The notes under the pieces are model-generated. The model ran no database searches. It saw nothing but the letters and a program-made list of their open reading frames with translations, and had not been told where the DNA came from. Position numbers and translations under genes: made by a program. From IMG/VR virus record IMGVR_UViG_3300010885_076238, positions 124,001 through 188,000 of that record: a stretch of 64,000 bases of DNA. One strand, 5' to 3'. Every line of letters starts with the position of its first letter. Within the stretch, counting starts at the first letter, position 1. Of the stretch, positions 1 through 64,000 are shown one piece after another.

Positions 1-423
1 ATTCGGGAATACATTAAAGCTAATCCCACAGCGACTACGAATGAAGTGATGGAGGCGTTGGGTCAGAAGGGCATTGAGGTTAGTCAAGCTCTTGTGGCTG
101 GAGTACGTTCTAGGGAGATGCGTGGCCCTGGGAATAAGAGTCGCAAGCGTGGTGAGATCACGGTTAGCGAATTGAATAGTATTAATGCGATGGTGGAGAA
201 GTTTGATGATCGTTCTGTAATTATGAATATTATAGACGACATGACGACCTTGATTAAGGAAATTGGTGGTATTGATCGTTTTGAAGAAGCGATGAAGGAG
301 TTCCAGAATTGGAAGCCTGAGTCTGAATCTTTGAAGGCGGAAGCTGCTTCTGACATATCTGGTGATGACGATGATGAGGATTCGGATGATGATGAGGACG
401 AGGATGAAGACGAGGACGAATGA
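1..423 (+). CDS. 5'-truncated putative DNA-binding protein with acidic tail
   Basis: Frame is open from base 1 (IREYIKANPTATTNEVMEALGQKGIEVSQALV); resembles small Planctomycete proteins as recalled; D/E-rich C-terminus. Confidence 0.6.
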   Translation: MREYIKANPTATTNEVMEALGQKGIEVSQALVAGVRSREMRGPGNKSRKRGEITVSELNSINAMVEKFDDRSVIMNIIDDMTTLIKEIGGIDRFEEAMKEFQNWKPESESLKAEAASDISGDDDDEDSDDDEDEDEDEDE

Positions 424-671
424 ATTGGGAAGTTTTCGCTGACTTCCCATAGTTAAGCCTTCGGGTTAGGATCGCGGGTAATCCTTTAATTAACTGCCGT
501 AGAGTTTTTAGAAGTTTCTGTAAGACTGAAATCTTCTATTGTTGGTTGCACAAATTTTAATAAAGAATATACTAGGGCCATTTCTGTGATATACTTTACA
601 GAAGTGGCCTTAGTATTTCTTTAAACCAAGTAGGCATCTCCTGATGTTTATTTACTCAAGGAAGGGTAGGT

Positions 672-857
672 ATGTTTAGGAATGAGAAGATAGTTGTTTT
701 GGATATAGTTGATAGGTGTCTTAAGTTGGAGGATGATCGTGGTCAGATAATAAGTTTGATTTTTATTAAGGGTGGAAAATTAATAATTAAGGGTGAGTTG
801 AAAGTTTCAGATAGTTCGATAGAGGCTCCAGAGATTAATTACTTGGATAAAAAATAA
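672..857 (+). CDS. hypothetical protein
   Basis: 61-aa ORF with purine-rich RBS-like sequence. Confidence 0.55.
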   Translation: MFRNEKIVVLDIVDRCLKLEDDRGQIISLIFIKGGKLIIKGELKVSDSSIEAPEINYLDKK

Positions 858-894
858 AAATAATTATGTATCGTTATGGGGTAGGAGACAAAAA

Positions 895-1608
895 ATGGAA
901 AATACCCCTAAGAAGCCTACTGAAATTCTTCCTTATAGGGAAGAGGATTGGGCAGGCGTTAGCGTTCCTAAGTTTAGGGATGCGAGTCGTGCGTGGAAGT
1001 TTTTGAAGAAGCATGGTTTTTATCGGCTTCCTGAGAAAACTGAATTAGTATTTTTGAAGGATTTATCATTAGCGATAGATTATGCTGTTCGGGTAGGCAC
1101 TAGGTTGCCGGTTGTTTTTGAAACTGAGTTGAAGAAGCATCCTCAGTTGAGTTATGATTATATTTCTAGGGTGATTCAGGCGCCTTTGGAGGAATTTGAA
1201 GAAACTATTAGCAAGGTTCCTTCGTTGCTTGTGAAGTATAGTCATGAAATTTTAGAGGCGCCTTTGCCGGAGCATTTGGAAAATTGTTTGGCGGGTGATC
1301 CGTATAATTGTTTTGAATATGCGTGGCAGGTTCTTGACGGACGTTTGCCGGAAACTTTGCACAACTATATGTTTTGTGCTAACATGGACAATAACTTTGG
1401 ACGTAGGTATCGTGGTGGGTATCATACTAAGTTGAAGGGAGCAGAGGAATACAGTCCTGACTATGTTAGTCCAGAGACTTATTTTGAATTTATCAAGTGG
1501 CAAAGGAAAAATTTGCACAGGCAGATTCAGCATTATCAAAAAATTTATGGTGTTGAATCGAAGCAGACTGTTGGCGAATTTTTACATGAATTAGAGCATG
1601 GTCGTTAA
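895..1608 (+). CDS. helical-repeat phage protein (YAxxVxxGRLPE repeats)
   Basis: Promoter plus AGGAG RBS; internal repeats shared with 30496..31167. Confidence 0.75.
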   Translation: MENTPKKPTEILPYREEDWAGVSVPKFRDASRAWKFLKKHGFYRLPEKTELVFLKDLSLAIDYAVRVGTRLPVVFETELKKHPQLSYDYISRVIQAPLEEFEETISKVPSLLVKYSHEILEAPLPEHLENCLAGDPYNCFEYAWQVLDGRLPETLHNYMFCANMDNNFGRRYRGGYHTKLKGAEEYSPDYVSPETYFEFIKWQRKNLHRQIQHYQKIYGVESKQTVGEFLHELEHGR

Positions 1609-2029
1609 ATTATTTTTTACTGATGGGTCTAGTTCTATTCGATCTTTTTCGGATGAAGAATTAAGAGATTTAAAATTAAATAATAGTTTGAAAGATTATT
1701 TCTCAGAGCATTTGAGTCCAGATTTCCCTATTGACACCTTTGAAATATTTGATATAAAGAAGTGTCCGGTGGACAATGATTATAATTTACGGACATTCAA
1801 TTATCGGGATTATTTTAATTATTCTAAATCGTTTATAGGTTTAGAGATAGATGGTTGTGTAGTGGAGCGGGTGGAATTTTTTGACTATGATAGTTACGAG
1901 TATGGTTTGGATAGTTTGGATGGTGAGCCATACGAGCGTGGTGTAATTTTTAATTACACTATGGATCATTATTATTATTCAAAGGGAACAGTTGATCCAG
2001 AGAATTGGGAAAAAGATTCTAGAAAATAA
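1598..2029 (+). CDS. hypothetical protein
   Basis: 143-aa ORF overlapping the upstream stop. Confidence 0.65.
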   Translation: MVVKLFFTDGSSSIRSFSDEELRDLKLNNSLKDYFSEHLSPDFPIDTFEIFDIKKCPVDNDYNLRTFNYRDYFNYSKSFIGLEIDGCVVERVEFFDYDSYEYGLDSLDGEPYERGVIFNYTMDHYYYSKGTVDPENWEKDSRK

Positions 2030-2055
2030 AAATTAGTTCAAGTCGTTATGAGATT

Positions 2056-3375
2056 ATGGAGGACAAAATGACTACAGCCGTTTCTAAAATTACCGACGAT
2101 CAGTTTCGTCAGTTCAAAGATGATCTTGACACTATTATGTGCAAGTTTTCTATTGCTTTCCCGTTTTGGGGGGTGCTTGCGGAGCGTTGTAAGTTTAGTC
2201 TTACAAAGACTGCGGTTCCGACTGCTGGCATGACAGCGGATGGGCATTGTCTTTTCAACATTGATTTTGTTGAAGAATTGAAGAAGAAGTATCAGGACAA
2301 GTTCCATAAGAAGTTGTTATTCTTGACTGCCCATGAAATTAGTCATTTTGTTTTTGAACACATGAGTCGTCGTGAGGATCGTGACCCGTTGTTGTTCAAC
2401 GTGGCTGCGGACTTTGCTATCAACCTTCTCTTGCATTATCAGTTCGATAGGGACAAGGATTATTTTATCGAAGGTGGTTGTCTTGATGAAAAGTATAAGG
2501 ATTTGTGTGCGGAGCAAATCTACGAACTTCTCAAGAATGAAGATAAGGATGCTGGCGAAAAGGCTAAGAGTAAAATTATTGTAGATATTTTTGGTGACGG
2601 TGACAGCGAGGGTGAAGGTGACGGTGACGGCGAAGATGATAGCGAGGGTGATGGTGATGGCACTATGACCGTTCGTGAGCGTCGTGTTCCGTTGCCGTCT
2701 AAGGAGGGCAAGAGTAAGGAGATGAAGGCCAGTGAAATGGCCGATCATGTTCGTCGTGCCTTTACGGAAGCGTATGCTGTTGCGAAGTCTCAGGGTAAGT
2801 TGCCTGCCGACTTTGAGCGTGCTATTGTAAAGATTCTCAAGCCGAAGGTGGATTGGCTTCGTGCGTTGCGTAATAAGTTGCGATATGGTGTTTCACGTTT
2901 GGAAAAGCGTGATGTTACATGGAGTATTCCTAACAAGCGTTTTCTAGGTCGTGATTATATTCTTCCTAGTAACATTGGCCCTGAGTCGCCAAAGATTTGT
3001 TATGCCGTGGATACTTCGGGTAGCATGAGCCAGAAAGATTTGGAACAGGCTATGGGTGAGTTGGAAGATATTCGCCAAAGGTTCAATGCAAAGGTTTATG
3101 TTTTGGATTGTGATGCCGATGTTCATAGTAGTAAGTGGCTGAATCCGCATGAGCCTCTGCCGGTTCTCAATGGTGGTGGTGGAACGGATTTTCGTCCGGT
3201 GTTTGAGCATATTCAAGAAAATAGACTCAAGCCTGACTACGTTGTATTTTTTACTGACGGGTATGGTTCGTTCGGTGACGATCCCGGTCTGCCGGTGTTG
3301 TGGGTAATGACCAGCGACGTTGAGCCGCCTTTTGGCGAAACTGTTCGTGTCAATGTTCCGTTCGATGGCGATTGA
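2056..3375 (+). CDS. HExxH metallopeptidase-like plus vWA domain protein (DUF2201-type)
   Basis: HEISH motif, NVAADFAIN, MIDAS DTSGSM, GGGGTDF, FTDGYG. Confidence 0.9.
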   Translation: MEDKMTTAVSKITDDQFRQFKDDLDTIMCKFSIAFPFWGVLAERCKFSLTKTAVPTAGMTADGHCLFNIDFVEELKKKYQDKFHKKLLFLTAHEISHFVFEHMSRREDRDPLLFNVAADFAINLLLHYQFDRDKDYFIEGGCLDEKYKDLCAEQIYELLKNEDKDAGEKAKSKIIVDIFGDGDSEGEGDGDGEDDSEGDGDGTMTVRERRVPLPSKEGKSKEMKASEMADHVRRAFTEAYAVAKSQGKLPADFERAIVKILKPKVDWLRALRNKLRYGVSRLEKRDVTWSIPNKRFLGRDYILPSNIGPESPKICYAVDTSGSMSQKDLEQAMGELEDIRQRFNAKVYVLDCDADVHSSKWLNPHEPLPVLNGGGGTDFRPVFEHIQENRLKPDYVVFFTDGYGSFGDDPGLPVLWVMTSDVEPPFGETVRVNVPFDGD

Positions 3376-3407
3376 AAATAAAATTAATTACCAATCGTTA
3401 TAAGAAC

Positions 3408-3773
3408 ATGACCGTTGCCAAAACAAAGCGAAAACGCAATCTTCGTAAGTTGTGGGAGGACGTTACCGTAAATGGAAAGCGTCCTCCCACAAATGAGAAG
3501 GTTTGGTTTGACGATCCTCTAATTGCTTTTCTTTTTGCAAAATATAAAAAGGGCAAACCTTTTTCTGCGGAATTAGAAAAACTTTTTTATGGCAATGTGC
3601 AGGCAATTTATAATTATGTTTATTGGGTAGTTCACGATCTTGGTCTTGAGCGTCCCGAGCATCTTAATAATTATATGATTGCTAATAGTTTGTCTGCTTC
3701 TGATAAGGAGCAGGAGTGGATTGATCTTTACTTTGAAAAAATTGAAAATAAAAAAAATAGAGCTGTAAAATAA
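3408..3773 (+). CDS. hypothetical protein, leaderless start
   Basis: ATG 6 nt after CGTTAT; PEHLNNYM motif shared with 895..1608. Confidence 0.7.
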   Translation: MTVAKTKRKRNLRKLWEDVTVNGKRPPTNEKVWFDDPLIAFLFAKYKKGKPFSAELEKLFYGNVQAIYNYVYWVVHDLGLERPEHLNNYMIANSLSASDKEQEWIDLYFEKIENKKNRAVK

Positions 3774-3827
3774 TTTTAGATCTGGTTCGTTATCCCATTA
3801 GAACGACGGTAACAAAAAAACAAGGAG

Positions 3828-4913
3828 TTGATAAAGATGGCTGATAAATTGGTTTCTACTGCTAACGTGATTACGGGTTCATTGGTTGAGAAGATTCGTC
3901 GGTGTCGGCAGGTTCCTACTGCGAAGGGGCAGGGGTTGCCGATGTTCATTTTCGGTTCGCCGGGTGTGGGCAAGAGTGAGCAGGTGTTTCAGGCGTTGGA
4001 AGAAGGTGAGATGATGATTGACCTTCGCCTCAATAGTCTTGATAGCATTGACCTTCGTGGTCTGCCGGTTATCAAGAAGGATAAGGACAAGAATCCCACG
4101 CAGGTTGAGTGGGTGCGTCCAGAGTTTATCCCTGCTGACGGTAAGGGTATTCTGTTTCTTGACGAAATGAATACTGCGGCCCCCAGCGTTCAGAATCCGG
4201 CGTTGCAGTTGGTTCTTGACCGTAAGATTGGTTCGCATAAGTTGGGTGATGGTTGGTATATTGTCGCGGCTGGTAACAAGTCCGATGATAAGGCGCATGT
4301 TTACCCTCTGTCTGCGGCGTTGCGTCAAAGGTTTGCGATTTACCATTATCAGCCCGACCATAACACTTGGACGAATTGGGCCGTGAAGAATGGTGTTCAT
4401 CCTCACGTTATCGGATTCATCTCGTTCAAGCCCGACCTGTTGATTCAGCCGAGCGTTGACGAAGAATCTTCTAATCCTTCGCCACGTTCGTGGTACTATG
4501 TCTCTCAGAGACTCAATGCCGGTCAGAACGAGTTGGATGATATTCGTTCGGTTGTCGGTGCTGCTGCAAATGAGTTTATGGCATATCAGACGGTCTGTGA
4601 GAACATTCCGAAGATTGACGATATTCTTTCCGGCAAGATTGAATGGAAAGAGGACGAGCGTAATATCACGGTTAGTTATGCCGTGAGTAATGCACTCGCC
4701 ACGCACATGCTTCGCAGCAAGAGCGTCAAGGTTCAGATTGAAAACTGCTTCGGTGCGTTGAATAACATGAGTGGTGAACCGTCGATCCTGTTCATGCGTC
4801 GAGTCATGCACTCCGACAACACTGAACTCAAGACGGCACTGTTCTCTAGTGACAATGGTAAGAAGTGGTTCAAGAAGAACGGGGATCGTATGACTAAGGC
4901 GATCCAGATGTAA
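3828..4913 (+). CDS. MoxR-like AAA+ ATPase
   Basis: Walker A GSPGVGKS, Walker B LFLDE, AAGN, PSPRSW; next to a vWA gene. Confidence 0.92.
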   Translation: MIKMADKLVSTANVITGSLVEKIRRCRQVPTAKGQGLPMFIFGSPGVGKSEQVFQALEEGEMMIDLRLNSLDSIDLRGLPVIKKDKDKNPTQVEWVRPEFIPADGKGILFLDEMNTAAPSVQNPALQLVLDRKIGSHKLGDGWYIVAAGNKSDDKAHVYPLSAALRQRFAIYHYQPDHNTWTNWAVKNGVHPHVIGFISFKPDLLIQPSVDEESSNPSPRSWYYVSQRLNAGQNELDDIRSVVGAAANEFMAYQTVCENIPKIDDILSGKIEWKEDERNITVSYAVSNALATHMLRSKSVKVQIENCFGALNNMSGEPSILFMRRVMHSDNTELKTALFSSDNGKKWFKKNGDRMTKAIQM

Positions 4914-5020
4914 TAATGCCCGTCGTTCCCCCTCGCCTTGTGATGAAAGTCATGGGGCGAGGGGTTGGGCTTTAAAAATAAAAATTTATTAGAATCGTTA
5001 TAGAATTAAGGAGACAACAA

Positions 5021-5287
5021 ATGGCTTTGAATTTTGATGGTGATTATTCTGAAATTCCTGAGAATCTTCTTGGTGGCATCCTGCGATATGTCGAGTTTGC
5101 GGTTCAGCCTGGGGGTTTCTTGACCGCCGTGCTGAACAATGATCTCAGGCAAGCGGTTGGCAAGGCCGATCCTGCTTCGCTCAAGGCTCTACCGCTGGTG
5201 GTTCGATGGTTTGTCAATGAGCGTCCCGACCTTTACGGCCCTGAGAATTTCAAGAAGCACCTTGACCCTTTCCGAAAGGTTGTCTAA
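5021..5287 (+). CDS. hypothetical phage protein
   Basis: Promoter, AAGGAG RBS, PGGFLTAVLNNDL motif. Confidence 0.75.
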   Translation: MALNFDGDYSEIPENLLGGILRYVEFAVQPGGFLTAVLNNDLRQAVGKADPASLKALPLVVRWFVNERPDLYGPENFKKHLDPFRKVV

Positions 5288-5466
5288 TGCAAATTATTAC
5301 TTATCTTGTTCTTGGTGGAATCGGCACATATTTATTTATTGAAGCTGCTTGGTTTTGCTTTTGTATTACTTTCAAGGCCATTGATAATTTTATTAATGGC
5401 TGACAGTGAACACCTGATGTTTATTGTCTTAATTAAATAATAAATTATAATTCGCGTTATAACTTT

Positions 5467-5967
5467 ATGCAAAGTCAAACAATCAGCGGCATTGAAGATT
5501 ATCTCAAGTTCAGTTCGGACTTCCGCAAGAAGTGTAGGAAGCCAGAGGATTGGCGATACTGTTGCTTTGAAGAACTGGTGCTGAGTCACGGCAGGAAGTT
5601 CGATGAGATAGTTCGCAGGCCGAAGTGGGTAAAGCGAGGAGTAATCAAGGGATGTTTCTCTAATTGCTTTAGTGAAGTCGTCAAGCATCCAGACCGTCTG
5701 ATATATTGCGAAGGGTATGCTACGAGCTTAATCCCTGTGCATCACGCATGGCTCTTGTATGATGGCAAGGTTATTGATCCTACTTGGGATGGACGAGACA
5801 TCATCAAGGATAACACTGAATACTTTGGCATACCCTTTAATTATAATTATGTTCTAAAGGTTGCGACTGAATCTGGTTACTATGGAGTAATTGATAATTT
5901 TGCTCAAAGTTTTCCGTTGCTTAGTGGTGAGCATCAGAGTGATGAATTTCTAAGTAAAATAATTTAA
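5467..5967 (+). CDS. putative Cys-His-Asp (transglutaminase/papain-like) fold protein
   Basis: GCFSNC, YCEGYA, HHAWL, VIDPTW motifs; leaderless start. Confidence 0.6.
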   Translation: MQSQTISGIEDYLKFSSDFRKKCRKPEDWRYCCFEELVLSHGRKFDEIVRRPKWVKRGVIKGCFSNCFSEVVKHPDRLIYCEGYATSLIPVHHAWLLYDGKVIDPTWDGRDIIKDNTEYFGIPFNYNYVLKVATESGYYGVIDNFAQSFPLLSGEHQSDEFLSKII

Positions 5968-5988
5968 ATTCAAGAGCGTTATAGAATT

Positions 5989-6171
5989 ATGGAAAGCATT
6001 GCAGATAAAATTCTGGAAGATATTGCTAAGAAGAAACTTCTTCTTGAGACATTGCAGACTAGAGGTTCTGACGAGTTGGACTTCTCAGAGCAGTCTGTGT
6101 GGGCCATCAAGGATGCTTTGGAAGAGGCGTTTGATGCTGGCTTCAAGATGTGTAGGCAAGCCCGTGGTTAA
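5989..6171 (+). CDS. DUF6900-like small protein
   Basis: LQTRGSDELDF...VWAIKDALEEAF motif. Confidence 0.7.
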   Translation: MESIADKILEDIAKKKLLLETLQTRGSDELDFSEQSVWAIKDALEEAFDAGFKMCRQARG

Positions 6172-6721
6172 ATTAATTACTTATTTATTTGTTTTCTTTT
6201 TTGCCACAGAGGCTTTTGGCAATGATTTGTTTCGTTATTTAGCTGAGATGGTAAATGACGAGAGGCAGAAGGTGGGATTGTCTCGTCTTGTATATAACAA
6301 GCAATTAGAGCAAGCTGCGTTGTCTCATAGTCATTGGATGGCCCGTATTGGTAAGATGGAGCATTTGCAAGGTCAAAGTCCAAATAATTTTTTAGAATAT
6401 TTGAAGAGCGATCATAATCATGCTACTAGGATTATGAAGACTGGTTATTTAGATTGGCAAGATTTATTTGATAGGAACGGAGACAATGTTCGTTCAAAGC
6501 CTGATGCGGATGAGCATGTGAGTGAAATTATTGCTTACGCTGGGCCGGGGACGGGATTTATTCAGCATCAGCTTCCTGTTATTGTTCCGGGTTGGATGAG
6601 AAGTCCGGGGCATAAAGAGGCGATATTAAAAAATTATTGGAAAGATATTGGTGGTGCGTTTGCTGTTAGTAGAAACGGAAGTGTTTACTACTGCATTACT
6701 TTCGGGCAACCGGTGAATTAA
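6164..6721 (+). CDS. secreted CAP/SCP-domain protein
   Basis: GTG start with signal-like peptide; VNDER...GL, AALSHSHWM, WMRSPGHKEAIL. Confidence 0.8.
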   Translation: MVKLITYLFVFFFATEAFGNDLFRYLAEMVNDERQKVGLSRLVYNKQLEQAALSHSHWMARIGKMEHLQGQSPNNFLEYLKSDHNHATRIMKTGYLDWQDLFDRNGDNVRSKPDADEHVSEIIAYAGPGTGFIQHQLPVIVPGWMRSPGHKEAILKNYWKDIGGAFAVSRNGSVYYCITFGQPVN

Positions 6722-6723
6722 TT

Positions 6724-6942
6724 ATGGATAAAGAAGTTGTTGAGATAATGAGTACGGTTTGTCAAAAACTTTCTCATGCTAGAGTAAATTTATCTAAAAT
6801 ACTTGGGCCAGAGGATTACTCTAAATTTAGAGAAATTATTTTTGATTGTGAACAACTTATGGCGGCTTATTGTGATTGTGCGCCAATAAGGTTGATTGAT
6901 GGACAAGTAGAAGATATAATGTTAAATTACGAGACAAAATAA
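6724..6942 (+). CDS. hypothetical protein
   Basis: 72-aa ORF in operon. Confidence 0.6.
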   Translation: MDKEVVEIMSTVCQKLSHARVNLSKILGPEDYSKFREIIFDCEQLMAAYCDCAPIRLIDGQVEDIMLNYETK

Positions 6943-6982
6943 AAATAAATTAGGATCGTTATAGAATAGAACGAGACAACTT

Positions 6983-7055
6983 GCGGCTCTAGCTCAATTG
7001 GCAGAGCAAGGGGCTTTTAACCTCTAGGTTCAGGGTTCGATTCCCTGGGGCCGCA
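6983..7055 (+). tRNA. trnK: tRNA-Lys(UUU)
   Basis: Cloverleaf; AGGGG-CTTTTAA-CCTCT; GGTTCGATTCC. Confidence 0.95.
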
Positions 7056-7089
7056 CTTAATAAAAATTTATCAGACTCGTTATCATATT

Positions 7090-7157
7090 GCCGCAATGCT
7101 TGAAGGCGAACTTAGTTGGTTGAGCATTGAGCCTTCTTATAGTAACCAACCTGCGGC
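7090..7157 (+). ncRNA. candidate multi-pseudoknot small RNA or leader
   Basis: Four complementary segment pairs; starts at the predicted +1 of the promoter. Confidence 0.6.
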
Positions 7158-7178
7158 TTCTAATACAAAGGAATTTTT

Positions 7179-7331
7179 ATGAATGATTGGGAGAAGTATT
7201 ACAAGAAGAGTGGTGCGCCGGACAATCCTCCCCTGCCGGACATTCGTGTTCGTGGGATTCCAGCACGAAATGAACTTGAGAAGTTGCTCAAGAGTCGAGT
7301 GAGGATTGATCCTAAGAAGTTTATAAAATAA
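7179..7331 (+). CDS. 50-aa hypothetical protein (not in ORF track)
   Basis: AAGGA RBS; MNDWEKYYKKSGAPDN...KKFIK. Confidence 0.6.
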   Translation: MNDWEKYYKKSGAPDNPPLPDIRVRGIPARNELEKLLKSRVRIDPKKFIK

Positions 7332-7582
7332 TGTATTATGGATTTTACTCAAAATCTTCTGATGATCGTAATGGTCATGTGGTTTATCTAAATCCAGACG
7401 GCCAGAAAATAAAAGTTTCTTATGCCACCAAAGACCCACTTCTAGATTATTTTAAATTTAAGTGGGAAGATAAGGTTTTTGTTGGGCCTTTGATTAAGTT
7501 GGTTGAAATTAATTGGGCTTATGGTGGGGATTATAATAGTTTGAATATTGGCAAACCACCCAATAAAATAATAATTAAATAA
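7331..7582 (+). CDS. hypothetical protein
   Basis: TAATG coupling to upstream ORF. Confidence 0.6.
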   Translation: MYYGFYSKSSDDRNGHVVYLNPDGQKIKVSYATKDPLLDYFKFKWEDKVFVGPLIKLVEINWAYGGDYNSLNIGKPPNKIIIK

Positions 7583-7589
7583 GATCGTT

Positions 7590-8045
7590 ATGCTAATGGA
7601 GGCAAATATGATAATCAAAGAATGGCGTTTGCATTATTGTTCTGGTAGTAGCGACAAGGTTTATGTTGCTAGGATAGAGAAGCGTTCTGATAAATTCTAT
7701 GGTGTTCCTTGTGAATATGGTCGTAGGGGCGCCGTTCTTAGGCCAGCGGACAAAGGTGTCTATAGAACTCTAGCAGAGGCAGAGAGAGCTTTTTACGATG
7801 TTGTGACTGAAAAGACAGCCAAGGGCTATGCTATAACTGATAGGATTGAAAGCGATGGGGTAAAAGTAGAATCATCAATTAAAGATGAGATAGTTAGGCA
7901 ACTGGAGGCGGTAGGATCAGCTACAGCAGATGATTTGGCTAAGGCATTGGCTTCAGAAGTTGTTTCTTCTACTGAATCTAAGGAATGTGGAGAAGGTGAT
8001 AGAGAAAAGGCTTTGGCTAGGCTCAGGGCAGCGAGTGCGTGGTAA
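7590..8045 (+). CDS. WGR-domain-like protein
   Basis: SDKVY...EYGRRG...EKTAKGY. Confidence 0.8.
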   Translation: MLMEANMIIKEWRLHYCSGSSDKVYVARIEKRSDKFYGVPCEYGRRGAVLRPADKGVYRTLAEAERAFYDVVTEKTAKGYAITDRIESDGVKVESSIKDEIVRQLEAVGSATADDLAKALASEVVSSTESKECGEGDREKALARLRAASAW

Positions 8046-8377
8046 AAAATTAAAAGGTGTTTTATGAGTGTAATGGGCGATTTTTTATTTGTTTCTAGTA
8101 TCGGCTTGACAATTTGTTGGGCTTTAGGAAAATTAGCCGGAGTTGATATTGTGCCGAGTATAGGTCTTTTGCTAGTATATGGCTTGCTAGTATTTGCCAT
8201 ATCACTAAGATCAGAGGGCTAAGATGAAGCAGCAAGTTGTAATACTAAAAATTAAATATGACGATCAGGAAAATTTCGCTCCCCAAAATTGGAATTGGAG
8301 CGAGTTGTTGGGTTGTAAAAATGATTGTGTCCAAGTGATGAATTATGGAACTATAGAAACTATAGAGGAGTTGCCGG

Positions 8378-8596
8378 ATGAATGAAGAATTCCACGAATA
8401 CTTGAAAAAGGTGATGTGGTATGCAGAGCAGGAGTATGATGTTCCTGCTGTTTCGGTAGAGGATTTTGAAAAATCGCCTTTGTCGAATGTTCTTTTGAGT
8501 CATTGCTTTACATACTTTTCTAGTAATTATCCTTTTCAAAATTGTGCTTGTTCGCTCGTCGAATACATGAAGCAGTTGATGAGTTGCCAAGAATAA
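8378..8596 (+). CDS. hypothetical protein
   Basis: GAGGAG RBS. Confidence 0.6.
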   Translation: MNEEFHEYLKKVMWYAEQEYDVPAVSVEDFEKSPLSNVLLSHCFTYFSSNYPFQNCACSLVEYMKQLMSCQE

Positions 8597-8815
8597 AAAA
8601 CTTTGATATAATACCTACTGTTTATTTCTCAGTTTTTTTGGAGATCATCATGAGCAAAACATACACTCCATCAATTAAAATCTGGCAGAATGAGGAAGTG
8701 GTTTTAATTAGTGATGAGCTTAAGATTGAATTAAAAAATATCATTCTTAATATTAAGGGTGATGTAATTCAAATTGAAAATAAAAATAAAATTGAATCGT
8801 TATAGAATTGAACAC

Positions 8816-9086
8816 GGGAGTGTAGACCAACGGCAGAGTCAAAGGACTTATGAAATTGAGTGCCTAAAAGGAAACTTTTAGAGTAGAACTGCTTAAATTC
8901 GGTGAAACCTGTAAAATGGCAATACCGAGCGAAGCCCGAAAGGGAACGTGTAGAGACTTGACAGGCAGCACCTAAAACCGAAAGGTTATGGTGAAGATAA
9001 AGTCCAGACTACAAACCAAAAAGGGTGACGAAAGTCATAGTAGTAAGAAAATCCTTCCAGTGTGGGTTCGAGTCCCACCACTCCTA
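8816..9086 (+). tRNA. trnL: tRNA-Leu(UAA), exons 8816-8849 and 9048-9086, short variable arm
   Basis: Joined exons give AAGGA-CTTAAAA-TCCTT and acceptor GGGAGTG/CACTCCT. Confidence 0.92.
8850..9047 (+). mobile_element. ORF-less group I intron (198 nt, trnL-UAA insertion position)
   Basis: Inserted after U34, ends in G; core elements AAATTCGGTGAAA, AATACCGAGC, GTAGAGACT, AAGATAAAGTCC. Confidence 0.92.
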
Positions 9087-9539
9087 TTTTTTATTTTTTC
9101 CTCTATAATTATCCGTGAGTGCATGACAATTAGGACAAAGAAGTTCAAGATTAGACAAGTTATTATTTGAATTATTTCCATCCTTGTGATGAAGCTCAAG
9201 TGGAATTTTAATTTTCTGCCACTCTGTTCCATCACAGTTCATGCACTTATGTTCAAAAATATTTTCTCTTATTAGTCTGTTCTTTAGCTTAAAGCTTTGA
9301 ATAAATTTTTCATTGTTTAAATATGTTTGAATTGATCTCTTCGGGCCAATTTTATCTCCTTTGCTCCACCCTTGGCCCTTGAAATGAGAAGTATTAATTT
9401 TATACTTTTTAATGTATTTCTTAATAGTTTGATAATTACCACCAGCGGGTTTTATTTTTAATTTATCCAACACCTGCCTTATAGAGGTCGAATCTTGAAT
9501 AATCTTTGATAGCTTGGTAAAATTATACTTCGTACTCAT
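9084..9539 (-). CDS. free-standing HNH endonuclease
   Basis: CMNC...LELHHKDGNNSNN...NLELLCPNCH. Confidence 0.92.
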   Translation of the reverse strand: MSTKYNFTKLSKIIQDSTSIRQVLDKLKIKPAGGNYQTIKKYIKKYKINTSHFKGQGWSKGDKIGPKRSIQTYLNNEKFIQSFKLKNRLIRENIFEHKCMNCDGTEWQKIKIPLELHHKDGNNSNNNLSNLELLCPNCHALTDNYRGKNKK

Positions 9540-9616
9540 TACAATATATGTAGTAATGAGTTTTCCAAAATAATAAAAAATCTTTTGAGTTATGGTTTAA
9601 AGAGAAAACGCATCGT

Positions 9617-10036
9617 ATGAAACTTGAAAAAGAATTAAAAAGTAGGCTGAACTATCTGTTTGATATTTTTGAAAGAAATAATATCTTAGAGGTGCAAATT
9701 AATTTTTATGGCAGTGGTGATGATGGCAACATGGAGGTAGGTCATGCTTTACTGAATCCTCCTCCTGGGCCTCCTTCTGAGTTTAAGTTCGCAGATGATG
9801 TTATTTGGGATGAGCCTACAATTTTTAATGATCCACGTTATCCACCCTCAGAAAATGTATTAATTAATTTGGGTGATCTTGTTCGTGAAGTAAGCAATGA
9901 TCTTCTTGATAAAAAAGGAATTGACTACGTCAACGGAAATGGGAATGAAGGCAGCATTACTTACACGGTGAAAGGCAAAGATGTGAGTATGGCTTATTTG
10001 GTGACAGAAGATGCCGAGTATAATTTCAGCGTATAA
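9617..10036 (+). CDS. DUF6878-like protein
   Basis: FYGSGDDG motif; adjacent to a DUF6915-like gene. Confidence 0.6.
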   Translation: MKLEKELKSRLNYLFDIFERNNILEVQINFYGSGDDGNMEVGHALLNPPPGPPSEFKFADDVIWDEPTIFNDPRYPPSENVLINLGDLVREVSNDLLDKKGIDYVNGNGNEGSITYTVKGKDVSMAYLVTEDAEYNFSV

Positions 10037-10078
10037 AATAAAAAATTAATAGCCTCGTTATGTGGTTAGGAGACAAAA

Positions 10079-10501
10079 ATGGCTAACCCTTATCATCATT
10101 CTGTTAGTAGTGCCAAGAAGTGGGGCGGGGTTCCAGAGGACTACCAAGCGGTTCATGATTGGTTTGACGAGAGCAAGATGATGATGGCGGATTTCCGGCA
10201 TAGGGCTTTGAGGCATCATGCTGAAGGCATTTTCATGTGCGAAAGGATTTTTGGTCATACGATTACGATTTCGACAGGGCGCGTGGTTCCTGTTCGTTGG
10301 ATTGGTGAGCAGCATGTGAAGGAAGATTGTGGATTTATTCCTTCGATGCAGGATTGGTTTCAGCACATCAAGCCTCAGAAGTGGATGGGAGAGCCGCCTG
10401 TCAAGTTGGAGAAGTTGCTTGACAAGATGGACTTGGACTCAGAAGGTACAGAGGAAGAGAAGTGGGAGCGTCATGTTGGAGAGAAGTTGGTGAAGCATTG
10501 A
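10079..10501 (+). CDS. DUF6915-like protein
   Basis: ANPYHHSVSSAKKWGG, HDWFDESK, RHRALRHH, EQHVKED. Confidence 0.75.
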   Translation: MANPYHHSVSSAKKWGGVPEDYQAVHDWFDESKMMMADFRHRALRHHAEGIFMCERIFGHTITISTGRVVPVRWIGEQHVKEDCGFIPSMQDWFQHIKPQKWMGEPPVKLEKLLDKMDLDSEGTEEEKWERHVGEKLVKH

Positions 10502-10776
10502 AACGCTCTGATTACGAAATTGTGCGGATTGAAGATGACCGAGTTTTCATTGTTGACCTTGATCTGGGCAATGCAAGTGTAACCAATGATGCAGAAGAAG
10601 TTTTTAAGGAAATTAAACTTCATTTTCCCGGCAGGCGATTAATTTATCGAGATACTTTGTTTAATTGGGATGAAATTATTGAAGATACTCATTGGATAAA
10701 TTATATCCGTTATTTTGAGCACGTTCCGTCTGTTGATGAAATTAAAAAAATTCCAAGTTCTAGCTGGATACGGTAG
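10462..10776 (+). CDS. hypothetical protein (start uncertain)
   Basis: SVTNDAE...RLIYRDT motif. Confidence 0.6.
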   Translation: MGASCWREVGEALKRSDYEIVRIEDDRVFIVDLDLGNASVTNDAEEVFKEIKLHFPGRRLIYRDTLFNWDEIIEDTHWINYIRYFEHVPSVDEIKKIPSSSWIR

Positions 10777-10831
10777 GTTTACAGAAGATTTTTTTCGACT
10801 ATAATCACAATAACCCAAGGAGGATTTAATT

Positions 10832-10984
10832 ATGGCAGGTACGCAAGTCGGTTGTATTTCGGTCGGTGGTAACATCAATGTGCAGGCTTTTATTGACAAG
10901 GCAAAGGCTGACAAGTACGTTGTTGAGAGCGAGCAAGTGGGCAGTGATGGTCGCAAGTATATCGCAATTTGCAAGGCAGGGTAA
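10832..10984 (+). CDS. 50-aa hypothetical protein (not in ORF track)
   Basis: AAGGAGG RBS and TTTACA-16-TATAAT promoter. Confidence 0.7.
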   Translation: MAGTQVGCISVGGNINVQAFIDKAKADKYVVESEQVGSDGRKYIAICKAG

Positions 10985-10993
10985 AAATGGGGA

Positions 10994-11021
10994 TTGACAT
11001 CCGAAAGCAAGACGGTATAAT
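10994..11021 (+). promoter_or_regulatory. sigma70-like promoter TTGACA-N16-TATAAT
   Basis: Exact consensus hexamers. Confidence 0.75.
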
Positions 11022-11061
11022 TTGATGGTCAAGCAGTTCATCCGCGCCAACGAGGGATAAA

Positions 11062-12063
11062 ATGAATGTATCAGAAGAAGATATGAGCAATTTGGTGGAG
11101 ATTATCGGAAAAGACCCTGATTTTGTGGATCAGTATCTTGGAGATAATAACAATAATGCTTTTTTTACAGTTACTCAGTGTGCCAAAGCATTGGGAATCA
11201 CGAGCGGCACTGTTTTGTACCGAATCAAAGTGGGTGGCTTGAAGGCCGAACGTGACAATCATGGTTATTGGATGGTCAGTGCCAAAGACCTCCGTGACCA
11301 CATCAAGAATGGTGGGACGCAGAAGCGTTTTGCCAGCACGAAAAGATCGAAACCCGAAACAAAAGGAGAGATTCAGATCATGAGAAAGGGTTCCTACAGG
11401 TACGACAGAAGCACCAGCCAGAATGTTCTCGATTTCCTGCATCATTGGGAGAAATCGAACACTGTTGGGTTTTCCACGACAACTTTGACGAACGATTTCA
11501 ACAAAGTGTGTGCCACGGAAACAACCCACGGGCAGATGAGCGGAATTCTTTCCACCTTGAGCAAGAAGAAAATTCTTGTACGCAAGGGCAGGGGAATTTA
11601 TTGCTTGCATGAAGGTTTTATTTCCAAGCCTTCCAACATTACCGAAGCTCCCCAGAATACCCAGATTCACATTCCGCTTGTTGAAGTCGAAGAAGAAGAC
11701 ACGACTTTCGACAAGGAAGAATTGAAGACAGAGGAAAGACACTTGATCGACAAGTATCTGGCACGATACGCCGATCCTACGGAAGACTTCGTTTTCAGCA
11801 TTTCTGACTTGGCAGAGGCTTACCCTACCATTGATCGGAAGAAGATCGGCAAGGCTGTCAACAACATGTACCAGAATGACAAGTTGCAGAAGGGCAAGGA
11901 GCTTGGTGAGTATGTGAAGAAGGCGACCATGAAGGCAAAGCCTGTGGAGACTTCAAGAACAGACGCTCCAAAACCCACCCTTGGAAGTAACCTTGAAGAT
12001 GTTCTTCGCCTGAACATTTCGGACGAACTCAAGGCGAAGATCATCAAGGAGATGATGGCGTAA
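11062..12063 (+). CDS. excisionase-type HTH plus winged-helix-like DNA-binding protein
   Basis: FTVTQCAKALGITSGTVLYRIKVGGLKA; LVRKGRGIY. Confidence 0.7.
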   Translation: MNVSEEDMSNLVEIIGKDPDFVDQYLGDNNNNAFFTVTQCAKALGITSGTVLYRIKVGGLKAERDNHGYWMVSAKDLRDHIKNGGTQKRFASTKRSKPETKGEIQIMRKGSYRYDRSTSQNVLDFLHHWEKSNTVGFSTTTLTNDFNKVCATETTHGQMSGILSTLSKKKILVRKGRGIYCLHEGFISKPSNITEAPQNTQIHIPLVEVEEEDTTFDKEELKTEERHLIDKYLARYADPTEDFVFSISDLAEAYPTIDRKKIGKAVNNMYQNDKLQKGKELGEYVKKATMKAKPVETSRTDAPKPTLGSNLEDVLRLNISDELKAKIIKEMMA

Positions 12064-12757
12064 TGGGATTCGTTTGGTCGGAAATCAAAAAGTGGGCCAA
12101 GGCTAACAGCATGGAGCCAACCAAGTCCAAGGATGGACTGTACCACTTTGATGGCAATTCCTACAAGGACATTGAATCGTTGACCACTTCTCTTTTCAAT
12201 AAATTAACTAATAATAAATGGAAAGAGTATCAGGATAATTTCGTGAAAGATTAAATTTTTACCCATGAGGAATTTATGACCACAGTCAAGTTGACACCCA
12301 AGCAAGTTAGTTTTCTGGTTCGTTTGTATAACGAACAGCCGTTGGGAAACGATAAGCTGGCGTATAGCCCAGAGTTCAATAAGATGGTAAGATCATTCCA
12401 AAAGACCTTTGGAAGTTCTTATAAGCATCGTATCCTGTATAACACCCTTGTGAATTTGCGAAAAGCTAAGAAGTTGTTGCGCAAAACCAAGAGTAAAATT
12501 TAATTATGAAGAAAATTGCTGAGAAAGTTATTGAGGTTGTTGATGATGTGACCTGTGACGTTTGCGGCAAAAGCTGCAAAGACCACATGGACAACATGGA
12601 GCAGGCAACCCTGTCAGCTTACTGGGGATATTCTTCAAAAAAAGACGGGCAAAATTATGAAGTAGATATTTGTGAAAATTGTTTTGATAAAACTTTAGAA
12701 TTTTTATCTAAATTAAAAGGTTCAACTATCAAACCGATTGTTGAAAATAATATTTAA
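12063..12757 (+). other. three small hypothetical CDS (12063-12254, 12276-12503, 12506-12757)
   Basis: Tightly packed ORFs; the last has two CxxC pairs. Confidence 0.6.
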
Positions 12758-12804
12758 ATTAAATCGTTGTGTTTATAGAACGCTTCTGATATAATGATAA
12801 TGAC

Positions 12805-12876
12805 GGGGCCATAGTTAAATGGATATAACAGCTGCCTTCTAAGCAGCGGTTAGAGGTTCGATTCCTCTTGGCCCTA
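12805..12876 (+). tRNA. trnR: tRNA-Arg(UCU)
   Basis: GCTGC-CTTCTAA-GCAGC; cloverleaf. Confidence 0.95.
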
Positions 12877-13034
12877 CTTGCACAAATTTCAAACCTAATT
12901 AAAAATAACTCAATTATTTTTAATTATCTAAAAATAATAGTTTGAATATTTAAAAATAAGTCTTTGCAACACCTGATGTTTATTCTACTTCTGGGCGCCT
13001 TAAAATAATTTTTATTCAGTCCCGTTATACACTT

Positions 13035-13919
13035 ATGAAAACATTTGACGTATACTCTGGGATGATTCGTATTTCTGATCCTTGCTTTGACGCTGGTGCG
13101 GCTAAGGTTCTAACTCTAAAGGCCAAGAAGGGTCGATGGGTTGCTGAAGTAGAAAAGGAAGAAAAAGTCGCCCAGGATATAATTAAAACTTTAGTTGCTT
13201 ATTTTGATGAAAAGCAAACTGAACTTGCTGGACTTACCGACATTGGCGGTGATTACAACAAGGCTCTATCTATGATGTTAGGCAGACAGCCAGAACAAAT
13301 TACTCAACAAGAACTTGTTGCGACTATTGAATCTGGGCAGATTGGCATTTTTGATAATAAATCTTTTGGTGATAATAAGATTGCCGTCAATGTCGCCAGA
13401 CTTTCTGAAAAAATTATTTGCGAAGATCAACCTTGGTATAGCATTTGCTGTGACAGAGTTTTGAGTGAAGACCAGTGGGGTTCCTTGCCTAATGGCTGCG
13501 TTACTTCATCTACTGTCGATGGAGATGTTGCGGTTTCAACTCATACCAACGCCTGTGGCGAAGTAGTAAAAGTTGAAATTAATTTTGAAAAAAAAGTTGA
13601 ATCTTCTATTCCTTCTCCTTATGACGAGGACGAGGAAGAGGAATGGGAAGAGGATGAAGAGTGTGACTGCGAAATGTGCAGGGGAGAGGTAGACGACGAG
13701 GATGATGATGACGATGATGATGACGAAGAAGAGGAAGAGGAAGAGGAAGACGATGAAGAATGGGAAGAAATAGAGGAAGAAGAGGAAGAGGAAGAAGAAG
13801 TAGACGAGGACGATGATGATGAGTGGGAAGATGAAGAAGACGAGGACGATGATGATGAGTGGGAAGATTGCGAAGACGAGGATGAAGAAGAGGATGAACT
13901 TGCAAATCCAGAACGATGA
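13035..13919 (+). CDS. protein with about 100-aa D/E tail (ISDPC N-terminal domain)
   Basis: Leaderless start; IRISDPC, IESGQIGIFD; acidic repeats with interspersed W. Confidence 0.8.
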   Translation: MKTFDVYSGMIRISDPCFDAGAAKVLTLKAKKGRWVAEVEKEEKVAQDIIKTLVAYFDEKQTELAGLTDIGGDYNKALSMMLGRQPEQITQQELVATIESGQIGIFDNKSFGDNKIAVNVARLSEKIICEDQPWYSICCDRVLSEDQWGSLPNGCVTSSTVDGDVAVSTHTNACGEVVKVEINFEKKVESSIPSPYDEDEEEEWEEDEECDCEMCRGEVDDEDDDDDDDDEEEEEEEEDDEEWEEIEEEEEEEEEVDEDDDDEWEDEEDEDDDDEWEDCEDEDEEEDELANPER

Positions 13920-14019
13920 AAATAATAAAATCTAGTCTATAAAATAAAAATTTCAACTGACCGTTATCCCTATACGAACGATACAACGAACAACGAACTA
14001 AGAAAGAAAGGTTTTTACT

Positions 14020-14937
14020 ATGATTGCTGACATGGAGCGTGGCGTTTTTGTTCCCGAGATCAATGACACCTACTACATCACCCCCGACATTTCCTCGCTG
14101 TTTCGGCGTGTTTCCAAGCTGAGTGCGGGCAAGACGCAGAAGATTCTTCTTCGCGGCCCTCACGGTGCTGGGAAGACTGAGATGGCGATGCAGTTTGCCG
14201 CCAGATTCAAAAAGCCCATGCTCATCATGGACTGTGCGAATCTCAAGGAGCCGCGTGATTGGTTCGGCTACAAGACGATTGAGGGTGGCGAAGTTGTTTG
14301 GCATGAGTCGCAGTTTGATAAGGTTGTCAGTGCTGGCAATCACGTTATTCTGCTTGACGAGGCCAATCGTGTTCATCCTTCTATTATGAACACTCTTCTT
14401 CCCATTCTCGACGGTCGAGGATTCACCTATCTGGAAGAGAAGGGTGGTTGCATCCAAGTTGGGCCGGGAACGGTTTTCTTTGCGACTATGAATGAGGGAG
14501 CGGCCTACACCGGCACTACTTCTACAGACGTTGCGTTGCGAGATCGACTTGGACAACGCATCGTTGAAGTTACTTATCTCCCGAAGGAGAAGGAAGTCGA
14601 TGTTCTGATCGCTAGAACGGGCATTGCGGAAAAGGCTGCGAAGGCTCTGGTGGACATTGCCAACCAGATTCGTAAGAAGAGTACGGGCCTTGGCAGTTCG
14701 TTCTCTGAGGGGTTCTCGACTCGACAGTTGATTGCCTGTGCCGAGGATTTCGTGGTCGATGGCGTGGAGAGTCTGACGTTCACCATGACCAATCTGTTTA
14801 GTGCTGAAGGTGGAACCAATAGCGAACGTGCTGCGGTTCTCCAACTTATTCAAGGTAAGTTTGGGGTTGTGGAGAGTGCTGAATCCAAGATCGACAAGAT
14901 GAGTGCGGCGGCTAAGAGAATCAAGGGCGCGGCCTGA
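14020..14937 (+). CDS. MoxR/CbbQ/CobS-like AAA+ ATPase
   Basis: GPHGAGKT, ILLDEANR, FFATMN, ALRDR, FSTRQL. Confidence 0.92.
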   Translation: MIADMERGVFVPEINDTYYITPDISSLFRRVSKLSAGKTQKILLRGPHGAGKTEMAMQFAARFKKPMLIMDCANLKEPRDWFGYKTIEGGEVVWHESQFDKVVSAGNHVILLDEANRVHPSIMNTLLPILDGRGFTYLEEKGGCIQVGPGTVFFATMNEGAAYTGTTSTDVALRDRLGQRIVEVTYLPKEKEVDVLIARTGIAEKAAKALVDIANQIRKKSTGLGSSFSEGFSTRQLIACAEDFVVDGVESLTFTMTNLFSAEGGTNSERAAVLQLIQGKFGVVESAESKIDKMSAAAKRIKGAA

Positions 14938-14982
14938 AAATAATAGTTAGCCTCAACCGTTATAGAAATAAGGAGACAAACC

Positions 14983-16986
14983 ATGTCAGATTACAAGCCT
15001 AGCGAATCGAAGAAGTGGTGGTGGGAAGATTACGATTATGACCATCGTGATTATTCCTACTCTAAGGGCAGCGGTTCACGCGGTTGGATGAGCAAGATCG
15101 GCGGCGACTCCGATGATTACTGGAAGCCTAAGAAGAACGTCAACGAGGTTTATCAAGACCTGTTGAACCAGTTGCAGAATAGCTCCAATATCATCGGCAG
15201 CGACGAGCTTGGTCAGATCGTTGTTCACTGGTCGGATGGGCAGAATGTAAATGATGTCAAGGCCGACAAGGCCGGTTGCCATAACATTTACCTTTCTCCT
15301 GACAATCTTCTTTCGACCAGTGGCAAGGGCAACGAAGTGTCGGAAGAGATTTTGGATGCGATGACCGGCAAGGTTTACTTGGCATCCACTCTTCGTGAGA
15401 CAGTCGATCCCAAGGCTTACGATCAGGCTAAGGCTGCTCGCGCGATAGTTGCTGACGCTAAGGCGAAGGGCAAGGGCAAGATCGATTCCAAGTCCAATGT
15501 TATCAGCAATGCTGTTACATTGTGGGAGTCTATCGAAACTTCAATCGCTCGTTCCAAGATCGTTGAAGATTGGGCTGGTTTCGGGCCTTACGTTGCCGGT
15601 GATGCCCAGCGTTCGTCTGCTAGTAAGCAGTCTGTTCAAGATTTTATCGATGCCAGTGTTGCAAAGCCTAGTGTCGATGCTGCGACTCTTGCTATCGCTT
15701 GGAATCTTCTCAACTCTAGTGATCCTGTTACTATTCCCGATTGTTACAATGGCTGCATCGACGCAGCGTCGGAAATGATGGAGGAAGAAATTCCTGCCGA
15801 GGATCGTTTTGAATCTTGCCGTGAACTTACTGATCGTATCCGTAAGATTCTCAAGACTAAGGAAATGGAAGGTTCCAGCGAAGGTGAACCCGATTCTGAG
15901 TCTGAGGGCGACGATCAAGACGGCGACGGTGGATCGCAGGGCGATAAGGATGGCGACGGCGACGGCTCGTCAGACAGTGATGATGATGACGGTACTGAAT
16001 GCGATGCTTCTGCAAAGCCGTCTGTGTGCGATGGTTCGCTTCTTGGCGAGACTGTTGACAATCGTACCGATGTCAACTTGAGTGAGCAGGAAGCGTCTGA
16101 AGAGGCTTCTAATTCTGATGAGGATAAGGCCGGAATTACTGCCGATGTACCAGATTCATTGTGCAATCTTGGCGAGAAGTATGACCTTATCAAGGTTGAT
16201 ATTCGCTCATCATTCAATGATGATTACAAGAAGATTGTTGCAGATCATCGCTCTGAAATTAGGTCGATCCGTTCCAGTCTGATGTTCCGTAATAATGTTA
16301 CTAAGATGGTTTCCTACGGGCATCGATCCGGCGACATTGATGAGAATAGTTTGTTCAAGATCAAGATGAATGATGATCGTGTTATGACTAAGGCCGATAG
16401 TGTTAGTAACAAGAAGATTGCCATCTGTCTTCTTGTTGATGAAAGTGGTTCTATGGGCTGCGATAATCGAGTCGAAGAGGCTTGTAACACGGCCATTGTC
16501 ATGGCAGAGAGTCTTCGTGGTATGGAAGGTATTTCGGTATCCATCTACGGCCACTCTGCGGAAGAGTCTCATAAGTATCGCAATGTTACATTGCGTGAGT
16601 ATTACTCTCCCCGACAGAATAATCTCGCTGCCTGTATGGAAATTAGTGCCCGCGCTCAGAACCATGATTCATATGCTATCCTGCATACTGCTAACATTTT
16701 CAATCGTGACTATCTCGACTATGATCGAAAGATTCTGTTCGTTATTAGTGACGGTGAACCGGCTGGCAGCGGCTATGGCGGCGCTCCTGCTAGGAAGCAT
16801 ATGCTGAACGTCAGTCAGGCTTGTGCTAAGAAGGGTGTTGAAGTGTATGGTGTTGGTGTAGCCAATGCTTTCACGCAGGCTGCTGGCGTGTCGATGTATG
16901 GCGATAATAAGTTCGTAGTTCTCAGCGACGTTCGTAGTTCGCTTGGAATTATGAGTCGGTTCATCCGCCAGATTGCGATGAAATAA
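14983..16986 (+). CDS. CobT/NorD-like vWA domain protein
   Basis: SGDID, LLVDESGSM, VISDGEP; acidic linker. Confidence 0.88.
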   Translation: MSDYKPSESKKWWWEDYDYDHRDYSYSKGSGSRGWMSKIGGDSDDYWKPKKNVNEVYQDLLNQLQNSSNIIGSDELGQIVVHWSDGQNVNDVKADKAGCHNIYLSPDNLLSTSGKGNEVSEEILDAMTGKVYLASTLRETVDPKAYDQAKAARAIVADAKAKGKGKIDSKSNVISNAVTLWESIETSIARSKIVEDWAGFGPYVAGDAQRSSASKQSVQDFIDASVAKPSVDAATLAIAWNLLNSSDPVTIPDCYNGCIDAASEMMEEEIPAEDRFESCRELTDRIRKILKTKEMEGSSEGEPDSESEGDDQDGDGGSQGDKDGDGDGSSDSDDDDGTECDASAKPSVCDGSLLGETVDNRTDVNLSEQEASEEASNSDEDKAGITADVPDSLCNLGEKYDLIKVDIRSSFNDDYKKIVADHRSEIRSIRSSLMFRNNVTKMVSYGHRSGDIDENSLFKIKMNDDRVMTKADSVSNKKIAICLLVDESGSMGCDNRVEEACNTAIVMAESLRGMEGISVSIYGHSAEESHKYRNVTLREYYSPRQNNLAACMEISARAQNHDSYAILHTANIFNRDYLDYDRKILFVISDGEPAGSGYGGAPARKHMLNVSQACAKKGVEVYGVGVANAFTQAAGVSMYGDNKFVVLSDVRSSLGIMSRFIRQIAMK

Positions 16987-17051
16987 AAGTTACCCCCAGG
17001 CGTTATCCAAATAGATCACTAACCCCTAGAATAGAAAGGAGAATAAAAAAA

Positions 17052-17321
17052 ATGACACGACTTGATACCAAGCAGTTTGCAGAAGTTCTGGATGTTTCAT
17101 ACGTGGTTGCTGCTGGTCTGGTGAAGCATCTTGTTTCCACCGGACAGGCTACCCTCGTTGAGAAGCGTAAGAGCGAGAAGACCGAAAAGAATCCTGCGGG
17201 TCTCGGAAAGCCCACTCGTATTTACGAGGTTGCTGACTCTGTGACTCTCAGTCTTCTGCCGCGTGAAGTTGCTACTGTTACCGTTGATGAGACCGTCGAT
17301 GCTGTTGCTGAAGCGGCCTAA
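17052..17321 (+). CDS. small winged-helix-like protein, paralog 1
   Basis: VSYVVAAG...GKPTRIYEV; paralogs at 25271 and 29296. Confidence 0.7.
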   Translation: MTRLDTKQFAEVLDVSYVVAAGLVKHLVSTGQATLVEKRKSEKTEKNPAGLGKPTRIYEVADSVTLSLLPREVATVTVDETVDAVAEAA

Positions 17322-17384
17322 CGTCACACCACCAAGAGAGGGGCGAGAAGTTCCAATACGATTCTCGCCCCTCTTCGATGGTGG

Positions 17385-17412
17385 TTGACAAATAAAGTTT
17401 CTGGACTATAAT
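17385..17412 (+). promoter_or_regulatory. sigma70-like promoter TTGACA-N16-TATAAT
   Basis: Exact consensus hexamers. Confidence 0.75.
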
Positions 17413-17524
17413 ATGAAAGTGTAGGTGCAATCTTTGTGTAGCTACGACAGTCAAGTAGAACTTAATATTAGTGGACATGAAAGCGGGTAAAACCGCCTAG
17501 TTAAGAAAAATATGGTGGGCATTC

Positions 17525-17565
17525 GGGGGAGGATAAATTAGTTTTTATCCTCCCCCTGCGTTTTT
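17525..17565 (+). terminator. intrinsic terminator
   Basis: GGGGGAGGATAAA/TTTATCCTCCCCC stem followed by a T-run. Confidence 0.75.
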
Positions 17566-17597
17566 AAATAAAAATAATTTCCATCCGTTATACTTCT

Positions 17598-18740
17598 ATG
17601 AACACAAGCACCATAAAAGAATACGAGCAGGCATTGATTGAGTGGATCGACACCCTCACGCTCAATGGCAAGTCTGGCCGAAGGGCCGTGTTCGTTGAGA
17701 GAAGCCTCAAGCGAAGGTACAAATTGACGGTGCAGAAGGCCGTTAGAATGTCCCCCAGTCAAATTCCAACCAACTGGTTCAAGGGCTTAGATGAGTTCAA
17801 GCTGCTCACACTGTGGCATCTGACAAACAATATCAGTCGAAAATTTAAGACTGAAATTCCAGAGCAGTTCAAATTCCGAAAACTTTTGGCGGAGCTGTAA
17901 AAGTTTTCGGAACAAACACCTGATGTTTATAGGCTACCAATAAATAAAAATTATTCTATTTCGTTATATGATTATGAGCGGCGTAGCAGATATTGAGTAT
18001 GTGGAATTTGTCGGAGTTTTAGCCAAGGGAATAGGCAAGAAGCATAAGCGTGATATAGTTTTGTCTTGCGATCTTACGGGTCTGTTGAATCGCCAAGGAA
18101 TAAGCGGCGGAAGCTGTTATCAAATTGTCACCAATGACAAAAAATTAATTCAAAAATCACGGGAAACTCTATCGGATTGTTGGATCGACAAAGACTTCAA
18201 GAAAAATTTACGATCCAACATCAAGAACCACCTCCCAGAGAAACTTTATAATTATCTGGTAATGAGGAGCTTGGATGAAGAAGCCAATCTAAAAGATTTG
18301 CTAAATTATAGTGGTTGGGAAGTTTTAGAGTTGTTGCTGGAGACTGTTAGTCACGAAAGCGATTTCCGCAAATTCTTCGTCAAGATAAGCAAGGATAATT
18401 TAGAAATAATTCCTGCCGATGGTCAAGACAAAGTTAGCATTTCTTGGTAATTATGCGATTATTAATTAGAAATCCCTACCGTATTAAAAATAATTTCAAG
18501 AACCTGTTTTGCAGGTATTGCCATATTTTTGGTCATAAATATTTTGAGTTCGAAATACTAAGGGATAATTATTATTTATTTGAAGCCGAAGCTAAGTGGA
18601 CAACCAAACGAGATCATGCAGGAATTAAAATAATAATTGGAATTTTTGGTTATGCCATTGGAGCAACCATTTACGATAATCGACATTGGGACACTAAAAA
18701 AAATTGTTGGATTGAATCGCCGCTGGTAAAACCAAAGTAG
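17598..18740 (+). other. three hypothetical CDS (17598-17900, 17974-18450, about 18453-18740)
   Basis: First two are leaderless after CGTTAT. Confidence 0.6.
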
Positions 18741-18905
18741 ACTCGGCGGGCCATAAACCCCCTAATGCGTACCTGAGCAGATCGCCTTCGTGGTGGATGG
18801 TGATACAGGTGCATTACAAAAGCCGAAATGTACCTAGTTGTCTGGTAATCAGTAGGGCTAAACCCCGAATGCCAGTCCCAAAAGGACAAGGGACAACCGG
18901 CGATT
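18715..18905 (+). ncRNA. candidate multi-stem structured RNA
   Basis: Closing AATCGCCG/CGGCGATT with several nested helices. Confidence 0.5.
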
Positions 18906-18951
18906 TTTTCTCTTGAAAATTAAAAATTTAACGCTATAATAATCATGTGAC

Positions 18952-19024
18952 GGCCCCATCTTCTAGAGGCCTAGGAAAGCGGACTTTCACTCCGCTAACA
19001 TGGGTTCGAATCCCATTGGGGTCA
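18952..19024 (+). tRNA. trnE: tRNA-Glu(UUC)
   Basis: GCGGA-CTTTCAC-TCCGC; cloverleaf. Confidence 0.95.
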
Positions 19025-19036
19025 CTATAATTCATC

Positions 19037-20280
19037 ATGCTCAATCACGAAGGCAAAGTTTTCAATCCTTACTCTTTCAAAGAGCTTACTGGTTGGGAAT
19101 TAGAGATTGTTGCTTTTTTAGATGATCAATATGATGCCAAAGCCAAGGATTATTTACTTGGAGACTTGAGTTGGGCAGATTACGTTCAGTCTAAAGAGCA
19201 AATCATATCGGACTTTTTTACAAAAAGGTACGGTAAAATTTATCTCGACCGTCTGCCTGATAATTTGAAAAATAAAATATTGGCTTATTCGTTATGAAAC
19301 TATGAAATCCGATATTGATCTTTTTTTGAAGCCAGTTTGTGAAGAATATAACAAAAACCAAAGTGAAATGTCATTAAAATTAATTTTGGATCTGGTCACT
19401 TGTTTGCCAAACAAAAAAGAACCGATATTTGATCCAAAGTTTGTTTTTCAACTTATTCATAAAGAATTGCACGAAGAACTAAAAAATAAAATATTGGCTT
19501 ATTCGTTATGAAATATGAAACAAGTACGAACATTAGAGACTGGCTGCCTACTTGGCTTAAGTATGACAAAGTAGAAAATATAAAATTCTATAACGGAATT
19601 CCAGCAGTAGAATTTGTGAATGAACTTCTTGATTGGGTAGATAATTCCAAGCTGGGCGATCTTAGAAAGAAAAAATACACACACTTCATCATATATCATG
19701 CAGTTCAAGCCCTAACCAGAGAAGTGAAAAATCTCCAGATAGCTTATAAAGAATTAGTTGATTACATTAATTGGCTAAGTAAGAAGCTTAAGAAACCTCT
19801 TCCCGAAAATGCTCGTAATCAAGTAATCGCATATAGCCTGTAGTCATGTTATACTGTGTAACATGATTGAATTCATATTTTCTTGTTTTTGTATTATTAT
19901 TTGCGGAATTTCTGGCTATTTAATTGGCGAATTTATTAAATTAAACACCTGATGTTTATCTGAGTCTGACCTGTCCGCTAATATACAAAAATAATAAAAA
20001 AGCCAATTCGTTATGAATTATGGCAAATACTTCCGTTCTTGAAGAGTTGAAGAAGTTCATTCCCTACGCTGTGCAAAACAGTGTTAGAAGGAAAGAGCGC
20101 CAAGGATCTGAGCAGTGGATGAAAGAGTTTGACGAGCAATTAATTAATATGTATTTGACCGGAGTGAAGAAGCGTAAGAGCGATAAGGCTCTATGCGAAT
20201 ATGCCAAGTTGATTGCTACTGCAAATGGCGTTGAACTTCCTGACAACATTAAATATTTTCTAATTTTATTGAACATATAA
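19037..20280 (+). other. four small CDS with related C-termini (19037-19297, 19302-19511, 19508-19843, 20020-20280)
   Basis: LP(D/E)xxxN...AYSL-type tails. Confidence 0.7.
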
Positions 20281-20313
20281 AATAAAAATTAGTGTCGTTC
20301 GTTATGACATTAT

Positions 20314-20386
20314 GGGGCGTTCGTCTAACGGTCAAAGACGCCAGTCTTATTAACTGGACATGGGTGTTCGATTCACTCACGCCCTA
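20314..20386 (+). tRNA. trnI: tRNA-Ile(UAU), atypical U37
   Basis: CCAGT-CTTATTA-ACTGG; acceptor GGGGCGT/ACGCCCT. Confidence 0.8.
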
Positions 20387-20400
20387 CTAGGAGATTTACT

Positions 20401-20697
20401 ATGTGTGAAGATTGCGAAAAGAAGTGGGCTGAAAGCATCTTTGAAGACGATGAGTTTCGTGGCAAGATTCTTGATGACTTTGAAATCCAACACTTTTGTG
20501 ATGGGACATTCAGATTCAACAGCGTTATTGCAACTGACTTTGCAAAATTTCTAAAGGAACAAGGAGACGAACACGGTCAGTGGGAAGAAGATTCTTCTGA
20601 AGAAGAAAAGATCGAATCGGCTACTGGCGTTGTTCATCGTTTGTTGGACATAGTCGGAGAAAGCCAGCAGCATCTTGCTAAATTTTCTTTGAATTAA
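20401..20697 (+). CDS. acidic hypothetical protein
   Basis: AGGAG RBS. Confidence 0.65.
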   Translation: MCEDCEKKWAESIFEDDEFRGKILDDFEIQHFCDGTFRFNSVIATDFAKFLKEQGDEHGQWEEDSSEEEKIESATGVVHRLLDIVGESQQHLAKFSLN

Positions 20698-20781
20698 ATT
20701 GCAAAAGGCTGGCTGGTTTTGTTGCAAAAGGCCGTATAAAATAAAAAGAAAATAATTTCGTTATGGTCTTAGAGGTGAAAT

Positions 20782-22500
20782 ATGGCGGATAGTGCGATTC
20801 TAAACAGATACGATGGGCCTTGTTGTTCTTGTGGCAATTTTGTGCCATCTTCTGGAACTGAGCAAGGCTATGCCGTAAAGGAAAGCGGTCGTTGGAATCG
20901 TTACTGCAAACTGTGCAGTCCGATCAAGCTAAAGACTGACCGCAAGCTTACAAAAGATGGTCGAATCTATATGCCATTCGACCGATCCGCTCTTGATATA
21001 CTCAGGAGTGTTCCTGGTGCTTGGTTTGACCGTCAAGAAGTTTGTTGGCATGTGAGTTTGAAAGAGGGGGATCGTGCTCGTCTTTTGGAAATCGCTGCTG
21101 CTCTTGAATTGGAAGTAGACCCAGAACTCCAGAATATTGAGTTGTCTCAGCAATCTATCGATGCCGCTGACAGTGGTCTTTATCCATTTCAGGTTCATGG
21201 CGTCGATTGGCTGAGTAAGGGTTCCCATCGTCTTCTAGGAGACGATATGGGTTTGGGCAAGACTGTTCAAACCATCATGGCTCTTCCCAAAGATGCAGCA
21301 GCCATTGTTGTTGCACCTGCCAGCGTAAAATACAATTGGAAGAAAGAAGTAGAAAAGTGGAGGCCTGATCTGGAGGTTGCAATCATCCCTAATGAGAAGG
21401 GATTTAGGTTGCCTAGATTTGGCGAGGTTGTAATTTGCAATTATGAGACGCTCCCAGAATATCTGGAGCCTAAGAAGATTACTCCTACTTCTAAGAGTTG
21501 GGAAGTCGCCGTGACTTGGCCATCGTCAGAGATGGCTAAACATTCTAAGAATATCACCCTGATCGTTGACGAGGCGCAAAAAGTAAAAAACTATAAGACT
21601 AAACGATCCAAGCGTATCAAAGGCTTGAGCATGAGTGCCAAAAATATTTGGGCATTGACCGGCACTCCGTTGGAAAATCGCCCAGAAGATTTGTTCGGAA
21701 TTCTTGAATCTCTTCAAATGCAGATGAAAGTATTCGGTGGATGGGGCAAGTTTGTCAAGTATATGAACGGCAACAAAAACAGATGGGGCGGATATGAATG
21801 GGGCAAGCCTAGTCCTATCGTTCCTGAGTTGCTCCGTCGTGTTATGCTTCGACGCAAACGCGAAGATGTCCTCCCAGACCTTCCGTCCAAAACTTACTCA
21901 TATGTAAAGGTTGATCTTCCTAAGCATTTGAAGAAGTATATGGATGATCTCTGGGCCAGATATGAAGGCACTATCAGAGAAAAGAATCTTCCGCCGTTCG
22001 AAGAGTTCTCTAAAATTCGTGCCGATCTCGCAGCATCCAGAATTGACGCTGTCATTGAGCTAGTAGAGGAGCATGAGGAGGACGAAATTCCTCTTGTTGT
22101 ATTTTGTTCGCATCTTGAACCGTTGAATAAATTGGCGGAACGTGATGGGTGGAAGAAGATTACTGGAGATATTTCGCCTATCGAACGTCAAAAGATTGTC
22201 GATGAATTTCAGTCTGGGAAACTCAAGGGAGTTGCCGTCAGCATCAAAGCCGGTGGTGTCGGTATTACTTTGACTAAAGCATGGAAAGCAATCTTCGTTG
22301 ACCTTGATTGGGTTCCGGGCGCAAACCAGCAAGCCGAAGACAGAATCTGCCGTATCGGTCAAGAATCAAATAAAATTGAAATCGTTCGAATGGTGAGCGA
22401 TCACGCTCTCGATATCCACGTTCTTGATCTAATCGATTGGAAGATGCGTATCATCGAACAGTCGGTTGACGCTAGTGTGACAAGTGTAAAAAAAAAGTAG
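20782..22500 (+). CDS. SNF2-family helicase/translocase
   Basis: GDDMGLGKT, DEAQ, LTGTP, GVGITL, QAEDRICRIGQ. Confidence 0.95.
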   Translation: MADSAILNRYDGPCCSCGNFVPSSGTEQGYAVKESGRWNRYCKLCSPIKLKTDRKLTKDGRIYMPFDRSALDILRSVPGAWFDRQEVCWHVSLKEGDRARLLEIAAALELEVDPELQNIELSQQSIDAADSGLYPFQVHGVDWLSKGSHRLLGDDMGLGKTVQTIMALPKDAAAIVVAPASVKYNWKKEVEKWRPDLEVAIIPNEKGFRLPRFGEVVICNYETLPEYLEPKKITPTSKSWEVAVTWPSSEMAKHSKNITLIVDEAQKVKNYKTKRSKRIKGLSMSAKNIWALTGTPLENRPEDLFGILESLQMQMKVFGGWGKFVKYMNGNKNRWGGYEWGKPSPIVPELLRRVMLRRKREDVLPDLPSKTYSYVKVDLPKHLKKYMDDLWARYEGTIREKNLPPFEEFSKIRADLAASRIDAVIELVEEHEEDEIPLVVFCSHLEPLNKLAERDGWKKITGDISPIERQKIVDEFQSGKLKGVAVSIKAGGVGITLTKAWKAIFVDLDWVPGANQQAEDRICRIGQESNKIEIVRMVSDHALDIHVLDLIDWKMRIIEQSVDASVTSVKKK

Positions 22501-22789
22501 TAGTAGATAAAAAAGAACCAGAGCTAGATGCTAAGACGTTACGAGAATTAGACGAACAATATTCAAAAGAAAAATCAGATAGAAAGAATCTCCAAGAAAC
22601 AATAAATTTCATGAAGTCTCTTCTAGATGACGATGACGAATGAATGCCTTGCACAAATTTTAATTACTAAAGTCCAACTTAAGAATAATTTTTAATTTAC
22701 TTAATTTGGGCGTTAGTAATTAATAATTTATATGACGAATACCTGATGTTTATTAACTGATTTTTCTTTTCGAAAATAAGTCAAGTTTA

Positions 22790-22870
22790 CGCAAACCTTT
22801 GTGGCATAAGGACTTACGACAAAAAACTTTAACTTATTCATCCTAAGTCCTTATGTGACAGTAGTTTACG
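22790..22870. repeat. pair of imperfect palindromes (REP-like)
   Basis: CATAAGGACTTA / TAAGTCCTTATG inverted. Confidence 0.6.
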
Positions 22871-22936
22871 TCAAATCAAAGATTGCAAAAATAAAAATAT
22901 ATATTGATCGTTATCTGGGAACAAGGAGAAAATTTT

Positions 22937-23323
22937 ATGGGCTTGGACATGTACGCTTACGCTGTTGACCCCAAGGAATGTGAGAATTTTGATGAATTCT
23001 CGTGCAAATTCAAAGGCGAATACAAGCCAGATGAAATTTATTACTGGCGCAAACATCATGATTTGCATGGATGGATGGAAAATCTGTACCGTAGCAAGGG
23101 CGGTCTTGAGGAGTTCAACTGCCAGAAGGTGATGCTGACTGTGGATGATTTGAATGAGCTTGAGAAGGCACTTATCTCTAAAGGATTGCCTAGCACCACA
23201 GGATTTTTCTTCGGAAATAATCCTCCTGATGAAGAAACTTTGAACGAAGACCTTCTTTTTGTTGCTAAGGCCAGAAAAGTAATAGAAGAAGGAAATGTTG
23301 TATACTACGACAGTTGGTGGTAA
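22937..23323 (+). CDS. conserved phage protein
   Basis: MGLDMYAY...YWRKH...LHGWME...YYDSWW. Confidence 0.8.
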   Translation: MGLDMYAYAVDPKECENFDEFSCKFKGEYKPDEIYYWRKHHDLHGWMENLYRSKGGLEEFNCQKVMLTVDDLNELEKALISKGLPSTTGFFFGNNPPDEETLNEDLLFVAKARKVIEEGNVVYYDSWW

Positions 23324-23354
23324 AATAATAAAAAATAAGGAGCGTTATAAGATT

Positions 23355-23936
23355 ATGGACACTAAACTTTTTGATAGTCTGACCCGAGGTTGTTTTGAAG
23401 AACGATTTTTCGCCTATATGAAGGCTGTTGGTCTTGATCTAGTAACTGTCGCCTACAGTGGTGGTGGCGATAGTGGAGGAATGGACTATATGGAGTTCGA
23501 TCCAGCCGTAAACGACAAGATCAAGGACGGGATCAAGAATGATTTAGAAGAGCAACTTTGCAACCCAATTTATAGTAAGCATGGAGGCTTTGCCGATGGC
23601 GGCGGGTATCATGTAAATGGTCAAGTGGTTTATGACGCTAATACTCAAACTGTCAACATTAGCGGAACAGACCATATAACCACCTACACTTATGAAGAAG
23701 GGCTAGAAGACGAAGAGGCGGATGAAGAGACCAGACAAGAAGACTGGGAAGAGTGCGTTTATAGTAGGAGCGCAAAGCATCCCAAAAGTAAGGAATCCGA
23801 CTACCTGTTTGCCTATCTATACGCCAGAGATTTTCTTGATAAGAAGTTGCCGGAAGACCTTCATAATAAAATGATGACCGAAGCGTCCATCAACGAAGAT
23901 GAACACGCTATAAAATATATGATAGAAATAAAATGA
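23355..23936 (+). CDS. DUF6878-like protein with C-terminal LPEDLHN module
   Basis: YSGGGDSG; leaderless start. Confidence 0.65.
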   Translation: MDTKLFDSLTRGCFEERFFAYMKAVGLDLVTVAYSGGGDSGGMDYMEFDPAVNDKIKDGIKNDLEEQLCNPIYSKHGGFADGGGYHVNGQVVYDANTQTVNISGTDHITTYTYEEGLEDEEADEETRQEDWEECVYSRSAKHPKSKESDYLFAYLYARDFLDKKLPEDLHNKMMTEASINEDEHAIKYMIEIK

Positions 23937-24395
23937 TGCGATATAACATTGACACTACGAATGGCGACCTTGTTCAAATCGACCTTGCTGGTGATTCTTG
24001 GATTGCCTCTGACGACACTTCAATCCTTGTCACTTTGATAAAGTTCAACACTGACCCTTCTCAAAGTCTTTCTCTTTCCGTTACTAAGAAGGACTTGGAA
24101 AAAATAGTTTCTAATTTAAATATCATCCTGCCTAATAATAATTAATCTAAAGAGTTATGTAAATATGAGATATCGAGATCAAATTAAAGAAGCCCGTAAG
24201 TGGTCGTATGTTGAAGCCGGATTCAGCGAGGAACTTCCTCCTGATGAGCGACAGGTCGCTCTTGAACGAGCGAATGCTTTGTACGAAGAAGCTGTCAAAG
24301 AGTTAGAAGAACTTGAGGCAGAAGAAGACGAGAGCTATAGTAAGTACGAACGCAAGTATATCAAGACTAAGAAACGTTGGGATAATGCAGCATGA
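23933..24395 (+). other. two small CDS (23933-24145, 24165-24395)
   Basis: ORF track; the second ends in AA. Confidence 0.6.
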
Positions 24396-24577
24396 TCTGC
24401 ACAAATTCCAAGGAAACAAAATAAAATAAAAAATAATTTGTTTCCTCTACGGAATTAGGCTCCTATAATTAATATTTTATAGGGTCGAAACACCTGATGT
24501 TTATTTTTGGTGCAGCACTTTCTACTACTTATAGAGAGGCGGTCAAAAATAATTTTCCTCTTCGACCGTTATGCAGT

Positions 24578-25183
24578 ATGGCAGCGATTGAGACTGCCAA
24601 GCTCAACTGGGAACATGAAATGTATCTGGTTCTGATGATTAGCAACAACCGCGTCACCTACGCAAAGGCGTTTGACCAGTGGGATTCGGCTGTGCTGTGT
24701 GCTGACAACGTGGTTATGGATATTGCCGGGGTTTCAAACGATATGCTCGATTGGGAGAACGGCGATTACCGCACGGTCTACGAGCATACAAACGGCACTA
24801 CAGTGACGATTGAGACGCTGGACGGGCCGGGAGCTAAGAGTTCGGAAATTCTTGGTTCGTAAGAAATAATTTTCGATCTAGTTCGTTATCCCAATGTGGC
24901 AGCGATTGAGACTGCCGCAGCAACCGGAGCAAAAAAGATGAAGAAAAATGTTTGGTTGAGTTCTGACCCCGCAAACACCGAGGGCGGAGACATGGGCTTC
25001 TGGTGGAATCGTGGTTGCAACAGCATTGCCGCTGTCTCTGTTGATGAAACCGGGCTGCGTTTCGATGGCAGCGACTTCACGGTCGTCATCGACAACCCAG
25101 GCCAGACCAACGAGAGCGTGAAAGTGCTGGTCAACGACGTGGTCGTCTTCGGTTCTGTCAAGACCAAGGCCAAGGCGAGTTGA
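24578..25183 (+). other. two hypothetical CDS (24578 or 24620-24862; 24896 or 24938-25183)
   Basis: Each follows a promoter plus hairpin. Confidence 0.65.
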
Positions 25184-25270
25184 GTCCTACCCTCCCCTGC
25201 CCATCAAGGGCAGGGGAGGGAGCTAGAAAATAATTTTCAATCCAGTTCGTTATACAAGTAGGAGAAAAAA

Positions 25271-25633
25271 ATGAGAATTACTGCTAAAGAAGCTGCTGAT
25301 CGTTTGCGTGTGAGTTATGTAGTTGCTGCGGGCATCATGGCCCACCTAGAAGAGACAGGCGCAGCGAAGGTTGTGGAAAAGAAGTTCCATGCCAGCGGGA
25401 AGGGAAAGCCGACTCGCGTGTATGAAGTTGAACAGCATACTGTGCTGAACTTCGGAGACGTTGCTGCTGCTGCCGCCGCACCCGTAGTCGAGCCAGTTGT
25501 AGTCGAGCCAGTTGTGTTCACGACTCCGGTTGTCGAGGCTCCGGCTGTTGTCGAGGTTGTCGAGGAGAAGATCGAAACGCTCGACCATGTAGCGGCTGCG
25601 TTGGCTCGACTCAAGGCCGACAACGCCGCGTGA
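25271..25633 (+). CDS. small winged-helix-like protein, paralog 2
   Basis: N- and C-termini near-identical to 29296..29652. Confidence 0.8.
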   Translation: MRITAKEAADRLRVSYVVAAGIMAHLEETGAAKVVEKKFHASGKGKPTRVYEVEQHTVLNFGDVAAAAAAPVVEPVVVEPVVFTTPVVEAPAVVEVVEEKIETLDHVAAALARLKADNAA

Positions 25634-25674
25634 AATAAAAATTGATTTATTTCGTTATCTGATTAGGAGAAACA

Positions 25675-26061
25675 ATGACCACTACAAATCGTTCCCCCTA
25701 CACTGCCGCTGTACTTGAAGCCGACAGTCACACCACCCTAATGGGATGGGTTCGTGACAATCACGAAATCCCCGGCGATTTTCTGCTCAAGGGACACCAT
25801 TGCACTGCCGACACTAAGCCCGCCGCAAAAAGCTTGGCAGGCCATATGGTCGGCCAGCGTGTCGAACTGCGTGTTGTTCGATTCGGTCGGCTTGAAGGAA
25901 TTATGGCAGTAGAAGTAGAAACTGTGATGCCATCGAAGAATACTCGAAAGCACGTTACGATTTGCCATGCACCCGATGTCAAGCCCATGATGTCAAACAG
26001 CATAGTCGAATGGGTTGATGTGCAGCCGTTCATCCTGTACGGGGTAGTGCAGGAGGTGTAA
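25675..26061 (+). CDS. 2H phosphoesterase-like protein
   Basis: Two HxT motifs (HHCT, HVT) about 50 aa apart, KPMMSN. Confidence 0.7.
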   Translation: MTTTNRSPYTAAVLEADSHTTLMGWVRDNHEIPGDFLLKGHHCTADTKPAAKSLAGHMVGQRVELRVVRFGRLEGIMAVEVETVMPSKNTRKHVTICHAPDVKPMMSNSIVEWVDVQPFILYGVVQEV

Positions 26062-26148
26062 AGGCGAACACCTAATGTCTATAAAGCGGTTGGCTAGATA
26101 GCATAAAATAAAAATTGATTTATTTCGTTATCTGATTAGGAGAAATTC

Positions 26149-26325
26149 ATGGAAAATTTCGTAGGAAAAACTGTTGCGTCGGTAGAGTACCCATCCAAGT
26201 ACGCCCGAGTAGTTTTGACCTTTACTGATGGCACGAAGTTGCTTATAAAGGAAGTTGGGTACGAAGGTGAACTTGAGGTTCGAGTCGATGGAACTGTTGT
26301 GGAAGGCGAAGAGGATGGAGAGTAA
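26149..26325 (+). CDS. 58-aa hypothetical protein (not in ORF track)
   Basis: Promoter and AGGAG RBS; MENFVGKTVASV. Confidence 0.7.
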   Translation: MENFVGKTVASVEYPSKYARVVLTFTDGTKLLIKEVGYEGELEVRVDGTVVEGEEDGE

Positions 26326-26336
26326 GTAAACACCTA

Positions 26337-26654
26337 ATGTCTATAAAAATGCAGTGGATTAGTTTTTTCGGCCCGCGCCGTCCAATCAACGGACAAAAGA
26401 TTTTCTACTACGGCGAGCATATCGGCGTTTGGAGTGGAACGTACAGCCTAGACTGGAATGATCCGGTTAGCCCCCATAGGATAATTTGTGGGGAAAAGCC
26501 AAGCAAGGAAACCTCCGATGTATTGGCTGAGTACGGCTTGAACAATATCACCATGATTGTAGATCGAATGGATGCTCCTTGGTGGATGCCAGACGAGGGT
26601 CAGCCCAAGCCAGAAAAGCCAGATCAAAATTACCCGCCAGAATATCCAAAATAA
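26337..26654 (+). CDS. hypothetical protein
   Basis: ORF track; start uncertain. Confidence 0.6.
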   Translation: MSIKMQWISFFGPRRPINGQKIFYYGEHIGVWSGTYSLDWNDPVSPHRIICGEKPSKETSDVLAEYGLNNITMIVDRMDAPWWMPDEGQPKPEKPDQNYPPEYPK

Positions 26655-26691
26655 TTTTTAGTTCGGTTCGTTATACAAATAACAATACAAT

Positions 26692-27340
26692 ACGCGGCCT
26701 GCTGAAGTAGGTGGAACGTAACCACCTATACCAGTTCTGTGCGAGGAACTGGCAGGGGTAGTAGGGCAATCGCAAGCCCGAAATGAGAAAAGCCACAGCA
26801 ATTACCACCGTGGCCCGCGTAAAAATAATTTATTACAATGCGTAGGTTAAGCGTTGAGCAGCCAGCGGTTGGCGGGAGTACTACCACAACCGTCCGTTAG
26901 ACCAGCATAGGAAAGTGTGGGTAAAATCCCGCCGCATTGATAATTTTAGTTATGTGATTAGAGAGAACAAGACAGGGGACGCAAGGTTGTTCGCGGCTGT
27001 CGAAGGCCAAGACGGTTCGCTAAATAGACCTACGTTGAAGCAACATAGATCGCGTTCTGTGGCCGGTGCGACTCCGGGCGTCTCCTGTCCTGTTCTCTTG
27101 AAAAATAATTTTCCTTTCTGTTCGTTATGTGATTGTGGTGGGTTGCAAGGCCGGATGAACGGCTCCCCAATGGCTGTCATGAAAGCCGGGAAGTTGAATA
27201 GGTGGTCAAGTCGATGGTTTCAAACCAAAGGCGAATCCACTCACCCACATTTTTTCTTCTAATTTCTATATACAGCAGAGAGAACTCGCCAAGAGGCCCA
27301 ACGGCCACACTGGGAGAATTGGAGTAAGGAGCCTCTGCTG
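26692..27340 (+). ncRNA. cluster of five candidate structured RNAs (26692-26820, 26836-26939, 26962-27098, 27134-27249, 27273-27340)
   Basis: GC-rich blocks, each closed by a terminal helix, separated by AT-rich spacers or promoters. Confidence 0.65.
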
Positions 27341-27358
27341 GGTTTCAAAGGAGTAAAT

Positions 27359-29217
27359 ATGTCAAAGCAAGAAATGATCGAAATTGTGGATTCTCAGGTC
27401 AAGTACGGACTGCCCAGAGAGGAAGCAATCCGCCTACTAGCTTTCTTTATGGACGAAGATGATCCAGAGAACAACGCAGAGATTTGGTTTCAGCAAAAAA
27501 TCGGCGGCGGTTGAAAATAATTTCTGCCCTAATTCGTTATAAAATCAAGGAGATCATCAATGACACTTGCAGAAGCCCGCAAGATGGCCCAAGAAGATGC
27601 TGACGATTATCAAGTCGTCGTCAATCTGATCTATGACAAACTCGCTGAGTACCCTGTGACTGACGATGGCGAGGACAACCGATACGGATTCTGTGCAGTA
27701 GGTGCTATGGACATTATGTTTCCAGAATACCTCAAGGATTACTGGAACGTAGTGGGCGTGGTAAGCCCCAAGGGAGGAATATGAAAATGTTAGGAAGTTG
27801 CCATTGCGGATCAGGCCAGCCTAGTTGGTGGGAAAACGATGCCAGAGGAATCCCTCTTGCAAGAATTTGCGAAAAGTGCAAAGAGGAAAAGCTGTCTAAG
27901 TACCGACCAGAAGTTCTGTCTAACTCAAACTACGAGGCAGACGAACCTATAGAGCCAGAAGATTACTAAACGGAGAGAATAATTATGCAGGCGGACATAG
28001 CCACCTTGACCGTCAAGGCGAGGCAAAAGGCTCGCAAATGGGTCAAGGAAAGGCTGAAAATGCACCCCGGCAAGTTCGTGGTCAAACAAGGTGAGCAGTC
28101 TTGTCCTTGCTGGAACGGGGAAAACGCTATTCAGTTAGAGAACACGACCGACAGATGGAGCGGTTGGTTCCCCGTAACAGACATAGAAATCTCTAGCGAC
28201 AATGAAAAATAATTTTCACTTTTACTCGTTATCTATATATGGAACATTTAGGACATCAAAAATGGTGGTGCGACGTTTGCGACTCCAGGCAAGTGGATAG
28301 CAAAGATTCCACAACTGGTTCGTACTATCAAGTAGCTGGCATGGAACATCCAGCCAGATCAAAAGAAGAAAAATGGACATCCATTATTTTCGCTGTCTGC
28401 TGCGAGTGTGAACCAATCAAGGCTTTGCACAAAATCAAAGTCGAAAACCAAGTCGTTCGTAAAAATTAGCTAATATACAAAATATTAATTAGCCAATAAT
28501 TATTATTTTCAACACCTGATGTTTATATGGAAACTAGACGGGGGCAATAAAATAATTTTCATTTCAAATCGTTATGTTCTTAGGAGGACAATGAAATGAA
28601 AATTTGCACCACCGATTCTATCTTGGAAAGCATCACTCAAAACAAGTTTGATGATGAATCCAATTCTCGTTCTGGCCGCATGAGTGGCGAAATGATGCGA
28701 ATTGCCGACGAAGTCGAGCAAGAGCTAGAGGACGAGTTCATGGACGAGTGTGACGAGAGCAACAGGGAAGCGGCGTAAAGCCAGCATTTCCAAGGGTTTG
28801 CTGCTTGTCTCTTTTTTTTGGAAGCGCCGACCGACATTGGTCGTAGTTATCTCACAGGAGGAACCTATGTATCGAAATTATGAAGAATACGAATCTGCTT
28901 TCGACAAGTTGCTAGATAACGCTCCTGCAAACGTCAAAATCAAAAAAAAGACGAGACAGGAGTTCGATTACGAAAATTATCGTGACAAGATCGAATGGTA
29001 TTTGATGGAGGAATGGGGCACTGAGCCTTTCCACGAAATTTTCTTCGGCCATATCAGTGAGATCGAATCGGACGAGCCTACTCCCGAAGATTTTCGTGCA
29101 GAGGAATTGCATGGCTGCGTCTATGACATCATCGACAGTTGCTACGAGAAGAAATTCAGCGTGAATCAGGCAGCGTCGAAAATTTATTTGTATTTGAAAA
29201 AAGAGAAGGCCATCTAA
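27359..29217 (+). other. seven small CDS (27359-27514, 27560-27784, 27781-27969, 27985-28212, 28239-28469, 28596-28778, 28867-29217)
   Basis: RBS or leaderless starts after promoters; two carry Cys pairs. Confidence 0.65.
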
Positions 29218-29295
29218 TCAGGGCAAAATTTTTTTCGGTTCGGATCGTTATACCAATACAGGCCATGTGGCCTACTAACAAGGAGAAAAAGAAAA

Positions 29296-29652
29296 ATGCG
29301 TTTGACTGCGAAAGAAGCCGCCGAAAGGCTGAGTGTGAGTTATGTGATTGCCGCCGGTATTATGTCTTATCTTGAGGACACTGGTAAGGCCAAGGTTGTA
29401 GAGAAGAAGTTTCATGCAAGTGGGAAGGGTAAGCCAACCCGTGTCTATGAAGTAGATCAACTTACAGTGATTGACTTTGGTGATGCCGTTGCAAAGCCAG
29501 AAGTCGTGACGGTGACGGAGACAGTTGCAGTGACGGAGACGGTTGCGGTGACGGAGACGCTTCCAGCCGTGGCAGAGATTGCAGAGGATCGCGTCGAAAC
29601 GCTGGATCATGTCGCTGCGGCTCTGGCTAGGCTGAAGTCTGAGGCTGCGTAA
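29296..29652 (+). CDS. small winged-helix-like protein, paralog 3
   Basis: GKGKPTRVYEV; VTETVA tandem linker. Confidence 0.8.
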   Translation: MRLTAKEAAERLSVSYVIAAGIMSYLEDTGKAKVVEKKFHASGKGKPTRVYEVDQLTVIDFGDAVAKPEVVTVTETVAVTETVAVTETLPAVAEIAEDRVETLDHVAAALARLKSEAA

Positions 29653-29833
29653 TACGCGCCCATAGGAATCCATCCCCCTCTGCTTCTCAATCGCGGAGGG
29701 GGGTGGATAAACCTAAATTTGTGCTACTATAATAATACAACAATCGGCCGTCCGGCCGTGCCGCCACAAGCGCCACGGGTTGATTCCCCACGGGAGCCAG
29801 CCATCAAAGACCGGCCCGCCGATTATTGCACAA

Positions 29834-29917
29834 GCCGAAGTGGCGGAATTGGCAGACGCGCCAGACTCAAAATCTGGTGTCCAAAAAGACGTGTGGGTTC
29901 AATTCCCACCTTCGGCA
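29834..29917 (+). tRNA. trnL: tRNA-Leu(CAA)
   Basis: CCAGA-CTCAAAA-TCTGG; long variable arm. Confidence 0.95.
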
Positions 29918-30002
29918 GTAACACCTACCGTTTATTATTAATTAATAATAAACCTATAAAATAATTAGTTCGCTCAATCGTTATTTGGTATGGAGGAAGG
30001 AT

Positions 30003-32451
30003 ATGTTTAGCAGGGAAGATTTACTTACAATTTTAGCGTGTTTGGAATGTAAAGAATACAACACGCAAGGCAAGATAGATTCAAGAGTTCCAGTAGAGGA
30101 CGGCAAGAACGTCATCGACATCGTTGATATGTTGAACAGGATCGAAAAAATCAAAACTGTTATCAGGGATCAATTGTAAATTCCTAAAATAATTAGTTCG
30201 CTCAATCGTTATTTGGTATAGGGAAGATTTACTAAAAGAGAGAGTCTTATGATTTTCAAACTGTTCAATGGAGCAAAAACTACAGAGGCTTGGAATCCTA
30301 ATAGCCCTGAGTTTATTGACGATTGGAAACCGGAAGAACACATCATCAAGTGTCAGGCGGTTCAAGTTACTTACTGCAATCATATCAAAGTTCATGTTGA
30401 CGATGATATGATCGAGTTTCACTGGGACGAAGATGGCTTTATTGAACACGATGGCGTGTTTTATGGCGATTTCATCGTAGAAGGATAAATTACAAATGTC
30501 TAACAACTATGTCACAATGAACATAAGAATGTATGCCTCCAAGCCAGATAAGGTTATGGAGCAAGTCATTCTAAATCTTGGATGGGAATGGTACTCAGCA
30601 AGCAAGGCTTGTGAATACGCCAGAAAAGTTATAAAGGGCAGATGGATCAAAGGCGAAAGAAAGATCAAGAAAAATCCATACTCCGCCTACTTTTATGCTC
30701 GCCATGTTATCGGAGGAAGATGGCCCGAAGCAGAAAATTTTATCTTGAAGGATGAACACGCCTCTTACTTGTACGCTAAGTATGTTCTCAAAGGCAGGTT
30801 TGAGAAAGCAGAGAAAAAGAGAGGGCTTTTCAAGTCGCCTAGAGAAATATACTTCTACTCCAAATACGTTATGAAGTCTAGGTGGAAAGAAAAAGAAAAG
30901 TCTATGGTAGACTTTGTTGTAAAAAATACCTGGGGCTTTGAGAAGGTTTTCGACTACTGTATTCAGATCAGAAAAGAAAGATGGCCCCAAATTGAAGGCG
31001 AAATTGTAAAGTCCAGCAAAGAATACATCGGTCGTTATTTCAAATTATTGAAAGAAAAGGACAAGGAAGAATTTTATAATAAAGTTCTCGCCCAGTCTCT
31101 CGTAGAACCAAGAAGTTCTTGGCAACGAAACGAAGCCAGAGAATTTATCAAAACTATGAAAAACTAGTTTGAACATACTATTATAAAGTATGTATTCTGA
31201 AAAACATTGCATCATTACAATAAATGGCGACGAGTGTACCGTAGAGGGAAAATGCCTACTGACCGATAAACGTCAATTTGTAAAAGTAGCAAAGGAAGAT
31301 TATGAAAAATGGGTCAGGGGAGAAGGAGCTATAAAAACTCTTATGCCCTATCTAACCGAAAGCGAAATGAACTTTCTTGAACACGGCGTTACAGATGAAG
31401 GTTGGGGAAAAGTAGTAAGTCCAAAAATTTCAATCCCAAAAGCAGAGTAGCCCGCACAAATTTAGACGGCAATATCTTATAAATATTCTGCCTCGCATTC
31501 GTTACGACTAAAAACATATAAAATAATAATTGTCATAAAAATAAAAATCACCTGATGTTTATATGGTCAGCAGAAGGATAAAAATAATTTTCGATCCAGT
31601 GCGTTATGGAAATATAAGTTCCACAACCGGAGAAAAGGTATGACAAAGAGAGAGCAGCAGACGGTAAAAAGGATGCTGGAAACGGGCCGCGTGATTGATT
31701 TCCGTGACGAACGCCGACCGGGGGAAGTCGCGGAGGATGGCAACGGCTTGTGGGCATACCTCAAACCTGGCCTGAGATGCAGTCTGTCCGACACCCACAT
31801 TTGCCACGAATATACGGTGGCTGACCTAGCTCGTGCCGTCAAGTGGGCTGAACCGTGCAATTGCAACGAGTGCAATATAAAATAATTTTCGATCCAGTGC
31901 GTTATCCCAGCAGAGGAGACAATTATGCCAAACTGGTTTGAAGATCCCGCCGTTTTGGATAAGTGGACGATCATTGAAGTTCAGTTGGATGAAGCCGACT
32001 GTCAAGAATACAACGAGTACCTTGACTGGCTTGAGGCAACAACCGGCGAACAAGAGATGCCAGAAGATTTTTCTTACTAGTAAAAAATAATTTTCGATCC
32101 ATTTCGTTATAGAAAACAGGAGAAAAAATAATGATTACTGCAAAAAATGCGTTAGAAGCACTTTGTCGTGATGGACTCGCTACAAGTTGGACGAGGAAAA
32201 CTGAGGGTAGCGGAAGGCTTCGCTACACAGATTACACTGTGAAAAGCGATGCCTTTTCCCTCTCAAACGAAACCTATGGACAAAGAAGTTTTTTATACTT
32301 TCGATGCAAAAGCCCAGAACTTACTTATCAAATAATCAAAGTTCTTCGTGAAAATGGAGGCAACCCAGGAACTAGTTGGAATGGTGGGCCTGAACAGGGA
32401 CACATCGAAATGCAAGTCAGTAGGTTCAAAGGTTGGCATTGGTGGGAGTAA
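30003..32451 (+). other. small hypothetical CDS (30003-30179, 30249-30488, 31190-31450, 31640-31885, 32131-32451)
   Basis: Each behind a promoter or RBS. Confidence 0.6.
30496..31167 (+). CDS. helical-repeat phage protein (AYxYAxxVIxGRWPEAE)
   Basis: Five repeats of about 23 aa. Confidence 0.75.
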   Translation: MSNNYVTMNIRMYASKPDKVMEQVILNLGWEWYSASKACEYARKVIKGRWIKGERKIKKNPYSAYFYARHVIGGRWPEAENFILKDEHASYLYAKYVLKGRFEKAEKKRGLFKSPREIYFYSKYVMKSRWKEKEKSMVDFVVKNTWGFEKVFDYCIQIRKERWPQIEGEIVKSSKEYIGRYFKLLKEKDKEEFYNKVLAQSLVEPRSSWQRNEAREFIKTMKN

Positions 32452-32716
32452 GAAGCACAAAAATAAAAATAAAGTCTAGCCCAACCTGCCCAATACATAT
32501 TCATACAGAATGGCAGGTTGGGCTTAGGTGCTTAAACACCTAGTGTTTATTATAAGAATAAATAAAAAATTGGGGTTGGGCGCATTTCTATCGCTCTTAT
32601 CGCTGTGACAATTTGATAACGATTCTTTTCAAAAATAATTTTCCCAAAAATTATTTTCCCTTTCGACCGTTGTGCAGTATGGCCGCGATTGAGACGGCCA
32701 AGCCAAATCGGGAAAC

Positions 32717-33298
32717 ATGAAAATGGATACGATGACTTCGGATCAGTTGGTTGACCGTCTGCTTGATCTGCGTGGTGCGAAGTGCGGCTTTCGCATGGTC
32801 GCTGAAACCCCGACCCGTCTGAATAAGACGATTCGTGATGCGGCGGGCAATCGCGTTCCGAACCCCGCCTACGGCACTACAAAGTTGTCGGAAGTGGAAG
32901 TGACGCTGAACCCGATCCATCAGAACAACGTAAACGCTCAGAAAAAGCGTGAGGGACACGATCCCGATTACGTTGCTGGGCCTTGCCAGTGGGGCAAGCG
33001 TCTGTTTCGGGAGGATGGTACGGTCGTGCCGATTCGGATTCACGACGGCAAGCCGCATAGCATGGTCGTGAAGTTTGAGAGAACGATCCAACGCGAGTTC
33101 CTCCGCGACGGCAAGCCGGTTGATGCGGCATCGGCCGCAGAGATTGCAAAGCAGTTGGCAGAGAAGAATGAAAAGGCCAACGACGCTGCGGAAGAAAAGC
33201 AGGGCGTGGAAAAGCCGGTGATCCACTTGACCTACAGTTTCGAGAACATTCGTCAAGTCACGCTCGACGGCGTGGTTTACGAAATCACTAAGGGTTGA
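32717..33298 (+). CDS. hypothetical phage protein
   Basis: Promoter, hairpin and terminator; GC-rich codons. Confidence 0.8.
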   Translation: MKMDTMTSDQLVDRLLDLRGAKCGFRMVAETPTRLNKTIRDAAGNRVPNPAYGTTKLSEVEVTLNPIHQNNVNAQKKREGHDPDYVAGPCQWGKRLFREDGTVVPIRIHDGKPHSMVVKFERTIQREFLRDGKPVDAASAAEIAKQLAEKNEKANDAAEEKQGVEKPVIHLTYSFENIRQVTLDGVVYEITKG

Positions 33299-33412
33299 CC
33301 GATCCGGCCCCTCCCCCTACTGGGGGAGGGGTTAGGGGATAAAGAATAATTTCCGATCCGGTTCGTTATCTAGTATGGCCGCGATTGAGACGGCCAAAAA
33401 AGGAGAGCGATC

Positions 33413-33649
33413 ATGACCTACCTTCACGACATTCACCCCGCCGCGACGATCATCGAAAGCCCGTTCACCGGCCACAACGGCAGCGGAGTCGATGGATACG
33501 GCGGGAAAATCAAAACCGGATTCAAGGTCAGAATCAACAATCGACTCCATAGGCTCTACTGTATGTGCTGGTCGAACTCTGGCACACTTTGGGTCAACGT
33601 GGGCGGGAAGCAGATCATCGTTCACGAGCATCGGCATCCAAGGGAATAA
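33413..33649 (+). CDS. hypothetical phage protein
   Basis: GYGGKIKT...RLYCMCWSNSGT motif. Confidence 0.75.
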   Translation: MTYLHDIHPAATIIESPFTGHNGSGVDGYGGKIKTGFKVRINNRLHRLYCMCWSNSGTLWVNVGGKQIIVHEHRHPRE

Positions 33650-33856
33650 AATCCCATTCATCAAACACCTGATGTTTATATAGCGGCGGACGAGCCGCGC
33701 CGAGCCTGGGCTGGGCGCATTTCTATCGCTCTTGTCCCTCTGACATTTTGATAACGAATTAGATGGAAAAAAATTTTGGCCAAAATTATTTTGGCTTTCG
33801 ACCGTTATGCAGTATGGCCGCGATTGAGACGGCCAGCCTTAGTGGGAGATTGAATC

Positions 33857-34798
33857 ATGGCTCATAAAGTCGAAAACATGTTCTACGTTGGCGAGACGCC
33901 TTGGCATGGTCTGGGCGTTGCTTTGGAAGAGGCTCCGATCATTTCCGACGCCATTACGGCGGCGGGTCTGGATTGGACTGTCGGACTCCGCGACCTTTTC
34001 ACGGCAGACGGCGTAAAGGTGCCGAATCGTGCGACGGTTCGCGAGACGGACGGAAGTGTGCTGGGCGTTGTCGGCCCGCGTTACACTCCGCTCCAAAATG
34101 CGGCGGCTCTCGACTGGTTTCAGCCGTTCATCGACAGCGGAGAGGCTTCGCTTCACACTGCCGGTAGCCTTGACGAGGGTCGCAAGGTCTGGGTGCTTGC
34201 CCAGTTGAACCGCGACCCCAGTGTGATCGTTCCGGGCGACGACGTTCGCAAGTTCATTCTCTTGTCGAATTCGCACGACGGCACGACGGCGGTTCGTCCG
34301 GGTTTCACGCCGATTCGCGTTGTCTGTGCGAATACGCTCGCGGCGGCTCATTGCTCGACCGCCAGCAAGTTGATTCGCGTTCGTCACACTCGCAAGATTG
34401 CGACGAATTTGGAAAAGGTTCGCGAGTTGATGAACGCCGCGAACGCGGAATTCGAGGCGACTGCCGACCAGTATCGGCATCTTGCCAGCAAGGCGTTCAA
34501 CCAGACCGACGTTCGCAAGTACGTCAAGGTGCTGCTCGACGTTGAGACGGTTTCGGATGCCGACCTGCCCACTCGCACCAAGAATACCATCGAGGAAATT
34601 CTTGGACTGATCGAGGGGCCGAAGCAATCGATGCCGGGCGTTCAAGGCACTTGGTGGGCCGCGTACAACGGGTTCAACGAATACTTGAACTACAATCGCG
34701 GTCGCACGACCGACAACCGTATGAACAGCCTATGGTTCGGCATGGGTGCGACCGACAACCGCAAGGCTCTCGACCTTGCCCTTAGCTTGTCGGCCTAG
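33857..34798 (+). CDS. DUF932/DUF945 (TIGR03299-like) phage/plasmid protein
   Basis: PWHGLG, AGLDW, LQN, AGSL, NSHDG, TPIRVVCANT, RHT, GTWWAAYN. Confidence 0.92.
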   Translation: MAHKVENMFYVGETPWHGLGVALEEAPIISDAITAAGLDWTVGLRDLFTADGVKVPNRATVRETDGSVLGVVGPRYTPLQNAAALDWFQPFIDSGEASLHTAGSLDEGRKVWVLAQLNRDPSVIVPGDDVRKFILLSNSHDGTTAVRPGFTPIRVVCANTLAAAHCSTASKLIRVRHTRKIATNLEKVRELMNAANAEFEATADQYRHLASKAFNQTDVRKYVKVLLDVETVSDADLPTRTKNTIEEILGLIEGPKQSMPGVQGTWWAAYNGFNEYLNYNRGRTTDNRMNSLWFGMGATDNRKALDLALSLSA

Positions 34799-34918
34799 TG
34801 CGAACGATGCCCCCTACCCGAAAGGGTAGGGGGGATTCATCGTAAAATTATTTTCGGTTTGATTCGTTATCTAGTATGGCCGCGATTGAGACGGCCAAGC
34901 CAATCGGGAGACCTAATC

Positions 34919-35107
34919 ATGATCATCGCCGCCATCCTCGCCGCCGCGTACGTCGCTTTCGGCATCGCCGGGACATCGTACGTCAACCGTTGGATTCGCA
35001 ACGCTGACGACGGGGATGCAGGCTGCGGCCTGTCGAGCCTGCACATTCTCAACCCCATCATGGTGGTGGTTGGAGCGAGAATGATGCTCGACAAGCTGTC
35101 CTCCTAG
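34919..35107 (+). CDS. small membrane protein, copy 1
   Basis: Duplicate of 41326..41520. Confidence 0.75.
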   Translation: MIIAAILAAAYVAFGIAGTSYVNRWIRNADDGDAGCGLSSLHILNPIMVVVGARMMLDKLSS

Positions 35108-35237
35108 CGGGGGGCAGCCGCCCAACTCAACACCTAATGTTTATTGGCAAAGGTGAGCAATAAAAAATAAATTCCCAGCTAATTCGTTATCTAGTATGGC
35201 CGCGACAGTGACGGCCAAGCCAATCTAGGAAATAACG

Positions 35238-35579
35238 ATGGCTCGCAAGCGTAGGTCAGACCGTAATCACGCGGTCTATCAGATTGTTTGCAAACCAACT
35301 GGAGAGCGTTACATCGGACTGACGGTAGTGCGTGGAAGAGCCGTTCAGAAGAGCGTGAAGATTCGTTGGGACGGCCATGTTCATCACGCCGTAGTAGAGA
35401 GAGACAACCCGCTTCAACGTAGAATTCGTGAGTTTGGCCCCGAAGCATTTTCTCACGAACTGCTTCAAGTTGTGAGAGGCAAGCAGCCCGCTCATGACAT
35501 TGAAAGGGGCTTGATCGTCAATATGAAGCCCGAACTGAATGTGGAGTGTACCGGCAAGAAACAAGCAAATCGTTCCTAA
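35238..35579 (+). CDS. GIY-YIG nuclease family protein
   Basis: AVYQI...RYIGLT...RW...H...E...LN. Confidence 0.8.
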   Translation: MARKRRSDRNHAVYQIVCKPTGERYIGLTVVRGRAVQKSVKIRWDGHVHHAVVERDNPLQRRIREFGPEAFSHELLQVVRGKQPAHDIERGLIVNMKPELNVECTGKKQANRS

Positions 35580-35635
35580 TTTTTTCGACTCTCATTCGTT
35601 ATACAAATGTAGCCACCACCCCAAGCAGGAAAAAA

Positions 35636-36389
35636 ATGACTATCACAGAAGTCATCACGCCCGGCCCAGGCGGATTCAAATTTCTCAACATGACGAACGA
35701 GAAGTTCGACTCGTTCACCGCAGACGAAATCATTGCCGCTGCGGAAGCGGCCGGTCTGTGGACATACTACGAACTGGACGACGACGGGAAGCTGACCGGC
35801 TTGGCGATCACCACGAAAGAAAGAGAGCCAAACGGATAGCGGGCTTTGGCCCAATGCTCTAACACCTAATGTTTATAATCAACAGTGAGTTGCTTGCCAA
35901 AACCAAAGGAGCCGGACATGGAAACTTTTGAGCAGTGGTGCAAGAGGATGCAAGAAGAACACGATCAATGGATTTCAAGTCCCGAAGGACAAATCTGGAT
36001 CAAGGGCTAAAAATTATTTTCGGTTTGATTCGTTATCAAGTATGGCCGATCATTCAACACCTAAGGAACAAGTCATGAAAGCCAAAGAAGTGCAGATTGG
36101 ACAGGAGTTCTACACCAACTACGCGAGCATGGAACACTGCAAGCCGCTGTCTAACGTTCATCGTTGGAAAATGATCGCTCCAGAGCATCGGTTGGCGCAG
36201 CTTGTGCTTGTCACCGGGGACGTTTGCGATCACACTCGCATCATCGATGAAAAGGAAGAAGTGTTCGCCACAGCCGGTGAAGCTTGGCAAGATTGTGCGA
36301 CTCAACTCAACGCGATCATCGAAAAGATTCGTGAAGCCGTCAAGGATTGCGAGTCCAAAGTTCCCCGCCAGTGCAAGGAATCCGCGTGA
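35636..36389 (+). other. two hypothetical CDS (35636-35839, 36075-36389)
   Basis: Promoter and RBS; starts shortened relative to the ORF track. Confidence 0.65.
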
Positions 36390-36448
36390 AAAAGGGGGCT
36401 TGGGAAACCAAGTCCCCAATAATTAACACCAAATGTCTATTATAGAGT

Positions 36449-36733
36449 ATGAGACTATTTATTGATGACATCAGAACTCCATCCGAAGACTACATCGTTC
36501 TCCGGTCTTCTGAGGATGCCATTCAATTCATAAAGCAAAATGGCTGGCCTGAGTTCATCAGTTTTGACCACGATCTTGGCGGCGACGATACCACTATGGT
36601 CTTTCTCAAAAGGCTTGTAAACGAAGTATGGGACGGCAAAACCATGCCGCCAGACTATATCGTTCATAGTGCCAACCCAATTGGATCGAAGAACATCGTG
36701 AGTTTCATGGAAAGCTGGAAGAAGTCAATCTAA
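36449..36733 (+). CDS. cyclic-phosphate-processing receiver-like domain protein
   Basis: LFIDDIR, ISFDHDLG, VHSANPIG. Confidence 0.8.
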   Translation: MRLFIDDIRTPSEDYIVLRSSEDAIQFIKQNGWPEFISFDHDLGGDDTTMVFLKRLVNEVWDGKTMPPDYIVHSANPIGSKNIVSFMESWKKSI

Positions 36734-36807
36734 AAAATTTTTTTTACTTTCATTCGTTATACCAATATGGCAGCAATTGAGACTGCCGGATTACTAGGAT
36801 TGCTCTA

Positions 36808-37037
36808 ATGTTTGGACTCGTTTCTATGATTTTGTTTAGCGTCGGAACTATTGGATTTTTCTACGTCACTAAGGAGGGCAACTAATGTTTATCGTAATTG
36901 AGCAGAAGGAAGACGGCACGACTCAGATTCTTTCGCCCGTAATCAACGACCAGAAAGAAGCAGAAGTAGAGGCTGCTTGGATTTCCCACCTGAACGGTTG
37001 GAGTTGCACAGTAAAGCAAGTGGATCAAGCCGCTTGA
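36808..37037 (+). other. two coupled mini-CDS (36808-36885, 25 aa hydrophobic; 36885-37037, 50 aa ending QAA)
   Basis: TAATG overlaps, AAGGAGG RBS. Confidence 0.6.
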
Positions 37038-37169
37038 AACAATCGGCAGTAAACCTGCCACCCAACCCAAAAGGTTGGGCCATTAGCAAATACCTAATGT
37101 TTATTGTTGAATCGAACCTGATAAAAATAATTTTCGATCTAGTTCGTTATAGATTTAGGAGGACGTTTT

Positions 37170-38589
37170 ATGACTAAGCCCGTTGAAATCTCAACCAAGG
37201 AAATGTGGGAACTCTCAGCAGTGGGAGCCTGCATTCTTCTAGCTGTTCAAGAGATGGAAGAAGATGCTGTCGGCAGGCAAAAGGTGATCGAAGCGGGAAA
37301 CCGTTTGTTCGATCTCATGGGCAAAATTGGAGAACGAGATGATTGGTCATCCAGAAGCCCAAAAGGAGAGGAAAAAGTATGAAAAAAACTGTCGGAGCAA
37401 CCAAGGCTCACGCATCATGCGGATATTGCAAACACTTGCGCAAGTTCGGAAAGCGACTTGCCAATAAGGCTTCTCGCAAACACGGAAATAATTTTCGATT
37501 CAATGCGTTATCAAATATAGAGAATCCCAACCCCGGAGAATAATCATGTTCAAGAAGAAAACCGATGGTCGATTCCGTGTCGAGCTGAAGTATAAGAACG
37601 GCAGCGAAGCATTCATGGTCAGCAACGACTACCAGCAAATCTGCCGCCTGTACGAGCTTGCCAGAACTCCCATTTGCGAAAATTTCACACAGTCGATCTA
37701 CGAAGTGATCTTGTTCGACGGCGATAAGCCCCTTGCAAACTGGACTAACTCAGCCGCATTAGTCAAAGTGGCTTGACAATCCTAGGCGATTCTGGGTAGG
37801 GCCGGTCTCATGAGCCGGATTGGGTAGCACCCCCCGCGTGGTTCGATTCCACGACTCGCCATTTAGAATGCGGTAAAATGCAACAAGGAGCAAACCATGA
37901 ATACTGAATTTTATGTGGGCGAACACCGTGGTATCTGGGTAGGCCCAGTCATCCGAAATAAACAGACGAATCATCCTGTGGCATTCGTCGCAGCCGGATC
38001 AGAACACTTTTCCGAAATATTATCCCTAGCACCAGAAATGCTTGAAGCACTACGGAAAATCAGGAATAACTCAGACAACGCGGAAGTCAACAAAATCGCA
38101 TCAGAAATCCTACTCAAGGCAACCAAACACGCCTAATCGTCAACACCTAATGTTTATTTCCCGAACGGGACAATTCAGACAAAAATCAGGCAATTTATAA
38201 TAATTATTCCCGCTCGGGAAAGTTAGGTAATCTGTGCAAGCCCATAAAAGAAAATAAAAAATCCAAGGCCCGATTGACGATAGATAAGGTACGGGACAGA
38301 AAACCATTCAAAGGAGTGAATCATGTTGGCTTGGATCGGAATCGCAATAACCGCCGTTGGAATGATTTTTAGTAGCTATGAGTTCGTGAAAAAAAATCCA
38401 GAACTCTTGCCCAAAGTTCAAAACGTACAACTGCTGGCCCATCGTCAACGTCAATCAGCGTTCATGTACAGTCAAGTAAATTTGGCCTATGATGTTGTGA
38501 ACGGAAAACATTGGTTTCAACACCCAGACGGTCAGTGGAGAGAATTCCCACCAAAACCCTCTCAAGTCGATATGCAAAACAGCCGATAA
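37170..38589 (+). other. small CDS (37170-37382, 37379-37543, 37546-37776, 37897-38136, 38323-38589)
   Basis: RBS-supported ORFs. Confidence 0.6.
37785..37861 (+). tRNA. D-arm-less tRNA-like gene, CAU anticodon
   Basis: CCGGT-CTCATGA-GCCGG; CGTGG-TTCGATT-CCACG; GGCGATT/ACTCGCC. Confidence 0.65.
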
Positions 38590-39213
38590 ATAAAATAAGG
38601 AAAGGAATCCAAAATGAAAAAAATCAACTGGAACCAAATCGTCAACGCTCTTATTCTTGTCAAAATAGGACAAGACTTAGGAACCAACTCGCAACTTACC
38701 CAATCCATCCATCATATCATCGACGTTATTGCTACGTTCGCTAATGCCTTTGTAAGAATATAAAATAATTTCTCGATCAGTTCGTTATACAATAGTGGCC
38801 GTCCCATTCTCAGGAGAGCAAACATGAACACTGACACCAACTGGACTTACGAGCGCGAGGGAGCCAAAGAGATGATCGCAAGGCTCGAAGAAGAAATTCA
38901 GAATTCGACCTCCAAGCAGGATCGAATCAACAAACAGGAAGAAATACAAAGACTCCAATCGTAAAGAGTCAAAAAATAATTTTCAATCCCGTTCGTTATA
39001 CAATAGTGGTCAACTAAAGGTGCTGACTGAAAGTGACACACGGCGGACAAGGTGGCCGACCGCAGGATCAGCACCACTCTAAAGGATCAAAAATGTATCT
39101 GACTCTCAATGATTGGATGATGCTCGTTGGACTGATTTCTTTCGCAGGATTCTGTTCCTACACTGCCCACGAAATTCAAGGTGCAATCCACAACTACTTA
39201 CATGGAGAATATA

Positions 39214-39558
39214 ATGATTTTTGAAGTTGAAATGCTCGCGTTCGGAAAACCAGGAGAAGTTCGCAAGGTCAATGTTCCCGATGAGGCTCTAACTCGCGCA
39301 AAAGAAGATACAGACAATATTCTTGAAGCCGCGTTTTATTACGGCCAAAACGATTTCCAGCCGCAAAACCACCCGTCAGTAAGTGCTGGCGATGTGATCC
39401 GCTGGAAAGAAGAAAACTATCTGGTTGCTGGTATGGGTTTCAAAAAGCTGACCGATGAACAACTAAATGATTATCGATCTCTCGACCAAAACGATAAGTT
39501 CATCGGAAGATGCCAAATTGAAATAGGCGAACCAGTAGTAGGACGCAGAAACAAGTAA
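39214..39558 (+). CDS. YodL-like protein
   Basis: HPSVSAGDVI...YLVAGMGFKKL. Confidence 0.65.
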   Translation: MIFEVEMLAFGKPGEVRKVNVPDEALTRAKEDTDNILEAAFYYGQNDFQPQNHPSVSAGDVIRWKEENYLVAGMGFKKLTDEQLNDYRSLDQNDKFIGRCQIEIGEPVVGRRNK

Positions 39559-39753
39559 CCTGCACAATTCCATCAAACCATCAAAGCCCTAATAAATAAT
39601 AAATATCGCTTACGAAAGTGATATTTATAGGGCTTTATCTAACACCTAATGTTTATAAAACATCGCTAGTCGAAAAAAATAATTTTCGATCCAGTGCGTT
39701 ATGCCAATGTGGGCAGCAATTGAGACTGCCCCCGTTTTCAGGAGGTTTGAATC

Positions 39754-39963
39754 ATGGGTGACGAAGATTCCTTTCTCGATTCGCGTTGGGAAGAAATTTG
39801 CGAGTATGAAGACTCGTACGAGCAAGAGGATTGCTTCGATGACTTCGACGATGAAGATGATGAATACGATTGCTTCAGCGAAGACGACAACGACGACTTT
39901 GAAGACGACTTCGCTGACGACAACTACGACGACTACGACGACTTCTACGAGGAAGCCGCGTGA
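39754..39963 (+). CDS. extremely acidic 69-aa protein
   Basis: AGGAGG RBS; D/E with F/Y spacing. Confidence 0.75.
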   Translation: MGDEDSFLDSRWEEICEYEDSYEQEDCFDDFDDEDDEYDCFSEDDNDDFEDDFADDNYDDYDDFYEEAA

Positions 39964-40108
39964 AAATAGGGGGCTTGGGAAACCAAGCTTCCCCCAACTA
40001 TCAACACCTAATGTTTATAATGCCAACCCGCCGGAAACTTCTCGAAGAAAAATAATTTTCCATTCAAATCGTTATAAATCATCGGCCCAAAACCCTGAGG
40101 ATCAAATC

Positions 40109-40654
40109 ATGAGCTACGAAAACGCCCCCGCCACCATCATGCTCGCGACCCACTGCTGCTGCTGCGGTCGCCCACTGGTCGATGCTATCTCTGTTGAGAT
40201 GGGTATCGGCCCCGATTGCCGTCAAGGTCGCACCGATGGCATTTCCAAAGAACAGCAAGAAATCTGCAACAAACTCACCCATGCCGCCGCTCTTGCCGCG
40301 CAGGAAGGTCAAGTCGAGAAGGTTCGCGCGATTGCCGCCGAAATTGCCGCTCTAGGTCTGACTGAATTGGCCGATAAGGTTCAGCACCGTTTCGTCAACG
40401 CTGAAAGATTGGCAAAGATCAATATCATTCAGACCGGCGACCGTCTGACCGTTACAACCCCGTGGAAACGTAGCAGCGACTTTGTTGCCGCATGGAGAAC
40501 CATTCCCGGCAGACGATATGGCGGGGCCGGTAAGAACATCATCCCCCTTAGCAGCAAGGGTGAGTTGTGGAATCTGCTACAGAAGTTCTTCCCCGGCCAA
40601 TTCGGCAAGGGGCCAAAGGGACTGTTCAGAGTCCCTAAGAACGAGGCGGCTTGA
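40109..40654 (+). CDS. DUF6011-like zinc-finger protein
   Basis: CCCCGRPLVDAISVEMGIGPDC. Confidence 0.8.
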   Translation: MSYENAPATIMLATHCCCCGRPLVDAISVEMGIGPDCRQGRTDGISKEQQEICNKLTHAAALAAQEGQVEKVRAIAAEIAALGLTELADKVQHRFVNAERLAKINIIQTGDRLTVTTPWKRSSDFVAAWRTIPGRRYGGAGKNIIPLSSKGELWNLLQKFFPGQFGKGPKGLFRVPKNEAA

Positions 40655-40836
40655 CTGCCTGCACAAATTATATGCCCCCGAAATCCAAATGGAGAGTAGG
40701 GGTCGCGTTATACAGAAAAAACTTTAGAAATAAATATTAATACCTAATGTTTATTTTTATTCGCGCCGGTAGCCGGTAGCCGGTCGAGTTCGCCGGTAGT
40801 AAAAAAATAATTTCCGATCCGGTTCGTTATACCAAT

Positions 40837-41169
40837 ATGGCCGCGATTGAGACGGCCAGCCAATCGGGAGGATGGGACATGGCGACTTGGATCAACGGCG
40901 ACCCGGTGAATGTTGTTGCAGGCATGATCAGGAGCCGCTGGTTGCTTCTGCCCGCAACTTGGTTTGAATCAGGCATGGGCGTCAAAGTGGACGACGAACG
41001 CAAATTCGTCCATGTGATCGACCGACGCGGAAAGCCCGTGGGCAATCCCATAAAGTTTTGGGATGATGCTCCGGCCGGTGGCGGATCAAAAGAAGATGCC
41101 ATCAACGAGTGCAAAGCATTCGGAGAGACATACGCACAAATTTTCCGCCCCCGAAATCCACAAGGATAG
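40837..41169 (+). CDS. hypothetical protein (start 40837 or 40879)
   Basis: Promoter, hairpin, GGAGG. Confidence 0.65.
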   Translation: MAAIETASQSGGWDMATWINGDPVNVVAGMIRSRWLLLPATWFESGMGVKVDDERKFVHVIDRRGKPVGNPIKFWDDAPAGGGSKEDAINECKAFGETYAQIFRPRNPQG

Positions 41170-41325
41170 TAGGGGTCGCGTTATACAGAAACGGCAGAAA
41201 ATATTTGGCCTGCCACTTAACACCTAACGTTTATTTTTGATGGTGGGCAGCAAAAAATAATTTTCGGTTTGGTGCGTTATCTAGTATGGCCGCAATTGAG
41301 ACGGCCAGCCAATCGGGAGCTTGTC

Positions 41326-41520
41326 ATGATCGCCATCGTCATCGTCACCGCCGCGTACGTCGCTTTCGGCATCGCGGGGTACTCGTACGTCAACCGTTGG
41401 ATTTGCCACGGCCTTGACGACGGCAATGAGTCTGGAACTGGCCTGTCGTGCTTGCACATTCTCAACCCCATCATGGTGGCGGTTGGAGCGAGAATAATGC
41501 TCGACAAGCTGTCCTCCTAG
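41326..41520 (+). CDS. small membrane protein, copy 2
   Basis: Duplicate of 34919..35107. Confidence 0.75.
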   Translation: MIAIVIVTAAYVAFGIAGYSYVNRWICHGLDDGNESGTGLSCLHILNPIMVAVGARIMLDKLSS

Positions 41521-41654
41521 CGGAGGGCAGCCGCCCAACCAAACACCTAATGTTTATAAGTGAGCGAACGCGCGGCTCCCGAATAATTTTCAATTTCATT
41601 CGTTATCCAGTATCGCCGCACTTGTGACGGCAGGCCGACCATAGGAACCAACCC

Positions 41655-41960
41655 ATGACCACCACTCGCGAAACGCTTCTGGCCGAGTTTGCCTCCGTCT
41701 ACAGCCGCACAGGCTGGAGGGTCGCCGCTTCTCTCGACGGCATGACCGTGGATCAGTTGCAGACCACGCTCGACGGTCTGTACGAAGCCATCAGTGAGGA
41801 AAGGGAAAAGATGGACGCTTGGTTCGCAAGACAGAACGAGGATGCTGAAATGTCTGCCCGTGAGTGGGAGCAGTTGCAGGCAAAAGCCGATGCTGAGGCT
41901 GCTGCCGAAGCTGAGTGGTCGAAGTGGCAACACCACTACGACAGGCTGGTAGGGGTGTGA
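41655..41960 (+). CDS. hypothetical helical protein
   Basis: Promoter, hairpin, RBS. Confidence 0.7.
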   Translation: MTTTRETLLAEFASVYSRTGWRVAASLDGMTVDQLQTTLDGLYEAISEEREKMDAWFARQNEDAEMSAREWEQLQAKADAEAAAEAEWSKWQHHYDRLVGV

Positions 41961-42089
41961 CCCGCCTCATATCGAAACACCTAATGTTTATAATGGGCCT
42001 GAGTTAGCCGAAAATAATCCGCCCACCCAACCGTTATCAGTGTAGCGACCGCATATGTGACGGTCTCGCCTACCCTTGGAGTTCCTGCC

Positions 42090-42518
42090 ATGTACACCAC
42101 TCCCTCCTTCGTGAAGAACGTTCTCCCCGCTGGCAAGATCCCCGGCATGGAAGCCCACTACAGCGATCTGTCCGACTTGAGCATCACCATCCCCTTCGCA
42201 CTCATGGGATGGGACGATGGCCTCGACTGTGGCTACCAAGACTCCCCGCCCACTGATTACGTTGTAGGGGCTTTCGAGAATCGTGATGAGGCTGAGGATC
42301 AGCTTGCTTCCTGTGTGCAAAACAACCCAGCCGGTATCTATTGGATCGTGGAGAGCTATCAGGAGCCGCTGTACAGCTTCAATAGCGTCAGCTGGGACGG
42401 AATCAATAGGGATGCCTATCTGTCCATGTCGCTCACCCGCGAGGATGTCATACGCCTTGAGAGCAGGCTGGTAAGGGAGAAGACCCAGAGCGACCATACA
42501 GTTGTGCGACTGGCCTAA
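42090..42518 (+). CDS. hypothetical protein
   Basis: Last promoter-plus-hairpin module; GGAG RBS. Confidence 0.7.
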   Translation: MYTTPSFVKNVLPAGKIPGMEAHYSDLSDLSITIPFALMGWDDGLDCGYQDSPPTDYVVGAFENRDEAEDQLASCVQNNPAGIYWIVESYQEPLYSFNSVSWDGINRDAYLSMSLTREDVIRLESRLVREKTQSDHTVVRLA

Positions 42519-42625
42519 TGCACAGCACGACTGCACAGAACCAAGGCATCCTGCTGCCAGAACGGCAAGCAGGGCCGCAATCAAACACCTACGGTCTATT
42601 ATATAATCGAACACCCAATGTTTAT

Positions 42626-42911
42626 TAAAAAACCAAGATCAAACCTTAAAAATATTTTACAAAAATTTTAATTAAGAAATTATATTTAAAAAACCTACAG
42701 GTTGGGTCCCTACCCAGGGGGGTTCCACAGCTAACGCACCCCTTTTTATAAAAAAGATTTTACAAAATTAATAATTCATAAACTTTCCATCAAAACTATT
42801 AGACTTGGTTCCCCCAAAACATGTTGCAAAAATTTTAATTAATTAAATATTTTGTAAACCTTATAGAGTTGGTTCCATGAATCATTGTGAAGAAAATGTA
42901 TATATAATATT
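42626..42911. other. AT-rich non-coding boundary with short repeats
   Basis: TTGG(G/T)TCC-type x4, ATTTTACAAAA x2 plus an inverted variant. Confidence 0.6.
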
Positions 42912-43337
42912 ATGGATTTCAAATCATTTGATAAGAAAATAGTTGCAGCAGCTTCTGTAATTTATAATTCTGACAACAAGCTTCTTTTATTAAGAAGAGG
43001 ACCAACAGCTCCTTGGATGCCGGGCAAATGGAATCTTCCTGGTGGCAATATTGATGAAAATGAAAGTGGTTTGCAAGCGGCGAAAAGAGAAGCAAAAGAA
43101 GAAATCAATATTATTATAAATAATGCTCGTAGTTTAGGAATTGTTACTGAACAAGATTGGGGCGTTGCTTTCTTTTGTTGTTTAGATAATGAATGGTCGG
43201 GAAATCCCACATTATCTGTTACTAATGGAATATTAGAAAATGATGATTTAGTATGGGAACTTCCAGAAAGTGCTCTTAAATATTCACTAGTTCCTACGGT
43301 AGATACAGCTATAATCCGATCAATGAGATATTTATGA
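42912..43337 (+). CDS. Nudix hydrolase
   Basis: GGNIDENESGLQAAKREAKEEINI Nudix box. Confidence 0.92.
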   Translation: MDFKSFDKKIVAAASVIYNSDNKLLLLRRGPTAPWMPGKWNLPGGNIDENESGLQAAKREAKEEINIIINNARSLGIVTEQDWGVAFFCCLDNEWSGNPTLSVTNGILENDDLVWELPESALKYSLVPTVDTAIIRSMRYL

Positions 43338-44056
43338 TTAACGAAAGCCCAGATGCTATAAAACATAGAGAAGATATCGATAGTCCTTCTTATGGAGATC
43401 AAGACAGCGTAACTTTTTCTTTATTTGATAACTTTACTGTCTACAGCCTAAGATACAACACAAGTCATGGAGACTTATACAAATTTGTAAGAATATACAG
43501 TAAGCCTTCAGACATAGAATTATTTAAGTGGAGTGAGAACAGAGGCAAATATAGTTGGTATCTTGATCCAGAACAATTCAAGAAAAATTATGAAATATAT
43601 CATAAAGGTGAACTAACAGATAACGAAAAGAACAAAATTATAAATTTTGATATTTTTGAATTAGATAGAAGTCCAATACTAAAAGAATTTCCTAGTGTTA
43701 TTCAGGGAAGAGCATGGACCGAGAGTAAAATGATTAGCTTCTGGAATGATTTGGTTTATATAGCTTCTAGAAAAGATGATATAATAAAATTTATTAATTT
43801 AATAGGAGGTAATCCACATGCCTACCAATATGAAATCAAGGATAATTTATATAATTATGATGATTTTGTGTCGGGCAAATATAATGATAATTTAAAATTT
43901 GACCGCACAGTACTTCATACTTTACCCCCAGATAAAAAGGGAGAAGCTTTAAAGAAAATGGGAGCTGCTCCTAAACAGCCAGTTCCTTTGCAGTTCAAAC
44001 AAATGTTGCAAGGTGAGAGTTTTAGAAGTTGGCTGTATAAGCATGAGCAAAAATGA
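43334..44056 (+). CDS. hypothetical protein, tandem paralog A
   Basis: C-terminal half shared with the next gene. Confidence 0.8.
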   Translation: MINESPDAIKHREDIDSPSYGDQDSVTFSLFDNFTVYSLRYNTSHGDLYKFVRIYSKPSDIELFKWSENRGKYSWYLDPEQFKKNYEIYHKGELTDNEKNKIINFDIFELDRSPILKEFPSVIQGRAWTESKMISFWNDLVYIASRKDDIIKFINLIGGNPHAYQYEIKDNLYNYDDFVSGKYNDNLKFDRTVLHTLPPDKKGEALKKMGAAPKQPVPLQFKQMLQGESFRSWLYKHEQK

Positions 44057-44721
44057 TTATAAATGAAAATCCAAATAATATAAAAACAGTTGCGAATACT
44101 CATTATGGAGCCTCTGGTGCTACTGCTTTTGTTTTATTTAATAAATTTTATGTGCATAGTGATTGGGCTTGGGCATCTCATGATACTTTATTAAGATATA
44201 TTGCTTTATACATTCAACATGAAAAAAAAGAACTAGCTAATCAATTTAGAGAAAAAAATAAAATTAAGCATATTGGCGATCTAACAGGTGAAGAAGTAGA
44301 TAAACTAAATAGTGAAAGGGATATTGATCGACATATTATTTTAGAAATTTCACCATATGTTATTCAAGGAAGATTGTGGAGAACCACTAAAATGATTAGC
44401 TTCTGGAATGATTTGGTTTATATAGCTTCTAGAAAAAATGATATAATAAAATTTATTGAATCATTAAATAATGATCCTAAAAAATATCAATATGAAATAA
44501 AAGACAAGTTATATGACTATAATCAATTTTTATCTGGAAAGTACACGGATGATTTAGATTTTGACCCAGAGGTTGTTCACATGCTTCCTCCAGATAAAAA
44601 GGGAGAAGCTTTGAAGAAAATGGGAGTACGTCCTAAAGCTCCAGTTCCTTTACAGTTCAAACAAATGGTTCAGGGTGAGAGTTTTAGAAGTTGGCTACAA
44701 AAAGGAGAAAAAAATGGTTAA
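44053..44721 (+). CDS. hypothetical protein, tandem paralog B
   Basis: KMISFWNDLVYIASRK and GESFRSWL shared. Confidence 0.8.
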   Translation: MIINENPNNIKTVANTHYGASGATAFVLFNKFYVHSDWAWASHDTLLRYIALYIQHEKKELANQFREKNKIKHIGDLTGEEVDKLNSERDIDRHIILEISPYVIQGRLWRTTKMISFWNDLVYIASRKNDIIKFIESLNNDPKKYQYEIKDKLYDYNQFLSGKYTDDLDFDPEVVHMLPPDKKGEALKKMGVRPKAPVPLQFKQMVQGESFRSWLQKGEKNG

Positions 44722-44893
44722 TTTTTATGATTTTGAAATGATTATGGAAGGCAAGGGAGATGATGTTGTTAAATGTTCTTGTAAATGCAAAGCATGTAAA
44801 TATAATTTTTGTAAAAATTGCAGTTGCAAAGATTGTAAATGTGAAGGTTGCAGATGTGAGAGTAATATTGGAAAAAATAAGAAAAATAACTAA
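44714..44893 (+). CDS. metallothionein-like Cys-rich protein
   Basis: 11 Cys in 28 aa; AAGGAG RBS. Confidence 0.6.
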   Translation: MVNFYDFEMIMEGKGDDVVKCSCKCKACKYNFCKNCSCKDCKCEGCRCESNIGKNKKNN

Positions 44894-44901
44894 TTTATAG
44901 C

Positions 44902-45513
44902 ATGACTTATATATTTCAGCATATTCCTAGAACAGGCGGCATAACGTTATTATCTATTGTCAGGGAGGTTTATGATAATAATGATATAATTATAGATATT
45001 GACGGGAATAACTTGTGTTACAAAATGCATGATCTTTTTTATTTACAAAAGTCTCCTAAGGCTATTTTTGGACATTTACCGTTTGGTATTCATAAATTAT
45101 TAGACGGTGAATTTTCTTATATAACGGTAATGAGAGATCCGGTAGAAAGAATTAAGAGTGTTATAAATCATTTGAACGAATCAAATATTTTAAATGTTGA
45201 AGAATATTTAAAAAATTATAGTCAGAATGATATGACAAAAGCATTTGTTTATAAGCCACACACCAAGAATGAAGAAGATCACTTAGAAGAAGCTAAAGAT
45301 AACATTAAAAAATATTATACTATTGGATTTACTTCTAATTTTAAAACATTTGTAAAGTCTTTAGGTAAAAAACTAGGTTGGACTCCTTTTTATTATATTA
45401 ATAAAAATGAAAGTAGACCCTTGGTTGATTTTACAAAAAATGATATTAAAGAAATAAAAGAAAAAAATCAATTAGATATAAAGTTATATGAATGGGCCAA
45501 AAAAGAATTTTAA
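44902..45513 (+). CDS. sulfotransferase family protein
   Basis: HIPRTGG, GH, RDPVERIKS, NQLDIKLY. Confidence 0.88.
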   Translation: MTYIFQHIPRTGGITLLSIVREVYDNNDIIIDIDGNNLCYKMHDLFYLQKSPKAIFGHLPFGIHKLLDGEFSYITVMRDPVERIKSVINHLNESNILNVEEYLKNYSQNDMTKAFVYKPHTKNEEDHLEEAKDNIKKYYTIGFTSNFKTFVKSLGKKLGWTPFYYINKNESRPLVDFTKNDIKEIKEKNQLDIKLYEWAKKEF

Positions 45514-45774
45514 TTTGATATATAATTTTGGAAAAAAAAGGTAAAGATTTTGGTCGCATCACGCCAGAGGTAATTTTATGTCGTCTCAAATATTAGAAGT
45601 TTGCGTTCTTGTGATAAGTATTAGTTTCACATCTGTTGTGGCTATGGGAAGCTTATGCATGGTTTATGGTTTACTTATGGTGTTATTTGGGAAAGATGTT
45701 GATTAAATTGTGGTTTCCGCCTACTAAAAATATTTATTTGAAAAAGACTAGATAAAGAACACTGAGGAGAAAAA

Positions 45775-46323
45775 ATGAAAAATTTTCACGAATGGTTAGA
45801 AGAAAAACACCCTGAATCCCTAGAAGAGGGAATGTTTGGGGACTATATGAAAAAGGTTGCACTCCCAGTAACAGCTGCGATGGGGATGACAGCAGCACTC
45901 AGCGGAAACGTACCGCAAACAAACAACAATAAGCCCGCCGTCGTCAGGGGTGTTGGACACGCTCAAGGAGCTTCAATGAAGCCACAGTCACAGCTACAAG
46001 ATCTATACGGCCCCGAGCGAGATGATAATGGAAGACGATGGACGGATAATGAAGAATTCATGGACTATGCCGTACAGCAAGTTGAAAGACAGCTTGGGGG
46101 ATCGCAGAGCAGCAGAATACCCAAACCAGAAGGATGGGACGATTTGAGCGACGACGCACAGTATCAAATATATAACCATGCCATCTACGCACTCGTTCAG
46201 CAACATGGCGTAAAAGACAAGGACGAACTTCAGAGTATGTTTGACAGGGAGACAGCTCAAGGAAGATATGACGGATCAAATCCTTATAGAATCAATTTCA
46301 ATCCTGCTCAATTCAATCGTTGA
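45775..46323 (+). CDS. putative virion internal protein
   Basis: MKNFHEWLEE N-terminus. Confidence 0.65.
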   Translation: MKNFHEWLEEKHPESLEEGMFGDYMKKVALPVTAAMGMTAALSGNVPQTNNNKPAVVRGVGHAQGASMKPQSQLQDLYGPERDDNGRRWTDNEEFMDYAVQQVERQLGGSQSSRIPKPEGWDDLSDDAQYQIYNHAIYALVQQHGVKDKDELQSMFDRETAQGRYDGSNPYRINFNPAQFNR

Positions 46324-46698
46324 ATGAAAACCTTCTATCAATATATTTCAGAAAATCATTTTGATCAATCATTATACACAATTAATGGTAAAAATTATAA
46401 AGTTTCTGAGCTTGCCGATTGGGCAAAGAAAAATCTACGTCCAGTTGCTTTGAATATCTCAGACATTCAAAGTAAGTATATTGATGCAAAAGGTTTGTTT
46501 ATAGACGTAGAAAAAGGCGAAGATTGGTACGAAAGATCTATGAATGCAAATCTATCGTTTCCGATTTTAGTGTTGGAAAATCCAGATAACAAGTGGGAAA
46601 TTATAGATGGAAACCATAGAGTCTGGAAAGCTTGGAAAACAGGAATGCAAACTATTAATGCATATCTAATTAATCCAAATTCTTTACAGCAAATTTAA
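46324..46698 (+). CDS. ParB/Srx N-terminal-like protein
   Basis: PILV...IIDGNHRV. Confidence 0.8.
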   Translation: MKTFYQYISENHFDQSLYTINGKNYKVSELADWAKKNLRPVALNISDIQSKYIDAKGLFIDVEKGEDWYERSMNANLSFPILVLENPDNKWEIIDGNHRVWKAWKTGMQTINAYLINPNSLQQI

Positions 46699-46791
46699 AT
46701 AAATTCCCATTTGGATAAAAAAATAATAGTTGTCAGTCGATTACGCCAATTAATAATTATTTATAAGTATGCTTAGCTGCAAGGAGGTTAA

Positions 46792-47403
46792 ATGGCATAC
46801 AGTCAACTAGGTCAAGACGAATGGGTGGTTGGATTATACGGTAAAAACCCAGGATTTTTTGTTGACGTTGGTTTTAATGATGGAATAGTATTTTCTAATA
46901 CTTATCTTCTTGAAAAAAAGGGTTGGATTGGCATAGGAATAGATCCATTTCCTTTTAATTATAAAAACAGACCCAGAACAATGATCTATGAAGATCTGGT
47001 TTATGACAAGTCGAACATTACTGTTGATGTTTGTGTTTGTGATGTTTATACTGGCGTTTTTGATGACATTCGCCGCCACAAAGAAAAAACTGTTGGCAAA
47101 CCCATGGTGAGTTTAGTAACAAAGACTTTAGAGTCTGTGCTAGATGTTGCAAATTGTCCTAAGTTTATAGAATATTTATCATTAGACACTGAGGGTTCGG
47201 AGCATAAGATATTATCTTCTTTTGATTTTAATAAATATTGTTTTGGTTGTATAACGGTTGAGCATAATCACGAGAAAGAAAAACGAAAAAATATTAGAAA
47301 TAAACTAGAAGAAAATGGATATGAAATTTACAAGCAAGTAAAATTTGATGACTGGTACATCAAGTCTAGTATGAAAGAATATTTCAGTAAAAACCTACTA
47401 TGA
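46792..47403 (+). CDS. FkbM-family methyltransferase
   Basis: SQLGQD, FVDVGFNDG, SNT, LSLDTEGSE. Confidence 0.92.
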   Translation: MAYSQLGQDEWVVGLYGKNPGFFVDVGFNDGIVFSNTYLLEKKGWIGIGIDPFPFNYKNRPRTMIYEDLVYDKSNITVDVCVCDVYTGVFDDIRRHKEKTVGKPMVSLVTKTLESVLDVANCPKFIEYLSLDTEGSEHKILSSFDFNKYCFGCITVEHNHEKEKRKNIRNKLEENGYEIYKQVKFDDWYIKSSMKEYFSKNLL

Positions 47404-47410
47404 TATTTTC

Positions 47411-48139
47411 ATGAACAAAGTTTATTATCATACGTTTGCTCCTTCTGAGAATTCCGTTAATATTATTATTGATTATTTTAAGAAATGTTTAGTTGACAAT
47501 TTTTTTAATAAAATAGATCAATTTAATGTTATACTCACAGGTGATTTTCAACAAATAGCTTATAATGAGATGAAGAAGTTGTCAGATGATAAAAAAATTA
47601 ATTTTATTATAAAGGAAAAGGCTTCTGAGGGTGAAACTTTGCTGCTTCTTTATGACGAAGCTTCTAATGAGGATAAAATTTTATATTTTCATTCGAAAGG
47701 AGTAACGCAGATGAATAGTTTTTGTTTTAATAATGTAAAAGCTTGGTCGAATAAATTGCTATATTTTTTAGTAGACAAGGCAGAAGACTGTTTAAATTTC
47801 TTAGATAATTATGATTTAGTTGGAGCTAATTATTGGGGAGAACACACAACAGATGATTGTCACAAGAGTTGCAATCAGGATAAAAAGCCTCCTCCTCATT
47901 TTTCTGGTAATTTTTGGTGGACGAGGGGCGATTATATAAAAAAGCTTTCTAGGCCGGAGAACTTACAACGTGATTCTCACATAAATGGAAAAACGGATCA
48001 GGACCCTGAGTTCTGGATTTTTTCTACTAGACCGATTAGAATAGCAGCTATGAGCAATATTAAAATAAATCCTTATATTGATCCTAGTCTTTTTGAATCT
48101 TACAAGGATGAAACTCCCACATTTTCATTAATTAATTAA
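47411..48139 (+). CDS. glycosyltransferase-like phage protein
   Basis: LYFHSKG, HFSGNFWW. Confidence 0.6.
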   Translation: MNKVYYHTFAPSENSVNIIIDYFKKCLVDNFFNKIDQFNVILTGDFQQIAYNEMKKLSDDKKINFIIKEKASEGETLLLLYDEASNEDKILYFHSKGVTQMNSFCFNNVKAWSNKLLYFLVDKAEDCLNFLDNYDLVGANYWGEHTTDDCHKSCNQDKKPPPHFSGNFWWTRGDYIKKLSRPENLQRDSHINGKTDQDPEFWIFSTRPIRIAAMSNIKINPYIDPSLFESYKDETPTFSLIN

Positions 48140-48140
48140 T

Positions 48141-48380
48141 ATGAAACAAATAGAAACAGAGATGAGTCTTGCCAAGAAGTATTTGAATGGGGATTACACA
48201 GACGTGCAATTGAATTACTGGGTAGTTCAGAATAAATTTGACAAACAAAAAATTGAAAATCTTATAGATTGTTTGAGAATGGCAGAGCCTTTTTTGGTCG
48301 CTACTAAATTAATTATAGCTTTTATTTTGATAAATTATTTATTGGGATTTGCTTTATCTGTTATTTATTTTGTCCAATAA
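48141..48380 (+). CDS. small membrane protein
   Basis: C-terminal hydrophobic helix. Confidence 0.6.
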   Translation: MKQIETEMSLAKKYLNGDYTDVQLNYWVVQNKFDKQKIENLIDCLRMAEPFLVATKLIIAFILINYLLGFALSVIYFVQ

Positions 48381-48455
48381 TGGAAAAAATTTAATTTTAT
48401 CTTGGTGGCAATTTCATAAATATCTATTAGTACCAACAAGGTACAAGGAGGTATT

Positions 48456-48857
48456 ATGAAAAGGTTACTTGTGGGCTTATTTTTAGTCCTAGGATCAATT
48501 TCAGTTGTTTCTTCTGCTCAGGAGAGAATCATAAAGGTTGTTGATTTGGAAATCACATCTTATGAAGATTCATTAGTTTTGGCTAAGAATCAAGATAAAA
48601 AAGTTCTAGTTTTCTTTTCGGCAGATTATTGTGGATGGTGCAAAAAGCAAAAGGATGTTTTTTTAGAATCTGCTGTTGTGGATAAGATTAATGACTATGT
48701 TATTTGCTACGTTGACATGAGTAAAAAAGATTTGGTGTCAAAGTATAATGTTAGAACTATTCCAGCATATTTTGTTATTGATAAAAATGAAAAAATAATT
48801 AAGAAAAATATTGGCTATAAAGAAAAGAATGATTTTATTAGATGGCTAGACAACTAA
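48456..48857 (+). CDS. secreted thioredoxin-fold protein
   Basis: Signal peptide, FSADYCGWC, cis-Pro TIP. Confidence 0.88.
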   Translation: MKRLLVGLFLVLGSISVVSSAQERIIKVVDLEITSYEDSLVLAKNQDKKVLVFFSADYCGWCKKQKDVFLESAVVDKINDYVICYVDMSKKDLVSKYNVRTIPAYFVIDKNEKIIKKNIGYKEKNDFIRWLDN

Positions 48858-48893
48858 TATTTTTTATACTATAATCTATTGAAAGGATTATTC

Positions 48894-49820
48894 ATGAATA
48901 AGTTTTTATTTATATTTATTATTTTATTATCGAGGCCTGTTTTCTCTCAGGAGAAGACAGGCTTTGCTATTGATCCAAATGCAAATAATGTAGCTGCATT
49001 GTTTACAATGACAGATGAAGGCGGAAGAACTAAGAATTTAGACTTAATGGACAGCATATTTAAAGATGGATCTTTAGGATTTGAATGTCAACGTTACCAT
49101 AATGTTTCTTCTGTATTTATTTATAAAAAATTAACAGAGCTAGCTTTAAAATTAGAAGAGGACGCGACCTTACTGTTATATTTTAATAGTCATGGAGGAG
49201 GAAGCGGCGACAGGTTTGCTATGACCGCTCAGGGTGGGAGTTTTAAATTTAGTAAAGCTTTAGAATCATTGGGCAAATCTAATAAAAAAATAAAAAGGCT
49301 TATATTCCTTGTGGATACTTGTCATGCTGCTGGAAGTATACAGGATAGTTTAAAGCAGGATGGGGAATTATTAAAAAACATTCAATCAGCAAAGCCTACT
49401 GATTATCTTCCTGAACTTTCTGACGCGGCAGTTTATAATCAGCGTCCATTTAGATCTATATTTGATATTAAAAATAATAAATTAGATTTCGGTGAAAATA
49501 GTGGGATTTACAGTGAAATACTAATCATTAGTTCTTCTAGTGTTGAGGATCTTTCTATAAGGGGAGCATTTGCTTCTAGGTTGGCAACAACTTTTGGAAA
49601 AATTAAAGATAATAAGGAAGTAACAGTTGGTCAGTTTTTGAAAAAGTTTGCAGATAGTCATTTGGCAAGTGGTCAACAACCTTATTACAAGATCCTTCCT
49701 GATAATTCCATGTTTGATGAATTATTATTTGGAATACCTTATGCTAGATTGATTCCGATTGTTGATTGGGACAATGACAATAAAAATAAATCTGATTTCA
49801 TCCCTTTGCCGAGATTATGA
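48894..49820 (+). CDS. secreted caspase-like (clan CD) peptidase
   Basis: LLLYFNSHGG and FLVDTCHA dyad; signal peptide. Confidence 0.8.
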   Translation: MNKFLFIFIILLSRPVFSQEKTGFAIDPNANNVAALFTMTDEGGRTKNLDLMDSIFKDGSLGFECQRYHNVSSVFIYKKLTELALKLEEDATLLLYFNSHGGGSGDRFAMTAQGGSFKFSKALESLGKSNKKIKRLIFLVDTCHAAGSIQDSLKQDGELLKNIQSAKPTDYLPELSDAAVYNQRPFRSIFDIKNNKLDFGENSGIYSEILIISSSSVEDLSIRGAFASRLATTFGKIKDNKEVTVGQFLKKFADSHLASGQQPYYKILPDNSMFDELLFGIPYARLIPIVDWDNDNKNKSDFIPLPRL

Positions 49821-50428
49821 ACAAAGTTTTTCAAATTGGATTTAATAAATGTGCAACGACTTCTTTTTTCTTGTTATTTGGAAAAACAACAAGACCAAGT
49901 GTAAAGTCTATCCATTGGGATGTTGGAAGACTTGCTTATAAAATTCACAGAAACCATCTAGAAAACAAGCCTCTTCTTACTGGTTATGAGGAGTACACTT
50001 TTTTTAGTGACATAGAGGGGCCAATAGACGGAGACAAAAATTCTCCTTTGATATATGTTCATAAAGAATATTATAAAGATTTAGATAAACAATATCCAGA
50101 TAGTAAATTTATATTGAACACAAGAAATGTTTATGATTGGCTAGAAAGTAGAAAAAAACATTTAAATAGAAAAGACTATCAAATAAGATCGTATTTTGAA
50201 AGATGTAAATTTCATTATAAATTAAATGATCATCAGCTAGTTGAGAAATGGCTTTTGGAATGGGAAGATCATCATAACGATGTTTTAAATTATTTTAAAG
50301 ATAGGCCAGACGATTTATTGATTTATAATATTGATCATGATAATTTAGATAAAATTAAAAAATTCTTTCCCGAAATAAACTTTAGGTGCAAAGAATTTCC
50401 TTGGTCTAAAAAATTTAAGTGCTACTAG
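49817..50428 (+). CDS. sulfotransferase family protein
   Basis: IGFNKCATTS, YPDSKFILNTR, WLES. Confidence 0.85.
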   Translation: MNKVFQIGFNKCATTSFFLLFGKTTRPSVKSIHWDVGRLAYKIHRNHLENKPLLTGYEEYTFFSDIEGPIDGDKNSPLIYVHKEYYKDLDKQYPDSKFILNTRNVYDWLESRKKHLNRKDYQIRSYFERCKFHYKLNDHQLVEKWLLEWEDHHNDVLNYFKDRPDDLLIYNIDHDNLDKIKKFFPEINFRCKEFPWSKKFKCY

Positions 50429-52428
50429 TAATAAGCATTTTGTGGTATGATGCCATTTCCAAATGAATCAAATGTAACACGATATATTCCATCAGGATGT
50501 CTAGTAGGGTAATCCCAATAATCTTCATTTCTACTATTTAGTGGATCTGGTCCTTTGTAATAGCCAGCTTTTAGCCATTCGTCTTCAGTAGGAACCCTAT
50601 ACAATGCATTTTGATTTGCTTGTATGTTTGGCTGATATCCATTCAATGTGTAAGCTCCATCTAAAGTATACTCAAGACCAATAGGAGTTTGTCCCAGAAC
50701 GGCCATATTATGTAACCAATTAGCAAATTTTACAGCACTAAACCAATCTATAAAAACAACAGGTTTATTTCCCATATTTGTTTTTACAGAATATTTACTT
50801 CCAATAGAAGCAGAATTATTAAATAATATTCCCCCAGTGATATCACTACTCATTTTGGAATTATAAAAGTCATATCTGTTTCCTTCATGATCGGCTGCGT
50901 TCAAAAATAATACGTATTCGGCATTTGTTACCGGGTATTTCATTATTTTGTACTCATAATCAACTTGTCCAATCAGCTTGTAGGCGTATCCGTATTGAGC
51001 TTGTCCTCCAACATTATTGGCAGTATAATTTAAATAAGGCGGATTTCCCAAATCTCCGACCGTTAAGAATTCATTTGATCCAGACGTGAAAGAATGATAA
51101 TCTAAAGGATCAGTTGAACTGGACAATCTGAATCCAATAACATCACTTTTAATTGGATAACTATTTACCGTTCCGTCCTCATTTAAATTAATTCCTGGGT
51201 TGTTGAAGAACCTGGCGTTGGTGTGTCCCATAGAAACGTTGCCTCCTGCCCAATGTCCGCTTCTAATTCCTCTTTGATATTGTCGGTTGAACATTTCTAG
51301 TGCATCATTCCATTCGTAAACAAGACCTCCTTGATCATACGTTCCGTAATATGAAGATCCTCCATTTGTTCCTACTGTGGTGATTTTATTAGATCTACCC
51401 AGAACACCTATATTTGAGCAGTGCGGTCCGCGATTACTACCACTAAAAGTAAACTGAACCGTATCGCTTACAACAGAATTAGCTCCTGATGCTATTACAA
51501 ATCTATATCTATCTCTCGTTACAGAATCAAAATAGTCTGCGTTATTTGTGCCAAAAGATTGGCTTCGAGTTGCTTCGAAAATGCTACCATTTTGAAGAAG
51601 ATTAGAGGCTATTGTTGTGTTTTGATCTACAAATTCTCCCAAGCCATTTGTTTGCTTTTGTGTGGTGACTGTTGTGGTGCTTGGAGATGTGGTTGTAAAT
51701 CTGACAGTAAAAACCCCACGGTATTCATCGATTGAAGAATTTTGTGGTTGATTTACTATTGTTATGCTAGCTCCCATCGGAGTTTGGGTTGGCGTGGGCG
51801 TTGGTGTGATTGTATCTAAGCATTCTAAGTAATGAAATCCATCGGTAATAGATTTAATTTTATATGTTCCATTATACACTCTAGGGTCCATAATGTCCCA
51901 GACAGGGTGTGTAGGATCCAAATCTTTTTCTGCATTTGAGATGACCACTGATTCTCCGACAATAAATCCTAAATTGCCAATGGTACTATCAATGCTATTA
52001 TACAATGCAAAATAGGGATCTATGAGCAGATCCTCTCGATTAACAATATCCAAGCTGCCATGACAACCCCAATCATTAGAGACTCCTTGAATTATAATTC
52101 CACTGGTTTGCCCTGTGATAGTAGCTCTGGAATACAAATTGTTGTTATTTGGCCATTGATCAAGATTACAATTATCTTCTGGCGTTAGATTTTTCGTTGG
52201 CGTCAATGTAGGGGTTGGTGTTGGTGTTGGCCTTAAGCTTTCAATTACGCAGTTTGAATCATATTCTTCAAAGTACAAATGAACAGTTCCGTACCAATCA
52301 TCAGTAGTCCATAGATAGGGTATAATTTGATATCCCAAGTCTATAGGCTCCCCAAGAGAGTCAGGAAAAAATAATATATGGGCCAACTTTCCATTATAAT
52401 TGTTTGATGATATTTTTATTGTTTGCAT
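50425..52428 (-). CDS. PT-repeat virion-type protein with permuted FGE-sulfatase (SUMF1) domain
   Basis: PTPT linkers; GTYDQGGLVYEW, IGFRL, VTNAEY, PTEDEWLKAG. Confidence 0.85.
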   Translation of the reverse strand: MQTIKISSNNYNGKLAHILFFPDSLGEPIDLGYQIIPYLWTTDDWYGTVHLYFEEYDSNCVIESLRPTPTPTPTLTPTKNLTPEDNCNLDQWPNNNNLYSRATITGQTSGIIIQGVSNDWGCHGSLDIVNREDLLIDPYFALYNSIDSTIGNLGFIVGESVVISNAEKDLDPTHPVWDIMDPRVYNGTYKIKSITDGFHYLECLDTITPTPTPTQTPMGASITIVNQPQNSSIDEYRGVFTVRFTTTSPSTTTVTTQKQTNGLGEFVDQNTTIASNLLQNGSIFEATRSQSFGTNNADYFDSVTRDRYRFVIASGANSVVSDTVQFTFSGSNRGPHCSNIGVLGRSNKITTVGTNGGSSYYGTYDQGGLVYEWNDALEMFNRQYQRGIRSGHWAGGNVSMGHTNARFFNNPGINLNEDGTVNSYPIKSDVIGFRLSSSTDPLDYHSFTSGSNEFLTVGDLGNPPYLNYTANNVGGQAQYGYAYKLIGQVDYEYKIMKYPVTNAEYVLFLNAADHEGNRYDFYNSKMSSDITGGILFNNSASIGSKYSVKTNMGNKPVVFIDWFSAVKFANWLHNMAVLGQTPIGLEYTLDGAYTLNGYQPNIQANQNALYRVPTEDEWLKAGYYKGPDPLNSRNEDYWDYPTRHPDGIYRVTFDSFGNGIIPQNAYY

Positions 52429-52485
52429 AATGAATTAATTTATTGAATTTATCAATACAATATATATATAATTTGGAGGTAATTT

Positions 52486-55178
52486 ATGAAATTTTCACTA
52501 TGGCTCGAAAGAAGAAATCAAAAATCAGCTACAAAAGAACCAATTAAAAAGAGCGCTTTAGAACTAGCTAAAAGAGCAGCCAGTAAAAATATCCATGATA
52601 TGCAACATGGAAGAGCTGGTGCGATGGAGCCTAGAACAATAAATAAGAAATCAAGAGGCGAACAAAATAGACGAGCCATAAGAGACCAGTATTAAAATGC
52701 TCGTGTTCGGAACAATTTCCTAGGAGATTTTCATTGATTTTCTAAGTATTTCAGCTGCCTTTAGTATAGTTTGAGCTTCTTCTTGTGATATGTTTAGCAT
52801 TCCTAAAGCCTGAACAACTCCTCCATCAATTTTATTAGGAGTGAAATCTATCAGATTAAGATCTAATTTTGAATATAAGTTGTCGTTTTTAACAACTCCA
52901 TTTATTATTCTTGGTTTTATATTTTCTACTGATCCTGGGCCTGTGCCTTCTGTTGTTGTTGCTGTCATTTTTTTTCCTTTATAATTTTTCCTGTTGCATT
53001 TATTTATTGCGCTTTGGCCAAAAATTACAAACCAAATATTTTATTATGAATAAATATTTTAAACAATACGACATGAGGTTTGTATTCCATGACAGAACTA
53101 AGCAGAATGCAATTAATACAAAAAGCAGATGAAATATGTGAATTTGCTAGAAAAATTTTTAATAATAAGCGAGCAGAGTTATTAAGAAAAGCAGCACAAT
53201 TTTATAAAGAAGCTACATTATCAGTTATGGCTGAAAAGGTTGAAAAAGAAGCCGCTGATTGGGAAATGTGGGAAAAAGGAGAGTGATTTTAACTTTCGGA
53301 AAATTAAATACTAGAGTATTTGTATGAACGAACAGCAAATCAAAGATAAAATATCAGAAATAAGAAGTTATATAATATCTGAATATTGCAGTGTAGATCA
53401 AGCTAAAGAACTGCATCAAGAAATCAAGAAATATGAAGATATGTTAAAAAAAGTTCTCGAAGATAAATAGAAATTTTTAATCTTTACTTATTATACAAAA
53501 ATTTCACCTTCGGCGTCGAAGCCGATATTTTGAGCCATAAGTTGTTTGTGTGTTGCTAAAATATCACTGACTGGTTGTAATGAAAAGTTGTTTTGCAATA
53601 ATCGCCAAGTGTTTTTTATTTGCGATTGTTTGTGTGCTACTGGGGGTTTTTCTGTGAAGAACTCTCCTTGTCCTTCCCGTCCCAATTCTTCAAAATCAGT
53701 TTTTTTAAATGTTGATATCCAAGGTTTGTAGTCTTTAACAACTTGTACATCTTGTTGTCTAATATACAAAGTTTTCTTTGGTTTAGTAGGAACCAGTATC
53801 CAAGGCATATTCCTAGGTATTAGGTAAGATACAACATTGTGATATTTTCCAGCAAAAGCTCCTGATCTAAAACGTCCGGGTGTTGTTCCTTGTGGTGTTT
53901 GTGCCCAATTTGGAACTTCGTTTGGAACAGATGTTGGACCACTTTCACCATTGTTTGTAATATAAAATTGTCTAAGATTAGAGTGGTCCCCAAAATCTCT
54001 TTTTTCTGCGTCTATTCTGAATACACGATTTTCAAGCCATAATTTAAAGTTCATAATTTTATAAAATATAAGCTTCACCATTTTCAATTAATTTCAATAT
54101 GAAATCGTAAGCTTTTCCTGAGTCTTTTCTTTCCATTTTTCTAATCTTATTATGATAAATTGAATCAACGATTATTGTTTTTCGTTCTCCATTTATATTA
54201 ATGAGTATTCTTCCGTCTTTTGAATAACCGGTAAAGAGTACATTTTCATTTATAAAATCACGAAAGCTTTTCATTATTTTTTAGTCTTTTTAGTAAACAA
54301 ATACAAGTTGGAAACTGTGCGTTCTCAGAATAATTTGATCCGCTAGATGGCATTCCTGTTTCACGAACTGGTTCCCATCCTTCTTCCAATAGTTTTTCAA
54401 GACTTTTTATAGAAGAGTTTTTTTCGTCTAAAACTAAAATTTGATATTTATATTCATATTCCATATTGATCGTAATCTTCCTCTCCTGGGTGTTTTGAAA
54501 TTCTACTATCAAGTTGTTTTTCTACATCTTGCTTCCATCCCATTTTATCTATATATTCATTTGTTTTTTTTATTAAATGATCTATATGATCCATGTAAGT
54601 GTTATAAGCTAATCTAGCACTCATCTTTTTTTTATGATCATGTGATCCTGCTGAGTTTGAGTGATCAATATCTTCTTGAGACATTTTAATCATTTCTAAT
54701 TCATCAGCATCTTCACCAAGACCTAACACTCTTAATTTTCTTACAAGATTATTATGATAGCTCTTATCTTGATAAACACCTTTATTTGGTCGGATATCAT
54801 CCGCTTCCAATAAATGAAAAAAAAGGTCAACCCATAAATCTTTTTTATCAAGCCATTCATAAAAGTTTTGCATACATTATATATAATTTAATGATTAATT
54901 AATATGTTCGCATTTATTTCGGAGAGATGATGAGTGCCAAAAATTTTAGTTTTAAATTATGGTTGGAAGAAAACGCAGCACCAGCACCAGCACCAGCACC
55001 AGCACCAACTTCATCAACACCATCATCAACACAAACTTCGGATTCTGGATCTACCCTTTCTAAGGACATAGCAAAGGTGCCGACCAAAGTGGGATGCAGC
55101 ACTGTTAGTTGTTGCAGTAAAGATTTTTTCAGAAATTGGCATTACAAAAAAAAGAGAAAAAAGAGGAAGAAAAAATGA
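52486..55178. other. small CDS on both strands (52486-52695 +, 52720-52968 -, 53089-53286 +, 53491-54054 -, 54059-54274 -, 54258-54461 -, 54454-54873 -, 54927-55178 +)
   Basis: Several begin with an MxFxxWLE-type motif. Confidence 0.6.
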
Positions 55179-55990
55179 AAACGGGTTTCTGTTTTACAGG
55201 AGAAGGAGCTAGAGGAGCAATACAAGCAGGAATAGCCTTGGGTTTGCATAATCAAGGCATAAATGCTGACTTTACAATTGGAATATCATCAGGATCTATT
55301 TGTGCTGCTTCATATGCGTATCTAGGACCTAAAGGATTAGCTGAAATGTGGTCTAATGTTAATAATATTTTTGATGTTTTTGGAATTAATTATAATTTAA
55401 TTGGCAAAACAGGACTATTGAATCAGAAGCCAATGCAAAAAATCTTGCAAAAAGCGATGGAAAACGAACCAATATGTGAAAGCGTTGTTATTAGAATGAA
55501 TATAGAAGATGGTTATTTAGACTATGTGTCAAATAAAGATGTATCTTCTAGCGAATTCGCAGAAGCAGTTTTAGGAAGCGTAGCCATTACTGCTTTAGTA
55601 GAAGATAGAAATGGCTGGGTAGATGCTGGGAGTCGTCAAATAGCCCCTCTAGATCAATGTATAAGGGCAGGTTGTGATAATATCTATGTGATTATGGGTA
55701 GGCCTCTTCATTTGCCTCCTTGGCAAAAACCTAAAGGTTTATTTAAATTATTTAATATGGCATTTAGGGCGTTCGATATAACCCTCTATGAAATAATGAT
55801 TAGAGATATAAATAGTTGCATAAGGGACAAGTCACACCCCGATTTCAAAAATGTAAATATTTTTTTAGTAGAGCCTAAAGAATTATTTTATGAAAGCGTT
55901 GAATTTGCCAAATGCAAAAAAGGCGTTGTTTATGGGACAACAGAATACAACAGACATGATAAAAAAGGATTGAGAAAATTTATAAAATGA
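55175..55990 (+). CDS. patatin-like phospholipase
   Basis: GEGARG, GISSG, DAG. Confidence 0.88.
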   Translation: MKTGFCFTGEGARGAIQAGIALGLHNQGINADFTIGISSGSICAASYAYLGPKGLAEMWSNVNNIFDVFGINYNLIGKTGLLNQKPMQKILQKAMENEPICESVVIRMNIEDGYLDYVSNKDVSSSEFAEAVLGSVAITALVEDRNGWVDAGSRQIAPLDQCIRAGCDNIYVIMGRPLHLPPWQKPKGLFKLFNMAFRAFDITLYEIMIRDINSCIRDKSHPDFKNVNIFLVEPKELFYESVEFAKCKKGVVYGTTEYNRHDKKGLRKFIK

Positions 55991-56253
55991 ACTTCAAAGA
56001 ATGGCTTATGAAAGAAGGTTCTAATACCGGATCTAAAACTGGTCTGTACCCTTTGGGATACGGAGGCGTAGGTTTGTATCCTCCATCATGGTACATAACA
56101 AGAAGCGCAGATGCAATTTATTATTTCACAATTGATGAAAGAATATATAAATCTAAGGATGGAGGTCTTTTTGATATTAGTCATATTCCAGGCAATAATA
56201 TAAAACAAAACTCTGGCGAGGGTGGATCTTGGAACATTACGAAAATAAAATAA
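55987..56253 (+). CDS. putative virion internal protein
   Basis: MNFKEWLMKE N-terminus. Confidence 0.6.
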   Translation: MNFKEWLMKEGSNTGSKTGLYPLGYGGVGLYPPSWYITRSADAIYYFTIDERIYKSKDGGLFDISHIPGNNIKQNSGEGGSWNITKIK

Positions 56254-56254
56254 C

Positions 56255-56716
56255 ATGACATTATCAATAAGAAAAATTAATTCTAAAGATTATAATGAAA
56301 TAGAAAATATAGCAAATCAAAGCTACTCAGAAGATTATTATGAATCTGAAGAAAGTTTCATTAGCAAGATAGAGAAATTTCCAGATGGATGTTATGTCGC
56401 TGATCTAGACGGTGTTGTGGGATACGTAATATCATTTCCTTATTACGTAGGAAAATCTTTTCCCATCAATACGAATTACGAAATAGTAGAAAATCCAAAT
56501 TGTTGGTATATACACGACCTTTGTGTTGTTGAAAGATTCAGAAACAAAGGTGTTGCAAAAACACTTGCAAAAGAAATAATTAAAAAATCATGGAATGTCG
56601 TGGCTCTAACAGCAGTGCAAAATTCAACTTCTTTTTGGAACAAGTTTGGATTTTTATCTTTTAAAATAGTAAATTACTGTAACCAAAAAGCAGACTATAT
56701 GATATTAATTAAATAA
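56255..56716 (+). CDS. GNAT acetyltransferase
   Basis: YIHDLCVVERFRNKGVA, FWNKFGF. Confidence 0.9.
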   Translation: MTLSIRKINSKDYNEIENIANQSYSEDYYESEESFISKIEKFPDGCYVADLDGVVGYVISFPYYVGKSFPINTNYEIVENPNCWYIHDLCVVERFRNKGVAKTLAKEIIKKSWNVVALTAVQNSTSFWNKFGFLSFKIVNYCNQKADYMILIK

Positions 56717-56724
56717 AGGAAAAA

Positions 56725-58008
56725 ATGATTGAAGAAATAGATTATTCAGAAGAAGCAAAATTTGATCTGTTCGAATCAGTTAAAAAAGAAAAGACCTCCT
56801 GGGCCAGTTGCATCATATCAAAAATGCCACCTTCTTATGAAGATGTTAAAATAAAATTAGAAAAGATGGATATGTCAATAACAAAAAAAGAATATGAAAA
56901 AATATGCAAAGAATTAGGATTTAATTTTTAGTCATAAATCTTTTCATAAATTGACTGCCGCTGTATTCGTTTCTTAGTTTTCTAATTTCTAAAATCGCTT
57001 CTTTTATTATTTCTTCTTTTTCTTTATCTTCAAACGTAATTTTACTTAATTTTTCAATTATATCCATAAGACTACCTCTTTAAAAATCTAAAGATACAAC
57101 ACTTTTCACCTCGAAATCTTCTGATTGAGTATTTCAATTTTTCAACTAATAATTTTAATTTAATAAACATTATTTTATCCAAAATACAAAATCGTTTAGT
57201 TCTTCGTCAAAAGCAGATTCTAAGGCCCCAGAAGAAACCAAATTGACCAAAGAGTTACTAATCATTCTACTATTTAAATTTTCTATAATTTTATATAATG
57301 TCTTTTTAGAAAACTTATAGCCAGACTTGTATTTTTTGATCATAGTCATAGCTATGTTTTTAGTTTCTTCAATTGTTATAATAGAATCGATATTTTTTGG
57401 TTTTTCTAATTTCAATAAATAATCTTCTTTATCTTGAAAGGAATCATTGATTTCAATAAATTTTTCAAACGAGATTTCTCTTACTCGTTGTAAAAAATTA
57501 TCTATTTCTTGATCTTCTATGTAAAACCAATCATTCATCTTTTTTCTTTTTCTTTTTCTTAGGTTTTTCTTCCAAGTCTTGATCTTGTTTCTTTACTTCA
57601 TTTTTCTTGTTCACAATAGAAAGAAGTCTGGCTCTTTCTTTTTTTGCTCCAACATCTTTTCCAAAAACAGAGTCTAAAGAAGATATTTGGTCCTGTGGAC
57701 TTCTTTTATCTCTTTTTTGCTGTCTATCTTCAGCCTCTTGTTTTTTTAGATCTTTACTCTTTCCCATATTTATCCCTTTGTTAATGTTATTTCCAAAAAC
57801 TTTTAATCTTGGTTTCTTCGTTTTTTGAAACTATTGTTTTTGCCAAAGTAGACAAAATAAAAACAGAAATCCAAGTCTTCCAATTATAAGGAGTGTCTAA
57901 ATGAAATAAATTATTCAATGCCCATATTACTAATAGAGGCGTATAAAATATAAGAAAAAAAGACAATAAAACCAAGCAAAATGTAACTAAAATTTCTTTA
58001 TTATTCAT
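56725..58008. other. small CDS (56725-56931 +, 57170-57538 -, 57531-57767 -, 57787-58008 -)
   Basis: ORF track; contiguous minus-strand operon. Confidence 0.6.
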
Positions 58009-59405
58009 TATAAACTCCTTATAAAATCTTCCCAGTCCTGGGCAGATTTTTTTTCTTCAAACAAAACTCTAGACTTTTCTAGCAATTCTGTTCTTTTACT
58101 TTTATCTTTATTTGTGGCTATGCTGACTGCCTTTTCAATATACTCTTCCACAGTATTAACACAGTAATCTTTTTCTAAATTTATTTTTTTATAGAAGCCA
58201 TAAGTAAATCTGCCATTAATCTTATTAGTTGGCATAGAAACAACAGGAAGCCCACAGGCAAAACACTCAAGAGTAGAATTCATATTTCCAAAAGGATAGC
58301 TTTCTATAAATACATCACTTAGATACAACAAGTTCATATTGTCATTGGAATCTAATCTAGACAGAAATCTTATTCTATTAGCATATTCCAAACCAAGGTT
58401 TTTCTCAAGAGCAGTATAAAATATTAAATCAAAATTAGAAAATCCCAATTTGGTAAGAACAATTAAAGCCTTTTCGTCCTTTTCCAAGATGCCTTTAAAT
58501 ATATCAAACATTTCTTTGCCCATCTTAAAAAAAGAAGAATTGCAAAAGTAAATGTTATTATCCTTATGTATTTGGAAATATTCTCTTGGTTTAAAGTTAT
58601 TTATATAATTTTCTAGTTGTATTTTCTTATAAACAATCCCCAAAGAATCAAAAAGAATTGGCTTTTCTGTGTAGTTATTTTCCGGCTCTGTTTCATAGTA
58701 CTTGGAAGTGACAAAATAGTCCGCCGTTCCACTCGATTCACTATGTCCAAACGTGGTCACCTGAACAGGCGCAAGTCTAAAAAGCCCTATGCAAGAAGTC
58801 ATAGCATCCATGTTCATATCAGGATAAACTATAACGTCATACCGCCCAGCACCTATTTTTTCTATGTTTTTTTCTATGTTGTCTGTTTGTATTATGTTTT
58901 TACAATCTTTATAAGACTCCATAACATCATTGCTAACAGGATATTGAGTCATTAGATCAATATGAAAATCAGGAACTTTTGATAAATGCTCTAAAATTCC
59001 ATGAGTTGATTTATAAACAGAAGAATTACAATTCATTCTTGAGCTAAAAAACAATATTTTTTTATAAGGCTTATTGTATGGAGTTTCACATTTATATTTT
59101 TCATTTATTTTATTAATATAATTGCCAAATGAATTTTTATAAATATAAATAAAATCTTCTAAAATATCTTTTATACTCAAGCCATAATAAGCCAAATAAA
59201 AAACAGGCAAGCCATTATTTAATAAATTTATATCAGCCTTCTCTTTTTCATAACTTGGTACGCTATCAACATACTCTTTGAATTTAGCTAAATGCTCTCT
59301 TACTTTTAATAAATGTTGGCCTCTTTCTTTATGATCCATTTCCAAAATGTAATGAGGAATTTGACTAAGAGGCTCAATTGCTTTTGATATTAGATTTTCA
59401 TTCAT
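58008..59405 (-). CDS. GT41-like (OGT/HMW1C-type) protein glycosyltransferase
   Basis: RLAPVQVTTFGH, DVFIESYPFGNMNSTLE...GLPVV. Confidence 0.85.
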   Translation of the reverse strand: MNENLISKAIEPLSQIPHYILEMDHKERGQHLLKVREHLAKFKEYVDSVPSYEKEKADINLLNNGLPVFYLAYYGLSIKDILEDFIYIYKNSFGNYINKINEKYKCETPYNKPYKKILFFSSRMNCNSSVYKSTHGILEHLSKVPDFHIDLMTQYPVSNDVMESYKDCKNIIQTDNIEKNIEKIGAGRYDVIVYPDMNMDAMTSCIGLFRLAPVQVTTFGHSESSGTADYFVTSKYYETEPENNYTEKPILFDSLGIVYKKIQLENYINNFKPREYFQIHKDNNIYFCNSSFFKMGKEMFDIFKGILEKDEKALIVLTKLGFSNFDLIFYTALEKNLGLEYANRIRFLSRLDSNDNMNLLYLSDVFIESYPFGNMNSTLECFACGLPVVSMPTNKINGRFTYGFYKKINLEKDYCVNTVEEYIEKAVSIATNKDKSKRTELLEKSRVLFEEKKSAQDWEDFIRSL

Positions 59406-59421
59406 TATAAAATTTCTACAG

Positions 59422-59503
59422 TGGTGGATGCTGGATTTGAACCAGCGAAGGCAATGCCATCAAATTTACAGTCTGACCCCTTTGACCGCTCGGGAAATCC
59501 ACC
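59422..59503 (-). tRNA. trnY: tRNA-Tyr(GUA)
   Basis: TCAGA-CTGTAAA-TTTGA; variable arm. Confidence 0.95.
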
Positions 59504-59509
59504 GGAAAA

Positions 59510-59580
59510 CACGGAAAGAAGGAATCGAACCCTCACCAGCCGCTTTGGAGACGGCAGTTCTACCATTAAACTATTTCCGC
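59510..59580 (-). tRNA. trnW: tRNA-Trp(CCA)
   Basis: GCCGT-CTCCAAA-GCGGC. Confidence 0.95.
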
Positions 59581-59638
59581 ACTCGCAACTCTGCGTCAGC
59601 CTCCGAGTAATATATTATAATAAAATGCTATAGAAAAA

Positions 59639-60118
59639 TCAACATAATTTTTTGTATCTATTTTTTCTTCCATTTCCCCTATTCCTGCCTTTGAAAGTTG
59701 GCAAAGTTGCATCGCAATTATTACATATAATTCTAAAATTAGATATTTCGTTATTTTTTGAATTTCCATCAATGTGGTCACTGACCAATGGAATTTTAAG
59801 CCCTGTCCATTCTGATAGGCCGCACATCATACATTTATGTCCGTATTTATGTATTAAATACGCTCTAACTAATCTACGAATGCTACAGTCTGTGTGTGTT
59901 TTGTAATTTCCACTTTCTACTGTTTCAGTTAGTCTTCTAATATTTTTTTCTTGAAAATTTTTATTTTTATTCCAAGGAATGGATCCTTTCTTTTTACCAG
60001 CTAATTTTGAATGAGTGTGTTTTATTTTTTGAAGATTGTTTTTACAACACATTTCGTGTGCAACTAGCGAGCCTTTGTTTTCTATTTTTTTATTACAAAA
60101 TTGACATTGATTTTTCAT
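59639..60118 (-). CDS. free-standing HNH endonuclease in tRNA cluster
   Basis: CMMC...DHIDGNSKNN...ICNNCD. Confidence 0.9.
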   Translation of the reverse strand: MKNQCQFCNKKIENKGSLVAHEMCCKNNLQKIKHTHSKLAGKKKGSIPWNKNKNFQEKNIRRLTETVESGNYKTHTDCSIRRLVRAYLIHKYGHKCMMCGLSEWTGLKIPLVSDHIDGNSKNNEISNFRIICNNCDATLPTFKGRNRGNGRKNRYKKLC

Positions 60119-60128
60119 AATGCTTGAG

Positions 60129-60215
60129 CAGAGGCCCAGGGAATCTAACCCTGACCGGTTTTATCCGGTCCGCTTTAGCAAAGCGGTGCAGCAAAACAGT
60201 ATCTGCCTGACCTCT
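60129..60215 (-). tRNA. trnS: tRNA-Ser(GCU), atypical D and T loops
   Basis: CCGCT-TTGCTAA-AGCGG, long variable arm, G73. Confidence 0.8.
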
Positions 60216-60219
60216 AAAA

Positions 60220-60355
60220 CTGGCGAAACAGGATTCGAACCTGTAACCTAGCGGTTAATCCACTGCTGGGGTTTGAACCCAGTAATCTCCAGCCTTTTGG
60301 GCTTTAATTCAGTGGCTTTATACAGCCGCTCGCTCTACCGTTGAGCTATTCGCCA
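60220..60355 (-). tRNA. trnN: tRNA-Asn(GUU) interrupted by a 64-nt insert (60259-60322)
   Basis: Removing the insert restores AGCGG-CTGTTAA-CCGCT and a canonical cloverleaf. Confidence 0.85.
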
Positions 60356-60370
60356 ATAAATCTAATTATA

Positions 60371-60777
60371 TTATAGAGAACATTTTTTTTCAATAGCAGT
60401 TTCAGATATAGCAACTGTATTCAATACTTTATCATATCCACAAATTTCCCAATCTACTTTATAAAATAGTTTATCTTCTATTTTTTCTAATATTTTTGTT
60501 TCAACGGTTCTTTGTCCTATTTTAAGAATAACCAATTCATTAACGGAAAATTTATGATTCATTTGTTTGCCTCAAGTACAAAATAATCAGGCTTTGAAGC
60601 AAAAACTCTACCAAATAAAGTTAGCTTTTCTGCTCGATCAAACGCTTCATTTTTGTCATTTGTTTCATATACTATTTGTGAAAAACTATCAACCACTACA
60701 TATTTTTTTTCAGATTTAGGCGTAGAGCAAGAGCAAAAATTTATAATTAATAGAGAAATAATTAAGCGAGAAAGCAT
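60371..60777 (-). other. two small CDS (60371-60562; 60559-60777 lipoprotein-like)
   Basis: ORF track; hydrophobic N-terminus plus Cys. Confidence 0.55.
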
Positions 60778-60830
60778 TTGTTTTCATCCTTGATGGGTTA
60801 ATGTGAGTATACCAGAATAACAATTAAATA

Positions 60831-60862
60831 AAAAGGGAGGATTGTTTTCACAATCCTCCCTT
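60831..60862 (-). terminator. terminator after tmRNA
   Basis: AAGGGAGGATTG/CAATCCTCCCTT stem plus T-run on minus strand. Confidence 0.8.
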
Positions 60863-60864
60863 AG

Positions 60865-61213
60865 TGGAGTCGAGGGGAGTCGAACCCCTGTCCGTAAGCG
60901 TACTCAATACGGCCTCTACACGTTTGTTTCATTGTTCATAAGACTTCATTAACCACAATGAACAAAGGTCTTTGAGTCTTTCAACCTATTTTCTCATATT
61001 GGGCTAAGTTGACCAGTCCAATACCAGCAGGATTTTACATCAAACTTTTGGACGCTTCCCGCGTGGCTTCCTAAGTTCGTGGTTGCCTTCTCAGGCAGCC
61101 ATTGCGTAACTATTTGTGCCGGTTAAGGCTTTAGTCGATTTTTACGAGGCCATCGACCAACCTCGACGTGCCACCAATATCTCCTATCACTACGTCGATA
61201 CCATTACGACCCC
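60865..61213 (-). ncRNA. ssrA: tmRNA, tag (A)GTNSYAMAA at 61120-61091
   Basis: GGGGTCG/CGACTCC with G3-U70, T arm, PK1, tag ending AA-stop. Confidence 0.95.
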
Positions 61214-61224
61214 TTCACGGAATA

Positions 61225-61467
61225 TTATAGTTCATTATCGGCAAAAGTAAACTCTTCTTCTTTAATTAATCCTCTTGAAATTAAATATTCAAAAGTATCA
61301 AATAATTTTTTACATTTTAGTTCATGCAATTGAGCTATTCCTATAAGAGCGTTTGAAATTTCATCTGCTTCTAGATTGTAATCCAAAATAGATTCGGCCA
61401 AAAGACTAACGTCGTCTTTTGTGTTCCAACACTTCATTATTTGCTCTTCTAAATCAAAACGATTCAT
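61225..61467 (-). CDS. conserved phage protein
   Basis: RFDLEEQIMKCW...NALIGI...LFDTFE. Confidence 0.7.
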   Translation of the reverse strand: MNRFDLEEQIMKCWNTKDDVSLLAESILDYNLEADEISNALIGIAQLHELKCKKLFDTFEYLISRGLIKEEEFTFADNEL

Positions 61468-61489
61468 GATTATTCCTTTTTAAAGTTAC

Positions 61490-62653
61490 TCAACAAAATC
61501 TTTGATCAAAATTGCCAAATAGAAAATCTTGACGCAAAGAAATCATATCCATAATATGAAATTTAGACAATATCAAATTATCATAGAAATATAGATTTTC
61601 TTGTTTCTTGCTAAATTTTATCTTTTGATCATTAGAATCCTCAAAAGCAATTCCATTTTCAAAAATCCATTTCTTGTCATTGAAGTTATAGTTTTCAAAA
61701 TTAAAATTTATATTAGAAACTATAGTATCAACCACTTCAACAAAACCGTTTTTATTTAATTTAAGAATGCATCTAGAATTTATTTTAGATGCATCTTTTG
61801 CATAAAAAACCCATAAACTATCTTCGAACTTTTGTTCAAATATTTCTATTATTTCTTTAGGATCCTCAAATTCTTTAGATTCTATGAGAAGCTCTTCTAA
61901 TTGATCGCAATTAGCAATATTGCCTATATGTGTGAATCTTGCATTTTCAATTAATCCTGTGTAGCTTTCAAAATTAGGATTAGGAGATAAAAAATAACAT
62001 TCAGTCACAGGAACTTTAGCTATTCTAGCTAATAAATATATAACTTCGTCATCAACAATAGAAGATTCTTCGGAACAATTGTTCAAATAATCATTTGCTC
62101 TTTCATAATTTCTAATTTTATCCAAAGCAAATTTCGATAAAACAACATGCTCGCAGCCAGATGCAAAATATGGAATTGTCTTAAATTTATTTAAATCATT
62201 TGTTCCAACAAATAAATCCATTTTCTTAATTACATTTTGAAGACCTTCGCTGATTTCATTTTTACTTAATAAAATTCTTAGAGAAGTCCTGTCGATATAT
62301 CTTGGCAAATTATAAAAAAAAGATGAAGAACCGGTGATTACAATAGGATCTTCATAATTATAAAAATAATCTAATCGTTTTATTGTTGAATCAATATCGG
62401 TGCAAGAATCATCGCCAACTTGAAAAGCCCATCTAGATTCAATTTCATTTTTTAAAATATATTCAATAAATCTTGTTGAAGAGCTTCCAGAAAAAATAAC
62501 CCAATCAAATGCTTCTGGCAAAAAGGAAGGTCTTGGCTCATTAGATAAAAATGCAACCTTAAATTTAAATTTATTAGATTTAAATCCTATTTTTAAAAAA
62601 TTAAAAATTTTATTTATATCAGAAACAAGAACAAAAAGAGTTAGATCTAACAT
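61490..62653 (-). CDS. possible glycosyltransferase-like protein
   Basis: WAFQVGDD motif; weak. Confidence 0.5.
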   Translation of the reverse strand: MLDLTLFVLVSDINKIFNFLKIGFKSNKFKFKVAFLSNEPRPSFLPEAFDWVIFSGSSSTRFIEYILKNEIESRWAFQVGDDSCTDIDSTIKRLDYFYNYEDPIVITGSSSFFYNLPRYIDRTSLRILLSKNEISEGLQNVIKKMDLFVGTNDLNKFKTIPYFASGCEHVVLSKFALDKIRNYERANDYLNNCSEESSIVDDEVIYLLARIAKVPVTECYFLSPNPNFESYTGLIENARFTHIGNIANCDQLEELLIESKEFEDPKEIIEIFEQKFEDSLWVFYAKDASKINSRCILKLNKNGFVEVVDTIVSNINFNFENYNFNDKKWIFENGIAFEDSNDQKIKFSKKQENLYFYDNLILSKFHIMDMISLRQDFLFGNFDQRFC

Positions 62654-62671
62654 TGTGATAAGAATCCTAAA

Positions 62672-62745
62672 TCTAGGTGGAGGGAATTGAACTCTCGACC
62701 TCTTGCTCCCAAAGCAAGCGTTCTGCCAGACTGAACTACACCTAG
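62672..62745 (-). tRNA. trnP: tRNA-Pro(UGG)
   Basis: CTTGC-TTTGGGA-GCAAG. Confidence 0.95.
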
Positions 62746-62749
62746 TAAG

Positions 62750-62822
62750 TGGAGAAGATGGGACTCAAACCCACAACCTCCGCGTTGCAAACGCGATGCT
62801 CTATCAATTGAGCTACTTCCCC
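62750..62822 (-). tRNA. trnA: tRNA-Ala(UGC)
   Basis: CGCG-TTTGCAA-CGCG; G3-U70. Confidence 0.93.
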
Positions 62823-62826
62823 TTAG

Positions 62827-62897
62827 TTCCGGGACTACGATTCGAACGTAGAAAAAAAGAACCAAAATCTTTTGTGATACCGTTTCACCATCCCGGA
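62827..62897 (-). tRNA. trnQ: tRNA-Gln(UUG)
   Basis: AAAGA-TTTTGGT-TCTTT. Confidence 0.9.
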
Positions 62898-62914
62898 GAA
62901 TTACATGAATCGAG

Positions 62915-62987
62915 AGCGGGTGATCGGGTTCGAACCGACGACAGTTTGATTGGAAATCAAAAACTCTACCAACTGAGTTACACCCGC
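62915..62987 (-). tRNA. trnG: tRNA-Gly(UCC)
   Basis: TTTGA-TTTCCAA-TCAAA; U73. Confidence 0.95.
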
Positions 62988-62990
62988 AAA

Positions 62991-63063
62991 AGCTAGCGGT
63001 CGGAATTGAACCGACGACAGGCAGTTTACAAAACTGCTACTCTACCAACTGAGTTACGCTAGC
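62991..63063 (-). tRNA. trnT: tRNA-Thr(UGU)
   Basis: GCAGT-TTTGTAA-ACTGC. Confidence 0.95.
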
Positions 63064-63085
63064 GTCAAATTATATTAGTATGTCA

Positions 63086-64000
63086 TCAACATTCTTTTCT
63101 TAAATTTGCAGCATAAAAATCGAATCTTTCATGTTCTGTTGGGGTTGCTAATAAAACTGCTGCTCTAATATTTTCTTTTAGTAGTTCTTGATAGCAGTGG
63201 CTCATTATTGTTTGTTCAAAAGGATGGGCATATTTTGTTTTCAGATAGCAATTATAATTTCCTTCTTTGGATAATACAATAGGCCAATTACAAATATAAA
63301 TTTCTCCGGTTGCATAAGGAACTCCGTCATGAGATTTTATATTTTCAAATTTAAGGCAAGGAGAATTTGGGTCAAATCCGTGTTCGGGAAGCTTGCAATA
63401 ATTTGGCCATCTTTCTTGTCTGACTGATTGGGGCACGTTGTACCAAGCCCATTGTTTTTCATTTGTTCCATAGAACTCAGAAAAATTTAGCTTTAAGAAA
63501 TCAAATTTTTCTTTTTTAATTATTTCTAAACACTTATTGAATAGATCATCTATGTATCTATTGAATCCTGTTTTGCAGACGTAGTCCTGTGTGTCAACAA
63601 AAAACATATCGTCTTCAAAAAAGAAATAGTGACTTAGGTCTTTTTGTTCATTGAAATGCTCAGCGACCCATTGTCTTCCACCTGTGATGCCTATATTATC
63701 TTTCTTGATATGTTCGAATCCATATTCTTCACATAACTCTAAATATCTTGGTGTTGTTGACAAGTCTGTTGAATTATCTAATAAAAATTTCTTGGTTTTC
63801 TTTAGAAAATTTTCATCATAACTTACCATTGATTTCAATAGAGTTTCAAATTGTTTTGGAGAATTAAATGTTATAACATATAGTCCTACGCCGTTAGTTT
63901 TAGGCTTAGGGACTACTTGCGTATACTTTTTGAGTTCTTCAAAAAAGGGCCAAACCAAACCGTTTCCTTCTACCTCGAATCTGTGAATGGTCTCAGGATT
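63086..64000 (-). CDS. 5'-truncated glycosyltransferase (GT-A fold)
   Basis: Frame open to the window edge; LYVITFN, LLDNS, FFFEDD. Confidence 0.8.
   Translation of the reverse strand, partial: NPETIHRFEVEGNGLVWPFFEELKKYTQVVPKPKTNGVGLYVITFNSPKQFETLLKSMVSYDENFLKKTKKFLLDNSTDLSTTPRYLELCEEYGFEHIKKDNIGITGGRQWVAEHFNEQKDLSHYFFFEDDMFFVDTQDYVCKTGFNRYIDDLFNKCLEIIKKEKFDFLKLNFSEFYGTNEKQWAWYNVPQSVRQERWPNYCKLPEHGFDPNSPCLKFENIKSHDGVPYATGEIYICNWPIVLSKEGNYNCYLKTKYAHPFEQTIMSHCYQELLKENIRAAVLLATPTEHERFDFYAANLRKEC

What the first reader, a model, noticed from the sequence alone, without database searches (positions are those of the whole stretch)
548..42625. Bipartite, strictly oriented DNA element: GCACA box 78-93 bp upstream of AACACCTRATGTTTAT, with a density gradient toward 42.6 kb
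Seen: about 27 copies of a 16-bp element, all on the plus strand, nearly always between a gene end and the next promoter. Its core is an inverted repeat with an asymmetric spacer, (A)AACA-CCTRA-TGTT(T). In 17 copies a GCACA (often GCACAAATT) starts a near-fixed distance upstream: 548>636 (88), 5324>5409 (85), 12880>12968 (88), 22651>22738 (87), 24399>24489 (90), 28427>28511 (84), 29828>29920 (92), 31454>31547 (93), 32455>32535 (80), 33582>33664 (82), 35041>35129 (88), 37006>37089 (83), 39562>39641 (79), 40661>40739 (78), 41134>41219 (85), 41454>41542 (88), 42520>42610 (90). The filler differs between sites (AT tracts, hairpins, coding ends, even a whole tRNA-Leu), so length rather than sequence is conserved. 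The four GTCTAT variants lack the box at that distance. Spacing falls from 5-7 kb to 0.3-0.7 kb, then the element vanishes. Inference: a site for a large protein complex spanning or looping about 8 helical turns, acting in genome ejection or organisation, polar termination or repression (stoperator-like), or directional recombination. I know of no described element with this geometry.
Basis: partly seen in the sequence, partly recalled or inferred. Interest (0 to 1): 0.9.

Follow-up and report, generated by a model that had tools for sequence, protein, structure and literature searches.

The report
Conserved three-part phage transcription punctuation signal
A 44-kb block of small genes in an uncultured 204-kb freshwater phage is punctuated by a GCACA box, a variable spacer of about 87 bases, a 16-base box and a previously unnoticed core promoter, an arrangement conserved in related giant phages and most likely a set of gene-expression control sites with an unusual geometry.

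Summary
There are 27 copies of the 16-mer (box2), all on the + strand against 0.11 expected. 18 of the 23 + strand GCACA (box1) in 1-42625 lie 77-93 nt upstream of a box2.

Relatives with 78-87% identical helicase keep box1 at 74-97 nt although box2 itself has diverged. The shared box2 core is CCTRAYRTTTAT. Over 39 sites in five sequences the distance is 87.1 +/- 5.8, far tighter than its parts, but it shows no helical periodicity.

It has 60 + strand copies before almost every gene and tRNA, and is probably the core promoter. Box2 always lies upstream of B, at distances clustering at 50-54, 60-64, 70-73, 83-84 and 91. The periodicity peaks at 10.5 bp (p about 0.001).

Best reading: box2 is a DNA site for a lineage-specific phage transcription factor acting on the B promoter from the same helix face. 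Box1 plus the spacer forms an upstream boundary or insulator.

Rivals are a second promoter class and a stoperator-like polar stop. No experiment or transcript map is available, so the mechanism is inferred.

The parts
548..651 (+). unit 1: box1 548, spacer with long AT-rich hairpin, box2 636 (2 mismatches); no B, SD+ATG at 672
   Evidence: d=88; upstream fold z=-8.9
5324..5424 (+). unit 2: box1 inside ORF 3' end, box2 5409, B ends at +51
   Evidence: d=85
8610..8625 (+). box2 alone, degenerate (2 mismatches), no B nearby, SD+ATG about 9 nt after
12880..12983 (+). unit 3: box1 starts 2 nt after tRNA-Arg(tct), box2 12968, B ends +60
   Evidence: d=88; same tRNA-Arg/box1 junction in L124 and L125
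17915..17930 (+). box2 alone after a hairpin, B ends +52
19944..19959 (+). box2 alone, B ends +70
22651..22753 (+). unit 4 downstream of SNF2 helicase gene; box2 22738; next B far (+176)
   Evidence: d=87; ortholog in L126 keeps both boxes, spacer unalignable, d=97
24399..24504 (+). unit 5, two hairpins in spacer, B ends +83
   Evidence: d=90; ortholog in L126 d=90 with diverged spacer
26067..26082 (+). box2 alone, GTCTAT variant, 5 nt after a stop codon, B ends +64
26329..26344 (+). box2 alone, GTCTAT variant, no B, ATG 4 nt after
28427..28526 (+). unit 6, B ends +64
   Evidence: d=84
29828..29935 (+). unit 7: spacer is tRNA-Leu(caa) 29834-29917; box2 has 2 mismatches; B ends +64
   Evidence: d=92; not so in L126
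31454..31562 (+). unit 8, B ends +60
   Evidence: d=93
32455..32550 (+). unit 9, GC-rich 13-bp-stem hairpin; a conserved ~60-nt insert lies between box2 and B (+138)
   Evidence: d=80; one compensatory pair change versus L126
33582..33679 (+). unit 10, box1 inside coding sequence, conserved in L126
   Evidence: d=82, L126 d=83
35041..35144 (+). unit 11, box1 64 nt before the stop codon (paralog of unit 16), B ends +61
   Evidence: d=88
35861..35876 (+). box2 alone, perfect consensus, overlaps upstream stop codon, no B, ATG at +57: unexplained by the regulator model
36425..36440 (+). box2 alone, degenerate (2 mismatches), no B, ATG 8 nt after
37006..37104 (+). unit 12, box1 overlaps the stop codon, B ends +61
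   Evidence: d=83
38142..38222 (+). box2 alone followed by a sigma-70-like promoter (TTCAGA-16-TATAAT, -10 ends at +60) flanked by two TTCCCGnnCGGGAA palindromes
   Evidence: same layout in L125 near 8187
39562..39656 (+). unit 13, 54-nt hairpin, B ends +61
   Evidence: d=79
40003..40018 (+). box2 alone after GC-rich hairpin, B ends +72
40661..40754 (+). unit 14, B ends +91
   Evidence: d=78
41134..41234 (+). unit 15 (spacer paralogous to unit 14), B ends +61
   Evidence: d=85
41454..41557 (+). unit 16, box1 in coding sequence, B ends +64
   Evidence: d=88
41976..41991 (+). box2 alone, B ends +61
42520..42625 (+). last unit at the module end: two GCACA (42520, 42533), a 3-mismatch box2 copy at 42584-42599 and box2 at 42610; followed by AT-rich non-coding DNA
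   Evidence: d=90 and 77; sequence read
851..42037 (+). array of 60 copies of element B (AAAATAA, 12-14 nt, CGTTRT), the putative core promoter, 15-45 nt before start codons and 8-34 nt before tRNA genes
   Evidence: 2 copies on the - strand; continues upstream to at least contig 81 kb
24584..41302 (+). 11 exact copies of a 5'UTR hairpin with loop GCRATTGAGAC just downstream of B promoters
   Evidence: also present in L124 and L125

Best explanation
The repeated unit is a transcription-control cassette of the phage's accessory-gene module. It has three DNA parts.

1. B is the core promoter used before most genes.
2. Box2 (the 16-mer) is an asymmetric binding site for a phage-encoded, lineage-specific transcription factor or polymerase accessory subunit. 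It sits on the same face of the helix as B, roughly 50, 60, 70, 80 or 90 bp upstream of the start point, and activates or represses that promoter.
3. Box1 (GCACAA, often GCACAAATT) with the structured spacer lies at the end of the preceding gene or tRNA. It acts as the upstream boundary that ends or processes incoming transcripts before they reach the regulated promoter.

Shown: the elements, their orientation, their spacings, and their conservation across relatives.

Inferred: that B is a promoter, that box2 binds a protein, and that box1 with the spacer insulates. Why box1 must sit 74-97 nt from box2 is not explained.
For: - Box2 is contiguous, asymmetric, always intergenic and co-oriented with the genes.
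- In every intergenic region that holds both elements, box2 lies upstream of B. This holds in the window and in L124, L125 and L126.
- The distance from box2 start to B end clusters at 50-54, 60-64, 70-73, 83-84 and 91 in 36 sites of five sequences (the window, its upstream flank L117, and L124-L126). The Rayleigh statistic peaks at 10.5 bp with R 0.61. None of 5000 simulations reached it. Using unique values per genome gives p 0.001.
- At 38142, which has no B, a sigma-70-like promoter has its -10 end at +60, the modal distance.
- Box2 sites with no promoter downstream are mostly degenerate: 636, 8610, 26329 and 36425.
- The 5' half of box2 differs between lineages while its 3' TTTAT is kept. 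B changes in parallel, from CGTTAT to CGTATA. This is what co-evolving protein and site would give.
- B precedes ORFs and tRNA genes at short fixed distances and has a two-block layout with a fixed gap.
- Box1 sits at gene ends and 2-5 nt after tRNA-Arg in three phages.
- Spacers fold significantly better than shuffles in about two thirds of sites.
- Box1 never occurs in this form without box2 downstream.
Against: - No transcript ends, no protein and no binding data exist.
- The start point of B is assumed to be about 7 nt after CGTTAT.
- Box2 at 35861 is a perfect copy with SD+ATG at +57 and no promoter at the expected place.
- The last box2, at 42610, has no gene to control.
- Sites within a genome are partly related by duplication, which inflates the periodicity statistic, although the intervening sequences differ.
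- 43 of the 60 B promoters work without box2, so the factor is not general.
- The box1-box2 ruler has no helical phase, so it is not part of the same rigid complex and remains unexplained.
- GCACA is not avoided inside genes: 7 observed against 10.2 +/- 2.7. This argues against GCACA being a strong autonomous stop or cleavage signal.
- No polymerase, sigma factor or clear DNA-binding regulator was identified in the ~124 kb of the contig that was read.
Confidence: 0.4

Rival explanations
1. Box2 is itself a promoter of a second temporal class, read by a phage-specific polymerase or sigma factor. B is the other class, so many genes have tandem promoters. Box1 with the hairpin is the terminator of the preceding unit.
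For: - A contiguous 16-21 nt motif with sharp edges, about 28 co-oriented copies and a lineage-specific 5' part. This is what T7-group, phiKZ and AR9 early promoters look like.
- AR9 has genes with both an early and a late promoter in front (PMC5312081).
- Some genes have only box2 between a strong hairpin and their SD+ATG: 636/672, 35861, and L124:17210.
- The 3' end of box2 resembles the downstream block of B in each lineage: GTTTAT and CGTTAT in the window, TTTATCC and TTTATGG in L127.
- Tandem copies next to an AT-rich stretch at the module end recall the T7 primary origin (own knowledge).
Against: - Tandem promoters need no helical phasing, yet box2 and B are phased.
- The genes that depend on box2 alone mostly have degenerate copies.
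- Box2 is never found between B and the gene.
- No polymerase gene was found in the part of the genome read.
Confidence: 0.25
2. Box2 is a polar stop site: either a stoperator-like site for a DNA-binding protein that halts elongating polymerase, or a factor-dependent sequence-specific terminator. Box1 is an upstream auxiliary signal in the nascent RNA, and termination is completed about 80 nt later.
For: - About 28 asymmetric sites lie in short intergenic spaces and are oriented with transcription, as for cluster A mycobacteriophage stoperators (PMC9283540).
- Box2 always lies after gene or tRNA ends, usually after a hairpin, and before the next promoter.
- Degenerate copies occur where the next gene has no promoter of its own, which fits leaky stops.
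- There are two copies at the module end.
- An unphased but length-limited distance fits a measure taken along RNA rather than DNA.
Against: - A stop site needs no helical phasing with the next promoter.
- The gap between hairpin and box2 varies from 0 to 52 nt, so they do not form one intrinsic terminator.
- A canonical hairpin plus T-run still follows the last box2 about 100 nt downstream.
- Hairpin-then-B junctions exist without box2: 5001, 17591, 25253, 33369 and 34870.
- There is no sign that the phage is temperate.
- GCACA is not avoided inside genes.
Confidence: 0.15
3. The unit acts on DNA outside transcription. Candidates are a strand-specific nick, priming or single-strand initiation signal on the lagging-strand template, or a pair of recombination sites bounding mobile spacers (attC-like or miniature element).
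For: - Strict single-strand orientation.
- A hairpin-forming, non-conserved filler of constrained length.
- Mean spacing about 1.6 kb.
- A strong positive GC skew that starts at the first unit.
- Gene cassettes differ between the window and L126.
Against: - Box1 and box2 are neither inverted repeats nor complementary (read).
- The spacers are unrelated to one another except for orthologs and paralogs.
- The position of the hairpin inside the spacer floats.
- The elements avoid coding sequence and track gene boundaries and promoters.
- Cassette breakpoints lie at the B and 5'UTR-hairpin repeats, not at box1 or box2.
Confidence: 0.07

Closest known systems
PeSL / PmSL composite promoter-terminator motifs of T4-type phages (PMC2839356, PMC4122927)
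   Same: Both are repeated intergenic cassettes made of a stem-loop plus a promoter. Both are concentrated in plastic regions full of small ORFans. Both differ slightly between related phages and flank gene gains and losses, here between the window and L126.
   Different: PeSL promoters are host sigma-70 or MotA type, and the stem-loop sequence is itself conserved. Here the stem-loop is not conserved. Two extra conserved boxes flank it at a fixed distance, and the promoters are non-canonical.
Stoperators of cluster A mycobacteriophages (PMC9283540)
   Same: More than twenty asymmetric sites per genome, in short intergenic spaces, with orientation tied to the direction of transcription and sequence varying between lineages.
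   Different: Stoperators are 13-bp single sites of a temperate phage's immunity repressor and are spread over the whole genome. They have no partner box 87 nt upstream and no reported phasing with a downstream promoter. No repressor is identified here and no lysogeny genes were seen.
Upstream activator sites phased with a core promoter (CAP class I sites at -61.5, -71.5, -82.5, -92.5; phi29 p4 at -82; P2 Ogr at -55) - from own knowledge
   Same: A protein site upstream of a core promoter at distances that differ by whole helical turns, as seen for box2 and B.
   Different: Those sites are dyad-symmetric and bind dimers. Box2 is asymmetric and strictly oriented. The factor and the start point are unknown.
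Two promoter classes of giant phages with their own polymerases (AR9, phiKZ; PMC5312081)
   Same: Tens of copies of a highly conserved motif in front of early genes, with some genes carrying two promoter types in tandem.
   Different: The AR9 and phiKZ motifs are different sequences and have no box 87 nt upstream. No multisubunit polymerase genes were found here in the part of the genome read.
Poxvirus early termination signal (U5NU acting 20-50 nt upstream of the release point, with an SNF2-family ATPase) - from own knowledge
   Same: A short signal that acts at a distance measured along the transcript, which would give an unphased but length-limited spacing. The module encodes an SNF2-family helicase.
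   Different: This is a pure analogy. Different organisms, a different sequence, a longer distance, no evidence that GCACA is read in RNA, and GCACA is not avoided within genes.

Membership tests
Stoperator system (cluster A mycobacteriophages) | More than 20 asymmetric sites, in short intergenic spaces, oriented with transcription | tested here: met
   27 + 1 sites, all + strand, all intergenic or at gene boundaries
Stoperator system (cluster A mycobacteriophages) | Sites bound by a monomeric immunity repressor of a temperate phage; one site overlaps the early lytic promoter | not testable with these tools
   No repressor, integrase or other lysogeny gene was recognised in the ~124 kb read. 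Binding cannot be tested.
Stoperator system (cluster A mycobacteriophages) | Sites distributed across the genome | tested here: not met
   Box2 is confined to contig 122.5-166.6 kb and absent from the other ~80 kb examined
PeSL promoter-stem-loop cassettes | Conserved stem-loop followed by a host-type early (or MotA middle) promoter | tested here: not met
   Spacer hairpins are unrelated in sequence. Sigma-70-type sites are barely above shuffles (40 against 26 +/- 5) and do not coincide with the boxes.
PeSL promoter-stem-loop cassettes | Located in plastic regions and flanking gene insertions, deletions and replacements between close relatives | tested here: met
   The window and L126 are collinear with cassette indels. 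The L126-specific segment 5907-6248 is flanked by repeats of B plus the 5'UTR hairpin.
T7-group single-subunit polymerase promoters | Contiguous motif of about 17-23 bp, one orientation, lineage-specific specificity region, AT-rich 3' end at the start point | tested here: inconclusive
   The shape fits: 16-21 nt, ending in TTTAT. No start points are known and there is no sequence similarity to the T7, T3 or SP6 consensus (own knowledge).
T7-group single-subunit polymerase promoters | Genome encodes a T7-like RNA polymerase | tested here: inconclusive
   No Pfam or PHROG polymerase hit among the large ORFs of contig 80-204 kb. Contig 1-80 kb was not read.
Intrinsic (hairpin plus U-run) terminators | GC-rich stem directly followed by a T-run | tested here: not met
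   The scan finds 22 sites against 21.8 expected, and only one (32524-32543) involves box2. The hairpin-to-box2 gap is 0-52 nt.
Integron attC sites | Terminal core sites that are inverse complements of each other and pair in a folded single strand; variable length 57-141 | tested here: not met
   The length range is compatible, but GCACAAATT and box2 are not complementary and match neither RYYYAAC nor GTTRRRY (read)
N4-type hairpin promoters / structured RNA element in box2 | Stem maintained by compensatory change | tested here: not met
   Variants at positions 2, 3, 10 and 13 are not compensated. No inverted repeat in the L124 version.
Any Rfam family | Match at gathering threshold over the unit | tested here: not met
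   Only the tRNAs, the tmRNA and a group I intron were found. Nothing matched the box1-box2 units apart from tRNA-Leu.
Phased upstream regulator site of a core promoter | Distances to the core promoter differ by whole helical turns | tested here: met
   Clusters at 50-54, 60-64, 70-73, 83-84 and 91; peak at 10.5 bp; p about 0.001 in the conservative test
Phased upstream regulator site of a core promoter | A protein binds the site and changes promoter activity | not testable with these tools
   Needs binding and reporter assays

The most novel reading that the evidence does not exclude
Box1 and box2 form a two-signal device in which length is measured along the transcript or by a flexible machine: a distance-setting terminator or insulator coupled to a regulated promoter. 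It is used throughout a widespread family of uncultured jumbo and mega phages (contigs of 157-620 kb) whose transcription apparatus matches no described polymerase or sigma family. This would be a new kind of transcription punctuation in bacterial viruses.
Probability: 0.2. Interest if true: 0.8.

Novelty: new variant of a known kind. Interest (0 to 1): 0.6.

Why it matters
It gives a first handle on how a large, widespread and entirely uncharacterised family of freshwater giant phages organises gene expression. The handle consists of a probable core promoter, a probable regulator site phased with it, and a conserved boundary box with a length rule that no current model explains.

The motifs allow transcription units to be annotated in these genomes. 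They also predict a co-evolving DNA-binding factor that could be found by covariation. The repeated cassettes explain how the accessory-gene module gains and loses genes.

If the box1-box2 ruler proves to be read along RNA, it would be a bacterial-virus counterpart of signal-at-a-distance termination.

Tried and rejected
- Hairpin or dyad in box2: variants are not compensatory and the dyad is absent in L124.
- Hammerhead-like CUGAUGA in box2: broken by the A variants and by L124.
- Pairing between box1 and box2, or attC-like ends: none.
- GCACA avoidance in the sense strand. It looks depleted against base composition (5 background copies against about 34) but not against synonymous-codon shuffles (7 against 10.2 +/- 2.7).
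- Box1 as a -35 hexamer with a -10 in the spacer: no consistent spacing.
- Sigma-54-like reading of box1: the downstream TTGC is missing.
- Hairpin anchored to either box: the gaps vary with sd 14-16 nt.
- Common descent of the spacers: only orthologs and paralogs are alike.
- A-tract phasing in the spacers: weak peaks at multiples of about 6, with too few counts to use.
- Crude scan for hairpins exclusive to box2: too noisy, and hairpin-then-B junctions without box2 exist.
- Canonical promoters and terminators: not enriched at the units.
- Close relatives in the phage database: none by DNA, only distant helicase matches.
- Same-population contigs are 99.99-100% identical and gave no comparison.
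- Walking the contig from 80 to 204 kb for a polymerase, sigma factor or repressor: Pfam and PHROGs recognise almost nothing.
- Phasing of box1 with B: none. This was checked by hand on 12 sums, not run as a tool call.

Full report
**What the window is.** The window is bases 124001-188000 of a 204,311-bp viral contig from a freshwater-lake metagenome: IMGVR_UViG_3300010885_076238, equal to Ga0133913_10000027. Identical copies occur in three other samples.
- All genes from 1 to about 50 kb are on the + strand.
- There are 5 tRNA genes in that part, and a tRNA cluster with a tmRNA on the - strand at 59-63 kb.
- Recognisable proteins are few: DUF2201, an AAA_5 ATPase, VWA, an SNF2 helicase, DUF932 and DUF6011.
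- Nothing similar exists in the phage database at the DNA level.
- G+C is 35-54% up to 42.6 kb and about 31% after it.

- The 16-mer, called box2 here, has 27 copies with up to 2 mismatches, all on the + strand, against 0.11 expected.
- GCACA, called box1, occurs 23 times on the + strand of 1-42625. 18 of these lie 77-93 nt upstream of a box2, covering 17 of the 27 sites. The probability is about 4e-23 even at the composition-expected rate.
- The seven exact + strand GCACAAATT copies are all in that position.
- Six boxes lie inside the 3' end of an ORF, up to 64 nt before the stop. The distance is therefore kept relative to box2 and not to the gene end.
- The spacing gradient is real, but it follows the number of promoters and genes per interval, 3-5 falling to 1.
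- Box2 stops at 42625 and is absent from the following 30 kb. One more full unit lies 1.5 kb upstream of the window, where GC skew jumps from about 0 to +0.4.

**A third element was missed.** Downstream of most box2 copies, and before nearly every other gene and tRNA gene, lies element B: AAAATAA, a gap of 12-14 nt, then CGTTRT.
- The strict form has 26 copies against 0.09 expected.
- The relaxed form has 60 unique + strand copies between 851 and 42037, and 2 on the - strand.
- B ends 15-45 nt before start codons and 8-34 nt before tRNA genes.
- It continues upstream to at least contig position 81 kb, where box2 is absent.

I read B as the core promoter of this part of the genome. That is an inference from position and form.

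Eleven B promoters are followed by a 5'UTR hairpin with the loop GCRATTGAGAC. Canonical sigma-70 promoters and intrinsic terminators are not enriched.

**Conservation in relatives.** The SNF2 helicase has hundreds of relatives on contigs of up to 620 kb. Five loci were fetched.

| Locus | Helicase identity | Box2 form | B form |
|---|---|---|---|
| L126 | 87% | same as the window | same as the window |
| L124 | 78% | TACAACCTAACATTTATCCTA | ..GAATCGTATA |
| L125 | 78% | CATCATCCTGATATTTATCT | ..GAATCGTATA |
| L127 | 65% | TTGACCTTTATCC | AGTAGTTTATGGTAAG |

In the fifth locus, L128 (55% identity), only an abundant B-like motif and two intergenic GCACAA copies were seen, and no box2 analog was established.
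- In all four loci in the table, GCACAA (often GCACAAATT) is unchanged and lies 74-97 nt upstream of the diverged box2.
- The shared core of box2 is CCTRAYRTTTAT. The AACA/TGTT inverted repeat of the window is not conserved.
- In orthologous junctions of the window and L126 both boxes are intact while the spacer is diverged beyond alignment or replaced. One hairpin shows a compensatory pair change.
- tRNA-Arg is followed by box1 within 2-5 nt in three phages.
- The tRNA-Leu filler is peculiar to the window.

**Geometry.**
- Over 39 units in five sequences (the window, its upstream flank L117, and L124-L126), the box1-box2 distance is 87.1 +/- 5.8.
- The 5' gap, the hairpin length and the 3' gap each vary with sd 14-16. 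The total length is therefore constrained directly, whatever fills it: an AT-rich hairpin, a coding end with a GC-rich hairpin, or a tRNA.
- The spacers are unrelated to one another apart from orthologs and paralogs.
- The box1-box2 distances show no helical periodicity (R 0.15-0.21, p 0.2-0.4).
- In contrast, the distance from box2 to the end of B falls into classes 50-54, 60-64, 70-73, 83-84 and 91. The periodicity peaks at exactly 10.5 bp (R 0.61). None of 5000 simulations reached this value, and counting each value once per genome gives p 0.001.
- Box2 is always upstream of B, never between B and the gene.
- At 38142, where B is missing, a sigma-70-like promoter flanked by two palindromes has its -10 end at +60, the modal distance.

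**Choosing between models.**
- *Regulator site.* Helical phasing with B is what a protein bound at box2 and touching the polymerase at B would give. If transcription starts a few bases after CGTTAT, box2 is centred near -50, -60, -70, -80 or -90. Neither a tandem promoter nor a stop site requires phasing. Box2 copies that have no promoter downstream are mostly degenerate (636, 8610, 26329, 36425), as expected for sites that have lost their partner.
- *What this model leaves unexplained.* The perfect copy at 35861 is followed directly by SD+ATG, and the last copy at 42610 has no gene. Some hairpin-then-box2-then-gene junctions lack any other promoter.
- *Second promoter class.* For those reasons this reading stays credible. 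Its form resembles the promoters of phage-specific polymerases, and AR9 shows that two classes can sit in tandem (PMC5312081).
- *Stoperator-like or factor-dependent stop.* This fits the orientation, the position after gene ends and the double copy at the module end (PMC9283540). It does not explain the phasing. In addition, an ordinary hairpin plus T-run still follows the last box2.

**Box1.** Box1 only occurs with box2 downstream, sits at gene or tRNA ends, and is invariant where box2 and B have changed. Its reader is therefore either conserved or a host component. It is easier to reconcile with a measure taken along the transcript or by a flexible machine.

GCACA is not avoided within genes once codon usage is accounted for, so it is not a strong autonomous signal. 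I treat box1 plus the structured spacer as the upstream boundary of the regulated promoter. I regard the cause of the length rule as unexplained.

**Comparison with known systems.**
- The nearest described things are the PeSL promoter-terminator cassettes of T4-type phages. These also sit in plastic regions and flank gene shuffling (PMC4122927). Here, cassette indels between the window and L126 are flanked by repeats of B plus the 5'UTR hairpin.
- Also close are stoperators, the dual promoter classes of giant phages, and phased upstream activator sites.
- None of these has a conserved partner box at a fixed, unphased distance across a non-conserved spacer.
- Tests for intrinsic terminators, attC sites, N4-type hairpins and Rfam families were negative.

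**Limits.**
- There is no transcript map, no protein and no host.
- Only about 124 kb of the 204-kb contig was read. Almost none of its proteins match Pfam or PHROGs, so the polymerase and any regulator remain unidentified.
- Sites within a genome are not fully independent.

**Verdict.** The feature is real and conserved, and is a new variant of phage transcription-control cassettes. The mechanism is inferred with moderate confidence.

Noticed in passing
window 851-42037 (+), and contig 81-124 kb via L129, L130, L132: Element B (AAAATAA, 12-14 nt, CGTTRT) lies before almost every gene and tRNA: 60 copies in the window. Lineage-specific versions occur in relatives (GAATCGTATA; AGTAGTTTATGGTAAG; CCGCCACGCC-N9-GTCCTA in the 53% G+C relative L128). 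It is a probable non-canonical core promoter.
   Followed up: partly
window 24584-41302 (+), 11 sites: A conserved 5'UTR hairpin, GGCMGC-RATTGAGA-CKGCC, lies right after B promoters and is also present in L124 and L125. It may be a site for an RNA-binding regulator or an antitermination-type element.
   Followed up: no
window 8840-9015 (+): Rfam group I intron match (57.6 bits, above gathering), directly downstream of a B promoter and between two short ORFs.
   Followed up: no
window 59421-63063 (-): A cluster of eight tRNA genes and a tmRNA (tag GTNSYAMAA). Rfam also reports a 136-nt tRNA match at 60220-60355, possibly an intron-containing tRNA that ARAGORN did not call.
   Followed up: no
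window 1-42625: GGACC and GGTCC are completely absent (0 against about 20 and 12 expected) and CCWGG is about threefold depleted. This looks like avoidance of restriction sites.
   Followed up: no
window 38158-38222 (+); L125 about 8203-8290: Two TTCCCGnnCGGGAA palindromes flank a sigma-70-like promoter (TTCAGA-16-TATAAT) just after box2. The layout is conserved in a 78% relative and looks like a repressor-controlled promoter.
   Followed up: partly
window 17322-17560 and 26675-26915 (+): Two long non-coding stretches fold very stably (-100.8 and -81.1 kcal/mol over the 279- and 261-nt stretches folded, 17322-17600 and 26655-26915). The second lies directly behind a B promoter. Both are candidate structured RNAs.
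   Followed up: no
window 42626-42910: An AT-rich non-coding boundary lies between the mosaic-G+C module and the 31% G+C part. It has repeated ATTTTACAAAA-like motifs and a hairpin plus T-run near 42700-42745. It may be an origin or a module boundary.
   Followed up: no
window 34844-35144 and 41254-41557; 32573-32704 and 33708-33838: Internal paralogous repeats (87% and 86% identity). The first pair includes a small gene with its box1-box2 unit. The second is a conserved ~130-nt element inserted between box2 and B.
   Followed up: no
window 29716-29724 (-): The only exact GCACAAATT on the - strand, about 110 nt upstream of the box1 that precedes tRNA-Leu. Together they form an inverted pair.
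   Followed up: no
L124:6579-6625 (-): One inverted copy of the L124 box2 followed by a B-like block. It is preceded on its strand by a hairpin and T-run, and points antisense into a 78-aa gene whose product looks to me, by eye, like a small DNA-binding protein.
   Followed up: partly
L117:~6000 / L129:16001 (contig about 122.4 kb); window 1-10000: GC skew jumps from about 0 to +0.4 exactly where the first box1-box2 unit lies, then decays to about 0 by 40 kb, although gene orientation does not change.
   Followed up: no

What the first reader, a model, noticed from the sequence alone, without database searches (positions are those of the whole stretch)
7090..7157. 68-nt RNA with three mutually crossing helices starting at the predicted promoter +1
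Seen: closing stem GCCGCA/TGCGGC encloses A=ATGCTT (7096), B=GAAGGC (7102), C=GTTGGTT (7115), then A'=GAGCAT (7122), B'=GCCTTC (7131), C'=AACCAAC (7144), in the order A B C A' B' C'. G7090 lies 6 nt after CGTTAT, the same offset as the leaderless ATGs. It sits 21 nt before a 50-aa ORF. The topology matches no ribozyme or riboswitch I recognise. Inference: a compact knot-like, nuclease-resistant or switching RNA.
Basis: partly seen in the sequence, partly recalled or inferred. Interest (0 to 1): 0.72.

Follow-up and report, generated by a model that had tools for sequence, protein, structure and literature searches.

The report
Conserved 68-nt phage leader RNA
A 68-base non-coding stretch that starts at the predicted start site of a phage promoter is kept almost letter for letter in related freshwater phages, so it is probably a functional RNA element, but one of its three "crossing helices" is not conserved and its job is still unknown.

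Summary
The sequence facts are right. The window is part of a 204-kb uncultured freshwater phage.

I found the element in six gene contexts in metagenomic relatives. In each it starts 6 nt after a phage -10 box, and 61 of 68 positions never change. Promoters, SD linkers and neighbouring proteins (as low as 32-48% identity) diverge. The conserved block ends at the two ends of the closing stem.

It is not coding: the ATG at 7096 is ACG or TTG in most copies, and one copy is frameshifted. It matches no Rfam family.

The "three mutually crossing helices" do not hold. Helix A is broken without compensation in most copies. The closing stem, helix C and helix B suffer no disruptive change. B competes with an equally conserved local hairpin (7097-7100/7105-7108). 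No pair shows a two-sided change, so no helix is proven.

The middle of the element is homologous to the 3' coding end of a neighbouring 198-aa gene family.

Best reading: a portable promoter, structured 5' leader and SD cassette, like the 11 simpler promoter-hairpin-SD cassettes in this genome. A stand-alone small RNA remains a serious rival.

The parts
7057..7067 (+). A/T-rich upstream promoter box (TTAATAAAAAT), a variant of the genome-wide AAAATAA box
   Evidence: Motif contexts across the genome. A comparable box lies upstream of every element copy.
7077..7083 (+). -10-like promoter element TCGTTAT
   Evidence: 52 copies against 8.9 expected, with strong strand bias. Other copies of the element have ACGTTAT, TGGTTAT, CAGTTAC or TCGTATA at the same distance.
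7090..7157 (+). Conserved 68-nt non-coding element, with predicted +1 at G7090
   Evidence: 61 of 68 positions are invariant in 5 distinct sequences from 6 contexts. The flanks diverge immediately outside it. There is no Rfam hit.
7090..7095 (+). P1 closing stem, 5' strand, pairing with 7152-7157
   Evidence: Invariant in all assembled copies. A G7090A variant is seen in one metagenome contig.
7152..7157 (+). P1 closing stem, 3' strand
   Evidence: Invariant. Conservation ends here in L005 and L031.
7097..7108 (+). H1 local hairpin (YGCU, UGAA loop, GGCG). It is mutually exclusive with helix B.
   Evidence: Pair 7097-7108 is U-G in 3 sequences and C-G in 2. It is part of the MFE and RNAalifold structures.
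7102..7107 (+). Helix B 5' strand (GAAGGC), pairing with 7131-7136 in the loop of helix C. With C this would form an H-type pseudoknot.
   Evidence: 6 bp, perfect. The only change is C7136T in L031, which keeps a G-U pair.
7131..7136 (+). Helix B 3' strand (GCCTTC)
   Evidence: See the B 5' strand.
7115..7122 (+). Helix C 5' strand, pairing with 7143-7150
   Evidence: 100% paired. C7146T keeps a G-U pair. In L005 an inserted G before 7115 pairs with the equivalent of C7151, and an inserted C restores the 1-nt spacer.
7143..7150 (+). Helix C 3' strand
7094..7129 (+). Helix A (7094-7100 with 7123-7129). It is present in this phage only and is not conserved.
   Evidence: 7 WC bp here. There are two mismatches in the L002/L028 type and one each in L005 and the L029/L030 type. 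It is the only helix with broken cells, 4 of 30.
7096..7182 (+). 28-codon ORF overlapping the next start codon (ATGA). Not a gene.
   Evidence: The ATG is ACG in L002-4, L028-30 and two metagenome contigs, and TTG in L005. L005 also has a frameshift and a TGA after 11 codons.
7158..7178 (+). Linker carrying the Shine-Dalgarno AAGGA (7169-7173)
   Evidence: Sequence. The linker is 21-27 nt in all contexts but only about 52% identical in L005.
7179..7331 (+). 50-aa ORF (p50), the first gene of the unit in this phage
   Evidence: Homologs. No family match.
6983..7056 (+). tRNA-Lys(UUU) with its own promoter (6956-6962), directly upstream
   Evidence: It is adjacent to the element in 3 of 6 contexts.
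7590..8045 (+). WGR-domain protein gene. It lies downstream of the element in every context long enough to show it.
   Evidence: Pfam WGR, E = 7.8e-5. tblastn map of the loci.

Best explanation
The 68 nt are the first transcribed bases of a phage transcription unit. They form a conserved, non-coding, stem-closed RNA domain. Its 5' end (G7090, the predicted +1) is paired from the first base in a 6-bp closing stem. Inside sit a 7-8-bp hairpin (C) and a 5' segment. That segment folds either locally (H1) or onto the loop of C (B, giving one H-type pseudoknot).

With its promoter and a 21-27-nt SD linker, the element makes a portable promoter-leader-SD cassette. The cassette sits in front of different small genes (p50, a 198-aa gene, a WGR-domain gene) in different phages.

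The most likely action is in cis. A fully paired, compact 5' end shields the transcript from decay that begins at the 5' end. Because its loops are as invariant as its stems, it probably also serves as the binding site of a specific protein that sets expression of the unit.

Shown: the conservation, its boundaries, the non-coding status, the promoter spacing and the modular shuffling. Inferred: the transcription start, the fold and the function.

The element appears to have arisen from a duplicated 3' end of the 198-aa gene.
For: 1. The element lies 6 nt after a -10 box in six contexts, with four different downstream and four different upstream neighbours.
2. It is an island of conservation. 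Against L005, the element differs by 5 substitutions and 2 one-base insertions. The promoter/spacer is 46% identical, the SD linker 52% and the tRNA-Lys 69%. Against L031, the element has 1 change while the WGR protein is 32% identical. Against L030, it has 2 changes while p50 is 43% identical.
3. It is not coding on either strand.
4. Every change in the closing stem, B, C or H1 keeps the pair; only helix A has broken pairs.
5. The same genome holds at least 11 cassettes of promoter, 5'-terminal hairpin and SD. They have the same layout, and the hairpin stem covaries (GGCCG/CGGCC against GGCAG/CTGCC).
6. Transcripts with leaders of 20 nt or more are more structured in their first 30 nt than short-leader ones (median -4.0 against -0.8 kcal/mol; Mann-Whitney p = 5e-4).
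7. The complementary B', C' and closing segments are absent from the homologous 3' ends of the 198-aa genes. So the complementarity seen in the element is missing from its gene-derived homologs.
8. Established knowledge: 5'-terminal stem-loops stabilise bacterial and phage mRNAs (for example the ompA leader).
Against: - There are no RNA data. The one metatranscriptome contig that holds the element (X21) also carries 25 unrelated bases upstream of 7076, so it does not show the start site and may be DNA or read-through.
- No pair shows a two-sided change, so no helix is proven.
- The thermodynamic stability is ordinary (z = -1.2).
- A simple stabiliser would not need 61 of 68 invariant positions.
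- Part of the near-identity may reflect recent recombination in a mosaic phage population rather than selection. In L028-L030 the linker and the first roughly 20 nt of p50 are also near-identical.
- Close relatives lack the element (L001, L027, L040, L041), or keep only a degenerate piece (L006-L011). It is therefore dispensable.
Confidence: 0.45

Rival explanations
1. A stand-alone small stable RNA gene. The 68-nt RNA is made from its own promoter, cut off at the base of the closing stem, and acts in trans, for example as a decoy or partner of a host or phage protein. It would be organised like the phage's tRNA genes, which also have private promoters and no terminators.
For: Conservation stops exactly at both ends of the closing stem in L005 and L031. 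The downstream gene differs between contexts. Loops are as invariant as stems. The tRNA-Lys and tRNA-Ile units have the same promoter-then-RNA layout, and the element lies next to tRNA-Lys in three contexts. From established knowledge, phage T4 encodes small stable RNAs of unknown function in its tRNA cluster.
Against: There is no terminator or known processing signal after the stem. An SD and ORF always follow within 21-27 nt, as expected of a leader. No RNA evidence exists. No Rfam or tRNA-model similarity was found.
Confidence: 0.3
2. One reading: all three helices A, B and C form at once inside the closing stem, giving a knot-like, nuclease-resistant RNA, or A acts as the alternative arm of a switch.
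For: All the complementary segments exist in this phage. A overlaps the closing stem, B and C, so in this one sequence it could compete with them.
Against: A is broken without compensation in most copies: A.C and C.A in the L002/L028 type, U.C in L005, C.A in the L029/L030 type. Sites 7097 and 7127 occur in all four combinations. Forming A and B together is sterically strained, because a 3-nt linker would have to span about 12 stacked bp (my inference).
Confidence: 0.04
3. A neutral relic or recombination scar. The element would be a left-over 3' end of a 198-aa gene that travels with a promoter cassette, and is near-identical only because it spread recently by recombination.
For: Positions 7105-7137 are homologous to the 3' coding end of the 198-aa family. 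Local alignment scores beat 300 of 300 shuffles for L030 and L027. The 3' flank TTCTAA matches that gene's last codon plus stop. Microhomology GCTTCTAA marks a deletion junction in L002. The population is mosaic.
Against: The flanks that share its history (promoter, SD linker) diverge far more than the element. The element copies resemble each other far more than the parent gene ends do. Its self-complementary segments are absent from the gene copies.
Confidence: 0.09
4. A DNA-level site, such as an operator or recombination site built of interleaved inverted repeats, rather than an RNA.
For: The B and C half-sites are each 29 bp apart centre to centre. The element lies at module junctions.
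Against: Conservation starts at the predicted +1, not in the promoter. G-C to G-T changes at 7136 and 7146 and the U-G/C-G change at 7097 preserve RNA pairs but not DNA palindromes.
Confidence: 0.05
5. A mimic of a host RNA, for example a solitary CRISPR-repeat-like RNA anti-CRISPR. Positions 7115-7150 are 36 nt, starting GTTGG and ending CCAAC.
For: Only the length and end motifs, which resemble some 36-nt repeats as I recall them from memory. Phage RNA anti-CRISPRs exist (PMC10651486). Near-invariance would fit mimicry.
Against: Two exact-pattern scans of 185,579 species' genomes with invariant 22-24-nt cores found nothing. GCCTTC pairs with a segment outside the 36-mer. No array or cas context is known.
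Confidence: 0.03
6. A 28-aa leader peptide gene (7096-7182), translationally coupled to p50 by the ATGA overlap.
For: The ORF and the ATGA overlap exist in this phage.
Against: The start codon is ACG in most copies. L005 has TTG, a frameshift and an early stop. The variable sites are not enriched at third codon positions.
Confidence: 0.02

Closest known systems
PeSL cassettes (promoter-early stem-loops) of T4-type phages (PMC2839356, PMC4122927)
   Same: Small promoter-plus-structure cassettes flank small orphan genes. They recur at module junctions and go with insertion, deletion and swapping of genes between related phages. Short homologies mark the junctions.
   Different: In PeSLs the stem-loop is a terminator upstream of a sigma-70-like promoter. 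Here the structure is downstream, starts at +1, is 68 nt and complex, and the promoter is not sigma-70-like (G at the second position of the -10 hexamer). This phage showed no T4 Gp23 match, although that search also failed in all 14 control genomes and so says little.
5'-terminal stem-loop mRNA stabilisers (E. coli ompA leader, phage leaders; from established knowledge)
   Same: The structure begins at the very first transcribed base and leaves no single-stranded 5' tail. It sits ahead of an SD and ORF. The simpler hairpin cassettes in this genome have the same layout.
   Different: Known stabilisers tolerate sequence change so long as the stem holds. Here loops and linkers are invariant, and the domain is much larger than needed.
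Small stable RNAs in the phage T4 tRNA cluster (species 1 and 2; from memory)
   Same: Phage-encoded, non-coding, next to tRNA genes, closed by a terminal stem, and of unknown function.
   Different: There is no sequence or model similarity. Those RNAs are about 120-140 nt and are processed from a tRNA precursor. Here the RNA has a private promoter and an ORF follows at once.
Pseudoknotted regulatory leaders (for example the phage T4 gene 32 leader pseudoknot; riboswitch aptamers closed by a P1 stem; from established knowledge)
   Same: A compact domain in a 5' leader with a possible H-type pseudoknot, conserved unpaired bases and a closing P1 stem just upstream of the SD.
   Different: No family match in Rfam. 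No ligand or protein is known. The downstream genes vary. The pseudoknot (B) is unproven and competes with H1.

Membership tests
Any Rfam 15 family (ribozymes, riboswitches, tRNA-like, xrRNA and others) | A covariance-model match at or near the gathering score | tested here: not met
   The whole window at gathering score gave only tRNAs, a tmRNA and a group I intron. Positions 6900-7350 at E <= 10 gave only hits on the neighbouring tRNA-Lys.
tRNA or tRNA-like gene | A cloverleaf with a T arm next to the acceptor 3' strand, detected by ARAGORN or the tRNA model | tested here: not met
   ARAGORN and RF00005 are silent on 7090-7157 on both strands. There is no T-loop motif. The closing stem's resemblance to the ends of tRNA-Lys is not kept in L005 or L028.
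PeSL cassette | A stem-loop acting as a terminator upstream of a sigma-70-like early promoter | tested here: not met
   The structure lies downstream of the promoter. No terminator-like site was found. The -10 box is CGTTAT.
PeSL cassette | Sits at junctions of shuffled small genes between related phages | tested here: met
   Six contexts with different neighbours, and a microhomology junction in L002.
5'-terminal stem-loop stabiliser | A helix starting within 0-2 nt of the transcript's 5' end | tested here: inconclusive
   Met only if the start site inferred from the promoter spacing and the leaderless genes is right. No 5' end data exist.
5'-terminal stem-loop stabiliser | Lengthens the half-life of the downstream mRNA | not testable with these tools
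   Needs decay assays.
H-type pseudoknot | Two helices in the order S1 S2 S1' S2', both supported by covariation or probing | tested here: inconclusive
   B and C have that order, with 7-, 9- and 7-nt loops. Both are 100% paired, but with one-sided changes only. B competes with hairpin H1, which is equally supported.
   4 of 30 cells are unpaired and there is no compensation.
Protein-coding small ORF | Start codon and reading frame kept in homologs | tested here: not met
   ACG or TTG in place of ATG, and a frameshift with a stop in L005.
RNA anti-CRISPR (solitary repeat unit) | Close similarity to a CRISPR repeat of a host | tested here: inconclusive
   Exact scans with invariant cores found nothing in 185,579 species' genomes. 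Inexact similarity could not be searched.
Type III antitoxin RNA (ToxI-like) | Tandem repeats of a short unit upstream of an endoribonuclease toxin gene | tested here: not met
   The element is single-copy and not tandemly repeated. The 198-aa protein, whose N-terminal domain weakly resembles the RelE/YafQ/HigB fold, follows the element only in L002-4 and is absent from this phage.

The most novel reading that the evidence does not exclude
The element is a trans-acting, compact pseudoknotted phage RNA. It would be kept nearly invariant because it binds a specific host or phage protein, for example as a decoy against an RNA-targeting defence or a nuclease. It would also have been born de novo from the duplicated 3' end of a gene whose N-terminal domain weakly resembles the RelE fold. 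That would be a documented case of a coding remnant turned into a structured RNA.
Probability: 0.15. Interest if true: 0.7.

Novelty: new member of a known kind. Interest (0 to 1): 0.35.

Why it matters
If real, this adds an undescribed RNA motif to the small set of conserved structured leaders or small RNAs known from uncultured freshwater phages. It also shows a portable promoter-leader-SD cassette that moves between gene contexts, extending the PeSL idea beyond T4-type phages. Finally, it offers a traceable origin of a structured RNA from the 3' end of a protein gene. It does not open a long-standing question, and its function is unknown.

Tried and rejected
1. Rfam at gathering and at permissive thresholds found nothing on the element.
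2. The tRNA-like reading failed on both strands. The match between the closing stem and the ends of tRNA-Lys is not conserved.
3. The 28-aa ORF is rejected by the homologs.
4. There are no paralogous copies in the 204-kb genome.
5. IMG/VR scans by DNA pattern and by three flanking proteins or alignments gave no further copies. One IMG/VR relative (L001) lacks the element, both at the syntenic site and anywhere in its 118-kb contig.
6. The metagenome pattern scan returned only identical copies and three chance hits in GC-rich genes.
7. Two exact scans of the species genomes were empty.
8. The INPHARED phage collection has no close relative.
9. Sequencing runs: only one RNA run holds a short part of the element, and it gives no 5' end information.
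10. Complex prediction of the RNA with p50 and the WGR protein was not folded by the tool. It is no evidence either way.
11. Covariation tests were uninformative because the copies are too similar.
12. Pfam and PHROGs give no function for p50, p83 or the 198-aa protein.
13. The most divergent p50 allele looked up (L041) has no element.

Full report
**What the window is.** The window is bases 124,001-188,000 of a single 204,311-bp virus record with 34.7% G+C. It carries many tRNAs, a tmRNA and a group I intron. No cultured phage is close to it. The DNA is found in freshwater metagenomes.

**The observation.**
- In this phage, helix A is really 7 Watson-Crick pairs (7094-7100 with 7123-7129), and it overlaps the closing stem.
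- The promoter is real as a sequence class. TCGTTAT occurs 52 times in the window against 8.9 expected, almost all on one strand.
- The motif sits about 14 nt after an AAAATAA box.
- About ten long ORFs begin with ATG at the 7th base after the motif. G7090 occupies that same position.
- The ORF gap is 21 nt.
- Four perfect stems of 6 bp or more are rare in shuffles (0.02%). But 1.5% of all 68-nt windows of this AT-rich genome do as well.
- The nested MFE is unremarkable, with z = -1.2.
- On this sequence alone, the case for a special structure is weak.

**Homologs.** Lookups through the 50-aa protein, the 198-aa protein found next to it in relatives, and an nhmmer profile recovered the element in six gene contexts:

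| Locus | Gene order around the element |
|---|---|
| This phage | tRNA-Lys, element, p50, p83, WGR |
| L002-4 | tRNA-Lys, element, p198, p50, WGR |
| L005 | a different tRNA-Lys allele, element, p50, WGR |
| L028/L029 | p198, element, a distant p50 allele |
| L030 | element, distant p50 allele, p198, WGR |
| L031 | p198, a 154-aa gene, element, WGR |

- In every case the first G lies 6 nt after a -10-like box (TCGTTAT, ACGTTAT, TGGTTAT, CAGTTAC or TCGTATA).
- Two further variants appear in metagenome contigs. One comes from an RNA library, but with unrelated sequence on both sides.
- Close relatives L001, L027, L040 and L041 lack the element.
- L006-L011 keep only a short degenerate piece directly after the promoter.

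**Conservation.** Among five distinct sequences, 61 of 68 positions never change.
- Against L005, the element has 5 substitutions and 2 one-base insertions. The promoter/spacer is 46% identical, the SD linker 52% and the tRNA-Lys 69%. The p50 ORF has 19 differences in 153 nt, 10 of them at third codon positions.
- Against L031, there is one change while the WGR protein is 32% identical.
- Against L030, there are two changes while p50 is 43% identical.
- The flanks are recognisably homologous but far more diverged. The conserved block ends at the two ends of the closing stem.
- I read this as selection on the 68-nt unit. Some of the identity in L028-L030 probably reflects recent recombination, because the linker and the first roughly 20 nt of p50 are also shared there.

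**Not coding.** A 28-codon ORF (7096-7182) overlaps the p50 start as ATGA in this phage. Its ATG is ACG in most copies and TTG in L005. L005 also carries a frameshift and a stop after 11 codons. The minus-strand ORF is likewise interrupted, and the variable sites are not concentrated at third codon positions.

**Structure.**
- The variable sites are 7096, 7097, 7127, 7136, 7137, 7138 and 7146, plus two insertions in L005.
- Sites 7096, 7097 and 7127 all fall in helix A and break it. Sites 7097 and 7127 occur in all four combinations.
- C7136T keeps G7102 paired as G-U (helix B). C7146T keeps G7119 paired as G-U (helix C).
- In L005, an extra G before 7115 pairs with the base corresponding to C7151, and an extra C restores the 1-nt spacer before the closing stem.
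- T7097C turns a U-G pair into a C-G pair in a local hairpin, H1 (7097-7100/7105-7108, UGAA loop). H1 uses the same bases as helix B.
- So the closing stem, C, B and H1 are all fully compatible with the data. B and H1 exclude each other.
- No pair has a two-sided change, so nothing is statistically proven.
- Forming A and B together would require a 3-nt linker to span about 12 stacked pairs (my inference).
- The defensible model is the closing stem plus C, plus either H1 or a single H-type pseudoknot through B.

**Origin.**
- Positions 7105-7137 are homologous to the 3' coding end of the p198 family (the ..SSWLSIEEL.. region). Scores for L030 and L027 exceed all 300 shuffles.
- The TTCTAA after the closing stem matches that gene's last codon and stop.
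- The gene copies lack the B', C' and closing complements.
- The 22-nt repeat around p198 in L002 is explained by a deletion or insertion junction at the microhomology GCTTCTAA.
- The N-terminal roughly 90 residues of p198 weakly resemble RelE/YafQ/HigB-type toxins (Foldseek probability up to 0.85, E 0.1-1). This is a lead, not a finding.

**Genome context.**
- The same genome holds at least 11 cassettes of promoter, 19-nt hairpin starting at about +2, conserved linker with SD, and ATG. The hairpin stem covaries.
- Leaders of 20 nt or more are more structured at their 5' end than short ones (p = 5e-4).
- The element has the same three-part layout, with a structure ending 21-27 nt before the start codon. 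It is larger and unrelated in sequence.

**Comparison with known systems.**
- PeSL cassettes of T4-type phages share the modular-shuffling behaviour. They place a terminator stem-loop upstream of a sigma-70-like promoter (PMC2839356, PMC4122927), so this element is not a PeSL.
- Functionally, it most resembles 5'-terminal stabiliser leaders. The invariance of its loops points to a specific partner.
- A CRISPR-repeat-mimic idea, based on the 36-nt GTTGG...CCAAC core and on memory, found no support in two exact genome scans.
- The attempted RNA-protein complex prediction was not run by the tool.

**Verdict.** This is a real, conserved, non-coding element that begins at a predicted transcription start and is new to the databases. 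The triple-crossing knot is not supported. The most likely role is a portable structured 5' leader, with a stand-alone small RNA as a close second. Interest is moderate.

Noticed in passing
window 24580-41306 (hairpins start at 24580, 24898, 32681, 33377, 33816, 34878, 35198, 36769, 39712, 40839, 41288): Eleven copies of a cassette made of a promoter, a 19-nt 5'-terminal hairpin, a conserved linker with SD, and ATG. The stem covaries (GGCCG/CGGCC in 7 copies, GGCAG/CTGCC in 4) and the loop CGAUUGAGA is conserved. The apparent leaderless ATG formed at the hairpin start is mostly not the real start codon.
   Followed up: partly
window 60220-60355 (-): An Rfam tRNA hit spans 136 nt, and ARAGORN does not call it. 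It reads as a tRNA-Asn(GUU)-like gene with an insertion of about 63 nt in the anticodon loop.
   Followed up: partly
window 8797-9539: A group I intron (8840-9015, +) starts about 40 nt after a phage promoter (8797-8803). An HNH-type ORF lies on the opposite strand (9084-9539). The host gene of the intron was not identified.
   Followed up: no
window 60862-61213 (-): A phage-encoded tmRNA with tag peptide GTNSYAMAA lies beside a cluster of nine tRNA genes (59421-63063).
   Followed up: no
whole window, e.g. 2043, 3395, 19289, 28226: A non-sigma-70 promoter class, AAAATAA-N14-TCGTTAT. About ten genes have ATG exactly at the 7th base after the motif, so they are probably leaderless mRNAs. Relatives use variant -10 boxes (GAATGTTA in L001).
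   Followed up: partly
L002 2389-2985 and homologs P0004-P0018: A 198-aa protein family next to the element has invariant H10, R14 and R18 (motif HAxERFxERF). The predicted N-terminal fold weakly resembles RelE/YafQ/HigB/BrnT ribonuclease toxins, followed by a helical C-terminal half. It is absent from this phage.
   Followed up: partly
L033 10736-11794, L034 2789-3847: In more distant relatives the WGR domain is fused to an ATP-dependent ligase (precomputed Pfam hits: WGR, mRNA_cap_enzyme, DNA_ligase_A_M). Here it is a stand-alone 151-aa protein (7590-8045).
   Followed up: no
L006-L011, about 50 nt upstream of the 56-aa p50 homolog: The leader starts with GTTGGTTGAGCC right after the promoter. 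It looks like a deletion derivative of the element that has lost the closing stem, B, one TTGAGC repeat and C'.
   Followed up: partly

Follow-up and report, generated by a model that had tools for sequence, protein, structure and literature searches.

Free-standing homing endonucleases can mobilise neighbouring group I introns that lack an open reading frame, a process named collaborative or trans homing. [quoted passage not shown] In T4, the free-standing HNH enzyme MobE promotes inheritance of the adjacent nrdB intron, which still carries the defunct I-TevIII endonuclease ORF (Wilson and Edgell 2009, PMC2790892). Two other enzymes are directed against tRNA genes: T4 SegB, a free-standing GIY-YIG endonuclease of the T4 tRNA gene cluster, spreads itself and neighbouring tRNA genes and recognises a 27-bp site whose conserved 11 bp match the tRNA T stem-loop (PMC2330249), while I-Ssp6803I, a PD-(D/E)XK enzyme encoded within the Synechocystis tRNA-fMet group I intron, is specific for the anticodon region (Bonocora and Shub 2001, cited in PMC3984707). 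Lastly, small ORF-less introns of about 200 nt are found in trnL(UAA) genes of cyanobacteria and plastids, where the insertion site was written CUU/a...g/AAAA by Williams (10.1101/2020.01.27.920355); these classical introns are not known to have an associated endonuclease.

[quoted passage not shown] Compared to the S-PM2 system, the host gene is a tRNA gene instead of a protein gene, the nuclease gene is convergent with a stop codon that overlaps the tRNA 3' end, and cleavage is only inferred; moreover, members of this nuclease family are also found beside intron-less genes and inside the intron, in sense or antisense, while for the described cases such stages have been proposed but are not known to have been documented. 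Compared to the T4 nrdB/mobE system, the intron has no ORF, not even a dead one, and does not interrupt a protein-coding gene. Compared to SegB, the nuclease is of the HNH type and an intron is involved; compared to I-Ssp6803I, it is free-standing, of the HNH type, and found in a phage at a tRNA-Leu gene. Compared to the classical trnL introns, the intron shares the insertion site, the small size, the terminal G and the J6/7-P7-P3' core, but it sits in a phage genome, in a tRNA-Leu without the long variable arm and next to an HNH gene. Literature searches returned no description of phage trnL group I introns with an HNH partner, nor of bacterial-type tRNA-Leu without the variable arm, although the collection searched was incomplete and this is not proof of novelty.

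Results

An intron-bearing tRNA-Leu gene overlaps a convergent HNH gene

We analysed a window of 64,000 nucleotides corresponding to bases 124001-188000 of the 204,311-bp IMG/VR virus record IMGVR_UViG_3300010885_076238, which is estimated to be 88% complete. The DNA sequencing runs that contain it are freshwater metagenomes, and no RNA run was found to contain the locus. The features of the locus are the following, in window coordinates:

8584-8612, plus strand: promoter-like site (TTGCCA, 17-nt spacer, TATAAT, with TG), the likely start of the pre-tRNA transcript, inferred only from 11 of 12 consensus matches.
8650-8805, plus strand: 51-codon ORF between the promoter-like site and the tRNA gene.
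8816-8849, plus strand: tRNA-Leu(UAA) exon 1 (positions 1-34), ending in CUU, with U34 as the last exon base.
8850-9047, plus strand: ORF-less group I intron of 198 nt, of the bacterial tRNA-intron type.
9048-9086, plus strand: tRNA-Leu(UAA) exon 2 (positions 35-73), with AAAA, the 3' anticodon stem, a 5-nt variable loop, the T arm, the acceptor strand and discriminator A73; no CCA is encoded.
9084-9539, minus strand: free-standing HNH endonuclease gene of 151 aa, with the zinc-finger HNH motif at residues 99-139 (9123-9245).
9084-9086, both strands: 3-nt overlap, CTA being tRNA positions 71-73 on the plus strand and the TAG stop of the HNH gene on the minus strand.

Using ARAGORN with introns allowed, a tRNA-Leu(UAA) gene was called at 8816-9086 with an intron between positions 34 and 35, giving a mature anticodon loop that reads CUUAAAA. 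The Rfam group I intron model (RF00028, Intron_gpI) matched 8840-9015 at 57.6 bits against a gathering score of 50 (E = 5e-12; full model positions 1-253 matched), and this was the only match to this model in the whole genome. No intrinsic terminator was found between the tRNA and the HNH gene. Thus, what a sequence-only reading had reported at this locus, namely a 198-nt ORF-less intron at the U34 position and an HNH stop codon coinciding with the last three bases of the tRNA, is confirmed. Its side claim that the HNH gene is the only credible minus-strand gene in the first 42 kb is however wrong, since a minus-strand ORF of 415 aa lies at 13606-14853, while the longest stop-free run in 100 shuffles of that stretch was 219 codons. 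A second correction is that the mature tRNA is not a canonical class II tRNA-Leu, as described below.

The intron is a conserved ribozyme of the general bacterial tRNA-intron family

To test whether the intron is maintained as a ribozyme, we first scanned IMG/VR with an 18-nt motif from its J6/7-P7-P3' core, which gave 98 stretches, and then aligned 35 distinct trnL(UAA) introns of 192-208 nt taken from these and other loci. None of the introns in this set has an ORF. We then tested a structure with P1 to P9 and the P7 pseudoknot, made of 57 pairs in 13 helices: 98.9% of the cells paired and 29 of the 57 pairs showed compensatory changes, while none of 500 shuffles scored as high and controls with slid partners gave at most 10 such pairs. 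Compensatory changes were found in P2, P3, P5, P6, P8 and P9, while P4, P7 and P1 were nearly invariant. The pair between the last exon base (U8849) and G8858 in P1 was invariant in all 35 sequences, as was the terminal G of the intron (G9047). The helices in the window are:

P1: 8846-8849 with 8858-8861.
P2: 8862-8870 with 8875-8884.
P3: 8889-8894 with 8963-8968.
P4: 8899-8904 with 8923-8928.
P5: 8908-8909 with 8918-8919.
P6: 8929-8931 with 8947-8949.
P7: 8955-8959 with 9000-9004.
P8: 8969-8972 with 8990-8993.
P9 region: 9008-9044.

The sequence-only reading had stated that trnL-UAA introns are typical of cyanobacteria and plastids. We also looked at the distribution of the 18-nt motif outside of phages. 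It was found in more than 120 bacterial genomes, in introns of tRNA-Met/fMet(CAU), Leu(UAA), Arg(CCU), Leu(CAA) and other tRNAs of Nitrospirota, Bacteroidota, Chloroflexota, Proteobacteria, Acidobacteriota and other phyla, while the nearest sequences were phage contigs. The link to cyanobacteria is therefore too narrow and a cyanobacterial origin of the intron is not supported.

The HNH gene is under purifying selection

The 151-aa protein matched PHROG 10822 "HNH endonuclease" at 2.9e-40 and had 2296 relatives at E of 0.001 or better in the metagenomic protein collection, many at 60-80% identity. In 45 homologues, C99, C102, H118, N130, C135 and H139 were invariant and H117 and C138 were at least 90% conserved, so that the catalytic His and Asn and the two CxxC zinc ligand pairs of an HNH motif are present. 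Residues 5-22 were also conserved, supporting the ATG at 9539 as the start codon over the 129-aa database call. The Pfam models nevertheless scored just below their gathering cut-offs (HNH_3, 23.0 against 24.8; HNH, 17.3 against 21.4), which are near misses on a short motif. An AlphaFold2 model (pLDDT 88) predicted an N-terminal helical domain of 95 residues, presumed to bind DNA, and a C-terminal beta-beta-alpha HNH unit. A phmmer search against PDB gave no hit at E of 1 or better, and Foldseek against PDB gave only weak HNH matches, the best being McrA, the Gme HNH nickase and Cap5, all at E of 0.18 or worse, which leaves the N-terminal domain unassigned. Within the clade, dN/dS was 0.04-0.16, so the protein is under purifying selection. 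The gene is also a low-GC island, with 30% GC against 41-42% in the flanks.

The HNH family is tied to tRNA-Leu genes

To find out where this nuclease family sits, we fetched relatives of the HNH gene from IMG/VR and located the tRNAs around each of them (individual loci are designated below by L numbers). In most free-standing relatives, from 35% to 100% identity, the stop end of the HNH gene abuts or overlaps a tRNA-Leu gene, mostly UAA and sometimes CAA or UAG. Four arrangements were observed. In the first, seen in more than 20 distinct phage contigs, the HNH gene is convergent with an intron-bearing trnL(UAA) and overlaps its 3' end by 1-4 nt as in the window, on short (73-76 nt) or long (83-86 nt) tRNA bodies. 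These bodies differ in the acceptor stem, the variable region and in some cases the T stem, while all keep GGACTT/AAAATCC. In the second, the HNH gene is convergent with an intron-less trnL(UAA), with the same junction in L010 and L017 and a looser one in L031. In the third, the HNH gene is co-directional and its stop overlaps the 5' end of an intron-less class II trnL(UAA) inside large tRNA arrays (L019-L024, L035; also L026, L029/L030).

In the fourth arrangement, relatives at 36-54% identity are encoded inside the same intron family. In the 595-kb phage LR756511 (L335, 50% identity), the ORF lies in a 700-nt trnL(UAA) intron and ends directly before the conserved GTGTAGAGACT of J6/7-P7. L043, L045 and L039 are equivalent sense cases and L037 is probably one too, although ARAGORN calls its tRNA Phe(GAA), while L054, L023, L025 and L087 carry the ORF inside the intron on the opposite strand. 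Bacterial MAG contigs from Lewinellaceae and uncultured Bacilli show the sense form at 47-51% identity. In most of these intron-encoded cases, ARAGORN placed the splice site at ...GACTT / AAAATC... of tRNA-Leu(UAA); four calls (L037, L028, L408, L421) were shifted by one or two bases, L032 was called Leu(UAG) and L087 gave no call. The calls of tRNA-Phe(GAA) in relatives, and of Stop(UUA) for L028, were read as trnL(UAA) with shifted splice positions, using the rule of a U at -1 and a terminal G. In contrast, a SeC(UCA) call (L135) probably corresponds to a real UCA tRNA.

The HNH gene is enriched at intron-bearing alleles

To test whether the nuclease is tied to the intron, we scanned IMG/VR with a pattern from exon 1 alone, which is blind to both the intron and the HNH gene (all patterns used in database scans came from one exon or from the intron only, the joined tRNA being built only for ARAGORN and for length and pairing counts). 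Among contigs with enough downstream sequence, the HNH gene was present in 8 and absent from 7 of the 15 intron-bearing ones, while it was present in 0 and absent from 63 of the 63 intron-less ones (Fisher p = 2.7e-7). By distinct tRNA units, the counts in the same order were 4, 6, 0 and 29 (p = 0.0026). These p-values overstate independence, since contigs are related to one another, and the pattern scans sample subfamilies and are not exhaustive. A 12-nt footprint of the HNH 3' end followed 4 of 12 intron-bearing genes without HNH and 7 of 137 intron-less genes without HNH, compared to 9 of 5000 random windows, showing that the nuclease gene is gained and lost, as in the usual homing cycle. 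On the HNH tree, the gene of the window belongs to a clade of 26 (SH-aLRT 93), of which 23 are convergent next to an intron-bearing trnL, 2 are intron-less and nested within the clade (L010 and L017), and 1 is antisense inside an intron; intron-encoded and co-directional forms are the neighbouring groups.

A close strain carries an intron-less allele

We next compared the locus between closely related genomes. A synteny scan with the neighbouring DUF6915 gene gave at least 599 hits, but only one contig (L050, identical to L458) shares the locus, so that this comparison rests on that contig and on read data. L050 has an intron-less tRNA gene and keeps only a 56-nt remnant of the HNH gene. We then placed contigs of four DNA runs on positions 7500-11000 of the window. 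The main strain of run X3 has both the intron and the HNH gene. In run X4, a 635-nt contig covers 8264-8849 in synteny with 12 differences and then continues directly at 9048-9079, an exact 198-nt skip that corresponds to an intron-less allele in the same genomic context. This sample shows no depth over 9138-9839, the HNH region, but covers 9836-11000. The same joint appears at low depth in run X1 and in X3. Although contigs cannot prove absence and exon matches can come from other phages, the X4 contig is anchored by 586 nt of flank and is the kind of recipient allele that homing needs. Presence/absence polymorphism between closely related genomes at one locus, as expected for a free-standing homing endonuclease gene, is thus observed.

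Sequence evidence on the target of the nuclease

If the intron gives immunity against the nuclease, one would expect that a genome with the HNH gene has its target split by the intron or altered. The whole genome of the window contains no uninterrupted copy of the 13-nt anticodon-arm core GGACTTAAAATCC. The three convergent intron-less relatives with an HNH gene or its remnant all have anticodon arms that depart from this core: AGGCA/TGCCT in L010, CAAAA/TTTTG in L017 and AAGGT..G37../ACCTT in L050; L031 has U32. By comparison, about 65% of the intron-less genes without HNH found in a scan with a D-arm pattern keep the core. This fits the model but rests on 3-4 cases, with a chance probability of about 0.02-0.04 if they are independent. 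Against the model, the co-directional relatives at 58% identity (L019-L024, L035) and L029/L030 sit directly 5' of intron-less trnL(UAA) genes with the canonical core GGGACTTAAAATCCC, indicating either that specificity differs within the family or that the anticodon arm is not the target. HNH footprints also follow intron-less genes with the canonical core (L151 type, L197, L331).

The tRNA belongs to a phage family of leucine tRNAs without the long variable arm

The predicted mature tRNA has 73 nt, a 3-bp D stem and a 5-nt variable loop, and it therefore lacks the long variable arm found in all canonical bacterial tRNA-Leu. The scan with the D-arm pattern returned 186 phage tRNAs with this body, all 73-76 nt long and all with leucine anticodons (UAA 157, CAA 16, UAG 7, GAG 5, AAG 1). 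In 122 distinct intron-less members, which also lack the long arm, 98.6% of the stem cells pair with all Watson-Crick types present, and U8, A14, A15, the GG of the D loop, U33 and the T-loop residues are invariant or nearly so; A73 is present in 120 of 122 and U48 in 120 of 122. E. coli LeuRS is reported to use A73 and the A15-U48 tertiary pair and not to need the long arm (work of Asahara and of Larkin), so that the leucine identity of this tRNA body is plausible, on indirect sequence evidence only. The same intron and HNH gene also occur on canonical long-arm trnL(UAA) genes in other phages.

Discussion

We propose that this locus holds two cooperating selfish elements in a phage tRNA gene. 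In this model, the tRNA-Leu(UAA) precursor is transcribed rightwards, probably from the promoter-like site at 8584-8612, and the group I intron splices itself out between U34 and A35, leaving a 73-nt tRNA that the host would complete with CCA. The HNH gene would encode a homing endonuclease of a family specialised on tRNA-Leu genes. In a mixed infection with a related phage whose trnL lacks both elements, the enzyme would nick or cut that allele in or near the anticodon-arm sequence GGACTT/AAAATCC, and repair would then copy from the HNH-bearing genome, converting both the intron, located 39 bp from the HNH stop codon, and the HNH gene into the recipient. In the donor, the intron would split that sequence and so protect it. 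Our analysis establishes the anatomy of the locus, the conservation and covariation of the ribozyme, the purifying selection on the HNH gene, its recurrent junction with tRNA-Leu genes, its enrichment at intron-bearing alleles, the existence of intron-encoded relatives at the same site and that of an intron-less allele in a close strain whose sample shows no HNH, whereas splicing, cleavage activity, the position of the cut, gene conversion and immunity through the intron are inferred. An intron-encoded homing enzyme has to cut near the insertion site of its intron, so that relatives encoded inside the intron argue that the ancestral target of the family is near that site.

We consider a trnL-specific homing endonuclease family as well supported, and the insertion site as its target, with immunity through the intron, as somewhat more likely than not, so that collaborative homing is the best reading of this locus. 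The sequence-only reading, which inferred that the HNH enzyme cuts intron-less trnL alleles of competing phages or of the host and that the intron gives immunity, is thus supported only in part. It had itself named a distribution of the HNH gene independent of the intron as evidence against it, and this is partly what we found: about half of the intron-bearing genes lack the HNH gene, relatives at 58% identity sit next to intron-less trnL with the canonical anticodon arm, and footprints follow some canonical intron-less genes. As for cutting of the host gene, it stays a conjecture on which our data do not bear.

The strongest alternative, which we consider possible but unlikely, is that the HNH protein is a free-standing homing endonuclease of the trnL region whose recognition site is not the intron insertion site. 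It could be the T arm or 3' end of the tRNA gene, by analogy with SegB, or the junction between the tRNA and downstream DNA, which the HNH gene itself disrupts. The intron would then be a passenger, co-converted because it lies 39 bp away, and would give no immunity; linkage at this distance would produce the association by co-conversion wherever the cut lies. The position of the HNH stop at a tRNA end, the 3' end in convergent cases and the 5' end in co-directional ones, the relatives and footprints beside canonical intron-less genes, and the intron-bearing genes without HNH are all consistent with this view. On the other hand, it does not fit well with the relatives encoded inside the intron at the same site, with the altered anticodon arms of all HNH-bearing intron-less genes in the clade of the window, or with the finding that the cassette occurs on different tRNA bodies that all keep GGACTT/AAAATCC.

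It is much less likely that the HNH enzyme acts as a takeover or competition weapon that cuts the trnL(UAA) gene of the host or of unrelated phages, with the phage supplying an intron-protected tRNA of unusual shape to replace the lost function. The core GGACTTAAAATCC does occur in class II trnL(UAA) genes of bacteria and the phage carries its own tRNA-Leu(UAA) with a different body, but nothing in our data separates this from ordinary homing, which predicts the polymorphism seen between close phage strains; this would be a possible added effect rather than an alternative. Finally, although HNH genes are common and scattered in phage genomes and a second paralogue lies at 59639-60118 in this genome, the idea that a decaying or domesticated nuclease landed next to the intron by chance is contradicted by the recurrent junction, the association with intron-bearing alleles, the low dN/dS and the intron-encoded relatives.

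A further reading, which we put forward only tentatively, is that this HNH family and this trnL(UAA) intron together preserve, in living phages and bacteria, the stages proposed for the birth of a mobile group I intron, since the nuclease is found beside an intron-less target gene, beside an ORF-less intron as in the window, and inside the intron in either orientation. The pair in the window would then be an active collaborative-homing system, sitting on a phage family of leucine tRNAs whose shape may itself be an adaptation, for example to evade host nucleases that cut tRNA variable arms.

How ORF-less ribozyme introns and free-standing nucleases merged into mobile introns is an old question that rests on two laboratory examples, the S-PM2 psbA intron with F-CphI and the T-even nrdB intron with mobE. 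The locus described here opens a large natural family of hundreds of environmental phage contigs in which one nuclease lineage is seen free-standing, paired with an ORF-less intron and embedded in the intron, in most cases at one 13-bp site of a tiny and easily synthesised target gene, which makes the collaborative-homing model directly testable with short DNA substrates. It also gives a clade in which changes of nuclease specificity, immunity by intron and immunity by target mutation can be compared. As a by-product, it reveals a widespread phage tRNA-Leu class without the long variable arm, which bears on tRNA identity rules and on the contest between phages and hosts over tRNAs.

A leucine tRNA family without the long arm and other features of the window

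The tRNA gene at 8816-9086 belongs to a phage family of 73-nt tRNA-Leu that have a 5-nt variable loop instead of the long arm (loci L149-L334; L numbers denote loci retrieved for comparison with the window). We found 186 copies of this family (122 distinct intron-less sequences), and all of them carry Leu anticodons only (UAA, CAA, UAG, GAG, AAG). No description of this family was found in the papers searched. Its stems covary strongly, and A73 and A15-U48 are conserved.

Other features were identified in the window:

13606-14853, minus strand: a 415-aa ORF
about 44000: a sharp step in base composition
59639-60118, minus strand: a second HNH gene, of 159 aa
60220-60357, minus strand: tRNA-Asn(GUU) with a 64-nt insert
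60862-61213, minus strand: a tmRNA

The second HNH gene is 42% identical over the motif and matches PHROG 10822 at 2.7e-17, and it sits in the tRNA cluster between tRNA-Trp and tRNA-Ser, next to the unusual tRNA-Asn gene. The insert in this tRNA-Asn(GUU) lies in the anticodon loop and is too small for a group I intron, and it has tRNA-like arms itself: a 6-bp stem CCACTG/CAGTGG and a T-arm-like hairpin CTGGGTTCAAACCCCAG. The Rfam tRNA model scores 56 bits across 136 nt. Similar 50-nt inserts were called by ARAGORN in tRNA-Arg(UCU) of L082 and L136 and in tRNA-Ser(UGA) of L036.

The tmRNA (Rfam, 127 bits; tag peptide GTNSYAMAA) is encoded beside a cluster of nine tRNA genes. The 415-aa ORF gave no Pfam or PHROG match, and it is far longer than chance allows. 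As for the compositional step, bases 1-44000 have 40-52% GC and bases 44001-64000 have 30-33%, while the genome mean is 34.7%. This may be a mosaic module or an assembly join.

Related introns and intron-borne HNH genes at other loci

Related group I introns interrupt many other phage tRNA genes: Thr(GGU) in L061, L088, L097, L111 and L125; Asn(GUU) in L070 and L078; Gln(UUG) in L127; Lys(UUU) in L104; Met(CAU) in L097/L148; Leu(CAA) in L040 and L141; and, in L135, a tRNA with anticodon UCA that also has a distant HNH relative next to it. In the 735-kb phage LR756501.1 (L002, 25-1053 and 2472-2762), a canonical long-arm trnL(UAA) with a 205-nt intron of this family lies about 1.4 kb downstream of a leucyl-tRNA-synthetase-like ORF, with no HNH nearby.

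In Pelagibacter phage HTVC120P (L004, 19433-20607) and Chosvirus KM23C739 (L003, 21756-22832), the capsid genes are annotated as two CDS, and the gap between them matches the core of this intron family (73-89% identity over 74-153 nt). These are probably unannotated group I introns in capsid genes of marine podoviruses.

In L087 (10279-10982), L054, L023 and L025, the HNH gene lies inside the trnL(UAA) intron on the strand opposite to the intron, corresponding to an antisense intron-borne endonuclease. In L066, L120 and L081, ARAGORN called putative tRNA-Ser genes (AGA/UGA) with 666-702-nt introns of this family that hold only the C-terminal half of an HNH ORF, and these may be decaying intron-borne endonucleases.

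What the first reader, a model, noticed from the sequence alone, without database searches (positions are those of the whole stretch)
26692..26820. 129-nt multi-junction RNA with a kissing loop and a second pseudoknot
Seen: behind its own promoter (CGTTAT 26669): ACGCGG/CCGCGT, CCTG/CAGG, TAGGTGG/CCACCTA, CCAGTTC/GAACTGG, GGGC/GCCC, GCCAC/GTGGC. Loop TGCGA is complementary to loop TCGCA, and junction GGTAGT to loop ATTACC. There is no ORF. Inference: ribozyme-grade complexity, function unknown.
Basis: partly seen in the sequence, partly recalled or inferred. Interest (0 to 1): 0.72.

Follow-up and report, generated by a model that had tools for sequence, protein, structure and literature searches.

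The report
Exchangeable folded small RNA cassette in phage
The 129-base stretch is a real folded RNA matching no known RNA family; a group of uncultured freshwater phages carries it as an interchangeable cassette in strings of structured RNAs, and its function is still unknown.

Summary

**Setting.** The window is part of a 204-kb uncultured freshwater phage. CGTTAT belongs to a phage promoter, AATAATTT-N11-12-CGTTAT, found about 30 times on this strand.

**Known families.** No Rfam 15 family matches, even at E<=10.

**Support for the fold.**
- Four sequence variants were found.
- Every stem difference in P1, P3, P4 and P5 is compensatory. One P4 pair is seen as G-C, A-U and U-A.
- P2, P6, the L4-L5 kissing pair and the J2/5-L6 pseudoknot never vary, so they are plausible but unproven.

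**Cassette behaviour.**
- In related phages the same RNA sits between AAUACAA linkers, in a slot between two conserved structured RNA blocks.
- That slot lies in a promoter-to-terminator non-coding operon.
- The slot is empty in about 15 relatives. In others it holds at least 10 unrelated cassettes, some tRNA-like.
- The cassette is 99-100% identical in arrays whose flanks are only 52-64% identical.

**Interpretation.** It is an autonomous, exchangeable small RNA. It most likely acts in trans, by inference, and is not a cis-regulator.

**Open points.** No RNA-seq run was available, so transcription, catalysis and any ligand or protein partner are untested. It is a new orphan RNA class of moderate to high interest.

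The parts
26650..26674 (+). Phage-specific promoter: AATAATTT (26650-26657), 11-nt spacer, CGTTAT (26669-26674). It overlaps the stop codon of the upstream 105-aa gene.
   Evidence: The motif AATAATTT-N(6-16)-GTTAT occurs about 30 times on the + strand and once on the minus strand. It nearly always lies 10-25 nt before an AGGAG-type ribosome site.
26675..26691 (+). Short leader ending in the linker AATACAA(T) (26684-26691). The transcription start is inferred to lie near 26680.
   Evidence: The same AATACAA(T) precedes the homologue in L053, L082 and L094. The leader carries deletions in the X4 variant while the RNA body is kept.
26692..26820 (+). The structured RNA ('mod1'), 129 nt. It is a four-way junction (P1, P2, P5, P6), and P2 opens into a three-way junction (P3, P4).
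   Evidence: There is no Rfam match.
26692..26697 (+). P1, 5' strand. It pairs with 26815-26820, and 7 bp form if U26691-A26821 is counted.
   Evidence: The helix is kept as 6-7 bp in the L053 type despite different sequence and register. That needs matched changes on both strands.
26698..26701 (+). P2, 5' strand CCUG. It pairs with CAGG 26753-26756.
   Evidence: Invariant in all variants. Supported only by the energy model.
26708..26728 (+). P3 hairpin: 7 bp with a 7-nt loop AACGUAA.
   Evidence: Two pairs change G-C to A-U in L053. L082 shows the G.U intermediate, which fixes the + strand as the RNA strand.
26731..26752 (+). P4 hairpin: 7 bp with loop L4 UGUGCGAG (26738-26745).
   Evidence: Pair 26733-26750 changes A-U to G-C. 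Pair 26734-26749 is seen as G-C, A-U and U-A. L4 has 3 substitutions, all outside GCGA.
26740..26744 (+). Proposed kissing interaction: UGCGA in L4 with UCGCA in L5 (26770-26774).
   Evidence: GCGA/UCGC are invariant. The fifth pair is lost in the L053 type. There is no covariation. Duplex energy is -6.8 kcal/mol.
26757..26762 (+). J2/5 GGUAGU, proposed pseudoknot with AUUACC in L6 (26801-26806).
   Evidence: Invariant. One G.U pair. Duplex energy is -6.9 kcal/mol. It competes with a nested alternative in the minimum-energy fold.
26764..26779 (+). P5 hairpin: 4 bp with loop L5 AAUCGCAA.
   Evidence: The closing pair changes G-C to A-U in both the L053 type and the X4 variant.
26780..26791 (+). 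A-rich junction J5/6, GAAAUGAGAAAA.
   Evidence: One A-to-G change in the X4 variant, at 26783. Otherwise invariant.
26792..26814 (+). P6 hairpin: 5 bp with a 13-nt loop L6.
   Evidence: Invariant in all variants.
26836..26939 (+). Neighbouring module 'mod2', closed by CAAUGCG/CGCAUUG. In relatives it occupies the very slot that mod1 occupies in L053.
   Evidence: Homologues in L051, L023, L043 and L008. Present in four DNA runs.
26961..27099 (+). Module 'mod3', closed by a long helix.
   Evidence: Fold z-score -5.0, with 0 of 200 shuffles as stable. A variant copy is present in run X4.
27104..27358 (+). A second promoter copy (AATAATTT at 27104) and module 'mod4' (core about 27138-27248), running into the ribosome site of a 51-aa ORF (27359-27514).
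   Evidence: Related to the first module of the arrays in L051, L053, L020 and L008.

Best explanation
**What it is.** 26692-26820 (+) encodes an autonomous, compactly folded small RNA of about 130 nt.

**Transcription (inferred).**
- It is transcribed from a phage-specific early-type promoter (26650-26674).
- It is the first bead of a roughly 700-nt string of four closed structured modules that ends at a small ORF.

**Fold.**
- P1 closes a four-way junction.
- P2 carries a three-way junction (P3, P4).
- P5 and P6 form the 3' half.
- The two halves are probably locked together by an L4-L5 kissing contact and a J2/5-L6 pseudoknot. This step is inferred.

**Cassette behaviour (shown).**
- The RNA is an accessory, exchangeable cassette.
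- In related phages it lies between AAUACAA linkers, in a slot between two conserved structured RNA blocks of a non-coding operon.
- That slot is empty in some relatives and filled by unrelated cassettes, tRNA-like ones included, in others.

**Why a closed module can move.** P1 brings the two ends together, so the module can be inserted, moved or given its own promoter without disturbing its neighbours.

**Most likely mode of action (inferred, not shown).**
- It works in trans as a folded RNA, perhaps after release at the AU-rich linkers.
- It would bind a protein or small ligand during host takeover or counter-defence, as a decoy or sponge.
- It would not act as a regulator of a downstream gene.
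For: **It is a real RNA fold.**
- Window versus L053 core (117 nt) shows 13 substitutions. Ten of them form 5 fully compensatory pairs and 3 lie in loop L4.
- None of 200,000 random simulations reached 4 or more compensatory pairs.
- A third variant adds G-C to U-A in P4 and G-C to A-U in P5.
- P1 is kept as 6-7 bp despite a different sequence.
- A G.U intermediate in L082 fixes the strand.

**It is autonomous.**
- It has its own promoter copy.
- In run X4 the unit of promoter plus RNA lies at a different place relative to the 105-aa gene.
- The window genome lacks the D and E blocks that flank it in relatives.

**It is a cassette.**
- Filled and empty slots can be compared directly, and at least 10 other cassettes use the slot.
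- The cassette is 99-100% identical where the flanks are 52-64% identical.
- The array modules are true structured RNAs. The D block has 14 covarying pairs, and the E block is also structured.
- tRNAs and tRNA-like modules sit in the same strings.

**It is not cis-regulatory.**
- No terminator or expression platform follows it.
- The next ORF is about 540 nt away.
- The downstream neighbour differs between contexts.

**It matches no known family**.
Against: - No transcript data exist. No RNA run was listed, so expression, ends and processing are all inferred.
- The family is tiny: four sequence variants in about five genomic backgrounds.
- P2, P6 and both tertiary contacts carry no covariation.
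- The trans-acting decoy or sponge role is inference from context only. No partner is identified.
- In several relatives the strings lead straight into a ribosome site. A role as part of a long 5' leader therefore cannot be excluded.
Confidence: 0.55

Rival explanations
1. It is a new class of self-cleaving ribozyme that cuts the string of beads at or near its own boundary.
For: - Its complexity is comparable to small ribozymes.
- Related phages carry pistol ribozymes in the same kind of tRNA and non-coding RNA regions. These include L029, L054 and L058, and the L053 phage only 5.4 kb from its mod1 copy.
- A viral 2H phosphoesterase-like gene lies two ORFs upstream. Such enzymes open 2',3'-cyclic phosphate ends.
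- Published work finds ribozymes beside phage tRNAs (PMC10879173).
Against: - No ribozyme model matches, even at E<=10.
- Unrelated cassettes, or none at all, occupy the same slot, so array processing cannot depend on it.
- In the window it is the first unit after a promoter, with only a leader of about 10 nt to remove.
- The window phage has no pistol ribozyme.
Confidence: 0.12
2. It is a peripheral domain of one large ornate RNA, of the GOLLD or ROOL kind, formed by the whole non-coding tract.
For: - It is embedded in 700-1000-nt non-coding transcription units with conserved blocks, variable inserts and embedded tRNAs.
- These occur in freshwater phages, as described for GOLLD (preprint 10.1101/2024.12.08.627333 for the class).
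Against: - Neither the window tract nor two relatives' arrays match GOLLD or ROOL at E<=10.
- Each module is closed by its own helix.
- Module order and content differ between phages.
- The window lacks the D and E blocks.
- mod1 has its own promoter.
Confidence: 0.1
3. It is a trans-acting regulator whose L5 loop (AAUCG) kisses the CGAUU loop of a hairpin found at the 5' end of ten early phage mRNAs. L4 would act as an internal competitor.
For: - Ten copies of UGGCNG-CRAUUGAGA-CNGCCA lie 7-8 nt after the promoter box.
- Seven of them carry CGAUU, which is complementary to L5.
- L4 offers the same GCGA.
Against: - This is a post hoc 5-nt match, and runs of that length are common by chance.
- The hairpin is absent from the L053 phage and four other relatives, although mod1 there has the same L5. 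That record is only 58% complete.
Confidence: 0.07
4. It is a ligand-sensing aptamer, acting either as a riboswitch in cis or as a small-molecule sponge in trans.
For: - The architecture is a closing P1, a multi-way junction, loop-loop and pseudoknot contacts, and invariant junctions.
- This is typical of aptamers such as SAM-I or lysine (my own knowledge).
- The junction nucleotides are invariant.
Against: - No expression platform or adjacent regulated ORF is present.
- The downstream context is not conserved.
- No riboswitch model matches.
- The sponge idea has no precedent that I know of.
Confidence: 0.08
5. It is not a functional RNA. It would be chance inverted repeats, a DNA-level site, or a minus-strand small ORF.
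For: - One minus-strand frame is open across it.
- The fold z-score is only -2.8.
Against: - All stem substitutions are compensatory.
- G.U pairs work only on the + strand as RNA.
- The 2-nt length difference between variants breaks any spanning frame.
- The cassette is far more conserved than its flanks.
Confidence: 0.03

Closest known systems
Small stable RNAs of phage tRNA clusters (T4 species 1 and 2 RNAs, rnaC and rnaD) - my own knowledge
   Same: They are phage-encoded structured RNAs of about 120-140 nt with unknown function. They lie in strings with tRNAs and are released by processing. In relatives mod1 shares strings with tRNAs and tRNA-like modules.
   Different: No sequence similarity to any deposited phage genome. 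In the window the nearest tRNA is 3 kb away. Processing is not shown. mod1 has its own promoter.
GOLLD and ROOL large ornate RNAs (Rfam; preprint 10.1101/2024.12.08.627333)
   Same: They are phage- and lake-associated, lie next to or contain tRNAs, have conserved and variable parts with many pseudoknots, and have unknown function.
   Different: No model match at E<=10. mod1 is a 129-nt autonomous closed module that moves between contexts, not a fixed part of one 600-800-nt RNA.
Self-cleaving ribozymes in phage tRNA regions: pistol (RF02679) and theta/HDV-like (PMC10879173)
   Same: The genomic habitat is the same. Pistol ribozymes occur in the related phages.
   Different: No structural or sequence match. 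The HDV-type topology does not fit, because there is no room for P3 or P4 between the pseudoknot strands. Cleavage is untested.
Multi-junction riboswitch aptamers (SAM-I, lysine, cobalamin) - my own knowledge
   Same: A closing P1, a 4- or 5-way junction, a loop-loop kissing contact and a junction-loop pseudoknot tie two halves together.
   Different: No model match. No expression platform and no conserved downstream gene.

Membership tests
Any Rfam 15 family (4227 covariance models) | Score at or above the family's gathering threshold, or at least E<=10 with permissive filters | tested here: not met
   In the whole window at gathering threshold, only tRNAs, a tmRNA and a group I intron match, all elsewhere. 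Over 26300-27600 at E<=10 there are only two chance hits, both outside the element.
tRNA / tRNA-like | Cloverleaf with a T-arm, detected by ARAGORN or RF00005 | tested here: not met
   No call at 26692-26820. No GGTTCGANTCC-type T-arm is present, unlike the cassettes in L009, L049 and L051.
GOLLD / ROOL | Match to the family covariance model | tested here: not met
   No hit at E<=10 in the window tract or in the arrays of L051 and L012.
GOLLD / ROOL | Homo-oligomeric RNA-only assembly | not testable with these tools
Known self-cleaving ribozyme classes (hammerhead, twister, twister-sister, pistol, hatchet, HDV-like, hairpin) | Match to the class model or core motifs | tested here: not met
   No match. 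Pistol is found in relatives but not in this element or this genome.
Self-cleaving ribozyme (any, including a new class) | Site-specific self-scission giving 2',3'-cyclic phosphate and 5'-OH ends | not testable with these tools
   Needs an in vitro transcription and cleavage assay.
Riboswitch | Aptamer followed by an expression platform and a conserved regulated gene | tested here: not met
   No terminator-like site on the + strand after 26820. The next ORF starts at 27359. The downstream neighbour differs in L053, L082, L094 and the X4 variant.
Riboswitch | Specific ligand binding | not testable with these tools
   Needs in-line probing or ITC.
Phage tRNA-cluster stable RNAs (T4 species 1 and 2 type) | Co-transcribed with tRNAs and cut out as a stable small RNA | tested here: inconclusive
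   Relatives' strings contain tRNAs and tRNA-like modules. There are no transcript data. There is no similarity to any deposited phage genome.
Structured RNA (generic) | Base pairs kept through compensatory substitutions | tested here: met
   Met for P1, P3, P4 and P5. P2, P6 and both tertiary pairings are invariant and therefore uninformative.

The most novel reading that the evidence does not exclude
**The RNA.** mod1 is a new functional RNA class. It would be a self-cleaving ribozyme, or a high-affinity binder of a host protein or signalling nucleotide.

**The system around it.** It would travel as one cassette of a previously undescribed system in freshwater phages. That system consists of promoter-to-terminator operons made only of closed structured-RNA modules joined by AAUACAA linkers. 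They have a hot-spot slot where unrelated RNA cassettes are swapped between divergent phages. This would be an RNA counterpart of the variable accessory or anti-defence gene islands.
Probability: 0.2. Interest if true: 0.85.

Novelty: new variant of a known kind. Interest (0 to 1): 0.62.

Why it matters
- **A new orphan fold.** It adds a complex RNA fold supported by covariation that lies outside every curated family.
- **A broader pattern.** It also exposes an RNA-only 'string of beads' organisation in a large group of uncultured freshwater phages. These strings have conserved blocks (D, E), tRNA-like beads, pistol ribozymes nearby, and a slot where structured-RNA cassettes are exchanged.
- **What the exchange suggests.** The cassette is 99-100% identical inside flanks that are 52-64% identical. 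That points to selection or horizontal spread of an accessory RNA function during infection.
- **If a partner or activity is found.** It would show that phages trade folded RNAs the way they trade small accessory proteins. It would also supply a compact new RNA scaffold for structural and synthetic work.

Tried and rejected
**Searches for known families and homologues**
- Rfam at the gathering and E<=10 thresholds: nothing at the element.
- blastn against 50,697 phage records: nothing.
- Covariance model R1 over 67 loci and 54 whole related virus records: only the window and the L053 contig.
- The 27-bit hit in L071 lies inside a coiled-coil coding region. I rejected it as a false positive.
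- R1 with filters off over other cassettes: no remote relatives.

**Pattern scans**
- IMG/VR: only the L053 contig.
- One search used a mistyped spacer (5 N instead of 4). Its hits were random.
- Metagenome scan: 5 true copies, all of the two known types.
- Genome scan of 185,579 species: none true.

**Transcript and structure attempts**
- RNA-seq: no run was listed.
The RNA plus 105-aa protein job was not folded. This is no evidence either way.
- AlphaFold2 of the 128-aa neighbour without an alignment: pLDDT 41, unusable. PDB sequence search: nothing.

**Ideas tested and not supported**
- L5 pairing with the recurrent 5'-UTR hairpin: not supported by co-occurrence.
- HDV-like and twister-like readings of the pseudoknot topology: considered by eye and rejected.
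- A minus-strand ORF: rejected.

Full report
**Setting**

The window is bases 124001-188000 of a 204-kb IMG/VR virus record, 88% complete. It comes from freshwater metagenomes. It carries 13 tRNAs, a tmRNA and a group I intron, and it has no close relative among deposited phages. The finding lies in a 700-nt tract without credible ORFs. The tract runs from the stop of a 105-aa gene (26654) to a 51-aa ORF (27359).

**The observation**

- All six helices and both loop complementarities are present exactly as described.
- The minimum-energy fold recovers P1-P5, with z = -2.8.
- All three + frames have stops. One minus-strand frame is open, but it is not credible.
- The CGTTAT at 26669 is half of a bipartite motif, AATAATTT-N11-12-(T)CGTTAT.
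- I found this motif about 30 times on the + strand and once on the minus strand. Most copies lie in window 24.5-41.6 kb and directly precede ribosome sites.
- The 'own promoter' claim is therefore well founded, although the polymerase or sigma factor that reads it is unknown.

**Known families**

- No Rfam 15 model matches, at gathering score or at E<=10 with permissive filters.
- tRNA, GOLLD, ROOL, all riboswitch classes and all small ribozyme classes are therefore not met as memberships.

**Homologues and covariation**

*Search route.* I searched for the neighbouring 105-aa protein and obtained 66 related phage loci. nhmmer and a covariance model (R1) found one homologue, L053:978-1104, at 92% identity.

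*Further copies.*
- A metagenome pattern scan added copies identical to the window (L079, L089).
- It also added L053-type copies in other backgrounds (L082, L094, L091).
- Laying DNA contigs of four runs on the window revealed a third variant, in run X4.
- Scans of 54 whole related virus records, IMG/VR patterns and 185,579 prokaryotic genomes gave nothing more. The family is narrow.

*Window versus L053, 117-nt core.*
- There are 13 substitutions.
- Ten form five fully compensatory pairs: two in P3, two in P4 and one in P5.
- Three lie in loop L4, and none breaks a pair.
- No random simulation out of 200,000 gave 4 or more compensatory pairs.

*Other variants.*
- X4 adds G-C to U-A at 26734/26749. 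That pair is thus seen in three states.
- X4 also repeats G-C to A-U at 26764/26779.
- L082 shows a G.U intermediate in P3, which identifies the + strand as the RNA strand.
- P1 is 7 bp in the window and 6 bp in the L053 type. Its sequence and register differ, which needs matched changes on both strands.

*What remains uninformative.*
- P2, P6, GCGA/UCGC (L4-L5) and GGUAGU/AUUACC (J2/5-L6) never vary.
- A single Watson-Crick run of 5 nt between unpaired segments occurs in 19% of shuffles. Both contacts together occur in 0.6%.
- The tertiary contacts are reasonable but unproven.

**Context: a string of beads**

*In the window.*
- The tract 26655-27358 holds four closed modules: mod1, mod2 (26836-26939), mod3 (26961-27099) and mod4 (about 27138-27248).
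- Each has its own homologues in different relatives, and in a different order.

*In the relatives.*
- A sigma-70-like promoter (TTGACA-N17-TAGAAT) drives non-coding units of 700-1000 nt.
- These units end at a terminator-like hairpin or run into a ribosome site.
- They are built of closed modules joined by the linker AAUACAA. The linker occurs 2-7 times per array, against an expectation of about 0.07 per kb.

*Conserved blocks.*
- The D block is in 45 loci and has 14 pairs with compensatory changes.
- The E block is in 30 loci. It has a conserved frame with variable internal hairpins.

*The slot between D and E.*
- The linker is followed directly by E in about 15 loci, so the slot is empty there.
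- In others one or two cassettes sit between two linkers.
  - mod2 occupies it in L051, L043 and L023.
  - mod1 occupies it in L053.
  - tRNA-like modules occupy it in L009 and L049, and a stretch that includes a true tRNA occupies it in L061.
  - At least seven further unrelated kinds occur.

*Other features.*
- Pistol ribozymes occur in these phages next to tRNAs. One lies 5.4 kb from the mod1 copy of the L053 phage.
- None of the other modules matches Rfam.

**mod1 behaves as a mobile, autonomous cassette**

- It is 99-100% identical in L053, L082 and L094. The adjoining D and E blocks are only 52-64% identical, apart from the D blocks of L053 and L094, which are 96% identical.
- In the window it keeps its 5' linker AATACAA(T) but stands behind a promoter of the window phage's own type. 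That phage lacks the D and E blocks altogether.
- In the X4 relative the promoter-plus-mod1 unit lies upstream of the 105-aa gene, and mod2 follows a second promoter copy. The junction falls in the TACAAT repeats that bracket mod1.
- The leader between promoter and P1 carries deletions in X4, while the body from P1 to P1 is kept.
- These facts define the functional unit as P1-to-P1. They also argue that it works on its own.

**How it most likely works**

*Shown.*
- It is a conserved fold.
- A promoter motif precedes it.
- It has cassette behaviour.
- It has no expression platform and no conserved downstream gene.

*Inferred.*
- The RNA is made early in infection.
- It may be trimmed at the AU-rich linkers.
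- It acts in trans through its shape.
- An accessory presence-and-absence pattern with horizontal exchange is what one sees for host-takeover and counter-defence functions. I therefore rank a protein- or ligand-binding decoy or sponge first, with low confidence in the specifics.

*Rivals.*
- **New self-cleaving ribozyme.** The habitat is ribozyme-rich, and a 2H phosphoesterase-like gene with two HxT motifs lies two ORFs upstream. However, processing of the arrays cannot depend on an optional cassette.
- **Domain of a giant ornate RNA.** This is contradicted by its autonomy.
- **Kissing regulator of ten 5'-end hairpins whose loop CGAUU complements L5**. The hairpin is absent from the L053 phage.
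- **Riboswitch.** There is no expression platform.
- **Non-functional sequence.** This is excluded by the covariation.

**Novelty and verdict**

- The element is a real, new orphan structured RNA. It is not a member of any curated family.
- The nearest analogies are the small stable RNAs of phage tRNA clusters, and, for the arrays, GOLLD- and ROOL-like phage RNAs.
The tertiary contacts and any 'ribozyme' implication remain open.
- Transcription could not be checked, because no RNA run was listed.
- The complex-prediction job was not folded and counts for nothing.

Noticed in passing
window 24579-41287 (+), ten sites, for example 24579, 24897, 32680, 33376, 40838: A conserved hairpin UGGCNG-CRAUUGAGA-CNGCCA sits 7-8 nt after the CGTTAT promoter box, at the predicted 5' end of early mRNAs. 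It may be an operator or a stability element. It is absent from five related phages.
   Followed up: partly
window 24548-41582 and elsewhere in the genome (+): A phage-specific promoter motif, AATAATTT-N11-12-(T)CGTTAT, occurs about 30 times and is strongly strand-biased. Relatives use sigma-70-like TTGACA-N17-TAGAAT instead.
   Followed up: partly
L051:1446-1590 and 44 other loci (D block); L053:1115-1290 and about 29 loci (E block): Two widely conserved structured RNA modules are not in Rfam. The D block has 14 covarying pairs. The E block has a conserved frame with variable hairpin inserts. Between them is a variable slot bounded by AAUACAA linkers.
   Followed up: partly
L029:4913-4975; L054 and L058:5295-5357; G004:C1:35665-35727: Pistol ribozymes (RF02679, 54-56 bits) lie directly after an ORF and before a structured region plus a tRNA. 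This suggests ribozyme processing of mRNA-tRNA transcripts in this phage group.
   Followed up: partly
window 25675-26058 (+): A 128-aa ORF has two HxT motifs. It groups with viral 2H phosphoesterase (tRNA-ligase CPD-like, 'Swiss Army Knife') clusters and is distantly Acb1-like. It is probably an RNA-end-healing or cyclic-nucleotide phosphodiesterase.
   Followed up: partly
L051:1260-1358; L009 and L049 slot cassettes: tRNA-like modules have a normal acceptor stem and T-arm but a roughly 25-60-nt insert in the anticodon region. Rfam tRNA gives 35 bits, and ARAGORN does not call them.
   Followed up: no
window 60220-60355 (-): Rfam calls a 136-nt tRNA (56 bits) that ARAGORN does not report. It may be a tRNA with a large insert, next to tRNA-Ser at 60128-60215.
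   Followed up: no
window 8840-9015 (+); 60862-61213 (-): A group I intron (57.6 bits) and a phage-encoded one-piece tmRNA with the tag GTNSYAMAA.
   Followed up: no
window 26961-27099 (+): Module mod3 is a 139-nt element closed by a helix of about 20 bp (z = -5.0). No homologue was found in the 66 related loci, but a diverged copy is present in DNA run X4.
   Followed up: partly
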